The notes under the pieces: model-generated
The model's input: only the letters and a program-made list of their open reading frames with translations
Database searches by the model: none
Told to the model about the DNA's origin: nothing
Made by a program: the position numbers and the translations under genes
DNA from: Lingula anatina
Lineage: Eukaryota; Animalia; Brachiopoda
NCBI GenBank assembly: GCA_051362555.1
Contig: CM120641.1
Location: forward strand, 41,732,401 to 41,796,400
Direction: 5' to 3'
Length of the DNA: 64,000 nucleotides
Part shown: positions 1 through 64,000 of the stretch, one piece after another
Position numbering within the stretch: the stretch's first letter is position 1
How the letters are laid out: each line of letters begins with the position of its first letter

Positions 1-1074
1 ATAAAATTGCATTATTTCTATATACCTTTATTTTCCCCTTCCCATCTCCATTAATTACCGGAATAAAGTTATTAGACCTACAACAAATATGGAAAGAGAA
101 CCACTTTGCTTGTATAACACGCACTATCGGGTGACTATTGCGATCTCAGCTATCACAATTCAGATCGTGTAGCGATTAACTTCTCAACTGACGCATTACT
201 GTAATATAAGATGTTATAGTGAGGAATAACCACAACAGTCTGGAGCTTTCAAACGTTTATTCGCCGACTCTCTTTTTCGCACAATGTCACAAGTATTTAT
301 ACTCTATTTTCCAAAGAATTTTCCATTCTCATGTTGCAAACTGCCTTTCAATTTCCTTATTAGGTAATTTCTAATAGCCTTGTTTTCACTTTAAAATATT
401 ATTCGAATTACTCATGCTTGGACCTTGTCCATCTCGAGTTTGCATGCGTTTTACAGGTGTTAGAAACGTGCAAATCTATTGAAAAATTAACCAATCAAAT
501 CAATCTATACGGGCCTGTCATTGTACATTTATAAATATTTCTTGACTGTAATTTTGCAGCAAGACATAAAATTGCATTATTTCTATATACGTTTATTTTC
601 CCCTTCACATCTCCATTAATTACCGGAATATAGTTATGAGACCTACAACAAATATGGAAAGAGAACCACTTTGCTTGTATAACACGCACTATTGGGTGAC
701 TATTGCGATCTCAGCTATCACAATTCAGATCGTGTAGCGATTAACTTCTCAACTGACGCATTACTGTAACACACGATGTTATAGTAAATAATAACGACAA
801 CAGTCTGGAGCTTTCAAACGTTTATTCACCGACTCTCTTTTTCGCACAATGTCACAAGTATTTATACTCTATTTTCCAAAGAATTTTCCATTCTCATGTT
901 GCAAACTGCCTTTCAATTTCCTTATTAGGTAATTTCTAATAGACTTGTTTTCACTTTAAAATATTATTCGAATTACTCATGCTTGGACCTTGTCCATCTC
1001 GAGTTTGCATGCGTTTTACAGGTGTTAGAAACGTGCAAATCTATTGAAAAATTAACCAATCAAATCAATCTATA
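1..1074. repeat. Tandem direct duplication, 565-bp period (1-509 is nearly identical to 566-1074)
   Basis: ataaaattgcattatttctatatac starts at 1 and at 566; caatctata occurs at 501 and 1066. The intervening sequence differs only by scattered substitutions. Confidence 0.95.
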
Positions 1075-1921
1075 TGTGACTTTGAAATGTTTCATCCTTT
1101 CTTACTTCGAGAACAATCTTTACACTTGTTGACTCTTAAAGAAATTTAACTTGCACTCAATCACTCCCTATCCTTTTACTCTTTTGATTCCGTTTTAATT
1201 GTTATCTGTAATTAATAAAAGTGTTAGTCATTTGCTTTTCAACAAAGATATATCACAACTACGGTGTTGGTCTTTTCAGTCAAAACAATGGAGTTAAATA
1301 TGCATCTATATGGACCACTTGTTTGTTCCTTCCATTTCAAGTCAACACAGAAAAACACAGTCGATTTGATAATATGCTTCGTTTAAACACAAAACATCAT
1401 GGTTAAGAAACTATTTTGACCTCACTGGCATGGTCTCCTGACGATAGCACATAAAATAAATATATACAGTACAGTGATTAATGAATGAATCCATTAGTTG
1501 TTTTCGTTTTTATACGTTTTATTTTTTAAGTAAATTTAAAAACCCGTTTGTGTGTGTGTGTGTGTGTGTGTGCGCGTGTGTTTTTCAAGTTTCAAACAAT
1601 GGCCATTTTTTATATTGTGGTTTCTAACACCTTTGAAATTTGCTTGTTGTATTGTTAATACAGTAATTGATCCCGCTGGCAGAGTAAAAAGATTGAATAA
1701 GATTTACAAAGGAGACCCAACCTACGCATCTAGGACAGACCAATAATAATGCTACAAAAATAAACTGTGACGGCATATGCGACCCTGAGGATTGGTGTAA
1801 ACAGTTCTGAGTCCTTAAAAACCACCTGACAAGTGATGCTAAGATGAGACTGATTTTTTTCCGAGCTCACTCAAAGTGATTGAAGTTCCATAAAAGTCCA
1901 TGTTTCTCAGTCCACACAGAG
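815..1921. repeat. ~1.1-kb dispersed duplicate of the lipoxygenase upstream region (copy A)
   Basis: Colinear with 5171-6307, including the (TG)n tract and the duplicated spurious ORFs 1221-1406/5576-5761 and 1552-1746/5907-6110. Confidence 0.95.
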
Positions 1922-3029
1922 AACTAAATGGACTTCCAGACATATGCATAAATATAGGGCATGGAATCCAAGAAGTTGCACAAACTCTTGGGGAATCCAA
2001 TTAAAAACTTATTCAAGGCCCCACACACTCAGGAATCCTAGCGTTTAACTGCTGCTGTGTCTTAACACAAAACAAAAATGTTTATTACCCAAGAGCAGTA
2101 ATTAACATGTGTGTTTTATGTTAAAGAACAATGGGACTTGGACCCTGAGAGTATGGGTCTTGAATGGGTTTTAATTAACTTGACCTGTCTATATTCAAGA
2201 ATACTACCGAAGGTGTGTTATTAAAGTAATAATAACTCTTCGTTTTGGCCAAAAATTGGATTTTCCTGAAAAAAACGGCAATATTCCCGCACTTACCAAT
2301 GGTCAACGACCCCATTCCTGCATTCAAAGTTAATCCAGGGTTTTTTTCCTAAACGTACGGTTTTTTGTTAAAATCTCTTAAGAGATTTTAACTGACGGAG
2401 CTCTCTCTGACATTGCATAGTCACTGGTGACCTACTTAAAACCGCGGGAAAAGCAGAAAACAACAACACTATATAACAATAATATAAGATTCATGAGATA
2501 TATTCGTCTTTTTGTTAAAAATGCATTTATATCCACAATGTGTGCCATTCCGAGCTGTTCGTTATCCGACGCACTGTACAAAAACTCGCAACTTAGTCTG
2601 CGACTGCACTAGCGTTTGGCGCCATATGTTATTTTGGTCTCGAATGAACGCGAGAATCCGCATGACACACAAACGTCATTGACAACGAATGCCTTGACGA
2701 CCGGGAAGAAAGTCATCGAAAGCCCTGCTGACAAGCACAGATTTTAGTTTTACTACAATTACGGCCGTTTTAGTGGTAAAATGCAATAGAATATATTTCC
2801 ATGCGTTGTTTACAATGTATTTCTTGCGGATTTTTGAATCTCAAAGGAAGAGTTATTATTGCTCTAAGTACTGTCTGCTGCTTTCTCTGCATTTCCCCTT
2901 CAGTCTTCCTTCCTAACTCAAAGACCGCCTTCAGATTCACACATCGTACTAACTGGGTCCGTCCAACTCTGCAAGGAATCTGACTTTTAAACTGCCATCT
3001 ATGGAATCAGCTTTATTGTCTGACAAACT

Positions 3030-3590
3030 ACTAATCACCCCACCCCCTAGGGACGGCCACACCCTAAGTCACACTAAAATTCCCCTGTAGCCCACTCATG
3101 CACCAAAGACTCATGTTCCTAATTCGAATGGTCTAGGAGGAGATGAAATAAATTACGATAATATATTAGTCAGCCATGTCCCCAGGGACAGTCACACCCC
3201 AAGTCACAAAAAAAAACCGATGTGCCTATGCACACCCCGACATTTTAGTTTTCTCAACCTAAAGACCTATGTGTATAAAGCAGAAAATATATACAATTTA
3301 AAGATAATAATCAACCACCGCTAGGGACGGCAACGCGTACCCATAGTTACCAAAAATCCGAAGGACACGTGCACATCCCTAATGGCAAGTTTAAATATTC
3401 CCAACGTCTCATGTTCCTCACTTTAATGGATAGAGGATAACAGTAAAAACGATATAAAAATATACCCCCCCACCCCCAAAGGACTGCAAAGTCACACTAC
3501 TAAAGATCTACGGGTAGATAGCAGAAATTACGATGTTAAGATTACAATCAACCACCCTATGGGACAAGAACACCGCGTACTTCAAACCGG
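3030..3590. repeat. Degenerate tandem repeat, about 5 units of roughly 80-150 bp, core accaccc(c)tagggac...aagtcac
   Basis: The core recurs near 3040, 3180, 3315, 3470 and 3550. Confidence 0.55.
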
Positions 3591-5170
3591 TTCAAGGACT
3601 TACAAAAAATCTTGGTTGCAAAATGCATTGCAGTTGCAAAATGCGTTCAGTTGCAAAATGCAGCTCTTCAACTGTCATTATGATTGTGAATGGACCCTTA
3701 AGTAATTTGAAAAAGAAAAGGGCAGCACACAGCACTAGACAGCTGAGTGCTTGAACGTAGGTCAAGGAATCCAATAAAAAACTGATTGTTGTGTGCTTGG
3801 GGGAGAAGACAGAAATTGTGGTATGTATTAAATATAAATCATCCACCCTGGGGCAGGCACCAAATTTAGCCTATTGTGTCGAGGCAACCCGTTCCCATCC
3901 CGATTTTCTATCTCTAAATTATTTCAAATTGTTCCAGTTACTTTAAAGAAATTGGTTGCTAAATGCGTTACAGTCGCAGATTGCGTTTTCACGTATTTTT
4001 TGGTTGCAAAATGCGGCTTTACAACTATCTTAAGGAATGACTCCCCAGGCTGTAGTGTGCTGTTGTTTATTTACGCTGTTATCTTTCACATTAAAACCAA
4101 GTAACAGGGTATCAATTACAAGTGCTGGGGTGAGGTGTAAGCACAAAAGAAATAAGCAATCATAAGCAATATACTTGAGACACAAGGTTACCTAGCAACT
4201 TAACTTTTTCAATTCATCAATTTATTCTGAATAAATATCAATCTACAAGCCTGTTGATCTCGCTGATCAACTACGTTAATTAGGCTGCTAAACAACAAGT
4301 AGGCCTAACACCCCCCTCCCTTCGAACACCTTATTAACAGGTTTCCAAATGCAGACTGTATGTGCCGCAGATAATACTTTCGGGTCAAATGAGAGCCAGC
4401 CAAGGGCACATTTCGGGAACACGTTCGATCACGCCATGATGGACATTCACAGGTGTAGGACCAGAACAGAGCCTTTCAAAAATCAAGGGACAGACGTAAA
4501 GCATTACACCTGCGCGTGTCTTTCCTCATGGAAAAATGAGTCTTTTCTGAGTTGGACGCGACTTGATCAAGACGATTGTAATGCACAATTATATACATGT
4601 ACCTTCTCTGCTTCTTTTTCAACACTATGATCTACTTATTTATCTTAATAATTGATTCCTATTTGTTTATTTATCTATCTTATAATCCAGTTACCTATAC
4701 GCGTAAATTGTGTTCATATCCTGGTTTACCTGAGCCAGTAGTTTTATGTATCAAGCGGATCTGGGAAGGGAGGGCCCAGGGGGTCTGGACCCCCTTTTCT
4801 TCAACGCTGACCATAATCTCCCATAATGTACTGATTTTTAGAAATACTGGATCCTCACCTACATACGCCTGTGTATCCTGTGCATCCAATACAGGTACCA
4901 CTAAAGAAACCCTTTTCAGTCATACAAGTAAATTAAAACGTACAGTTTACCTATTTTGGATAATATTTACAGTACATAAACATTATATTTCAAAAACGTT
5001 CTCTCTCATAACGTTGGGTCAACAACAGATACTTTTTCACCTTTGTCCCATGAAGTCGCAGGCAATATCTTATGTGGAGATGAAGTCGCATTTTATCCTA
5101 TGAAGTCGATTTGACAGTAAAATCAGAGCATTTATCCCAAGAAGTGGTAATATACCATGAAGTATTTTAA

Positions 5171-5898
5171 CAAATGTTTATTCACCGACTCTCTTTTTCA
5201 CCAATTTCACAAGTATTTATATTCTATTTTCCAAAGAATTTTCCATTCTCATATTGCAAACTGCCTTTCAATATTTCCTTATTAGGTAATTTCTAATAGA
5301 CTTGTTTTCAATTTAAAATATTTAAAATATTATTCGAATTACTCATGCTTGGACCTTGTCCATCTCGAGTTTGCATGCGTTTTACACGTGCAAATCTATT
5401 GAAAAATTAACCAATCAAATCAAACTATATGTGAATTTGAAATGTTCCATCCTTTCTTACTTCGAAAACAATCTCTACACTTGATGACTCTTAAAGAAAT
5501 TTAACTTGCACTCAATCACTCCCTATCCTTTTACTCTTTTGATTCCGTTTTAATTGTTATCTGTAATTAATAAAAGTGTTAGTCATTTGCTTTACAACAA
5601 AGATATACCACAACTACGGTGTTGGTCTTTTCAGTCAAAATAATGGAGTTAAATATGCATCTATATGGACCACTTGTTTGTTCCTTCCATTTCAAGTCAA
5701 CACAGAAAAACACAGTCGATTAGATAATATGCTTCGTTTAAACACAAAACATCATGGTTAAGAAACCATTTTGACCTCACTGGCATGGTCTCCTGACAAT
5801 AGCACATAAAATAAATATATACAGTATAGTGATTAATGAATGAATTCATTAATTGTTTTCGTTTTTATATGTTTTAATTTTTAAGTAAATTTAAAAAC

Positions 5899-5936
<38 letters not shown>

Positions 5937-6307
5937 GCGTGTGTTTTTCAAGTTTCAAACAATGGCCTTTTTATTATATTGTGGTTTCCAGCACCTTTGA
6001 AATTTGCTTGTTGTATTGTTAATACAGTAATTGATCCCGCTGGCAGAGTAAAAAGATTGAACAAGATTTACAAAGGAGACCCAACCTACGCATCTAGGAC
6101 AGACCAATAATAATGCTACAAAAATGAACTGTGACGACACATGTATCAAGTTGACAGTTTCCAGGCGACCCTGATGATTATAGTGTAAACAGTTCCGAGT
6201 TCTTGGCAACCAGCTGAGAACTTAGGCTCAGGTGGGACTGATTTTTTCCGAGCTCACTCAAAGTGATTGAAGTTCCATAAAAGTCTGTGTATCTCAGTCA
6301 CACAGAG
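5171..6307. repeat. ~1.1-kb duplicate (copy B), immediately upstream of the lipoxygenase ATG
   Basis: Matches 815-1921; similarity ends about 25 bp before the ATG at 6331. Confidence 0.95.
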
Positions 6308-6330
6308 GACACTCGACGCTTTGAACCACA

Positions 6331-6857
6331 ATGGGGAACTGTCAGCAAGGCAGTGTCGTCTCTACCCATACCTTTTATGTTCACACAGGAGATATCAAAG
6401 GTGCCGGGACCGACGCTAATGTCACTGTAGTACTACAGGATGATCAGGGGAACAAATCAGCACCTACAAAGCTCGATCACATCCCAAGAAATGACTTAGA
6501 AAGAGGCTCAGTGAATAAATTTAATTTCGCGGTTAACCCCGCTCTTGGTAAAATTCAACAAATCCAGTTCACAATGGACGCAAAGGGAGTCGCGCCCGAT
6601 TGGTTTGTGGACTTGATACGAGTTAAAGATCATCGAGTGAATCCACCCGAAACGTATGCATTTCCAATCCACCGCTGGATTAGACCCAAGCGTCATTACA
6701 CGTTTGAAATATATGATTGCATGCTGCCACAATGTGACAAGAATATAGATCAGAGGAAAGAGGAATTGGAAGAGAAAAAGAAGGCGTATGCATTCAACCA
6801 AGAAAATATAGGTTCTCCGGTACAGGTAACGTCATATACAATTACATTACCAAAGAG

Positions 6858-6907
<50 letters not shown>

Positions 6908-9816
6908 TTATTAAGATTGCTACCCAGTGGGTTGAAGTTATACATAGAATGTTAAGAACATTATGATGATAATAAAATGTTATTTGCTTGAATGAAACTA
7001 AGTTAAAAGACTGCTACTTGAAGGTAAATATATGAATATGCGATTCGTCTTTTAAAGTTGATGATTTATTCTATTGCAAATCATTTTGAGCACGTGGGTT
7101 TATTGTTCTTGTATATCTCTTCACCAAAATTTTTTCACAAATTTTGCAAATGTAGACCATGGACCTGTATGTAACGACCGACCTTAAATTATACTTTTCG
7201 TAAAAATGCTCCTTCTCTTATCATTACCTATTCCTGTACTCCACACACATTGCAGTTTCAAATACAATTCAAATTAATCAAAAGTTTTTTTTTTAATTGT
7301 TACTGCAAAATGACGCAAATACTTGTAATACAGTCGTCCGTTACAACGTAAAAGGTAAATTAAGATTTAACTTGAATATAAATTATTTCCGTTATTTCAG
7401 TCCATATAGAATATTTTTCTCCTTATTATCTCACGTTCATATTTTTTAATGTATTTCTCGCCCCGAAATATTTCCTATACTAATTTTAACTACCACGCTA
7501 AAAAATGCCATCCAAGTTGCCGTATATAAATCAAATTGCCTAATAACATTTTCTTCAGATTGTCACTTTTCCAATCTTTTATTTAGGTAAAGGATTTGCC
7601 AGCGGAAGAGGAATTTTCTCGTTCTTACATGGTAAATTCGCTAATCTATTCGATTGTTTGTAAAAAAAATATACCATGCTTTTGCTAAGTTAAACATTTA
7701 TCATAGATGTATTGTATATGCAGAAACATTCAAAACGTAGTTCACTATATTTATGTAATCATCAAAATTGCTTTAAAGGAAATAACAACAAAAATGCCCT
7801 ATGGTCTCTAGTTTGTCAGTGTGTGACTGTGGGATGTCTGTCGTTGTCTGAAGTATCTTGTTGACATTGGTTATTGGTTAAAAGGATAAACCCTGTTGAT
7901 TTTCATTCGGTTCAGGATTGTTGTCTATATGTACATGTAAAAAGTTGAAATTAACTTGAGGGAAGCCCACTGACTTTTTTGATGTTGTATTATTTTTCAT
8001 TTTTGATGTAATCACTTTAAATTGCGTGAACTGAAACTAGGTCATGACTTCTCCAACTAATCCAGAACCTATCAGGATTGGCAATAGTGTAGGGGTTTGA
8101 AAATCGAAAAATTTACTTCGAAAATACACACGTTCTTCATTAATTTAAGTATCATACTAAAAATATTCATGATATTTATGTTACCTTACATATTTTTTAC
8201 TACTTTTGACGGTTTCGTCTAGATTTCATCAGATCTAGCCCCCCCCTTTTTTATATTACGATTATACATTAAGGAATATATTCGACGGGTGTCATGTTAA
8301 AAAATTATTTTGTCGTAATTATGACGTAATATTTTTTTACATGACACCTGTCAGCTTCCATAAAATTGCACTTCAAGATTTTGCACAAAAAAATCGATAA
8401 CGAACAACCATATTATTAGCGACGCGTGTCATTCACTTTGAACATATTTAGTTTTTAAATAATTTATGACCCATTTTAAGACATGTCTTCACTTCACCCG
8501 CCTTTTAAGCTAGGCTGTATTTTTCTTTTCAGTGGGACCTAGTGTCGCGAGGCGCAAAAATTAAAGTCGAGTCTGGGTTGACCAAGATCGCAACACTTTT
8601 TGACAAGTGGGAGAATTACGAAGATCTGAAACAGCTGTATTCAGGACCGTTTGCGATAGGAAAACCTGACGTAAGTACCTTTTTGGCTTATTTATTTATT
8701 TATTTATTTATTAGAATCCTTGGATTTTAATCTGGTTTCAAAAAAGCTCATTACACGTACCCTGTTGTACTTAATTCACTCTAGTAGAACGCACAGAACA
8801 GATTTGATTAGTTATCGTAAACTGAATGTCGTGACCTAGCATTGTTGATAATTATTTCAGGAAGAAATGAAGTACTGGCAAGATGACGAATGGTTTGGTG
8901 CCCAACGTTTGGCCGGAGTGAACCCTTTACTTATATCATTGTGTACCAATATCCCAGAGAGGTGAGACAGAGAGGATTTTCATAGACGTGGCTTGTTATA
9001 TAAAAACATCCTTTCGATAAACTTAGCCAGAGGCGTTAGGAGCAGGCGTATAAGAAGTAATGCCTTCTATGATTTTAAAACTTCATTGGGTAAAGAATTA
9101 ACGTATTATGGGCGATTTTTATTTTATATTTAGGTTTTTTAAAGTGTTCACTTTTCCATATCTCATATAGGCCTATTTGCGTGAGCTATTTATTATGATT
9201 TCTGGTTTTCGTCGTTTGAGCAGTTAGTTTGATGTAGACACCCATGCAGTAATCAAGTTTTAACAAGAACAATCGACCCAAATAATCGTTTATCAAGCAT
9301 ATTTAAGATAAATAATCGGTTGATTTGGCTGTAATATGGACCCACGGGTTTTCATATATAACTAGGTTTGGGGTGACAGAAGAAATGGTGGAGCCATTCC
9401 TCGAGGGCTACAGTCTAACACAGGCAATGGAGTCCAAGAGACTTTTCATAGTAGATCTAAAAATTCTGGAAGACATACCGCACACACCGGAAGCTGAGGT
9501 ATATGTAACGTCTACACTAATGAACATTGCTGCTATTTGGTGTTAATGAGGGTGATGGGCTATATAAACGGAATATTAGGGAAGCACCTGAACCAACACG
9601 AGAATTCGCATATATGCACATTGTATCCGTCTTTTACGTAACTGTGATATAAATGCATATACTAATAAATGATGACATTTATGTTTTCCCTTTAACTATT
9701 CCCAGGTATGTTCACCTTTGGCGTTGTTCTTTCAAAAAGGAAATGGACGTTTGGTGCCAGTAGCGATTCAGCTGTACCAAGAGAAGGGTCCAAATAACCC
9801 GGTTAGTACTTCCACC

Positions 9817-9860
<44 letters not shown>

Positions 9861-10573
9861 TTTATACCATCTTAAATTGGCAGATCAACCATCGACGAAC
9901 AAGCTAGTTCCCTTAAAACATGTAATTTCAATGTCGAAAGAGAATTCAAAGCCATTTAATAGTAAAGACAATATGTAAGTTTGCATGCATGGATGCATAT
10001 TATATGTGTTTCTCACGCTTCTCTCTTTAGCAATTGACACAGATGTGTCGTCTGAATGTTGCATGGGTGATTTTTCTTTTCGCAGGTGTTTTTGCCTAGC
10101 GACCACCCCGAGACCTGGCTCTTCGCAAAGATGTGGTATAACAATGCTGACGCCACCTACCACCAATCCGTCTCTCATCTTGGTAAGTTACCCGTTTTGC
10201 AAACGAATTATATTAATATAAGCCCGAAAATTGGTCTAAACGCAGTACTCTAGTAATAGAGAGGTACATGTGGTGTTAAAAGATGATCGAAATCTAGTCA
10301 AAGTCTGCTGGCTTCACTCAGCCTATATTTGTCTACTTTAAGTAACATATTGACTCACCTTTTTTAAGAAAAAGGAAAGGAAACAACCACCAGATTTATC
10401 TGCATGGGGGTAGACCTAAGTACTAGTAAATGCTTAGGTGCAATTCTATATACATACGAAACAATCGAAAACACACAGACACGTAAACAAACATTTGCCA
10501 TATTTCCTAAATCACCAAATAATTTTGCTGTCCATCTCTCACTTTTTCATTATTATAATTATCATTATAATTA

Positions 10574-10614
<41 letters not shown>

Positions 10615-12452
10615 CTGTTAGGATTCACGCATCTTTTGATCGAGGGTTTTGCACTTGCAAGCCACAGAAACCTGTCCACCTCGCATCCCGTCTTCAGACT
10701 GCTTGGACCTCACTTTCTGGACGTCATGGCAATTAACAAGTGAGATTTTCGAAAATACAAGGTGTAAATATAAAAAATGACCACACAAAAAAAAATGAGA
10801 CGAGACTTCTCAGCGTTTTGCTTCAAGAAGTAATAGAATAACATCATTTTTATTTATGCAGTTGAGACCAAAAGCTAGTTAATTTTTATAATTTGATTTG
10901 AATGTTTTTACTTCAGAATCATGGTAGAAAAACATAAAAGTACATTTAATTGTTGGTGTATTTCGAATAAACATGAACTAGGTAAATACAGAGTAGGGTT
11001 TTATAATCCACAGATTACAGTATTTATAACATACATATAATACCTTATTTAGGTTGGCGGTTAATTTTCTGGTCGAACCAGGCGGCTGGGTAGATAAAAC
11101 CATGAGCTGCGGACGGGATGGCATGCTTCAGCTAATTTGGAAAGAGTAAGTCTATCAGTTTCAACTATGTTTCAACTGCAGTCGAAAACAAAAACAAGAA
11201 CTCCATGTTCTATACCCATAATGTGGGTTGGAACACATATAAATGTGTAGAATTAATAATAAATAAAAAAACTGGAAATTTTCAACAACTTTCCCTTTAT
11301 AACCAAAGTGTCTTATCAAAAACCGTTGAAAAATTACGATCAATAAGTTCTTTTTCGAGCTCCCAGTGAAGGAAATTGATCTGTCCCGAAATAGGAAAAA
11401 AGCTGGAAAAAAAAGCTCACTATTTTGTCTACTGTTTTGGATATGGTATGCCGTGATCATGTATATGTGCTGAAATACCCAGGGGAATCAATTTTATTAA
11501 TTTTAAGGATTAACTCTCATATTATGATTTTCACGGTATTCTGAAATGAAATATTGTATTTCACAGGTTTGCCAACTGGAGATTGGATGTCAATGGAACA
11601 CTACCGAACTTTCTGAAGGAACGTGGGGTAAATAAAAAATGTCTTATATATTTGCTTCATAGCTTCCTAATATATTGACCTTTGACCAGTTACACGCATA
11701 TGCATACCCCCCTCTCCACGCACACACTCAACAAACACATGTAGATAATGGTGCACGCACGCACGGGTCGCATCTTTACAATGAATTCACTTTCGATATA
11801 TTTCATTGATAGTTATCTAACCATCATGTTTCTTTTCCTTTTTGTTGCACAGCTGTTGGATGAAGAAGTCCTTCCAAACTATTACTACCGCGAGGATGCC
11901 CTGCCTTTGTATTGGATTATCAAGAAATACGTCAGCACTATAATTAACCATCATTATGGTAGGTCTCAAAACATATGCAATTATGCCATACACTGTTCTT
12001 TCCAGAGCATCTATATAAAACAACTGACGAGAACATGTTAATCTTTTTCTAATTCTTTTATTTTTCCTCTAATTCTTTCTAATTTTTCTAATTTATTTTG
12101 AGGGGGTGGGGGAACGGGGGAAAGGCAGTCACTCCCGAATCTATGGGGACCATAATACAATAAAAATATTTTAAAATGACCAGCTAAAAGGATATTGTAG
12201 GATAACCAGCTGTTGCAAAATGTTTTCTCCGTGTTTTTATTTATAGATACGCCACAGAAAATTGCTGATGACTACGAGCTTAAAGACTGGAGACAAGAGT
12301 TGGAACTGGAACAAGAGAAGGGAGGAATGGGGGTGAAGGTGCGTCACAAGGGTGCTCTTTAACACCTTAAACTTTGTACACGAAGACTTTTTTCATGCAG
12401 ATTCTCAAACCTCTGCTTCCCTTGAATACCGACTCGGAAGAATTACATTCCG

Positions 12453-12495
<43 letters not shown>

Positions 12496-14422
12496 AGTGA
12501 GTCCGCCCGATTTTTTATCCACGGCATAAGGTGTCATTTGTTTAAAACAATTTAAAGGACGATAAATATTCTTCATAACGAGATAATGGACTTCATAATG
12601 AAATTCGAATGGTCAGTATTAATTGATTTTTGGACATTATTTTTAGGGAATACCTGGTGACGGGGTGTTCAGCAGCAATGAAGAACTGATCGTGACCTGC
12701 ACCTCTGTCATTTTTATCTCCAGTGTGGTGCATGCGTCCGTGAACTTTGGACAGTTCGCGTCGTACGGTTTCCCGCCAAACTACCCGGCCTACTTGAATG
12801 GCATGCCGCCGACGGACAAGGTAAGCCTGGGTGAATTTATATTTCGGCGAAAATACATAATTTTAGTTTTTGGAATGTGTATGCTCTGAGTGTGAGCATG
12901 TCATGATCAGGAATTAAAATTACAACAGATTTCAAACCTTCCTCGACGAGATGGAAATCCAAAAACGAGTATATTAAGTCCTATGCAAAAATATTGACTA
13001 CTGTACTGATATTCTTCGATTTTCAAATACAGATCACCAGAAATGCTGTGCGACTTTTTTGTACGATATCAGAGAGAAAAGTTTACATTTAGCTTCTGTC
13101 GGTCAGGATAAATCTATCAAACAAATCTTTAATTCAATTTTTCAACAATTCAAACGGGTAAAGCTGGGTTAATATACTCGTATTTTTTCCTGACGCATAA
13201 AAGTTCGTAAAAGTTGTTTTGAAATGAGACATAGAATCCAAAGAATGTGTTATTTCTCCTTATATACTTGGCAATCAATATTTTTTTGTAATTTTAATTA
13301 AGTAGGCCTAAAGTGATTTTAAAAAGCCAACAAACACATACCAATTCACAGACTCGCTAGTTTAAAATTCTGCAGTAACTTGTGTTTATGCGAATCAAAT
13401 ACAAAAGCATAGCTGTAAATTACAATCTAAAAATTCTTTTTTCAAAGACCGTTCAGTGTTCTTTATTATTACTCTATCGCAACCTTATTCTGAGTTGAGG
13501 TAATAATCGATGTTTTTCTTAACAGAATCCGGTGTCTGAGTCAGATATCATGAAAGCCCTGCCAGACAAGTCCCAAACCTTGGAAATTATGGTGATCACA
13601 AAACTTCTTTCTGAAAAGGGCACAAACAGTTTGGGGGATTTTGAAGTCCAATATTTGTTCGATCCTGTCTCCGTCGAAGCCGCTGATACGTAAGTGACAA
13701 TGTTTTCGGTGACGAACATAGAAAAATGAATTGTATTATAATCCTATAGATTTAAAGATGCATACAAAGTCAATTTTTTGTCACAAAAAACAACCAAATG
13801 CCAGCATATAGTTTCAAGTAGTATAACTAAGAGAATTACCAAAAGGCATTGTTTAATTTTACCCGAAAATGATGTTTGAACGGATTCTTCTGCTGGCATT
13901 CTAAGCTGTATGTCAATGGGGCAGGAAAGTAGGTCACGAAAGTAGGTTAAATTTACAACCAAAAATTTAAAGAAAGGAGCAGTCTAAAGGTCTTTTATGG
14001 CTGATCTATTCAGTTTATCCCTTGGCATGTCGAATTTATTTGAGTCATATAAGAATCTAGTAGAAGTGGTTTGCATGTGTTACTGGGAATCCACGCTCCA
14101 CCGATGCTCGGTTCGTATGTACCTTTAAACACTTTTGGTGCACATTTTTATGTGCCCATTCGTACAATATAATCACATCCATAACCACGATCGTATGTCA
14201 TTAACCCTTTTCAAGTATACTGTTTGATGTAAAAATGGCCCAAGAGATAACAATCCATCCTGTTTCATACGTGTCCACTGTGTACCCCTCTCTATTTGTA
14301 ATTTCAGATTTAGGCTAGAACTGGCGGAGCTGGGCAAACAAATCGCAGAAAAAAACAAGAGCCGCTTCCCGTCTTATCTCTACCTGGACCCTACGTTTAT
14401 TCCAAACTCTATCAGCATATGA
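6331..14422 (+). CDS. ALOX: Lipoxygenase (PLAT/LH2 domain + non-heme iron catalytic domain), 15 coding exons, ~675 aa
   Basis: Exons 6331-6825, 7587-7631, 8533-8670, 8861-8961, 9366-9498, 9706-9801, 10086-10182, 10622-10739, 11053-11145, 11567-11627, 11853-11958, 12247-12338, 12647-12820, 13526-13689, 14308-14422. All introns are GT-AG and in phase (2028 nt). Motifs: PLAT TGD..AGTDA and FPIHRW; [17 protein letters not shown]; WLFAK; iron-binding [15 protein letters not shown] and HASVNFGQ; C-terminal IPNSISI*. Confidence 0.96.
6858..6908. repeat. (AAT)n microsatellite in LOX intron 1
   Basis: Direct reading. Confidence 0.9.
10550..10613. repeat. (TAT)n microsatellite abutting the LOX exon 8 acceptor
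   Basis: Direct reading; it produces the poly-I and poly-Y ORF artefacts. Confidence 0.9.
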
Positions 14423-15296
14423 CCCTGTGATGTAAAATGGATACTTCACTGAATTATGGCCGCATTGTTACATAATAGACATACTCAGATGGCATGTCTT
14501 TAAGTTTTCCATCCATTAATGGTTTCTTGCTTAAAGAATGCATATTGTATTGATACTAGGTCTTTTCGAACATTATTTCTGTGGTGATTACTATACTGCC
14601 GTATATAATTTTTCATAATGACTATTTAACTTAATACACAATTACCGGTGGATCCAGAATTTTGCACAAGGATAAAAAATTGCCACGCTTAACAAGCAAA
14701 TGTAAAACAGTAGATGGCATTTTTTCCATTCCACCCTCCGGGAGATGCTTCCGTCTTGCTCTACACCCTTTAGGACCATCATCCGACTGAAAAAAATCTA
14801 TTGCAAAAATTCAAATCGAGAAAAATAGAAAATGCATGTCTTTAACCTAAAGATTTTTTTATTCTTTTTTTAATTTCAATCTATTCGTGACATTCACCAC
14901 ATATATCAAATTGCATTTTGTGTAAGATACTTATCATTTTATTTTATCACTCAGACTTGAATGACTTTTCACCAAAAACCAATATACCGGGAAGAGTGGC
15001 AATTGAGGTCACAGGCTCATAAAAATATTTAGTGCACAGATAACAAACTATGTTTGATTATTTTAGGGTCCTACATGAACAAGTTTGTGTCAACGTTTCA
15101 CTCTCCTGGAACCATGAAAAAAAATTTTCATCGTCTAACCCCAAAATGGAACATACATTCCTGTCACAAATGTAAAACTTCTAGCTGTGCTAACGTTTTA
15201 CTCACTTTGAAAATCCAATCATCACTGGTTTTGTTCGTTAATTTATGTCCTACAAGTATAACGTTTAAAATTATGATAATCTTCTGTATAGAGCGC

Positions 15297-15331
<35 letters not shown>

Positions 15332-16077
15332 TTTTTGAGCGACTTTAGTTTACTTATTTGAATATTATCAAAGGGGGAAAATACACCTTACTGACAGTAA
15401 AATAAGCATCAGTTAAACTACATATTTTTCACTCGTGGTCCAAATATTTTATCAGAAATGCCAAACTATCATGGAGTCACAATATATTTTTCAGTCAGCA
15501 ACAGAAAATCCTGTTTTATTGCAACAAGTGCTTGGGCAAGATGAAACTTTCTGACAATTTTTCTGAGTAGCAAAAGTTACGCAGTATCACCTTTGAGTTA
15601 CAGTTGAAATATTTACAAAAATATCCTTACCTCATCCTTGCCATGTCTGAATCACTACAAAATATATCAAAACGCAATATAAAAATTAAAATTATATGGC
15701 CCGGAACATACGTTACTGGAACATAAGTTACAATTTAGGCTCCTTACATAACGTATAGACATTGTAAATGTAGATGTAAAATTGAGACGGCCGCAGATTT
15801 TTTTTCTACATGTAAACACATATATGATTTAAAAAATTGAATTCAACTTTGAATTCATTCAATTTTATTTTTGGTACTTCAGAATGTGAAATGCACCTCT
15901 ATATTGGGTTTGGGTGTTTTACCAGTGTCTTCTGATAGTCTCTATAGGCCTTACGCTTGAAATATTGGGTGGGTGGGACAGAAAATCTACATTCTCTGCG
16001 TTCATGATGCAAGTACACTAAAGAGCCTTCAAATGACCTACATATACGCTTAAAACTTGTTGTACTTAATCACCTTT

Positions 16078-16236
16078 CAGGGCCGTAGCTTGAGCAAAAT
16101 GCCAGGGGGGGCAGTAAGCGGACACGAGGGGGCGAAGCCCCCGAGGGGGGAGGGGGTGTTCCCCTACCAGTGTGGAAAATTCTAAATCCCAGGGGGGGCA
16201 GCTGCCCCCCCTGCCCCCCCGGAGGCTACGGCCCTG
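16078..16236. mobile_element. MITE (non-autonomous DNA transposon) with 12-bp TIR and 5-bp TSD
   Basis: TIR CAGGGCCGTAGC...GCTACGGCCCTG; CCTTT on both flanks (16073-16077, 16237-16241); G/C-run-rich interior. Confidence 0.88.
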
Positions 16237-19200
16237 CCTTTTATTTTTGGCAACTACTGACTAATCACGTAACGATATCACACAAGTACTCTACACATAC
16301 TGAACAGTTCACATAATATAATGCAACGCCTGTCTTCGTACCCACAATTGGCGGGGAGGTGAGCTTCTCTCACATCTTGTGGCCATTGTTTTGCTCTTTG
16401 CCAACTTTTTGCTCCATTGTATGGGGGCTGTATGGGTGATCAATTTTAATTGAAATTTGATGTTGTCACAATCCCCCCATCTTGTGACTTCGTATCATAT
16501 TATATTTCGTCATTTTAATAAACGACAAATTTCAGTCATGGGAACTCCTTTCATTTTGAGCAAAAACCCGGAGCTTCGTTGTGTTTGTGCTACATAAATA
16601 AATATATTTACGTTAGTTTGGTTAGAGAGGCCTGACGTCGCAGTATATCCTATACACATGCACGAATGCGGTTCTAGGGCACTAACACGACTAACCGCGA
16701 ACATGACAATGTTACGCTGACGGTAGTACTATACATGTATATATATTCTCAGTCGGAGGACGTCCTGGCTCCTGGTCAAGAATAGTCTTTAAACTGGTCA
16801 AAGAAAAGGTAGGCTGGGCCTTGTTTTTAGATCATAATTATGTGGTGAATTGTATTAACTTAGATCTAAGTATTATAAGTAATGGTGTATATATTCCGTT
16901 TCTTATCAAAAACCCATAAACATACAATCCAGTATATAGGAATGAAGGATCTTTGTAATCCCAAGCAGACTTGGTGTAGAAATGAAAATGAAAATAAAAT
17001 ATGGTAAAGTCCGGAACTTCCTGTGTGATAAGAGTCTGTTGAACAGTGGGAGCGAAACAGCGGTTTACATGCTTTTACATTTGTGTACAACTTGACACGT
17101 GCGTGGACTCTACGAAAAAGAGAAAAAGATATAAGACGTTTTTGGGTGGTAAAGGTATAGGACGGGCAATATCTCCAAATCCCCGGACAACTTAAGGTAA
17201 TTCATACGCTTCGATAAATATAAAATTTTATTTGTCTAAGTGTGTTTCTGTATTTTACCCCCCCCCCCCAACTTAATTTTTTACCTGAGCTATTTTGGCC
17301 GTCTATTCACTGTACAATATTGGCCTACATTCGAAGGTGAAGCGCAGCAATATTTATGACACCTCAACGTGCGGCTCAGGTGAAATAACAATGACCTTGT
17401 TACTGTCATTGTGGATCAACACAATGGTTACAAGGTTTGTTTAGGGGATCCTTTCGGCGATTTCTTTTAAAATCAAGGCGGTCTCCCGTGACTCTACGTG
17501 TACAAATACAAGCTCTGGAATAGTATCAACCACAGGTGTGATATTGCAGTGTCATCGGACACAATTGTATGCGGACCGAGAGACATTAAGGTGAGCTCGG
17601 GACACCTACGATAATTTACATATCACTGACAAGTGATGTATCGTGTACTTTTATACAAAGCAGGGATGCACAGTCTGGCTCACATACATCTGCCGAGGTA
17701 AGTTATACATACAGTAGGATCCAACATAATGTTGATAAAGTTGTAAAAGGCACCAGCAGGTTTTTGGCTTGTCGCTGTTGCCCTGTCGTTTCAATGAAAT
17801 CGATGTTTATTATCTTTCAAATATGGAACGTTTGCTACATTGTGCTATTTCTCATTTACGCCACCCATATCTTAACAATGTTTGGTTACCTGTGATGAAA
17901 TAAGTATACCAATGGGGGTAGACATTATGGTGGTTAACAATATTCATGATGAAATATTAAAAAACACTTTATAAGTTTTAGCATAAACTTGGGTTCAGTA
18001 CAACATGAATTACACCAAGAAGTCAACGGAGAAAGGGAAAAAAGATAACATGTTAAATTATACATGCACATTGAGGTGCACGAAAAGAAACTAAGCCGGA
18101 GTACATTGAATATGCAATGGGAAATATTCATCGACCCAGTCTAGAATAGCCACCAATATTACAAAATATATCAACAAGTCATATATAACAAAGACTGAAA
18201 TGAATATAAGATTTTAGCTCTAAAGCTTTAATTGCATACGGTTTTTGTTTTAAGCGTTTATTTAATTGATACAATCTTGTAATGAATACGAAGGAATAAG
18301 CATTAATGATCTTCAAGAATGGTTTAGAATTAAACGACCATCACGCTTTCAAGTCCCAAACTGACCAATTCTCTGTTAGGATGTTTTAAGATATCATTTT
18401 CCTTATTCGGCTTAAACCGCGGGAACAATCACGTGAATTCCTTGCATTTTCACTTGCCTAAAATTGCAGTTTAAGAGTTACAATTTCACTTCTAAGAAAG
18501 GATATCACTCGCTTGAACTCCTCAAAAAAGATAAAGAGACTTCATAAAAAGAACATCGGGGTTTTTTTTTAATCGCTAAAATTATTCTGTTTAAATACAT
18601 AATATATTCTGTACCTATCTAAAACGAAGACGAACCACCACCACCCCCCCACCCCCCCAAAAAAAAGAATAAATAAGAAGGGATATGGAGACTTCATTCA
18701 ACTCCCTTCTCCCAAGGGGGTAAAACCTGGTATGCAACTCACAGATATACTCCATGTTGATCCAAATTCCGACATATTTCAACAATATATAATCTTATTA
18801 CTTCTATAATAAGGAGAAATAAGATATTTACCCAACCCCACCTTTTTCCTTGAATATCCTGGACCACTAGCGTCGATACTTACAACAATCTCATACAGAT
18901 GGTGCTACTTACCCAGTAAATAGCAAGCACGTGTAATTTGATCATTCTATCCACTGCACGCATATTATCACGCAGTTTTAGAAGTATTCACCACGTTTTC
19001 TCGCTCACACAGACCAAACAGTTTTCGTCTTCCTTTTTGTTGTGATATACTAGAGTAGTCTGGAGCGGATGCCTTTGAAAGAGCTAGGTACATGTAAGTA
19101 TGAAGCCAAAATTTTATAACTAAGGGACAAGCTGTTATCAGCAGAGTCACTCGCGTTATCGTTTGATATTCTAAAGGGTATTGTTTACCCTCGACGAGGT

Positions 19201-19451
19201 ACGAGTACCTACGTCAGGTCAGTGGTATGAAAATAGGGACGCTCTGATGAATGTGTGGTTGCCGATTTGTAAAGTTGATGACTGGGATAAGGTGAAAATA
19301 GTCTGTCGCGTATAAACCCTAGTTATCTTCGTGACTTGTTTCCTTTTTTTTCCTAGATAAATACAGCTCACTACCAATACAGTAAGACATATAGGCCTAT
19401 ATACAGTACGGATACTATACCAGTACCTCAGTAGTAGAATAGCACGCCGCT

Positions 19452-20773
19452 ATGGGGGGTATGTGGTCCAGTGGCTATGCACTGCCAACCCAGCCACCTC
19501 CCCCTGCCGACCTAGACGCCGAAGTGAACAAAATTGACTACCTAGATCTCGCCAAGTACGACTGGCCCTTTGAAAACTTGGTTTTGGAAGGTGGCGGCAC
19601 GAAGGGGACTGCATACCCAGGGGCTTTACAGGTAGGCGTCCGATGTTAATTTTTGTTTATTTATTAAAATTGATAAAGAATATGGCGCCCACTGCACTTA
19701 AAAAACAAATCGTAAACTAAAGTGACCTCCATTCACTTTGTTGTCCTTACCATCAAAAGCGGTATCAACCGTGAAACTTTCAATGAATCATGGGTATTTA
19801 TTATCCGTAATTTGTGTGCGCTGTGACAGATGATACCTAAGATGTTTTTGTTATAAATAGATGATTGATAGCATGTTGAAATAGAGAAAAGAACATGGGC
19901 GTCTAAGGTGAAATAATTTTGCAAATATGCCTTTTGGGACGACATCGGTCGGTGTTCTAACCTGAACATTAACTATTTTCTTCTAAGTCGGTGGAAAACG
20001 TCTTTTGTGAGTTTTGGTTGACCGCAAAGCACATTATTGTTTGTATTGTTAGCAAGAAATGTGCTTTTAAGGTGTCCAAACAACTTTACTGAAAACTTGT
20101 TATTAACGCTGTGAATAACAACATTATTATCGTCCATAGGTTGGTTTAGAAACTTTGCCAACGCTTTAGGTTTGTGGAAAGGAAATCATATTGAAAGACA
20201 AAAAAAGACATAACTGAACACAATATTATGGCGAAAGTGTTGGGCTATGTGGTTTGATTTCAATCCAACGTTGTGGAAAAAACGCATGTTTACCTGTTCC
20301 ATATCCAATCTGTGAATACAACTGCATTTTTAACGCGTCGTGTCGCTGAGGTTTTTTCAACATGCACATATTTTGTGATCGGTGAGCTATTAATAAATTT
20401 TCTCGTTTTAAGCCTCAAGCTTAGATCCACAGGTATTGTTGCGTGTATACTGGTGTGTTAGAAAAGCTTACCGAAATACGGAATACGTGTGAATTTGTCT
20501 TTTTGCCGATATCCCCTGCACCTTACTGCTCCCATACACCGCCTATCTGAGATACGTTCACTCTCTAAATCAAGGCAGAGCAGAAATTTACTAAATATTT
20601 TTTATATATATTATATATATGGCATATAACTGTATATACCACGGAGCATAGACAACAATGTCTGAACTGGATGGAAAAAGTTTTAGCCGCTTTGGCGCTG
20701 TCTGTGGATAGTTTATTTCTACAATCACAATAACTCCACCAATGACATTAATGACTTACCTCCCTAATAAATC

Positions 20774-20842
<69 letters not shown>

Positions 20843-23627
20843 TACCGAGTTCACCTGAGTTCACACTTGCTAAACGTGTACTTAGTTCACCTGCTTCGGC
20901 ATCTGTTTATCTCGTCTCGTTTATTTTTTTGCGAGCCCATAAATGAAAAAGCCATTCCGGTATTTAATTTACCATTTAATGTATGTTTATAACGGCCAGT
21001 GACTAATTTTGTGTGTAGATATGTGTTCAACCGGCATACGGACCAGAAGACGTATGCATTAACAGGTTAAGGACTCATTCCCACTGACACTATCGGTCTA
21101 CGTAAACTGATCCAACTCCGCGGGGACTCTCGCTAAATGCAATCAGTTTAACAGATTAACACACCTCCTCTTGTTTTCAACGTAGTTGTTTTATCATCAT
21201 CTTTTCTACATTCTATTCAACGCCCGGGGGAGGCGTGTCATTCAGTTAATCCGATTGTATTCAGCAATGGTCCCCACGGAGTTGGATCGATCCACGTAGA
21301 CCGACAATGACAATGGGAAAGAGACCTAATTTATCAATTTGTCAATGAGCCAACTAGTTCTTGCTCATACATTGCACTTAATGCCTCCTTTATAACATTA
21401 TTTTGCTTTTTGAACATCAGTGGTGTGTTTTTAGTACTCAAAGTTGACTGCTTGACAGGCTTTTTTACACAAATTTCAGCCTACTGGTTTGAAGAGGGAT
21501 CTGTGAAGAGTTGGTACACAGCCTAAAATATTCCTCAAGCAATCCTTAAAATGTTCTACTTTCTTCAAAGGGTTAATCAGGGTTAAATCAGCGAAAACTT
21601 TTTTCACTCCAGATCTGACACACACTACCCCAAGGTCGGTTTTCTCCCTACGCCGCAGTTTTTGAAAGGGTTTATCAAGGTTGAATCAATGACAACATTT
21701 CACTCCACGCCTTACCTTTACCAGGGCCTCAGATTAATTATGTTACGCTTTTCGCCAGCGCGACAAAGAATCTTGTCATGAATTAGTCAGACACATCTTA
21801 TCTAGTGAAAATTCCATCTGTGTCTCTGGTAAAGGTGTACGTACGTTGTCCCCGCGTTTGAGGCTTGGGTCCATTGTACTAGTACGTGTGCAAGTTTGGG
21901 GAAAGTAATCGAGTAATGCGAAAATCCATATTGTCATTAGAAGAGAATGTCGGCACTAATTTTTCATTGATTGACATCATATACTTATCACATAAAAAAA
22001 CTGTTCATTCTTGACAACTGACGGTGTGTCTTATTGATTGCAGATGAGCAATACATTAATTGCAATGCCGTTTCAACATCTGTTCTGGGTAATCTCACGC
22101 AATATTTTATATGGTGCGCTGGATAATGAGTACACAAAAACAGCATTAAAACAGTTTTTAAACATAGCACGAAGTGCCCGTTTTGCCGCCCTAAAATGCT
22201 TTTAAATGCTAGTGTACCGCTGCTATTTGTTTAAAGTTATAAAAACTACGACATGTAAACTGATCGACTGAAACACGGTAATTTATCTTCTCTGTTCATT
22301 TGGCACTTTGCACTTGAATTTGTTATGAGTCTTTCCTTAACCTTGCATACAACGGGGCTGTTTTTTTTAGTATTTATTTGTGGAGTCTACTGTACTATTT
22401 CATGTAAACTTCTTTTCAGTCTTTGTAACACTGATATAAGGTGAGTAAATACTGTAGCAGACCTCACATGGTTGTGATCAACGGAGTCGTCACGGCTGAG
22501 CAATGAGTTAATGGTTTACGCCGTGATACGGGGAATGCAAATATTATTTACCAGGTTGCACAGGAGGCAAATTTGAGAAGGGAGGGGGGTCTACACACAC
22601 ACACACACACACACACACATTTTAGTGAGTTTGATGTAGTATTTCAAAGACATCTTCAACTATTCATTCGCCTCAAAGAATTTTATAGGGCCCCTAAGCT
22701 ATATGCACAGCTTCCTACGCCTATGACTGACTGTTAGACCCCATTCCCACAGATTTTAGATCGATCTATCCTTGTGGGGAGTCTCACTAGATTACTGTCA
22801 GCTTAGCCGGCTTAAATGTCTGTCCCGCCTACTAAAAGCTGTAAGGGGGTAATTAACTACCGTGCGCGTTCGGCTGACAGCAATTTAGCGTGAACCCCCA
22901 GGGAGTTAGGTCGATCTAGGTGGATCGATCTAAATCTATGAGAATGCAGTCAGTCTGTCTAGAAACGCAATATTTTTTTAAAGGTGAATATAATGAATGG
23001 GTTCTAAATTTGGACACCCTTCAAAACGGTTCTTATTTTCCTGTTGGACAACGCCTAAGACAAAGTATTCAAACGGTGTTAATCCTTTAGTTAACGACAT
23101 AACATGATAATGCTAAACCACGTAGAATTTTAAAAAGTTATTAGAAAACTAGTCACGAAGAATTACGTGAATAACAGGCCACAAACACACTGAAAATAAA
23201 TAACGTACATTTATCATTAAAGAATTTATGTACAATCACGTCTCCGATTACGTCTCCAATAAGACGTGTTTGAAAAGTGGGGCTTAAGCTTTTTGAAATG
23301 TATTGTAACTCAATCGCAAACTTTTCAAAACATAATAAAGCTCCATTCCTTGTCGACCAAAAAAGAAAATACACACACTGCTAACGGACTATAAACTCAT
23401 ATTAAAGAAATTACGTAATGAATCTTTAAAGAAACTATCTAAAATTATTGAATAACATGTTTCCAATTAAATGCCTCTAACATGACGTGTTTGAAAATAG
23501 AGTGAACATTTTCACGCACTCAAAAAAACAAGTAAACCCTCTTATGTGAAGAGAGTTTTTTATTGGAAGCGGAGAAGGGAATAGACAAAAAGAAACTGCT
23601 CACTATTTTTCATATTCTGAATCCTAA

Positions 23628-23672
<45 letters not shown>

Positions 23673-24400
23673 CTTGTGAATATGAAGGAAATGAATTGAT
23701 TTATTTCGGAAAGTGCTTGCAACTTTGAAAATGCAAAATTATTATTAATATTTTACCTTAATACTTTGTTCATTTGTCACTCTTCATTCCAATTACCTAA
23801 ATTTTGTTTCGCTTTGAAGACGTTTTTTTTTGTGTGTGTTTTCTAAATCTTAGTAAGTAGAATATAAATCTTTCAAATTAAATATTCCCCAGGTTTTAGA
23901 AGATGTCGGTATACTACAGAGTATCAAGAGATTTGGTGGGGCTAGCGCAGGGGCGTGCGTCGCAGGTCTACTCAGTCTTGGATATAAACCGGGAGACATC
24001 GCCGCCCTGCTGAATCTGGACCAGAAGTCTATAACTGACGGTGAGTCGTTGCCATACGTTTTCTAATAAATTATGGAATACAAAATAAACTGTGTTCAGA
24101 TTTCTAAGATATGGGAGCCTACAATATCATCTCTTGTGTATTTGCTATTAAATGTGTTTAATTACATTTTTTCATTTAAATTGCACTGCATGTAAATGTA
24201 TATTTTCTGATATACTAATATATACTAGTATAGCCTTTCATTATTTTGCACAACAGCACGTATTCACCATGTTTTGTGTATTACTTTCGTATTTCTTTCT
24301 AAGTCGACATTCCTGGCGCATATAGAGTTTCACCCTGGCTGCTAAGTTATAAGCCCTACATCATGCGGATTCTCGAACATTTCTACTCGAAAGATTTCCA

Positions 24401-24469
<69 letters not shown>

Positions 24470-27034
24470 GAAGTTGGCAGGGTTTGGTTAATGCCCTTCG
24501 CCATGTACCCAAATAACGACTTAAATCATTTTTTTCAGATGCCTGGGGAGGTTATCTCTCATTGTTGCCGAATTTTTTGCGTATGTTTGGCTGGAACCCT
24601 GGAGAGAAATACCTGAGCGTACTGAAAATGTATGTAGAACATAAAACAGGAAACCCAGACTACACGTTCAAACAGGTAGGAAGATGCCCCAATATGCAAA
24701 AGGGAAATTGATATTTACGTTGTGTATACAGTTGTTTATCAGAAATTTGCCTTGACACAGAAATAGTCTGAATGTTTTTTTTTCTTAGTTCCTGGTGTCA
24801 TACTGATTATAACAGATGTTTGGAATCTTTCATTTTAGTTATATGACGATAAGAAAGTTGAATTGTGTATTATCTGCGCCAATGTCAGTAAAAAGGGCAT
24901 GGAATATTTCCACCCTAAGACAACACCGGATGTTCCCATTGCGCTTGCGATGCGCATGTCAGCAAGTATTCCAGGTGATTTTTTTTTTTTTTTTTTTTTT
25001 TTTGTAGAATATCATATGAATTTCAGTCCTTGGTCATTTATGACAAACTTAATTGCAATATCACCGGATAGGTGAGTCAGTCGAAATATTTCTCAATATC
25101 AGCATACTTTTAAAGATGAGTTAAAAACATCAATTTGGGGGAATTTCTTTCATTTTTGATTATCTCAATTGCAATTGGTTTTATGTGACAATTTCGCTGT
25201 TTTTATCTAGCATCTAAATCTTTCTTAAAATATTTTCTCGTACAGCCTTTTTTACGCTGCATTAAAACCTTATCCTTAAGCATTTGGTTAATGGATGGCA
25301 ACAGCATATTTGGTATTTAATATGTTTGAATTCAGGCTACTTCCAACCAAAAGTCATAGAGATAAAGGGACGTAAACATTACTACGTTGACGGAGGAATG
25401 CTCTGTAACTATCCCATCCATGCCTTCGACGGTGAGTCTGAAACCTCTTTTTACATTGATTCGGTTTTTGGCCCCTCTTCATTTCGCTTTTCACTTCTTG
25501 AATCTGCACAGAATGGTTAGGAAATCTATGTCAAGACCTTAATTTTTCTGACGAAGTGAACTTTTTTTCTAAAAGAAAAGACAACAAGAGAGCAAATTTT
25601 CATCATGTACATTTAAACCTAGGTTGGTTTCTGTCTCTAAGACCAAAAGATACATTCTTCAAAAAATTGGGAACAGAGGAGGATCCCTTTGACAGGCCGA
25701 CTGGAGAGCCATCTGGTGACCCGAACGTGAGGCACAGACATGAGACAATAGGAATGGTGCTGGTAAGAGATAGACAGTGCATGGTTAGAGCAATTAGATA
25801 AAGAATATATACAAGTATATATTTGTATTTATCATGCGAAATCGTATTCTTCTACATGAAAAATTATTTTACTATTATTATTTATCTATAGACTGCTCTT
25901 ATCGCTATGATTGAATGCGCTCACGACAAGATGTGATTTTAGATAATCCTTTTGTTTTTGATAATGAAAAAAATAAAACCGACAGGTTTCTCACAAGAAT
26001 TATTTTCTCTGTAGTATTCCACAGATGAACTTGATTTGATGAAAGTGGGAACAAACACACGAGATCTCGCGGAGAAAGCCACAAGGCAGAGACCGGACAC
26101 TCCCCTGGCAAAGTACGTAATTTCAGGGAGTTAGGACTCCTTGGTAATGTACAGAATTGCTGTTGTTTGGTTGGCTCGTGATCTTATAAGATAACTTTCC
26201 TGTTTATATAGGAAAAGAAGCTTATATGCATCAGCAGCCAGACAGAAATGTATATCCAAAAGAAGCATTTCTGTGGAACGTGCATGTAGTCACAAGTTTT
26301 CTGTTTGTGCTAGTTTGCGTCACTTAATTGGTGCAAAAGTTGAAAAAATGACATTTCGTTGATATGGCATTAAAAATTGAGTAATGTTACCATAACGACC
26401 GGAAACGGTCTTAGAAACGTTGGAAACGACAAAAGCTCTCAAGGAAAAAACAAAAGACTTGCTCATCAAATGTAAACTCAAAAACTAATTTAAAAAAGGT
26501 GTTCAAATAATTAAAATATTTACAAATATAAATTTATATCTCCTGTTTACCACAAGGCTTCGAGGACAAATGATGGACGAAGTAAAATCCGAAGTGGACA
26601 GGAAATCTCAAGTCATCCATGCCGCTCAGTCTTTGTTTCGGTCATTTGCTAAAAACGACTTAAACCGAGATGGGAGAATCAGTCTAACTGAATACCAACG
26701 GGCTATGAAAGAGGTAAAACAGGCATACATAAAATCATTCTAACAGCACTCACGCCAAAGATTGTCAGTCTTTTCCCTTGGATTTTTAGGCACTGTTCTA
26801 TTCGTTATGAAAGGGAGGAAAAACTGTAGCGTAATTCCATGTTAGGATCAATCTGTGTGTACTAGTACAGACTGAATGACCGCATTCAGATTCAGACATC
26901 GCACAGCTGGATCGATCTAACTCTGTGGGAGATTCTCGTTAAAGTGCAATCTATGTAATCAGCTTAATTGTCTCCTCGAGCAGCTAGAGGGTAATTATAT
27001 TTTGTGTACGCGGCTTAATTACCCCTTGGCTGCT

Positions 27035-27073
<39 letters not shown>

Positions 27074-28557
27074 CTTTTGACTTGAACCCGCCGTTCTGAA
27101 CACTGACATTCCATTTCAGCTCCAGAGCCGGGATCCGACGTCAGTTCGTGTTCTGTTTGGCGATTCGTTTGATATGGATGCCTCATTTACCGAGCTAGAT
27201 TATAACGAAGACAAAATGGTAAAATGACGACACAAAATCCAGTTGGTGTAACTTTGTATTATTTTTAGCTTTCATTTTAGAGTTTAATCGAAAGAAGGTA
27301 AGTTATTTTGTCAGTTGTTTAGTTATGTTTTGGGCTTATTGTCTGTCTGTTTGTCTGTCCTTCCGTTCTTCTGTCTCCTGTTTAATGATTTTGTATTTTC
27401 CCTGGTTGCAGGTAACGGCCACTGAATTCATGACATTTTTGGAGAATAAAGGCGTTGTCAGTCCTCTGGAATATATCCTTGACGTCTCCAACACGCCCAT
27501 CCAGTCTCTGCAGGACTACATAGGAGCTTTATTGTCCACATACGACGTCTCGTCGCAAAGGCAATATGTTAAGGTGCGTATGATAGGCCTACAAGCCAGA
27601 GATTCAGAGCCGACGAGGACCAACTTCTTTGTTTTTAAATTTTCATGTCCCCTTGTCAAGTCTGAAATTTAGCGGCGTTTGACTGTTCAAAAGATTACAG
27701 TGCCTAGCTATCACAAATGTTAGACGTGTCTGTTAACCAAGTTATGTACCATCGGATGGCTTCTGGGGAACTACAGAACTCAGATGACTGGGTACTCGTT
27801 TCTGAGTGTTGTGTATGGTTTAAACTTAACCTGTCCTATAACCGTTCGTTTTTGGAGATTTGAAAATTAAGAAGTTGGCAGGCATCGGACCTGAAGCTTA
27901 GGCTAGATGCATATGTATTATCAGTGTTAACAAACGCATCATTCACATCCTGGACATATTTGTGCGGCGTTGTAGCACTTCGTGGTGAAACTTGCTCTTA
28001 CAGAAAATGAATGGTTATGGTACTATTATATATTTTCTAGGCTTCCGATTCTGAGCGTACAATAGGTATCTGCACAGACTATATTAGTACGCTAGACATG
28101 GACATGGAGGAACAAGACAAAATTTTCCTGCGAAAGGTATGTGATTCTCACCCACCCCACCCCCTCCTCCCACCTCCGACACACAGTATACACACAGTAT
28201 GCCTTAAATATACATGTACACTGTACCTTGGTGCCTTTCCAAAGAAAATCCTAACTTTCACAGTGTGCGGATATTTTCATAATTCAAACTTGTGTACTCT
28301 TTGAATTTTTTTCTAAAAGTTATTTATTTTTTCCTTCAATCGTTTGTGATATATTGATTAAAGCAGCCAAAAGTAAAAGTTTTCAGATATTGGCAATTAA
28401 ATGTTGGGATTAAATGTTCAGATGGACCCAACCCAATTTTATATCACATTTAAATTTTTCCTTTTCCTTCCTTTTGTAGCAAGGGCGATCCGGAACTACG
28501 GCATTTTTAAGGGAATATGCCAAAAAGTGTAATATCCCACTGAAAACTCAGGAGTGA
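19452..28557 (+). CDS. Patatin-like phospholipase (ExoU/VipD-like bacterial-type motifs) with inserted EF-hand pair, copy 1; 12 coding exons, ~508 aa
   Basis: Exons 19452-19631, 23893-24040, 24539-24675, 24839-24974, 25336-25431, 25623-25762, 26015-26112, 26557-26713, 27120-27218, 27412-27573, 28041-28136, 28480-28557 (1527 nt, in phase). Motifs: oxyanion NLVLEGGGTKGTAYPGA, nucleophile GASAG, RMSASIPG, catalytic YVDGGMLCNYP, EF loops DLNRDGRISLTE and DYNEDKMVTATE. Confidence 0.93.
20777..20840. repeat. (TA)n microsatellite
   Basis: Direct reading. Confidence 0.95.
21071..21326. mobile_element. PIF/Harbinger-like MITE with long imperfect TIRs and TAA TSD
   Basis: Left end ggactcattcccactgacactatcggtctacg...gatccaactccgcgggga is the imperfect reverse complement of the right end. 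GG...CC termini, with TAA at 21068-21070 and 21327-21329. Confidence 0.75.
22737..22951. mobile_element. Related MITE copy (imperfect inverted repeats with gatcgatc core)
   Basis: gaccccattcccacagattttagatcgatc pairs with gatcgatctaaatctatgagaatgcagtc; shares the gatc..aactcc..gggga core with 21071-21326. Confidence 0.65.
24402..24466. repeat. Compound (CT)n(GT)n microsatellite
   Basis: Direct reading. Confidence 0.9.
26878..27035. mobile_element. Truncated fragment of the same MITE family
   Basis: gaccgcattc...ggatcgatctaactctgtgggaga and agggtaatta resemble 22737-22951. Confidence 0.5.
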
Positions 28558-31355
28558 TTCTGCACTCTGGACATGTTACCGGCAGCAGCCGACAAACCAC
28601 GTGCTTGTGCTGCCTACCATAGGCCATCCGCGCGATGACGTCGTTTTTGTTAAAAAAATTTGCTTCAGCAAAGAAGTGTGCACATAATACTATCCAGAAA
28701 ATATCTGTCAATATCTGTTCAGATATTTTCCCTGTGACCCTGGTAGAGGGTTATGTGCTTGGATAATATATTATAATTTATTCTCATTGTGCTATTAACG
28801 GGCTAAGTGTTGGGGGTTTTTTCGTTTGGTCGTTTACACTTAGATGCATAATAGAAAAGACCGAGAATAGGAATGAGTTTTATGACTATGCAAAACGATT
28901 CCAGTGAGTTGTAATGGTGAATGAGCACCCTAAATTCAGAGTGACAAAACAATCGGAACATATACCTTTGTTACACCAATTATAGAAAATAAAGTATGAA
29001 AATGAACTATCCATGCATGGCGATTTAATGTTCCAGTGGTTAGGATGTCTTTTTAGATTTCTTTTTTTTTTTGTTTTCAGTCATCAGAGTCGTCATCCTA
29101 AGAATTGTGTTAGGTAAAAAAAGAAAACGAAAACTGAACTGAATTCCAGTTTTTCACAAAATGCAGGATGCAAAGCATGCGATGAAAACACAGAATTTAA
29201 CGGACATGTTGTGTCATCAGTGGGTAATATGGCTGCTGGAGGTTAGAAATATGTCATCAAATTTTAAAGACAGTTTTGATCTGCATATGCTCCACAGAAT
29301 GTTCATAGCGATATCTGGATTGGACAACCAGTTTTGCTTTTAAAGAACTGATGACGTTGTTAAAAAGTACAATAATATATTATCTATTAGAATGGTCGTT
29401 GTTCCAAGGATTTCTATTTGATAACGTTATATACTGTATAATGATAATACTCACTTTGGAACAAAGTATTACCACCCCAAGTGAGAATTGTTTACAGGTC
29501 TACCAACAAACACCCAACGGCCTGTTGGCATTCAGCTATATGATGCTCTTGTGACAAAAGCGAAACGTAGCTTTTTCTTAAATATTCTGTTCCAAAATAA
29601 ATGATTGTTATCACAAAATGTTCTTAGATATAATAATCATTTAATATTCAGTTACGTTATAGCGTTAACTGATCAATTATCTACAGTCACGTTTAACTTG
29701 AACGGTATATTTTGTTTAAGAACATACACGTGCGTCCCTAGTGCGGCCTTAGGTTAAAGAACTGTGCAGAGCTGTGTAACAGTGATGCCATTTATCCTAA
29801 TTTATATTACCGTGAACAATTTAAAATGCTTGTGTTTAGCTTGCCTGTAATGATCACATAGTGATATCAACTCATCTCTGATTGGAGAATAAATAAAGAT
29901 AATACTAGTTAAAAATAAAAAAGCAGATTTAAAGAAGAAATATTGGTGTGTGTTTGTTATGTTTTAAGCGTATTTATTATATAATTTTATACGATTGGCC
30001 TTTTCAAATGTGCATCAACATGCAATATCTGCACGCTTTTGATAGAAAAGATATGTCACGCTGACACAATGCTGTTCTGGTTGATTTTATTAAGTACATC
30101 GAGACCTGGACGCCACTGGTTGGCCTAAAACTTAGTATTCCAAACTAGAATTTATACTTATAAAATAAGAAGTGTGCCATGCTGTTGTCGCTCTATTCCA
30201 ATAAAGAAAACCACATAGACATTTCGGAGATGAAAGAACGAAATTCACATTCTATGGCCCAAGGCTGGATATTAAAATATCATGAGGAATATTTGGTCTA
30301 GTGGCTTTGTACTACCAACCCAACCACCGCTTACCAGTGATTTAGAAAACAAACCAGCGCACACCCAATGGAGGTGAATTACCCTGGGTTAAGAGTTTCT
30401 TTGAAGCTCGGTACCTGTGTTGTGTGCTGAATCAGCTCTAAGTAAAATCATGTCCCACCCGATCTTTCTTCCTTAAAGGTAATCCTTAACACATTCACCC
30501 CATATTACTGGCGTTGTAAAGTGTAATGCATACCACTGCGTTTGCGCTCCGATCCAAAAAGACGGGTTACACCAATGAATCCACGATTTGCTTTAATAAT
30601 ATAATTAAGCCCTACTTGTCCCAATACACTTGTCACCCAAAATGTAAGTACTCAACGGTATGTTGGGCATAGTTAGGTATGAAAATACCGCTTGGTTTTT
30701 TTTGTTTTTTTTTTTGGGGGGGGGGGGTCGAGATGGAGGAACTTTGGAATCTAAGAAGGGTACACGTACCCACTGTGCGACCCCGTGGGTCTGCCACGGA
30801 GGCTGTTGTCTTGTATATCCCAACAATGTGACGCAGTTATCATTACCTGATGTGGCCTGTGAAAGTAGGGCAATACTGCGCGGTTGATGAAACTTCTACT
30901 ATTTGTATGCTGCCTTCTGTCAGGGCGTCAAAATATTTCAGCAGACTATACCCATAAACGGGCTATTCTGTGATAAATATTTCATCGCATGTGTTAGTGA
31001 GTGAAAACACGATAATATGGAAGATGTTTCATAGGGCGGTCTTTCCTGTTAGGACCGGCTGTCATTAGACAAAAGTGAACTATCCGACTTACGGACTATT
31101 GCTCAATATCAACGATGGAGAATGCATACACTGTAGCTGTAGCCTAATTTGTGTGCAGCATGTGCCCTGGATGCGGCCTGTGCTTGCTATTTATATATAA
31201 ATACGGCACATAAACCGCAAAGATGGATTCATTGAACCTACTTGATTATTCATGATGTCACCTCATTAAAGGATTCAAATAAAGGCCAGAATTTTACGAA
31301 TAGAGCAGGGAGAATCGTTCATTTGAATAGCAGGTGCTCGTGCACCTATTAAACC

Positions 31356-33195
31356 ATGGGAATAACTTGGCCTATACGCTACAAACTACCACATGAACCG
31401 CCGCCAGCTCTCGATTTATCTACAGAGGTGAATAGAAATGTGTATATCGACCTCGCCAGGTACGACTGGCCCTTTGAAAACCTCGTTCTGGAAGGCGGCG
31501 GTACGAAGGGGACGGCATACCCTGGCGCAATTCAGGTATGGACCGGTACGGGAATCGCACATAGTGTTGCCATGGTAACGGTTATTAAAATGTGATGATA
31601 GAATGTTTTATTTGACGAGAAATACTAGAATGACTCACCAAAATAAAGGAAATTCTTTGTCATAATGGTAGACCTTCACAACAATAAGTTAAACATAAGT
31701 TTATCCCTTAGAAGGTCATACAGTGTATGAGGCAAACCATAAATAATAGCACCCATAACTAAACCGGTTATGGGTGCTATTATTGTACCGTACCAGCAGG
31801 CTTTATAAATATAACAGCGTAGAAACGTATTTCAAGACATTGAGGAGAATTATCTGAGCGAGATACTCCACTAGAACGTGTTTTTTCTTTATTGTTAAGA
31901 TCTACTTTGCCTTCCCCATGCATCCCATGGCATTTTAGCCAACGGACTAATTAATTTTTATTTTTGTATTTTAGGTTCTGGAAGATGTGGGAATACTTCA
32001 GAGAATTAAGCGGTTTGGTGGTACCAGTTCGGGGGCCAGTGCGGCCGGTTTGCTCAGCGTGGGGTTTAAATCAGGAGAGATCGCCGCGTTGTTAGACATG
32101 GACCAGAGAGTAATCTTAAAAGGTAGATTCTTGATTCTTGATCCAATTAATGATTATTTGGTACATACCAATAGAGTTACGGAATGACAGAATGATTCAA
32201 GGGATTTTCATATAATTATTTTTGTTTTGGTGCAGCATACAGTATACAAAATGTCATATTTTATTTTATTATATTTTATTTTATAATAATGGCATTTTTA
32301 TTCTTGCAACTAAAAATCGGATTGCTCACCAACTATTAGAGTGTTACATGTAGAAGTAACTTAAACGTTATATTGGTCTAAACATCAAGACCCATGCGAT
32401 TGTTTTCTTACTTTTAAATAAGGACTATCTTTGACAGTAGACCAAACGAATCGTTATCACCTAGAGTATGACGTCACAAATTAAGATCTACAGCCAAAGG
32501 ACTTGCTAGATCATACTAATGCCAAAACACAGTGACTTAAAATTGGATGTAGCAATGCTTCTCATTTGTTTATAATATAAGTAAGCGACTGGTAGTCTGG
32601 CAGATATTTACTTTCGCGTGTTTTAGGATAATGGTAAAACTCACATTACTTTATACTTTACCCGTTTCAGACGCTAGAGGAGGGTATTTTTCGTTAGTGC
32701 CAAATTTTCTACGCCTATTTGGCTGGAATCCAGGCGACAGATATCTCAACTTGCTGAAAATGTGCATGAGACACAAGACCGGTAATCCAGACTACACATT
32801 CAGACAGGTGAGGCTACTCATCAACAACAAATCTTTTTTTATATTTCTCATTCATTTCGCACTTGAAATTTCAGAAAGAGAAATAGTTGACAAACGAATC
32901 CGTTGGCTTCAAGACTTTTTGATTTGAAGATTGTGATTGGCAGTTTGTAAAGTAGATTGTTTAGATCTAAATGTTTTTTCTTCAGTTATATGACGACAAG
33001 GGGCTTGAACTGTGTATTGTTTGCGCCAATGTCAGTAAAAAGAACATTGAATATTTCCACCCAAAGACGACACCGGATGTACCCATTGCGCTTGCAATGC
33101 GCATGTCTGCAAGTATTCCAGGTGAGTGAGTGCCAATCAAAAAACACTTAAATGTCCGACACTGCCAATAACATGTCAAACCATGCAACATTGTA

Positions 33196-33273
<78 letters not shown>

Positions 33274-36200
33274 AACGTATTTATACTGGAGAGTGTCTTG
33301 AACATATCTCTTGCCTTAGTGTTTTTTCAGCCTAAAAGTCTAGAAAAGACAGGGAACAAGCATTACCTTGTTGATGGTGGCTTAATATGTCCTTATCCTA
33401 TCCATGTCTTTGATGGTAAGTGTAATCAGCTTTGCTATGTTAATCGTACTATTATATAAGCGTTCTGTTGTCGATTTGGCCTTGCTCCTGAGCTGCTTTC
33501 TTTCTCATGTGGTTTCCCATTCCTGTTTTTCATTTTTGCGTTTATCTTGCTTGTGTTCCCGAAGGTAAAAAACCGTGTTTGTATGATTTCTGGTTTTAAA
33601 TTGTGCTATATGAAACTGCAGATTGGAAAATTTTAAGAAGGTCCCTTACGTTCAAAATCTTTTGAATATTTTTGTACAATTCTGTATTTTAGTGAAAACC
33701 GAATTGCCTGGGGTACGTTTTGTTCTTGAATTTAGAAAAAAATCGAAAATCATCTTTGATGGCGTTTTCCATATCGGTACATAAAACAATCGCCTCTTGT
33801 ACGGTATCTTACCTCACTTATTCCAAAGTAAAATTACAAAATGTTAAAAAAAATACACCTGTTTATTGGCTAACTCGCATTCTGTTCTATTCTGACAAGA
33901 AACCAAACCATTTTCCACCAATTAAATGTATTGCGTTTAAACTCAGGTTGGTTTCTATCAATGCGGCCAGAGGATTCGTTTTTTAAGAGGCTAGGTACGG
34001 AGGAGGATCCGTTTGAGAGGCCGATGGGACAGTTTTCAAATTGCAGACATAAACATGAGACAATAGGAATAGTGTTGGTAAGTTGTAGTCATTAAGTGTA
34101 TCGTGACTAAATGTTGAAAAGATGAAACGTTGCAACTTTTGGTACATCTAACAATGTGCTTGTGATTCAAACATGCGTTTAGTTCGAATGTTTCGATTGT
34201 TTTAAGGGTTTAAAAACACCAATCTATTGAAGTATTACAATATTTATAATATGTTGTGTTCTAAGACGTCCATCAACCCATTCATGCCACCTGTACGTTT
34301 TCATTTGACCGAAGTTTTATTTCTAGACAAAATAGTGAACTCCCTGTTCTATGCTTCTAATCTCCGCCCGTTATGCACGCGACTTTAAACTGCTAAGCAC
34401 TAAAGTTATGTAAGATATTTTTTCTGGAAATTTTCGAAGCTTAATGAGGTTAATAAATAGAATGTTTATTTTAATCCCTCTAGGTTATTATATAGAAATT
34501 GTATTTTACTTCGAACTGCGTTTTAGTATGCTACGGATGAGCTAGACCTGATGAGGGTGGGGACAAATTCACGTGACCTACAGGAAAAAGCATCATCACA
34601 AAGACCGGACACGCCTCTGGCTAGGTATGTTAACACACTTAAAGCTAGAATCGCTTTATTGCTTATATCTTTATGGTATGACCAGTTTAAGGATCCAATA
34701 CACACTCTGTGTGTGTGTCTGTGTACGGTGTCGGAACCATGCAGCAATTTATTCATTGGAGGCGCAAACTAACTGTGTAACTTTAAGTCTTTTTAGAGAG
34801 TGATTAAAAAGTCATTATAGATTTCAGAGTGCGCAACAACCAATCTAAGATGCAGAGTTTTTAATTGACATTTGTAATAATTTTAACTCATGTTATCTGC
34901 TAAGGCTGCGTGGACAACACATGGATAAGGTGAAAGCAGACGAAGACAAGAAATTACAGATTTCAAGCGCTGCGAAGACCGTGTTCAGAGCATTCCATGA
35001 CAAGGTCAGTGACCAGGAGGGAGGCATCAGCCTAGGCGAATATCGAGAGGTCATGAAAGAGGTAAATTTTTGTATAGAACACGTCCATTTTGGCAACAAA
35101 TTGGATGAATTGGAAAACGTTTGTATTTTGCTGAATTTGGTCACTTACGGTTTATTATTATTTTTTTTAAACCAAAGTTGGATTTTTGGCTCTTCGTGAC
35201 GTCAACTACGTGTGGTGTCTATTTGCAGTTGTAGTTTTACATTTGTCCAGTAGTGTTTCTTTACCATATTTTGTTGGGATTGTTTATACAATAAAAAAAA
35301 ACCATTTGCACAACTCCGCCTGCCACATAACCAACATTTGAGGTTGTATAACATTTTTACCTGCATTTCAGCTCGAAACCCGAGATTCCGAATCTCTTCG
35401 AATTTTATTTGGGGATAATTTCGACATTGACTCCACGTTTAGAGAGCTGGATTATCAACAAGACAAACAAGTATGTGTTCTCAAGTTAATTTTTTTTCTG
35501 CATTTCATGGCAACATAGACATGTCAGTACTTATCACTATAGAACATTCCAATTTTCTTTTGGGTTTGAAGTAAAAAAACAAAGTGAAAAACAATTACGG
35601 TTCAGTTGTCACGAAAAGATCGCAGTTTATTTATTTATCTTTTTATACTTTTCATTTCTATTTTCATTTAGTTCTTTTGTTCCAATTTTAAGCAGTATAC
35701 AGTTATTAGAGATACATTTTACACTCTTTACATATCTGAGAAATACTTATTGTTTTACAAGTTCCCATGGTAACGAAATTCACATTCAATGCTATTTTAT
35801 TACGAAATTTACACACACAATTTATGCACTTTCAAAATAGAAAATCCCATAATTACCTCTTTTTTATTTTACAAGATAACAGCAGTAGAGTTTTTTGCCC
35901 TCCTGGAGAAAAAAGGTGTTATAAGCCCGCTTGAGAGCACGCTTGGATTTGCCACTTCACCCATTCTATCGGTGAAAGACTATTTTAGTGCATTAGTAGC
36001 TACTGTCCACGTCTCGTCACAGAAACAATATATAACGGTAAGTTGTGACCAAAAATAAAAGAGACGGCAATTTTCTTTAAAAAAAATAACACCGAAGAAA
36101 AATAGCATTTTAAATTAGTTAATTTAAAAGAAACGCTAAAAAATGAATTTAGAAAGCGAAATCATATTTCACTTACACATGCGAGCGTTTTATCGACAAT

Positions 36201-37184
36201 ATGTGGGTAGTGGGGGTAAGTCCAAGGGCTGTCAAGATGGAAATAAACGGTATGTGTATTAATTAATAAGCATTTTCCTTACGAAATAAAATGAGAACTT
36301 GCGATTGGTATGAAATCTCATATCATCGTTCCAGAAAGGTCGGAATCTGTAAAAGCGAAGCACACAGCGTGAGATTAAAATACGTTCTGCGTCAGACACA
36401 AGTTAAGGCTCCTTGTGTTAAATATACCCACTGAAATATGTGTATTGCCGACTTGTTTTGAAAGCAGGGAAACTGCAGTTGTGTCCGTATAAATGTTACC
36501 AGCACTGTATAATGCTGTTTTCAATTTCAGGCCTCAGATGTGGAGCGTACCATTGGCGTGTGCACGGACTATATACGAATACTGGATTTAAATATGGTAG
36601 CAGAAGACAAACTTTTTCTGCGGCAGGTAGGGAACTTTATTCATAAATTTGTTTAAAGACATGATTCCCAAAATGGTGTAATTTTATGTAATGTTCAAAA
36701 TATAAGTTTACAAATAATTTCAAATTATTTAGTTCAATCATTTAGTTCTGTTTTATAATAGGCGGAGGTCTGTGCTTTTGAGATGTTCTTTTTTACAATA
36801 TAAAGGAAAATTACATAAATCTATGATTACAGTATGCGACGTGGTGATCATACAAAATATTTCGGTCTTTCCTTGTGCGAATCATAATTTTAGTGAAGTT
36901 TAACCCGGTAGTATAGAATCTCTTTAGGCTAATATCATTTCTCTTTGTAAAAGTAAACCTTTTTAAACCAAAGATTTTTTCAGTTTAAATATTGGAAAAT
37001 TAGTTATGAAAAATAAAATTTTAAGGAAAAAATGCAATTATTTAAGACCCTCATGTGGTTTTTATTTTTACTGGGTATAGCTACAGTACATTATTCTTTT
37101 TTCACGTTTCAGCAAGGACGCCTCGGCACCGTTTCCTTTTTGCGGGGATATCTACAAAAGAATTCGATTCCTCTGAAAAAATGA
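31356..37184 (+). CDS. Patatin-like phospholipase, tandem paralog copy 2 with degenerate EF-hands; 12 coding exons, ~503 aa
   Basis: Exons 31356-31535, 31975-32122, 32671-32807, 32986-33121, 33320-33415, 33947-34077, 34527-34624, 34905-35061, 35372-35470, 35876-36037, 36531-36626, 37113-37184 (1512 nt). Ten of 12 exon lengths are identical to copy 1. Motifs: NLVLEGGGTKGTAYPGA, GTSSG, RMSASIPV, LVDGGLICPYP. Confidence 0.93.
33198..33269. repeat. (TA)n microsatellite
   Basis: Direct reading. Confidence 0.95.
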
Positions 37185-38032
37185 AAACTCTGTCTAATGG
37201 CCTTGGGTCACATAATTATACTTTTCTTTCAATCAGGGTTTCCCTGAGGGTTTCTATGAATTGTGTAGTATTATTAATATTATTATTATTATTATTTTAG
37301 TTTAACAGATACACCCAATGTACATGTTTAGATTAGGTAAATGTAAGTGGTGTATATGTAAATGTTTATAGAAGTATATTAATGTTCCGAGATAGTAAAT
37401 GAAATAATTTATCGAAGATAAGATAACAAAATAAACATTAAATTAGGCAGATGTATTCAATCTCACAGTTGTAGGCAACTGTGGTGTACGTAGCATTTGT
37501 AAGATTTTCTTTGCAGTAGATGGCGCTAAATGAGAGTTTTTAATAAGTTGACACGGACAGAGCTTTGTTTTAGTTCTTTGCGCTGAAAGAAAGCTTTTGA
37601 TTACAACTTTATTATTTTCATCATCCCACTAATTTGTACGAATTAAGAACATACGCGAAGAGAAAAAACACAAAATAGAAAAATATTAATCTTATGCTAT
37701 CCTCGGTAATTGTTGGAAACTTTTTTCTTTCTGATACGAACCATTGAAAACTTCAAGGTCATTTATATCGTTGATGAAAGTCTTTAATGGAGAATAAAAA
37801 CTCTATATGAAAATACATGAGACTTATAATACAATCACAAATGTTGTCATACATGTGAGAAATTCTACCCATTACTGAGATTAACTGATATGAGTATTGG
37901 ATATACATAAATCATTTACTTCAGTTTGATCGCACATTCCATAGCAATCTGAATAAGGCAAGTTAGGGACCACAGTTAAGTCCTGCGCGACAACCTTAAA
38001 CATGTAGCGAGCCTAGGTACATGTAGCATGAA

Positions 38033-39502
38033 CTAATCTGTGAAAGCCTCCTTCCAAATTTCAAACATGCAAGCGGCGCTGTGAAATCGGAAGAAAATCA
38101 CCATCGGCATGGAAATGTGCGATATGATGCACCACCCCAAACCTTGATACAGTAGCAATGAGACGGGGGAGGTTTGCGGACACTTCACCTCAAACGTGCT
38201 AAGAATCCAAAGAGACACGTTGCAAACGAGCAAGAACGTAATGAACTGACGACCCTGCTTAACTGTATTTGAAACTCGCTTTGGGCCAGGGCGCCTGCGC
38301 AAACCGTCTAAGATGCACGCGGTTTGCATCATTGCCTCCAAGATTTGAAACACCGCGATGGTGAAAGTCAAATGAAAGGGGGCGATGTCTGTCCCCTCGT
38401 CCTCATCTTCGAAAAGTTTTTTTGAAGGGGAGGCGTCCGTGTCAAATGCAACGGCAGATATCGCGTTAAAGATGGCCAGGGTAAACAATCCCGTCAGCGA
38501 CACGATTAGCAGGGTGCGGTCTAACGCAATGTCCTTCTGCCTGTCAAAATCCAGCCTTCTGAGGAAGAGAAACATCGCCCCAAGCGCCACGCACATCAAA
38601 GCTGAGGTAACCACATGCATCGTCTGATAAAAAAGCAGAGCAAAGTGCCGCATCTTGTAGTCCAGGGTCTTGTCTTCGTCATACGCCATAAAAAACACGA
38701 TGGCCGCCACGCCGTAGATCAGTACCACGATGCCCAGGAGGAACCCGATGGTACTGTTGGAGCAATCGATGCGTTCAAACACACCAGCACGCGTGTGATG
38801 GGCGTGGTCTTCATTTTGCGCGGTGCCATGTTGATGTGACTTCCCGACCGAGCGCCATATAATGTACAGGAAACCTGAAAAACGGCTTGTTTTATGATGT
38901 ATGGTAAAAGCATTGCTCCTCGGGTCGTAAGGCGAACTGATTTGACTTTTTCTTTTTTCTACTTTGATTTTAACTGGCCATGCAAATGGCTGTTCATGAA
39001 CATGTTCTAACATGGAACGTCTTGGAATTCATTTAGTACTCTCTACAATACTAATCAAAATGTCTTGTTTCTTTTCTTTTGATTTTTTAAAGGGGACATG
39101 CAAATCACTTTTTATTTATAATTTTGAAAATGTTTTTTTTAACTTCATAGCGTTGTCTGCGGTGACTTACCTGCTACTATGAGATTGAACTCCACTGCGC
39201 AAGGATACAAGAATGGAGTTGCTTGCTCTGCCAGCTGCTCAAATATCCCATTTGTTGGTTCTTCTTTGGTTGGAATTACTTCCGTTACTTGTGTAGTGGG
39301 CGATACATTCCCTGAAATGGAGCAACACTATAAGCCCTACGTTTACTAGAACATTTGTGCGTTTTTGGGCGAGCTTGTGCTTTCTCGGCCTATTTCAATA
39401 ATAAATGATAAACATCAGCATTCTACGGCGATGCAAACTTAACCTAGCTGTTTAAAACGGGATGCAACTACTTTGCGACACACAGGGCGCCCACAATCAT
39501 TT

Positions 39503-39545
<43 letters not shown>

Positions 39546-51083: not shown

Positions 51084-53445
51084 ATAAAGATTCTAGCATA
51101 TGGTAGATTTTTATCTTTAGGGCGGCAGCCATCTTTAAATGTGACCAGGAGTGGTTGACTATTTCTTGGGTTTAAGAGGCTTATAAATTCCCGTATTAAG
51201 TTTAGATATATTTGATTTGCTATTTTGCATAAAACGGCATTCCTTTGGTTTTTTGATTATGATAAGAATGATAATTATGGTAAGTCTTAGATTATAAATT
51301 GATATGTTTGTAAACATGAAATGTAAGTCAGTGTATTGTATACTGCTCGAGAAACTGTGGTGCCCCTTTCGGACATACATGTATTTCTTGGGCTACATAC
51401 ACTTTGTATGCTCATTGTTATACTTTCTATAATGATACATATATTGCCTGTTACTTATATTATGTTTTAGATTAACAAAGAGAATAATTAAAGCATATTA
51501 TATCCTTTGTCTACCCTATATAGTTCCTTCTCCCTTATCATGTGTTTGGAAATAATTGCTTACACTTCATACAGATTTTTCCATCTGGTCTTTCAAGGAA
51601 AATTAAAAAAATTAGATTCAAACTTTCAAAGGAGTGCATTTTAATTACTTGTTGTATTTAATAGCAGCTAATTTTTGATAATATAATATGTGTTCAAAAT
51701 AGTCAATTGCAGGCTGTGTGATGGATATATAATAGATACTAAATGACTAATGCATATATTTTTAACATGGTACTATAACATGTTAAGGCTGTTGAGGATT
51801 GTTAACTTGTGTCATTTTCAATATTCAATTAACTCTTAAACTGTTCTTTGATATTCCAGAAATGTAACCGGGGACAACAAGAAAAAGCAGCACATTTGTC
51901 ACTTTGAAGGTTGTAACAAAGTGTACGGCAAGACCTCTCACCTGAGGGCACACTTGAGGTGATTTTCAGTTGAAATAATGCCATATCTAATTGGGGGCGG
52001 GGGGGGGGGGGGGGGGTGATAATGTATGTAATGTTACAAATAAGGATATGGCTGATTTGGTGGTGTTGGTGGGGGTTGAGGAGGGGGGGGGGGGCAAGGT
52101 GTTAGGTGTTCATGGTGTTATGTATTTATTGTAGGTAATGCATTTATACCTTGTTGAGGAAGTGGGTTGTAATGGCTAGTTCTTATCGTCAGTTTTAGTT
52201 AGATGAACTACTGAGTTTTTCATTTCCAGGTGGCATTCGGGAGAGAGACCATTTGTGTGTAGCTGGTTGTTCTGTGGCAAGAGATTCACACGGTCAGATG
52301 AACTGCAGAGGCATAGGAGGACACACACAGGTAGATATATATATACGTGTGTTCATGCACATGCTGCCTATGTCAAAATTCTTTAGCCTACTGGCCCTCC
52401 ATTGAGCCATCAAAATGTAAGAATCTATTGGTTGAAAGCAGAAATGATCAGTAAGTGAACAAACTTACAAAAACTTTGCTGTCATTTGGGGTGGTGCCAG
52501 AGGTGTCCTTGTGGACTTCATGTGTGTGTGCTTGTGTGCATGCTGCTTGAGTGCATGTGTGTCAGAGATAGGGCAGACACTTGCACAATTACATCTTTGA
52601 AAAATAAAAAAAAATGGAATTTTGCTGTTTGCAGTAAAAAAACAGACACACGAGAAAAGAAAGAAAGAAAAATAAATGAAGAAAAAAAATTTAAATGGAC
52701 ATTATTCAAATCATTATATAAACTTTAAATTAATTGGTCTCTGTAGGAGAAAAGAGGTTTGTGTGTCCACAGTGTTCCAAGAGATTCATGCGAAGTGACC
52801 ATCTGTCCAAGCATATCAAGACACACCAGACAAAGTCAGCACAGAAACCAGGTGAGGGTATTAGTCTTTATATATTGAAAAAAAATTAATTACTTCACAG
52901 TAATGTATGGACTTTCTTGTCCAAAGAATTCGTTGCTTTTTTCATGGGTGAAAGTTTTCATGATTATGTCTGATTTCAGGGTTTTCAGTCTTTATTTTGT
53001 TTTTTTCCATGTGGTCTAAATGCTATGAGAAATTGCAAGCTACTTTTTCACGATTTTCAGTTTCTTGTTTTTACCAAAGATTGTTTCTTGGGAAGACATT
53101 TACATTTCCTTATTTAACATGTACAACAAATTATATGTAAACACATTTACGTTGACTTTCATATTGGTTATTTTGGTTTAGCAAAATATCTGAAAATTCT
53201 GTTTCATGAGCAAATGTGTAAACAATCCTGTCTGTTCAATTCATGGCCAAAATAAGACATCGGCAAGTTTGACTGTTCAGTAGATCTATCACATGTGATC
53301 ATTTTCCATACATTGATGACATTTTTTTTCCTTTATTCTAGATGTTGAAGATGATAACAGTCTGGACATCGAAGCTTTTGCAGCGGGAGAAACTGAGGCA
53401 CCAAATCTTAACGTGTCAGACTCCTCACTACCAGGGTCCGACTAA
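47505..53445 (+). CDS. Sp1-4: Sp1-4 class C2H2 zinc-finger transcription factor, 7 coding exons, ~741 aa
   Basis: Exons 47505-47567, 47679-49254, 50448-50625, 51860-51958, 52230-52330, 52747-52851, 53342-53445 (2226 nt, in phase). Sp box [16 protein letters not shown], long Q/S/T-rich activation region, Btd box [10 protein letters not shown], and three fingers [67 protein letters not shown]. Confidence 0.96.
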
Positions 53446-55069
53446 GTCCCCAAGGTTTTGTTTATGGGTCAGAAATTTGAGAAGACAAGGGAAAAGATGG
53501 GTTAACCCGGTGTGTCCAAACTACACTTCTCTTACACTGGTTTCCGGTTCTCAAAAAAAATGAACACGGAAAATGTATTCGGTGCTTTGTTAACACATGC
53601 TTTGAAATCTTGCAGAGATCAGTGAGTGCAGTTTGCTGCATTGGTTAAACTCCTTGGCTTGTACCAGGTGCTGGCACTTACACAGTAATTATAATAACAA
53701 TAATGTTTAAAATATGTATTCTTAACAGTTAAAGAGGAATAATTATATTTTACGTGCATTTTAAAAGAGGCAGGTCTTTCTCTTGAACTATTAAATGCAC
53801 AGTGTTAAGGTTAGCATTTTGCTGAAAGGGGGTTTGAGGAAAGAGGATGAAAAAGATTTTTCCTTTTTCAATTTATGATAAATTTACAACCATGACATTA
53901 TTTTTAATAAATTGTTACTCAGTTGAGGGTATGTGAAGCTTTTTATATGGTAATAGCTAGTAAAGAAGGCACCAGCTGTTGTGTACACATTAAAGTTTGT
54001 AACAAGATTCTCTCATTTTGTTTACAGCTCTGGTGACGATTTTGGAAATGTGCGTAGTCGAAACTTACATACTTTTTCTAGTCCTTCTTTTTCAACATTA
54101 CAATAATATTTAAGTTGCTGGACCAGTGTTGTTTTTGTAATATCTTTGTATTCTACTCTACAAGAGAGTTAGTATTATTACTATTATTATTATTGTGTTT
54201 TTTTTTTTTTTTTTTAAAGTTATTTGCATCTAAATGCAGTATGTCATGTGAAATGTAGATAATTTATGATGATTTACTCAACAGTGTATTGCTGAGAATC
54301 ATTGAAAAACATAAGATAATTCCAGGAAGTGTTTGTAAATATTTTGAAAATTTTAAATGTCTATAGTAAGTAGAGTTGAGAAAGATACTAAATATTGTAC
54401 ATGATAATGGGAAATCAAAATGTTACATGAAGAAAATGTTTATAAATTGATATGTTGCAGCAGAGTTTTGAAGTTGGTAACACATTTCTTTCATATTACT
54501 TTTATTACTGTAAAACATAAATACTAAAAGTTAAATGTGTTGCAAGTCAATAAAGAAAATGATTGTAGAAATATGGATGGAATTGACAATTCAAAATACC
54601 TATCACAGAGTTTTTTTTTTTCTTATGGCCTTCTGGCGATAAGGACATCAGTGTTTTTACTTAAATAATAACTGAGAAGACAAACCAATCTTGTACAAAT
54701 TGTCTAGAGGGGTTTGTTTAGTTTCTTGTTTTATAAGTGTTTTCATCACTCTGCATTGCTGCCTGATTTTCAATCCTGCTTCTGTACTATGGTCAGTTTC
54801 ATGTAATGTCTCTTCTTGGAAACACGGAAGTCATTTTCAGAGGCAAAGTAAAAATGTTCTAACATTTAGCAACATGGGAGACTGTCGCTGGTGGTATTTT
54901 TTTATATGAACAATTTCCTTGATGCACTTATTATTTCCAATGGAAATGTAAAATTTTCATTTGTTACTTTAAGATTATTCCAATAGGACGGCATTCAAAC
55001 ACTGTAAACAAGTGTCAAAATGGGCTGTGGTGGTGGTGCCCTCTTTTGGTCATTCTCTTGCTAGATGTC

Positions 55070-58000
55070 TCATTCTTTTGGAGCTTCACCTACAAGTATG
55101 AATGAAATTTTTAATCAGAACAAATTGCTTCAAAGTGCAACCCACTTGTAGGCAAAATAAAATAGAATGAATAAAATACATTAATAATCTAAAAACAAAA
55201 ATGAAATACTGAGTCCTGCAAATAATTTGGGTTCTGAGTTGTAATTTATTTCAATAATAACGCTACGCTGATTTTTTGTGTTGTACAGGCTACTCAATCA
55301 GGCAAAGCAATTAACTAGCTAATATTCAGCTGCATACCTTCCTCTTTCTTCTCTTCTGCTGCAGGTGTTGCTGACTCCGCTGAACAGAAATAATATTTTT
55401 TTTTTAGAATTCAACATGGTACACATTTAAATATAAAATAAAGTCACTATGGTTTTCAAAGTAATTGATTCAAGGATTCTGAAACATTGATTATTCTTTT
55501 CAATAAGAGAGTAAAACAGTTACATAGCACCCAATGTTTATTTTTGAAAGAAAATATCTGCAGTACATACGTACAAAAACATGGGCATTTCTAATATCAT
55601 CTTTAAAATTTCTTACTTACAAGATACTAGGATCCTTTGGATCCTAGCAAGATACTAAATTAAATATTATACCCTTTAAAACAAAGAGGGAAATGTGTAT
55701 CTGCGTTGAAACAATATGCAATGCTATTCATTATTACTATTTAAGTACCTATACAGTAATCATTGCATGCATATAAGTTTTAAGTTTTTCACAGAAAATT
55801 ATTGATGAGACCTTGAAAACGCGAGAGGGTAATGATTTGATAATTTTGGTATGATTAAATTTGTTTTTTGGATATTCAATCGACACCAAAGAAAAATGCA
55901 TAAAAAAGATGAGACATGATCCAAAATGCAAAATTTATAGAAAAACAAAATTTCAAAAAGACAGATTACTCTTCAGATTTTGTCTGCTACCTGGCTTGTC
56001 CGCAGCCGCTTCATCTGAGGCAGCAACAGCGGGAGTCACAGCCTCTTGCTGAGATTCATCACCTGCATCAGCAGCAGGTGTCTCTTTCTCTGTCTCGCCT
56101 ATAGTAGTTACACAGCACACAATGACACATATTAGCAAAGCCTCAGCAGCACAGGTGACACACATCACAAACATTTACAATTTTTGCCAAAAGAAAATTG
56201 TAAAACTCGCTAATGTATTTTGTACATTTAATTAGGATACAGTGTTTTATATTTCTACTTTTCACTCAAAGTTACAAGAATGCACATAATGCAGATATAT
56301 GTATGCAGAATTGTTTTCTGACAAACCATATTTTTAAATTCATTTCATTTGTGGGATTTTTTTTTTTTTCAGTTTCACTTGTGCTGCTCTCGTGTATACA
56401 ATTGAATGTGAGAATTTCCAAGAAATTATTAACTTTTTACCAAATATCAATCAAAATTTCTGATTGCTATAATTCTTTTATATTTGGAAATTCAAACACC
56501 AATTTGTTAAAGAATGCTGCCAGCAAAAACAAATGTAAAATTAACACAAGTTCAAAATATCAGCAATTAACACAAATCTAAGCAGAGCCACATTGAACAT
56601 ACAAATACACAATCATACAACAAAGAATCCAATACTGAGAAAATTAAATGTTCTCAAAGCTATGACAAAACAAACAACTTATTATGTTGGAAAGTTTCAT
56701 CTGATTCAGCTATGTAGTTTCAGTAGAGATTCTTTTGTCAAAAGCTTGAGAAATAAACTGGCACCTCACTAGCCAATATTCCATCTGCTTACACGTACAG
56801 TCAAACAATATCACAGAAAAAAGTTGTGATTTATGTGACCCCACCCCCTCCCCTTTGTCATCATTTTGACAGATGCAGCCTAACTGTTAGCAGACAATAT
56901 TTGATGGAAAAGGATTGGTTTACCATTCAAGCTATTACCAAGAGAACAACTACATTTTTAATCATCAAAAAACATGTTATAACAATAATTGATAGATTTG
57001 CCAAATTAAACACGGACAAAAATGAGCTGAAATATGCTACACATCTAAGCATGCAAGTTAGGCCAGCAAAAAAAAAAGATGCAAAAATCCGGAACAGATG
57101 GGAAGCATTTTACTTCCCCTGAGCAATTGTCTCACCTGCCGGTGTTTCAGTTGCCTCTGTGGAAGGTGTTTCTGTTTCTTCTGCAGGTGCCTGCTCCTCT
57201 GAAGCAGGTGCCTGCTCCTCTGCTGCGGGTGCCTGCTCCTCTGAAGCAGGTGCCTGCTCTTCTGCTGCAGGTGCCTGTTCCTCAGTTGCTGGTGCCTGCT
57301 CCTCTGCAGCTGGTGCCTGTTCCTCGCCTTCTGCAGGTGCCTGCTCCTCTGCTGCAGGTGCCTGTTCCTCGCCTTCTGCAGGTGCCTGTTCCTCACCTTC
57401 TGCAGGCTTTTGTTCAGAGTCCTCAGCAGGGGCTTGTTCCCCGCCTTCTGCAGAATGATCACCCTCTGCTGGTGCCTGTTCTTCACCTCCCTCTGCTGGT
57501 GCTTGCTCTCCTGTTGGAAAAATATTAGGGGTGATCTTTAATGTACACCACAACTATTCCTACTATTGCTAAAACAACAACTACAACTACATGATGGTAT
57601 GTGATGACAATATTACAAATGTTTTTAAACAGCAATATTGGAGCTGTCTGTGAAGTTTGAAACATTTGAATAAGGGAATTTTTTTATAAAAGGAGGCACC
57701 TGGTTTCAATACATGATACAATGTTATGTGAATAAGCAGACTATTCTGTATCTCACAGTAGTGTCTATATCTAGTTACACCATGTGTTAACAGCTTTCGC
57801 ATCTCAGGCAAAATGCAAATAAATTAATCAACACCCACCGAAAATGATAAAGTAATTTAATGTCATATTAATTATTTAAGTTTAGTATAACAATAAGAAG
57901 CATATGTGTACAAATATCACTTTGTAATTACTACATAATAAAAGGTATTCAGAATAGGATTCCAATTAAGAGTAAGAGTAGGAACATATACAAATATTAC

Positions 58001-61000
58001 TTTGAAATAGTTTTTAAAAGGTGTTCAGGAAGCATCTGTTGCTAGCAGCCTTCAGACATATATGTGTCTATATATTGCTAAATGAAATTTCATAACTGAT
58101 AGAAAGGAATGGTGGCATTTCACTGTGCAGAATATAAAAATGGATGATAAGAAATAAAGACAAGATAATATGCCATACAATTTGGGACAAAACTAGAGAG
58201 TTTTTAAATTGCAATTTGGTTGATTTCTATTCAATAAGACAGAACTGATGCTGAGAAGTTCAACAAACTACCAAGCTACATTGAAAGTCTGATAAAAGAA
58301 ATCAAGGGACTCAAAGTCGCTGTAGCTCATTATTAGATTTTTTTTTAACTGCCTGCCAATCTAAAGCCAGTGGAAGAAAAAAGGGAAAACTCCTTATATG
58401 GCTAAATGTGTAACCCATAGAAAACATATTTAAAAAGAAGACAGGTCTGAAACAATTAGCCAGTCAAAAATCTGTGACAGATTCTGAAGGATTCTAATAG
58501 TATATTATGGGATTTTGCAGTGGAGGGTTTAAGCATTTTTCTACTTCACTGCAGTACTAGCCTTCGGTCTCTTTTTCTTCTTCCTCATTTGAAGAGCGAG
58601 GCTTTTCCTCTGGCTGCTCAGTGTTAGACTGCTCTGTGTTGCTGTCTGAATATGGCCAAACATATATTTTTATTTCCCTCAGAATCTACTTAACATTATG
58701 CTTATGAATGGCTCCATTCACACAGTAACTTACTGCTTCCATAGGTATATAACTCATCAGATTTAAATTATAGATTTATGGATTGCAACACTATCATTTT
58801 GATTTCATGTATCATATTCTAAATTAGATAATAAGGCAGTTATTTCTTGAATAATCTTCCTCAAATATGGCAGTCATAAAGGCTGGAATAAACTTGATGT
58901 GGCACACTTCCAGGATAAAAACAAAGATGTCATATAAAGTCATATATATATGTAATATTTGGGGAAAAATAACCTTCACCACTAAAAATGTTAAATGGAG
59001 AAAAACATGCATGCATTGGTAATAATGGATCCAAAGGGAAAACTAAATGAAGCTCCTGAAAGAAAAAACATCTTTAATAGCAGCAAACTTGAACAAGGAT
59101 CTGCCATATACATGCAAGATAAGGTTGTCAAAGGTTAGTAAATTAATGCTAAGAACCTGGGATTAAAAATCAATACTAATAAGTACCTGGGATTTAGATG
59201 AATGCTAAGTACTGGGGATTAGGGAGGACAGTGCACTTGTGGGTTTTTAATAGCTGTTCAAAAATTCATATTGACACTGATAACAAAGAGGAGTTCCCAA
59301 CAAATTCAAGGTGCAGTTTGTAACTATCTCCTGGACAAAATTCTTTCAGTGATGGCAAAAAGTGAAAAATAAAATGAAATTTCAAAATTCATTTCATTTG
59401 ATAAAGATTTTTTAACATCAGAGCTTCAACACATTTCATTCATAATATTTTATATAATTTTGGGATCCACGTTACATTAAGAGAGACATATTCATATCCA
59501 AGTTATATTAATATTTTTTAGTTTTGCCCTCAGTGAAGGAAATTTTAAGTACATTTCACATATGAAAAAGGATGGAGGGTGGACGAGGGAAAGGTGTGGG
59601 GGGGAGGGGGGTCACAATGTTAGTACTAGCCTTCAGTGCCAGCCTCAGCACCGACATTCTCTCTCAGCTCAGCATCATGTTCACTTTGAGTAGTAGATGG
59701 GGAAACAATGGTCTGAGAGTCAGCTCCTCCATCAGGAAGATTCCCTTCATTCCCTGGTTCATTGCTGTTAGTATTATCCCCACTGTTTTTATTATCATCT
59801 TTGGTCTCAGGATTTGGGGAATCAACAGGAGTACCTTTAGACTGATTTTCCTTTTCACCGCTAGATTCCTCTATCTCGTTATCAATTTTATCTTCTTTTT
59901 GAGCACTTTCACCCCCCTCAGATACTGATACCCTGCCACTAACTTCTTTTTCTTTTTGGACAGAAGTAGTTTCAGCTTCACTTCCCCCAGACCCATCTGC
60001 CTCTTTGCTAGCTTTATCTCCTCTGTCTGTAGAATCAGATCCACTCACCTCAGATTTACCTATTTCCTCACTAACCTCATCTCTTTTCAGTATAGTTTCA
60101 GATTTGTACCCATCAGACCCATTCCCTTCCCCTTCATTGTTACTCTCTATCTTTACTGAACCAGTTTCACTTTCATTTTCCTTAAGCTTAGCAGTTTCTT
60201 CAACAGTTTTGCTCTCTTTCTGCTCAGAACCTGTAACCTCCTCGCTATCATGACCATCTTTAACAGCTAAGCTAGTAGTTGTATCATTTTCCCCAGACCC
60301 ACTTGTTTTATCAAATTCTTTCTGTTCAGCAGCACTTTCAATTTCCTCAGATTGATTATCATTCTCAGTTTTATCAACCTCCACTTTGCCTGAACCAGTT
60401 TCAGTTTCCTTAACTAGGGGCTCATCATTATCAAGGTTAGTTTGAGATTCTATCTGGTCAGATGATGTTTCATTTTCACTTTTCCCAGCCCCAGTACTAT
60501 CTTTGCTATTTTCAGCTTCTTTTAAACCAGTATCTGCATCAGTTTTGTTTTCCTCAGATTCATTCTTAACAGACTCATTTCCATCAGCTTCAAAATCATT
60601 ATCATACTCTTGCTCCCCATTTTCTGATGTAGTTGCAGGTCCCCCCACCTTGTGATCAATTTCAGTTTCACTTTCATTTTCAGCCACCTTATCAGGGGAT
60701 TTGACCTCAGACCTTTGACTGACCCCAATACTACTCTCTTCTGTAGCAGCTGGAACAAGATGCTCTTCAGTAGTAGGGGGCACAGGACTATCTTCATCTA
60801 GAAGTCAACAGCACAATTAGTAAAAACAAATTATAAATACAACTAAATTAATATCTTCTAACAAAATCCATACAAGAGAACTCAAGTTTTCATAGCAAAA
60901 ATTAAGACAACATTCTAGTTAGGCATCTTAATGAAATATTACCAGAAAAATACTAACAGGCTAAAACTACTGCAAATCATAATTTTCTACTGTAATGAGT

Positions 61001-61246
61001 TACCATGCTAATGTTACCATAGACTGGATATATTATATCAATAATAAAATAAGTATGACAATACAAGCAATGATCAAATGAGCAACAACACAAATGCTTC
61101 CAAAAGAAGACACATAAAGCACATTTCTCTAAATGAAAAATCAAGAACACATATCTAGGGACTACTGTTTCAACATGTACTACACATTTATTGACAGTGT
61201 CAAGGCAATCCCAAGAAAATTAGTATATAGTATTTTACTCAGTTGG

Positions 61247-61283
<37 letters not shown>

Positions 61284-63088
61284 TTTTTGATGAGTAGCCG
61301 TATTAAAAAACACCACATCACTGAGAAAATTTGCCTGACATAGCCATCTGAGAGGTGCTATTATAAATATATATGGAGCAAATACAGTATATTAGCACAA
61401 GACAACCATACAGTCACTTGCATGCATAGGATGTTATTGCTGTATTGTTAATATCAGATGAGGCATTTGTGAAAATACTCAGTCTGGTAATCATATTAAC
61501 ACATTCATATTACTGCACTGAGACTTGATCACATACTGCAACACCAGTATTTCATAGTAAACAGGCCGTTACTAAAGCTTCACTTGCTGCGCATATGATG
61601 ATACATTATATTCACTGTAAACAAAAACATGCAATTCTTGATCACTGTAATAAGCATTGAACAAGTAGTATAAGTTACAGTCAACATCAATGATAATTCA
61701 GTTAAATTTTGGAACTAATTATTCCATTTGCACCCTGGGTGTCAGAGACAAGAAATAATTTAGACCATGCAAGCATACTGCTGTTTTCACCCATTATCAC
61801 CTGACACTCAGGGTTCTTGACTGGGAAACATTGTATAGTGAGGAAGCAATGATGTGCTGGTGTATAGTACACATTGACTTGGGGAAGGATGCACAGAACA
61901 TGTATATATCTACTAGCCTGTATCAAACACATCACTGTCATACTCTGCCTCGGTGTCTGGTCCTGCTGTTAAAATGACATAATTTTAATATTGACTGTCT
62001 CAGTGTTTTTTCTTGATCATCAAAAATTGATGGATTGTTAGTTTTTTTTAATAACCTAGACATTGTTGATGATTTTCTTGTACTTTGCACAGTTGGTCAT
62101 CACTTTATTAACTACCAAATTGTTATATACCCTTTATAATAAAGTATACAATTAAATGCTAAAATCTCCCTCATCTCATCTCATCAAAAGGAAAGGGATC
62201 AAAATAATATCACTGTCACATCTCCCTGGAAGCCAGAAATCTGAAATCAATCTCAGCATAGGGGATCATTTTTGTTGAAAACCTGTGGTCTAAAGAGAAG
62301 TAAAGACATTTCATATCTCAATCAGATTGTATTCCGAGTTCCAAAATTCGACATGAAAAAAATACCATTGTGCTCTCCATACTGGAAACATAAACAGCAA
62401 TCTTGAGAAAAATGTGAACTCTTAGCAGAGCAGAGATGAACTCTTTGTTGGGATATTTGGCTTTGGGCAGATACACTGCATTCAGAGGAGAGATATTGAC
62501 TAATGGACAGACAATTCATATCCTAGATATTTGAGTTGACCACATGACATTATTCTACTCTCAACCTACCTTCCCCAGATTCCTCTGCAGGTTTGGCTTC
62601 TCCCTCTTCTGCAGCTGGGGCCCCTTCTTCTGCTGCTAAAATTCAGACAAGCTTACATTACCATAAGTGGCCAACATACAACTAATTTGAGCCTTTAAAG
62701 GCACCCAAGATCACTTTTTATCACCCATTTAAAAATCATTATTATCCAGAAACTGTTCACTTTAAATTACTGTCCCGGGGGTTAATCTATTTACTAAGTT
62801 CCTAAACATTTATATTGTTACTTAAGCTACCAAAAAGAAAAATGAGGAAAATTCTTGGAAAATGTAAAAAAAAAAAAAAAAAAAAACAGATCCATGTGGT
62901 AAAGAAGGAAATAATATCATTAATCTATTTCTTTTGGCATATTTTATCATAGTACTCTTGTCCTGTTGCCTTTTCAAGTTAAAGTTAAATCAAATGAATA
63001 AAACACTTTGTGAAATCTTCATCCTTGGAAGCCTCACCTTTCTCTTGTCCCGATGCCTCTTCTTCACCTTCTAATGGTATTTCCTCAC
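55070..63088 (-). CDS. C-terminal part of an acidic, low-complexity (E/A/P/S/G/K-rich) protein; 5' end not identified and probably outside the window
   Basis: Minus-strand exons 63088-63038, 62635-62570, 60797-59631, 58645-58562, 57510-57136, 56098-55991, 55379-55338, 55089-55070 (ends GEAPKE*). All internal exons are phase 1-1 and of similar acidic composition. Two of them require GC donors. Confidence 0.78.
57180..57510 (-). repeat. Coding minisatellite, mostly 21-24-bp units encoding (E)EQAPA
   Basis: 13 EQAPA plus one EQKPA in the translated exon. Confidence 0.92.
61252..61282. repeat. (TG)n microsatellite
   Basis: Direct reading. Confidence 0.9.
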
Positions 63089-64000
63089 CTAGCAAAACAA
63101 AAATTTCACAAAGTCAAAATAAAGCCCTATTCATTTTGGTGATATGATTGCTTTTCAAACTGGGGAACATGTATTTAACATGTAATATCATTATGGGATA
63201 ATTGTAGATATGTTTGAGTAAAATGAAATTGTAAGAGTGTTCAAATGTTAAAAATGTGGCTGAAGTATACATAAATCATCATGATGTCTAGTCATTAACT
63301 TTGAGCTAAAATTTTAACAGTTTGGAATAATATCAATTTTTTCCAGGATTATTACAAATAAAATTTAAATCATAACATAATTACTTAAATATTATTTGGA
63401 ATCATTTAAACTAAAAATACAACCATCAAGTATAACTGTTAAATAATATATTCAAGACCTCAGGGACATATTTTAAAAAGTTGATATTGATATTATCAAC
63501 GCACTTTGGTGTGAGAAAAGCTACCCTTAGCTATTAATTTAGCTGAAAGAATATGGCTCTCCTGATTATGTACTAGTAGAGCAAGTAACTGTCAAACATT
63601 TTGAATACCCATGCTATATAGCTAACAGAGCACAAGTTTGAATATCATAATAGGCATAGCTTCGCATCTGCAACTCAATATATATGTTCCATACGTAAAT
63701 GGACATTTTTCTAAACCTAAGATACATAACCTTACATAGGTTTTTCACTTTTCCAAAGCATGCTTCACCTTAGTGTGTGCTTCACTCACATGTCTGTTAC
63801 TATAAAGCACTAATTTCTTTTGGACAGAATAGCCTGAGCTTTAAGTCTGACCTGTTCCAACTATTTCATTTTCAAACCATCAGGTTTATCATGTCTCTCA
63901 TAAAGGTGCACTGAGTCATCTGGATTTTGTGGTTTTTCATAAAAGCACCAGTGGCAAAATTCAATTTAATATTCTATGTAACATTTATGATACAGGTGTG

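What the first reader, a model, noticed from the sequence alone, without database searches (positions are those of the whole stretch)
6331..37184. Candidate animal oxylipin gene cluster: lipoxygenase plus two EF-hand patatin phospholipases, all co-oriented
Seen: three consecutive + strand genes, a lipoxygenase with all iron ligands and two patatins with Gly-rich loop, GxSxG and DGG, with no other gene recognised between them. Established: patatin-fold enzymes release fatty acids from membrane lipids, lipoxygenases oxygenate free polyunsaturated fatty acids, and PLAT domains and EF-hands are Ca2+-responsive modules. Inference: these are consecutive steps of one pathway (Ca2+ rise, PUFA release, hydroperoxide formation) clustered on the chromosome, possibly for wound, immune or defence signalling. 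Clusters of non-homologous pathway enzymes are uncommon in animals. I am not aware of a described LOX/EF-hand-patatin cluster but cannot verify novelty.
Basis: partly seen in the sequence, partly recalled or inferred. Interest (0 to 1): 0.85.

Follow-up and report, generated by a model that had tools for sequence, protein, structure and literature searches.

The report
Brachiopod lipoxygenase beside twin calcium-motif lipases
In a Lingula brachiopod, an intact fatty-acid-oxygenating gene sits next to a duplicated pair of predicted phospholipase genes, but the three were not switched on together in the RNA runs examined and no such adjacency was found in other animals, so this is likely an ordinary neighbourhood rather than a co-regulated pathway cluster.

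Summary
The window is from Lingula (LOX model 651/675 residues identical to L. anatina). It holds three co-oriented, intact genes: a 15-exon PLAT-lipoxygenase with all iron ligands, and two 12-exon patatins that are a Lingula-specific tandem duplicate (67% identical). Only patatin 1 keeps two consensus EF-hand loops. The co-regulated cluster reading is not supported. Patatin 1 is expressed in 8 of 8 RNA runs and LOX clearly in 1 of 8. Patatin 2 is near zero in 4 of 4, including the LOX-positive run. Of 28 other animals with listed homologues of both, 25 have them on different contigs. Three share a chromosome (about 2-3 expected by chance), with distant accession numbers. Some leads point the other way. 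An EF-hand patatin of this clade abuts an AOS-LOX gene in alga-like contigs. LOX-like genes flank related patatins in 5 of 80 bacterial loci. An amphioxus patatin carries an unexplained LOX name. The more useful result is the family: an uncharacterised ExoU/VipD-like patatin with an inserted EF-hand module, found from sponge to amphioxus, a candidate Ca2+-regulated phospholipase of invertebrates.

The parts
6331..14422 (+). Lipoxygenase gene (PLAT + LOX, 675 aa, 15 exons: 6331-6825, 7587-7631, 8533-8670, 8861-8961, 9366-9498, 9706-9801, 10086-10182, 10622-10739, 11053-11145, 11567-11627, 11853-11958, 12247-12338, 12647-12820, 13526-13689, 14308-14422); no AOS domain; Ala410 at the stereo-determining site
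   Evidence: 651/675 identical to L. anatina P0001; PLAT, LOX Pfam; alignment to 11R-LOX; sense reads in run X6
14423..15700 (+). Likely LOX 3'UTR (inferred); overlaps repeat-derived reads
   Evidence: sense depth 21-26 in X6 against 1-8 in X5
19050..19093 (+). PAT1 non-coding first exon (approximate start)
   Evidence: GT-AG joint 19093-19357; molecules begin at 19050 in X7
19452..28557 (+). PAT1: ExoU/VipD-like patatin with inserted EF-hand module, 508 aa, 12 coding exons (19452-19631, 23893-24040, 24539-24675, 24839-24974, 25336-25431, 25623-25762, 26015-26112, 26557-26713, 27120-27218, 27412-27573, 28041-28136, 28480-28557); S78, D219; EF loops at 346 and 391; MGxxxS N-terminus
   Evidence: splice joints and expression in 8 of 8 runs
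28558..29874 (+). PAT1 3'UTR (approximate end)
   Evidence: continuous depth, molecules end at 29874 in X9
31356..37184 (+). PAT2: tandem paralogue of PAT1, 503 aa, 12 coding exons (31356-31535, 31975-32122, 32671-32807, 32986-33121, 33320-33415, 33947-34077, 34527-34624, 34905-35061, 35372-35470, 35876-36037, 36531-36626, 37113-37184); catalytic motifs intact, EF loops degenerate
   Evidence: 336/503 identical to PAT1; 94% to L. anatina P0168; near-zero RNA over exons 1-2 in 4 of 4 runs

Best explanation
A lipoxygenase gene and a tandemly duplicated patatin pair lie side by side in Lingula, most likely as a lineage-restricted neighbourhood without shared regulation. PAT1 is expressed in every run examined (shown). 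It is predicted to be a membrane-targeted Ser-Asp phospholipase tuned by Ca2+ binding to an EF-hand module inserted into the patatin fold (inferred from motifs and a model of the PAT2 orthologue). PAT2 is a weakly expressed duplicate whose EF loops have drifted from consensus (shown). The LOX is strongly on in only one run (shown) and is predicted to make S-hydroperoxides (Ala410; rule recalled). PAT1 could still supply LOX substrate in cells where both are on, as an always-on lipase does for a restricted LOX in mammals (recalled), but that would not depend on the genes being adjacent.
For: Expression: in X5 against X6 (same study, equal letters read) LOX exon depth goes from 0 to about 26-33x, while PAT1 falls from about 27-34x to 17-18x and PAT2 stays at 0-2x. 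In the other 6 runs the LOX exons scored are at most about 4x while PAT1 is 25-53x. Synteny: 25 of 28 other animals have their listed LOX and patatin homologues on different contigs. The 3 on a shared chromosome match a chance expectation of 1.8-3.5 for 24 chromosome-scale assemblies, and their accession numbers lie 759, about 3,400 and over 17,000 apart; the Nematostella pair is on different scaffolds in an older assembly. Trees: PAT1/PAT2 fall in a Lingula-only clade (support 99-100), as do the Lingula LOXs. The other listed Lingula LOX records (5 scaffolds) and the third Lingula patatin lie on unshared scaffolds.
Against: The L. anatina reference keeps LOX and the PAT2 orthologue on one 641,317-bp scaffold. 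LOX-fold genes abut patatins of this wider clade in alga-like contigs (L041, L045, L046) and in 5 of 80 bacterial genome loci, although such LOX-like genes are rare in sampled genomes. An amphioxus EF-patatin with no LOX domain is named 'Arachidonate 5-lipoxygenase' by its source, which may reflect a LOX neighbour. PAT1 is on in the one LOX-positive run.
Confidence: 0.7

Rival explanations
1. A functional oxylipin cluster: Ca2+ activates PAT1 (and PAT2 in a rare cell type), the released polyunsaturated fatty acid is oxygenated by the adjacent LOX, and selection keeps or repeatedly recreates the linkage.
For: Complementary chemistry with intact motifs. Both proteins begin Met-Gly, as do 70 of 112 patatin and 65 of 122 LOX homologues. 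LOX/patatin adjacency recurs in alga-like and bacterial loci. The amphioxus naming hint has a parallel: other amphioxus patatins are named after an annexin, beside a 1078-aa member that UniRef names Annexin.
Against: No co-expression in 8 runs. No adjacency shown in 28 other animals. LOX-adjacent patatins are scattered on the tree and their close relatives lack the neighbour: L022 against L100/L021, and no LOX end in the roughly 0.8 kb left on L037/L038/L040. Only 1 of 32 long-type bacterial genome loci has a LOX-like neighbour, and none of the 107 neighbour ORFs from 30 other EF-type loci scored as LOX or haem dioxygenase. Two LOX loci found from the LOX side have no patatin in 18-19.5 kb.
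Confidence: 0.18
2. The link is real but reversed or protective: the LOX oxidises membrane lipids directly and the patatin removes the oxidised chains (repair or release of preformed oxylipins).
For: A patatin is proposed to hydrolyse oxidised galactolipid chains in Ostreococcus (bioRxiv 10.64898/2026.02.10.705097, passages read). Peroxiredoxin or glutathione peroxidase genes flank some bacterial EF-type patatins (L015, L028, L091, L095).
Against: It carries the same lack of co-expression and of conserved synteny, and no substrate evidence exists for either enzyme.
Confidence: 0.07
3. PAT2 is a decaying duplicate, so the region is one working lipase, one relic and an unrelated LOX.
For: Near-zero RNA in 4 of 4 runs and degenerate EF loops.
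Against: Open frame, all 11 introns GT-AG, intact Ser/Asp motifs, 99% identity over aligned columns to the reference orthologue, and an annotated RefSeq model.
Confidence: 0.05

Closest known systems
Marine invertebrate PLAT-lipoxygenases (11R-LOX 3vf1; LOX part of the coral AOS-LOX protein 2fnq/3dy5; human 5-LOX 3o8y)
   Same: PLAT + LOX architecture, iron ligands, C-terminal Ile
   Different: Ala rather than Gly at the stereo site (40 of 118 homologues Ala, 76 Gly); no AOS domain despite the RefSeq name
Coral AOS-LOX fusion protein
   Same: Two oxylipin steps physically coupled at gene level; the LOX domain is homologous
   Different: That is one fused protein with a catalase-like domain acting after LOX; here separate genes and a lipase. 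An AOS-PLAT-LOX fusion does occur beside a patatin in alga-like L045
ExoU/VipD/PlpD-type patatin phospholipases
   Same: Closest solved relatives by sequence (E about 1e-18) and fold (VipD E 6e-9); Gly-rich loop, GxSxG, DGG
   Different: Intron-rich animal genes with a helical EF-hand insert; far below the VpdC family cut-off (57-66 of 1000 bits); no evidence of an effector role
Mammalian cPLA2/5-LOX axis (recalled)
   Different: cPLA2 uses a C2 domain, not EF-hands, is only a weak fold match (E 6e-3), and its gene is not clustered with the LOX (recalled)
Animal biosynthetic gene clusters (sponge oroidin bundle; mollusc and soft-coral clusters cited in PMC12833800, passages read)
   Same: Adjacent non-homologous enzyme genes in an animal genome
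   Different: Those are conserved across species and tied to a product; this pair is seen only in Lingula, is not co-expressed in the runs examined and has no known product

Membership tests
Lipoxygenase (PF00305) | N-terminal PLAT domain followed by LOX catalytic domain | tested here: met
   PF01477 E 2e-22; PF00305 on exons; P0001 domains
Lipoxygenase (PF00305) | Iron ligands: three His, Asn/His and C-terminal Ile | tested here: met
   H367, H372, H554, N558, I675
Lipoxygenase (PF00305) | Dioxygenation of polyunsaturated fatty acid | not testable with these tools
   Needs enzyme assay
AOS-LOX fusion protein (RefSeq name of the orthologue) | Catalase-like AOS domain before the LOX | tested here: not met
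   Model starts with PLAT in exon 1 and is 675 aa; the orthologue lists only PF01477 and PF00305
Patatin/PNPLA phospholipase (PF01734) | Gly-rich loop, GxSxG serine, DG(G/A) aspartate | tested here: met
   Both PAT1 and PAT2; DGG in 111 of 114 aligned rows
Patatin/PNPLA phospholipase (PF01734) | Patatin fold | tested here: met
   Model of the PAT2 orthologue P0168, pLDDT 89.9, matches VipD, CapV and patatin; the window proteins themselves were not folded
Patatin/PNPLA phospholipase (PF01734) | Acyl hydrolase activity and substrate | not testable with these tools
   Needs assay
EF-hand Ca2+ sensor module (PAT1) | Paired 12-residue loops with acidic or amide ligands at 1, 3, 5, 12 | tested here: met
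   Two loops at 346 and 391; the second has Lys for the usual Gly6
EF-hand Ca2+ sensor module (PAT2) | Paired 12-residue loops with ligands at 1, 3, 5, 12 | tested here: not met
   No loop fits the pattern that 107 of 112 homologues meet at least once
Legionella VpdC effector (NF043045) | Curated score cut-off | tested here: not met
   57-66 bits against 1000 for P0168, P0201, P0136
Animal biosynthetic gene cluster | Adjacent non-homologous enzyme genes | tested here: met
   LOX stop to PAT1 first exon 4.6 kb; PAT1 stop to PAT2 start 2.8 kb
Animal biosynthetic gene cluster | Co-expression of members | tested here: not met
   8 runs for LOX against PAT1, 4 runs for PAT2; tissues unknown
Animal biosynthetic gene cluster | Linkage conserved across species | tested here: inconclusive
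   Same scaffold in the L. anatina reference; 25 of 28 other animals on different contigs and 3 on a shared chromosome; indirect test on incomplete lists
Animal biosynthetic gene cluster | Members act in one pathway to a product | not testable with these tools
   Needs reconstitution and LC-MS

The most novel reading that the evidence does not exclude
EF-hand ExoU-like patatins are the Ca2+-triggered fatty-acid-releasing partners of lipoxygenases across life: the pairing is selected again and again, giving LOX-patatin gene pairs in Lingula, probably amphioxus, a marine picoalga (with an AOS-LOX fusion) and several bacteria, and it supplies marine invertebrates with an undescribed cPLA2-independent entry to oxylipin signalling.
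Probability: 0.2. Interest if true: 0.72.

Novelty: new member of a known kind. Interest (0 to 1): 0.33.

Why it matters
As a cluster it is probably ordinary. What remains useful is the patatin family: 277 proteins passed the search, among them sponge, cnidarian, mollusc, annelid, bryozoan, echinoderm, hemichordate and amphioxus members, the named ones carrying only automatic labels (mostly 'uncharacterized' or 'hypothetical'), with relatives in myxobacteria and actinobacteria. It combines a patatin active site with an inserted EF-hand module, so it is a direct, testable candidate for a Ca2+-activated phospholipase upstream of invertebrate oxylipins. If the recurrent LOX adjacency proved to be selected, it would assign a function to that family and add a lipid-signalling example to the short list of animal gene clusters.

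Tried and rejected
No whole genome is held for the window, so neighbourhoods in other animals could not be read directly; contig length and accession order were used as proxies, and accession order was not calibrated against position. No RNA holder was listed by index; the 9 runs came by species label and 8 were laid, X3 was not. A first hand-drawn LOX model had off-by-one exon ends and was corrected against P0001. The idea that LOX reads failed to lay through divergence was rejected, since X6 lays at about 30x (86% threshold). The idea that P0156 or any fetched protein is a LOX-patatin fusion was rejected: 0 of 286 proteins hit both models; fusions over 1036-1182 aa lay outside the two main searches, and the one 'longer' search was weak. 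The column-based count for the first EF loop failed twice through misalignment and was replaced by a pattern count. The Atlas search with one exon was uninformative; with P0201 it confirmed the family and showed no cluster with a LOX domain. Four look-ups in earlier findings returned nothing. Ten paper searches listed no paper whose title or abstract start describes EF-hand patatins of invertebrates or a LOX-patatin cluster; only listings were seen, apart from passages of two papers, and subscription journals are mostly not searched. The patatin tree is the quick one, as the careful search did not finish. No complex prediction was run, since no binding is claimed.

Full report
Source and gene models. 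The window is an intron-rich animal stretch. The first LOX exon matched a Lingula anatina protein at 90% and the full 15-exon model is 651/675 identical to it, with all introns GT-AG, so the window is from Lingula. The LOX has a PLAT domain and H367, H372, H554, N558 and terminal I675, which align with the matching residues of a solved 11R-LOX. It has no catalase-like domain, so the RefSeq name 'allene oxide synthase-lipoxygenase' is a borrowed label. Ala410 aligns with Gly of the 11R enzyme; by the Coffa-Brash rule (recalled) this predicts S products. PAT1 (508 aa) and PAT2 (503 aa) have 12 coding exons each, the same intron phases and 336/503 identity. Both keep the Gly-rich loop, S78 and D219. 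PAT1 has two EF-type loops; PAT2 has none that fits a pattern met by 107 of 112 homologues.

What the patatins are. They belong to a family in which 277 proteins passed E 1e-20 (120 listed), from sponge to amphioxus, with long EF-type relatives in myxobacterial and actinobacterial records and matching Atlas clusters. The closest solved relatives are VipD and ExoU. A model of the PAT2 orthologue (pLDDT 89.9; that protein lacks 19 residues including the first EF loop) places a helical block, residues about 309-438, between two core strands, so the EF module is inserted in the patatin fold. On a quick tree of 81 rows (39 of the listed animal proteins, 40 of 192 loci, 2 window models) PAT1, PAT2 and the reference Lingula proteins form a Lingula-only clade (100), with PAT1/PAT2 as a duplication inside it (99). 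The Lingula LOXs are also a lineage-specific clade in a 31-row tree.

Expression. Eight of nine listed RNA runs were laid; exonic reads carry several differences from the window, so they come from divergent animals, and tissues are unknown. PAT1 is on in 8 of 8, with 10 of 11 coding introns among the joints shown. LOX is clearly on in 1 of 8 (X6, about 26-33x over two exons) and at most about 4x over the exons scored elsewhere. PAT2, covered only and only over exons 1-2, is 0-3x in 4 of 4. In X5 against X6, from one study and equal in letters read, LOX goes from 0 to about 30x while PAT1 falls by a third to a half and PAT2 stays near zero. This shows independent regulation in these samples. 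It does not exclude PAT1 feeding LOX where both are present, and no wounded or infected sample is known to be included.

Synteny. No animal genome could be read directly. I compared contig lengths and accessions of listed homologues (best 120 of 291 LOX; best 120 of 277 patatins; cluster members). In the L. anatina reference the LOX and the PAT2 orthologue share a 641,317-bp scaffold; no PAT1 orthologue was among those listed. Of 28 other species with both, 25 have them on different contigs. Antedon, Ptychodera and Nematostella share a chromosome, against 1.8-3.5 expected by chance for 24 chromosome-scale cases with 10-20 chromosomes assumed (species are not independent). Their accessions are far apart, and the Nematostella genes are on different scaffolds of an older assembly. 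Unlisted paralogues and mixed assembly versions limit this test.

Evidence the other way. Scanning 192 loci around patatin relatives for LOX-like frames gave 9: three alga-like metagenome contigs where an SSD-patatin-EF ORF abuts an AOS-PLAT-LOX ORF; two near-identical actinomycete EF-type loci (L100, L021), the first also holding a haem peroxidase; and four operon-like loci with a short patatin lacking the EF insert. By collection that is 4 of 79 metagenome, 5 of 80 genome (1 of 32 long-type, 4 of 48 short-type) and 0 of 33 viral loci; many loci have short flanks. The bacterial partners have a LOX fold and are rare: 0 of 400, 1 of 150 and 1 of 300 other sampled genomes. So the bacterial short-type pairing is non-random, though it may be one mobile cassette. 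For the EF-type it is weak. Close relatives lack the neighbour, and none of 107 neighbour ORFs from 30 other loci scored as LOX or haem dioxygenase. Cystobacter has four LOX matches more than 1.5 Mb from its EF-patatin, and the two LOX loci found from the LOX side have no patatin in 18-19.5 kb. The amphioxus protein P0156 is a plain EF-patatin named as a 5-lipoxygenase. Other amphioxus patatins take an annexin name beside a double-length member named Annexin, so a LOX neighbour is a fair guess, but I could not test it.

Literature. Ten searches of the open library listed nothing that describes this family or such a cluster (listings only). PMC12833800 (passages) states that most animal pathways appear not to be conventionally clustered and identifies clusters by comparison across genomes; the word lipoxygenase does not occur in its main text. 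bioRxiv 10.64898/2026.02.10.705097 (passages) proposes that an Ostreococcus patatin removes oxidised acyl chains; its supplements were not consulted.

Verdict. The anatomy is shown. Enzyme activity, Ca2+ control and product chirality are inferred. A co-regulated cluster is not supported by the two tests available. I put 0.70 on an ordinary Lingula neighbourhood, 0.18 on a functional release-then-oxygenate cluster, 0.07 on a reversed or repair link and 0.05 on PAT2 decay. Interest 0.33, carried mostly by the uncharacterised EF-hand patatin family and the recurring LOX adjacency outside animals.

Noticed in passing
L045:7229-11296 (+) and L045:11694-17621 (-); also L046, L041: Intron-poor eukaryotic metagenome contigs (picoalga-like; inferred from gene content) carry a sterol-sensing/Patched + patatin + EF-hand ORF (1355 aa) tail-to-tail, about 400 bp apart, with a catalase-like + PLAT + LOX ORF (1975 aa). 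A relative 84% identical in DNA shows no LOX end in the roughly 0.8 kb available.
   Followed up: partly
L121:7257-10981, L127, L134, L138: Operon-like pairs in Saccharospirillaceae, Chitinophagales, Lewinella and Saprospiraceae records: a hydrophobic N-terminus fused to a highly divergent LOX-fold protein missed by Pfam, directly upstream of a short patatin. LOX fold supported by HHalign 93% and by Foldseek on a low-confidence model, pLDDT 54, best E 3e-9, all listed hits LOX. Found in 0 of 400 other sampled genomes of that phylum.
   Followed up: partly
L100:6016-11425; L021; L202: Actinomycete locus with animal-type haem peroxidase + divergent LOX + EF-hand patatin. The peroxidase/LOX pair recurs in G779 without a patatin.
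   Followed up: partly
L011, L080, L085, L088, L092: A permuted papain-like amidase (Peptidase_C92) lies just downstream of the EF-type patatin in 5 of 30 loci scanned.
   Followed up: no
P0156 (KAI8509171.1): Branchiostoma belcheri EF-hand patatin named 'Arachidonate 5-lipoxygenase' although it has no LOX domain; possibly inherited from a merged neighbouring gene model, untested.
   Followed up: partly
window 38036-about 42400 (-): Otopetrin gene ending 852 bp from the PAT2 stop, convergent (PF03189 E 5e-49).
   Followed up: no
window 47679-about 52400 (+): Sp-family transcription factor by its Sp-box and Buttonhead-box-like motifs (recalled motifs).
   Followed up: no
window 57049-60804 (-): Acidic, repeat-rich ORFs with 21- and 24-bp tandem units, unidentified; CpG counts fall from 42-94 to 5-28 per 2 kb beyond 48 kb, consistent with gene-body methylation there.
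   Followed up: no
window 815-1924 and 5171-6310: The 1.1 kb just upstream of the LOX start is duplicated at 90.6% identity 4.4 kb further upstream, without the coding exon.
   Followed up: no
window 22734-22947 and 13752-14006: Short intronic repeats with very high two-strand RNA coverage, loose ends and (at 22.7-22.9 kb) fold-back joints, likely a MITE or SINE.
   Followed up: no
window 14293-14449: 10-14 antisense-oriented reads over the last LOX exon in runs X1 and X2, with several fixed differences; a paralogous or antisense transcript.
   Followed up: no

Follow-up and report, generated by a model that had tools for sequence, protein, structure and literature searches.

Lipases with a patatin domain are regarded as independent of Ca2+ and as requiring a nucleotide, dimer formation or a partner protein for activation. 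A gene of the brachiopod Lingula anatina (gene A; 19452..28557, + strand, of the 64,000-nucleotide stretch analysed here, called the window) raises the question of whether a patatin can carry a Ca2+ sensor within its own chain. An initial annotation had read this locus as a bacterial-type patatin with a predicted myristoylation site and an EF-hand pair inserted inside the fold.

Gene A, its patatin core and its tandem paralog

Spliced translation of gene A gave a single open frame of 508 aa in 12 GT-AG exons, from the ATG at 19452 to the stop at 28557 (19452-19631, 23893-24040, 24539-24675, 24839-24974, 25336-25431, 25623-25762, 26015-26112, 26557-26713, 27120-27218, 27412-27573, 28041-28136 and 28480-28557, all on the + strand), and every motif claimed for the interval was found in its place in this frame. 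Raw RNA reads of the same species, from four runs, supported 11/11 coding introns, ten of which were found among the 15 of 32 joints listed. Intron 24975-25335 was spanned by 17, 15 and 27 reads in three of the four runs; these reads cross-map on exon 4 of the neighbouring paralog and continue into exon 5 of gene A. Stranded runs X1 and X4 placed the RNA on the + strand, and a 5' UTR intron (19094..19356, + strand; joint 19093-19357, GT..AG) was joined by 6 reads in X1 and 31 in X4, the non-coding exon upstream ending at 19093. An extra exon at 26212-26295 was rejected, as reads link 26112 straight to 26557. Gene A is an expressed, brachiopod-type gene.

The patatin Ser/Asp dyad is intact at the level of motifs. 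In a family alignment of 134 rows (104 presumed eukaryotic and 30 bacterial), the glycines of the oxyanion loop GGGTKG (aa 47-52; 19590..19607, + strand) are present in 126-131 rows, the serine of the nucleophile motif GASAG (aa 76-80, Ser78; 23938..23952, +) in 121, and the aspartate of the catalytic DGG (aa 219-221, Asp219; 25389..25397, +) in 123. Only 40 residues lie N-terminal to the core, and the chain, which includes the tail ERTIGICTDY, stops ∼15 residues past the last core helix. A Pfam scan had been expected to return both domains. With the gene A exons scanned singly, the exon of the first EF loop gave an EF-hand match (E 4.5e-5), while the patatin match, seen in 4/12 exons, was in each fragment under the curated cut-off. 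Full-length relatives scored above it for Patatin (PF01734; 102.7 bits for P0002 and 87.5 for P0001, cut-off 27.7), as did P0002 for EF-hand_1 (29.4 bits). Models of relatives matched VipD, PlpD and patatin with Z of 22-27. Motifs, relatives' scores and modelled folds together assign the predicted protein to the patatin/PNPLA superfamily.

Within this superfamily, the closest solved relatives point to the ExoU/VipD-like subfamily, as the initial annotation had suggested. The best PDB sequence matches of the family were VipD (E 1.3e-28) and ExoU (2.7e-22), and VipD was also the best fold match (Z 26.6, rmsd 2.5, 254 aligned residues, 32% identity for the P0002 model; Z 25.2 for a second relative). 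ExoU/VipD-like patatins correspond to cd07207 (PMC3688537).

Downstream of gene A lies gene B, a tandem paralog of 503 aa (31356..37184, + strand) with the same 12-exon plan and 67% identity to gene A, matching Lingula anatina LOC106166111 (P0001) at 94%. It is expressed, with RNA joints at eight of its introns; its dyad is intact, and its EF ligands and myristoyl consensus are both lost. The loss of the first EF loop in the RefSeq protein P0001 is probably a gene-model artefact, since six X4 reads splice the full gene B exon. Between the two genes, tblastn and translation revealed a remnant (30282..30371, +; 59% over 22 aa) that duplicates the opening codons of gene A; bin 30222-30482 had no reads in the four RNA runs. 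The initial annotation mentioned neither this paralog nor the lipoxygenase gene upstream, described below.

The EF-hand pair and the N-terminus

EF loop 1, DLNRDGRISLTE (aa 346-357; 26657..26692, + strand), has canonical ligands. Loop 2, DYNEDKMVTATE (DYNEDKM/VTATE, aa 391-402; 27198..27426, +), is split by an intron at 27219-27411, retains ligands 1, 3, 5 and 12, and has Lys instead of Gly at loop position 6. Both loops carry EF ligands on the 1, 3, 5, 9, 12 pattern and are predicted to bind Ca2+. Upstream of them is core strand 5, ETIGMVL (aa 273-279; 25742..25762, +; strand E264-270 in the P0002 model), after which the regulatory segment, as defined in section 4 of PMC12871566, begins. Core strand 6 and the next loop, ERTIGICTDYISTLDMDM (28053..28106, +), match the VipD strand 371-375 and lid 376-386. 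The profile stretch here, on VipD 373-414, is weak and not significant by itself; the structural alignment runs across this region, from model 38-495 onto VipD 31-421.

Fold prediction with AlphaFold2 was carried out on two relatives that stand in for the gene A protein, Lingula P0002 (pLDDT 88.3, pTM 0.85) and an actinobacterial family member (pLDDT 92.5, pTM 0.90). In both models strand 5 is followed by a pair of helix-loop-helix units before strand 6 is reached, and in both the insert matched calmodulin-type EF pairs with Z of 7-8.4, a middling range. The segment between these strands has a median length of 176 aa in the 104 presumed eukaryotic rows, 167 aa in the 30 bacterial rows and 48 aa in 38 short ExoU/VipD-like relatives, and is therefore ∼125 residues longer in the family. 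Judged from these models, the EF pair interrupts the fold from within, as had been proposed, and occupies the regulatory segment that leads to the lid gating VipD.

Is the pair a metal sensor or a structural element? Ligands 1, 3, 5 and 12 were all present in one or both loops of 30/30 bacterial rows and 63/104 presumed eukaryotic rows, and the EF loop pattern was found in 91/94 bacterial-type proteins. That every bacterial row keeps a full-ligand loop, with different family lineages retaining different loops, points to selection for metal binding and not for shape alone. It also argues against a reading which we hold to be unlikely, namely that the protein is an active membrane lipase whose EF pair serves structure or docking, and whose activity does not depend on Ca2+ and is controlled, like that of other patatins, through lipid, dimerisation or a partner protein. 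Such a reading would account for the 41/104 presumed eukaryotic rows in which neither loop is intact, mostly with a similar segment length (both loops are intact in only 24/104), and it draws on PNPLA9, where a helix of the regulatory segment serves dimerisation (PMC12871566). Gene B, expressed with an intact dyad after losing its EF ligands, likewise suggests that the fold works or persists without the sensor.

The predicted N-myristoylation signal MGGMWSS (Gly2, Ser6; 19452..19472, + strand) is fixed as the N-terminus by an in-frame TAG at 19440 and the spliced 5' UTR intron. Gene A therefore has the true N-terminal Met-Gly and the small residue at position 6 expected of this modification. 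Gly2 occurs in 49/103 presumed eukaryotic members, whereas positions 3-12 have Gly in 2-12 members, and Ser/Thr6 in 37/49 Gly2 members as against 9/54 others (p 1e-9). The pattern is present in 28/47 named animal proteins from 8/9 phyla; it was found in 0/7 named cnidarian members and 0/94 bacterial-type members. These counts support a signal that is strongly enriched in eukaryotic members and under selection across the family. Three relatives carry a fused sterol-sensing membrane domain in place of the signal, as would be expected if the protein must be anchored to a membrane.

Myristoylation signal and EF hands in one chain are also seen in recoverin and the neuronal calcium sensors, and the initial annotation had invoked their switch logic. 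Recoverin has four EF hands directly behind its myristoylated Gly, whereas gene A has two, starting at aa 346, ∼345 residues from Gly2 and embedded in an enzyme. The recoverin analogy did not hold across the family. Gly2 and intact EF ligands showed no association (29/20 vs 33/21, Fisher p = 1.0; 103 rows), indicating that the two features vary independently, and the bacterial-type proteins with EF loops are devoid of the signal. The same observations weigh against the improbable alternative that Ca2+ binds the EF pair to set the location of the protein through myristoyl exposure, or to inhibit it by closing the lid, for which one may cite the presence of both features in gene A, their joint loss in gene B, and the inhibition of PNPLA9 by Ca2+/calmodulin (PMC12871566).

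Family history and the adjacent lipoxygenase gene

Among the matches listed, the family extends over nine invertebrate phyla, protists, Myxococcota and Actinomycetota; no vertebrate or arthropod names were found among the named ones, most matches being unnamed. In trees, which included no human PNPLA sequences, it forms one clade, sister to the short ExoU/VipD-like patatins. Intron positions of gene A are common to other spliced members, and these, with the trees, led us to reject a recent bacterium-to-animal transfer. The description 'bacterial-type' therefore fits only the catalytic core; by its sequences, gene A comes from an old family of animal genes with introns. In the careful tree the bacterial rows were nested with protist-type rows (support 95/89), and monophyly of the 23 non-bacterial rows was not rejected by the AU test (p 0.103). 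Thirteen pattern matches in viral contigs yielded no confirmed member, and the best viral fold matches were giant-virus patatins, none named as EF-bearing. The bacterial copies showed no conserved operon or defence context, and the 99 ORFs flanking 20 of them included no conserved neighbour.

The domain pair is already in databases, through automatic entries for the same proteins: an ESM Atlas cluster is labelled 'EF hand/EF-hand/Patatin-like phospholipase domain-containing protein', UniRef names entries 'Calmodulin' and RefSeq 'uncharacterized protein'. These are labels only, with no study, family name or mechanism found behind them. Judged by titles and abstract starts, no published study of the EF-hand patatin family was found, and the family is apparently unstudied. 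Passages of PMC12807876 and PMC2763107 contained nothing relevant to it, and the cd07207 tree in Figure S2 of PMC3688537 could include eukaryotic members.

Directly upstream of gene A is a PLAT-lipoxygenase gene (6331..14422, + strand; 15 exons, ∼675 aa; Pfam PLAT and Lipoxygenase), an open all-GT model with predicted exon borders. It has the iron-ligand motifs and C-terminal Ile, is predicted to be intact, has coral 11R-lipoxygenase as its best PDB match, and stops 5030 bases before the ATG of gene A. This adjacency rests on one genome. A lipoxygenase match was found in 0/29 metagenome family loci, most of them <7 kb, 21 of them spliced family genes and mostly too short; no lipoxygenase motif was present in 2147 ORFs of GTDB loci, and scans of long family proteins showed no domain of this kind. 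Locus L018 gave one weak tblastn match (E 1.8e-4). A lipoxygenase match occurred in 7/11 genomes of Myxococcota-type carriers and in 16/57 non-carriers belonging to the same class as genome G006 (p 0.036), a difference that genome size and kinship confound; at E <= 1e-10, it occurred in 0/28 actinobacterial-type carrier genomes.

This last count and the lack of a conserved bacterial neighbour would suit an enzyme, Ca2+-regulated or not, whose substrate is no signalling phospholipid, such as a housekeeping neutral-lipid lipase or lysophospholipase beside a lipoxygenase by chance; patatin folds do include PLA1, PLA2 and triacylglycerol lipases (PMC12871566). We consider this very unlikely, since the closest solved relatives (VipD, ExoU, PlpD and CapE) are all phospholipases and a myristoyl anchor suits bilayer substrates.

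Proposed mechanism and known systems

The reading we favour, at even chances, is that gene A encodes a membrane-anchored, Ca2+-activated phospholipase, in keeping with the Ca2+-gated lipase of the initial annotation. Myristoylated Gly2 would keep the enzyme on the membrane constantly, and Ca2+ would bind EF1 and probably EF2. The helices leaving the EF pair would shift strand 6 and the following loop, opening the lid and letting gene A release fatty acids from phospholipids. The loop moved would be the one that opens in VipD upon Rab5 binding (PMC12871566), so that an internal sensor would replace the partner protein of the relatives. In the weakest step, the lipoxygenase of the adjacent gene may take up a polyunsaturated fatty acid released in this way. 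From its sequences and models, the family likely couples calcium signals directly to membrane fatty-acid release.

The broadest version is speculative and, in our estimate, doubtful: that the family is the first among patatins to carry a Ca2+ sensor of its own, as a Ca2+-activated phospholipase both widespread and overlooked, which provides polyunsaturated fatty acid for oxylipin signalling in marine invertebrates and is here encoded beside its partner lipoxygenase. It would do the job of cPLA2 by allosteric lid opening and not C2-driven translocation, and Myxococcota and Actinomycetota would have received it, as a Ca2+-gated enzyme already complete, from a microbial eukaryote. A 2026 review of patatin control (PMC12871566) does not contain the term 'EF-hand', and a natural family with a sensor in the regulatory segment offers a direct test of its model. 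Expression and structure determination should be straightforward for the bacterial members, which have no introns, and a natural pair for comparison is provided by gene A, with the sensor intact, and gene B, with the sensor lost. In cnidarians, molluscs, echinoderms and amphioxus, the family offers a concrete candidate enzyme for fatty-acid release triggered by Ca2+. It also accounts for the misleading automatic labels 'Calmodulin' and 'arachidonate 5-lipoxygenase'.

Comparison with known systems places these features in context. VipD, ExoU and PlpD share the dyad and the order strand 5, regulatory segment, strand 6, lid. VipD, a PLA1 (PMC12871566), and ExoU are injected effectors, whereas gene A is an endogenous, spliced animal gene with a myristoylation signal; it has no C-terminal Rab5- or ubiquitin-binding cofactor domain and, like its family, adds ∼125 residues and the EF pair, and is therefore no effector proper. 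The best NCBIfam match of the family, VpdC, scored 54-71 bits, where the cut-off is 1000. The CBASS lipases CapV and CapE are patatins activated by a second messenger (Z 23-24), but the family scores 25-31 bits, far under the NCBIfam cut-off of 200, and the 99 ORFs beside the bacterial copies include no cyclase family, arguing against a CBASS assignment. PNPLA9 (iPLA2-beta) shares the patatin core (6aun, Z 21.8, 13% identity in the structural alignment with the relative's model, ranked below bacterial patatins by fold), is intracellular, and responds to Ca2+ indirectly via calmodulin, while gene A lacks ankyrin repeats and has the EF pair within its own chain. Finally, cPLA2-alpha (group IVA) shares the Ser/Asp dyad, a related fold (Z 15.8) and, as proposed here, Ca2+-triggered fatty-acid release; gene A differs from group IV in that Pfam finds no C2 domain in its 12/12 exons or in P0002, with the catalytic domain, and not membrane targeting, as the proposed point of Ca2+ action.

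Gene A and its surroundings in the window

The splicing model of gene A (19452-28557, + strand) joins 12 GT-AG exons into a single open frame of 508 residues. Ten of the 11 coding introns were present among the 15 joints listed from the RNA reads of four runs (17 further joints exist), an intron in the 5' UTR was also seen, and stranded runs placed the transcript on the + strand. Reads for the eleventh junction cross-mapped on gene B, the tandem paralog, and ran into exon 5 of gene A. An in-frame stop at 19440 indicates that MGGMWSS is the true N-terminus. The motifs reported in the initial annotation were all found in place, namely the glycine loop (aa 47-52), the GASAG nucleophile motif (Ser78), DGG (Asp219), both EF loops (aa 346-357 and 391-402) and the ERTIGICTDY tail. 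In a small, pre-selected sample of read variants (40 listed, with 248 further rows), 34 were coding differences; 21 of these were synonymous, and the remaining 13 all spared the catalytic residues and the EF ligands. A palindromic, MITE-like interspersed repeat lies in introns 1 and 8 (22730-22960 and ~26840-27040), and RNA depth there was high on both strands, with reads arising from copies elsewhere.

Gene B (31356-37184, +) follows the same 12-exon plan with 67% identity to gene A. Its 94% identity with Lingula anatina LOC106166111 assigns the window to Lingula or a near relation of it. It retains the catalytic dyad and RNA shows its expression. The EF-loop positions of gene B read VSDQEGGISLGE and DYQQDKQITAVE and the protein starts with MGITWP, and therefore neither the ligands of the EF loops nor the consensus for myristoylation has been retained. 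The RefSeq ortholog of gene B (P0001) lacks the EF1 stretch, probably as a result of a wrong internal donor. An orphan remnant of the first codons of gene A lies between the two genes (30282-30371, +), and no reads were found on it in the RNA runs.

Immediately upstream of gene A lies an intact gene for a PLAT-lipoxygenase, with 15 exons and ~675 residues (6331-14422, +), the first exon of which has coral 11R-lipoxygenase as its nearest solved structure. Its N-terminus, MGNCQQG, could be N-acylated, and it carries Ala at the position setting S versus R stereochemistry. This adjoining gene suggests an oxylipin pathway, and tests beyond the 64-kb window did not establish a link between lipoxygenases and the patatin-EF family. 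Seven of the 120 family-search matches listed carry the JGI label ‘arachidonate 5-lipoxygenase’ (P0245, P0256, P0265, P0285, P0289, P0331 and P0333), all bacterial-type proteins of ~500 aa. A lipoxygenase domain was absent from both of those scanned (2 of 7), and a fused reference gene model could be the source of the label. That the substrate of the gene A product is non-signalling is, in our judgement, quite improbable.

Elsewhere in the window are an otopetrin-family exon (38036-39028, -), a Gln-rich frame with no Pfam match (47679-50626, +), whose motifs are presumably an Sp box and a buttonhead box as in transcription factors of the Sp1 family, and two long acidic, repeat-rich open frames, also with no Pfam match (57113-57553 and 59629-60804, -).

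Distribution and phylogeny of the family

When P0001 and a 56-row alignment served as queries, full-length relatives were retrieved that are likewise annotated with Patatin and EF-hand. Among the matches listed, named animal members came from Placozoa, Cnidaria, Mollusca, Annelida, Nemertea, Brachiopoda, Echinodermata, Hemichordata and Cephalochordata, labelled ‘uncharacterized’, ‘hypothetical’, ‘PNPLA domain-containing’ or ‘Calmodulin’, and protist members came from EukProt and MMETSP records. Several ESM Atlas clusters carry the Patatin/EF-hand Pfam pair (among those shown, three are mainly animal and one is 73% bacterial), and thus the domain combination is already on automatic record. Searches of the open-access literature turned up no work on patatins that bear EF hands.

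In GTDB, 39 of 49 loci were intron-free family members in Myxococcota-type and Actinomycetota genomes, a few of them split or cut by contig ends. Their neighbours are clearly bacterial (LacI, BipA, Lgt, MlaD), and no conserved neighbourhood was found around them. Occurrence is patchy: in one class, 61 genomes were sampled and 4 carried the family; genomes G005, G010 and G016 belong to the same class as G006. A dual-specificity phosphatase gene adjoins the patatin in three actinobacterial loci (L012, L014 and L027). For six loci (L005, L006, L010, L014, L029 and L032), the recorded taxa (Enterobacteriaceae, Alphaproteobacteria, Bifidobacterium) are in apparent mismatch with GC content and tree position. 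A pattern search for the exon-4 border returned 29 metagenome loci, 21 of them spliced family genes that share the exon-4 intron by design of the search; one locus, L067, is also split near aa 61, 156 and 233, matching breaks in gene A.

Trees were built from 247 core columns excluding the insertion. In the careful tree, for which 40 of 172 rows were selected, insertion-bearing proteins formed one clade apart from the short ExoU/VipD-like patatins (100/99), and the same single clade was seen in a quick tree of 72 rows. Bacterial members formed one clade (100/99) that grouped with protist-type rows (95/89) in the careful tree, and monophyly of the non-bacterial rows was not rejected (AU test, p 0.103). 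Gene transfer between domains is a likely part of the family history, and the direction eukaryote-to-bacterium is tentatively favoured.

Several proteins show other architectures. P0148, P0173 and P0176, likely protist proteins, are family members fused behind an N-terminal Patched/NPC1-type sterol-sensing membrane domain, which they have in place of the myristoylation signal. The related patatin P0175 (894 aa) ends in a C2 domain, a possible Ca2+ sensor added differently to the same core. Seven short, insertion-less patatins that start with Met-Gly group together (P0045, P0162, P0186, P0188, P0192, P0198 and P0201), and are possibly from giant viruses or protists.

Myristoylation signal and EF ligands

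Of the 103 presumed eukaryotic proteins, 49 had Gly2, compared to Gly in 2-12 at each of the next ten positions. Ser/Thr6 accompanied it in 37 of these 49 versus 9 of the 54 proteins lacking Gly2 (p 1e-9, a generous value as the rows are related). This enrichment is in keeping with the predicted myristoylation site. Of 47 named animal proteins, 28 showed the pattern; it occurred in none of 7 named cnidarian proteins and in none of 94 bacterial-type proteins.

At least one full EF ligand set was present in all 30 bacterial rows; within L001-L036, EF2 is canonical in Myxococcota-type rows and EF1 in most Actinomycetota rows. Both loops are intact in the intron-free bacterial members L020 and L034. 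Among 104 presumed eukaryotic rows, both EF loops were intact in 24, one in 39 and none in 41. An EF pair with a purely structural role is an unlikely reading, to which we nevertheless give some weight. No association between Gly2 and intact EF loops was found in the family rows (p 1.0), which argues against a recoverin-type switch as the logic of the family. Ca2+-dependent relocation or inhibition of the lipase appears less likely still. The reading to which we give about even credence is that the gene A product is a constitutively anchored lipase, activated by Ca2+ through the regulatory segment.

The insertion and the regulatory segment of patatins

Confident models were obtained for P0002, a full-length Lingula relative (pLDDT 88.3), and for an actinobacterial member (pLDDT 92.5). 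In both, strand 5 leads into a long helix, then two helix-loop-helix units and a further helix, after which come strand 6, a loop and the last helix, placing the EF pair inside the patatin fold as first described. Each model aligned with VipD along its entire core (Z 26.6 and 25.2, rmsd 2.5), in keeping with the proposed ExoU/VipD likeness, and the inserts matched EF-hand pairs (Z 7-8.4). The stretch between strands 5 and 6 has a median length of 167-176 residues in the family versus 48 in short relatives. The patatin-EF arrangement is real and family-wide, and the mechanism proposed for it is testable.

According to an insect review (PMC6375067), C2-type cPLA2 is not on record for insects, which its authors take to imply a novel form; no insect names were found among the family matches listed.

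In PMC12871566, the strand 5-strand 6 stretch of patatins is termed the ‘regulatory segment’; that of VipD ends in a strand (371-375) and a loop (376-386), which Rab5 binding opens. The predicted counterpart of this lid in gene A is residues 463-475. The family motif RTIGI-TDY-D falls on VipD 373 onward, in a stretch that is not significant alone and is covered by the structural alignment, and virtually every family row carries R457 and D477. At the level of sequence, the EF sensor is thus connected to the element by which its relatives are gated. We infer that the EF pair is physically coupled to this lid element, and Ca2+ would activate the anchored lipase by way of the regulatory segment, the region whose terminal loop is opened in VipD by Rab5.
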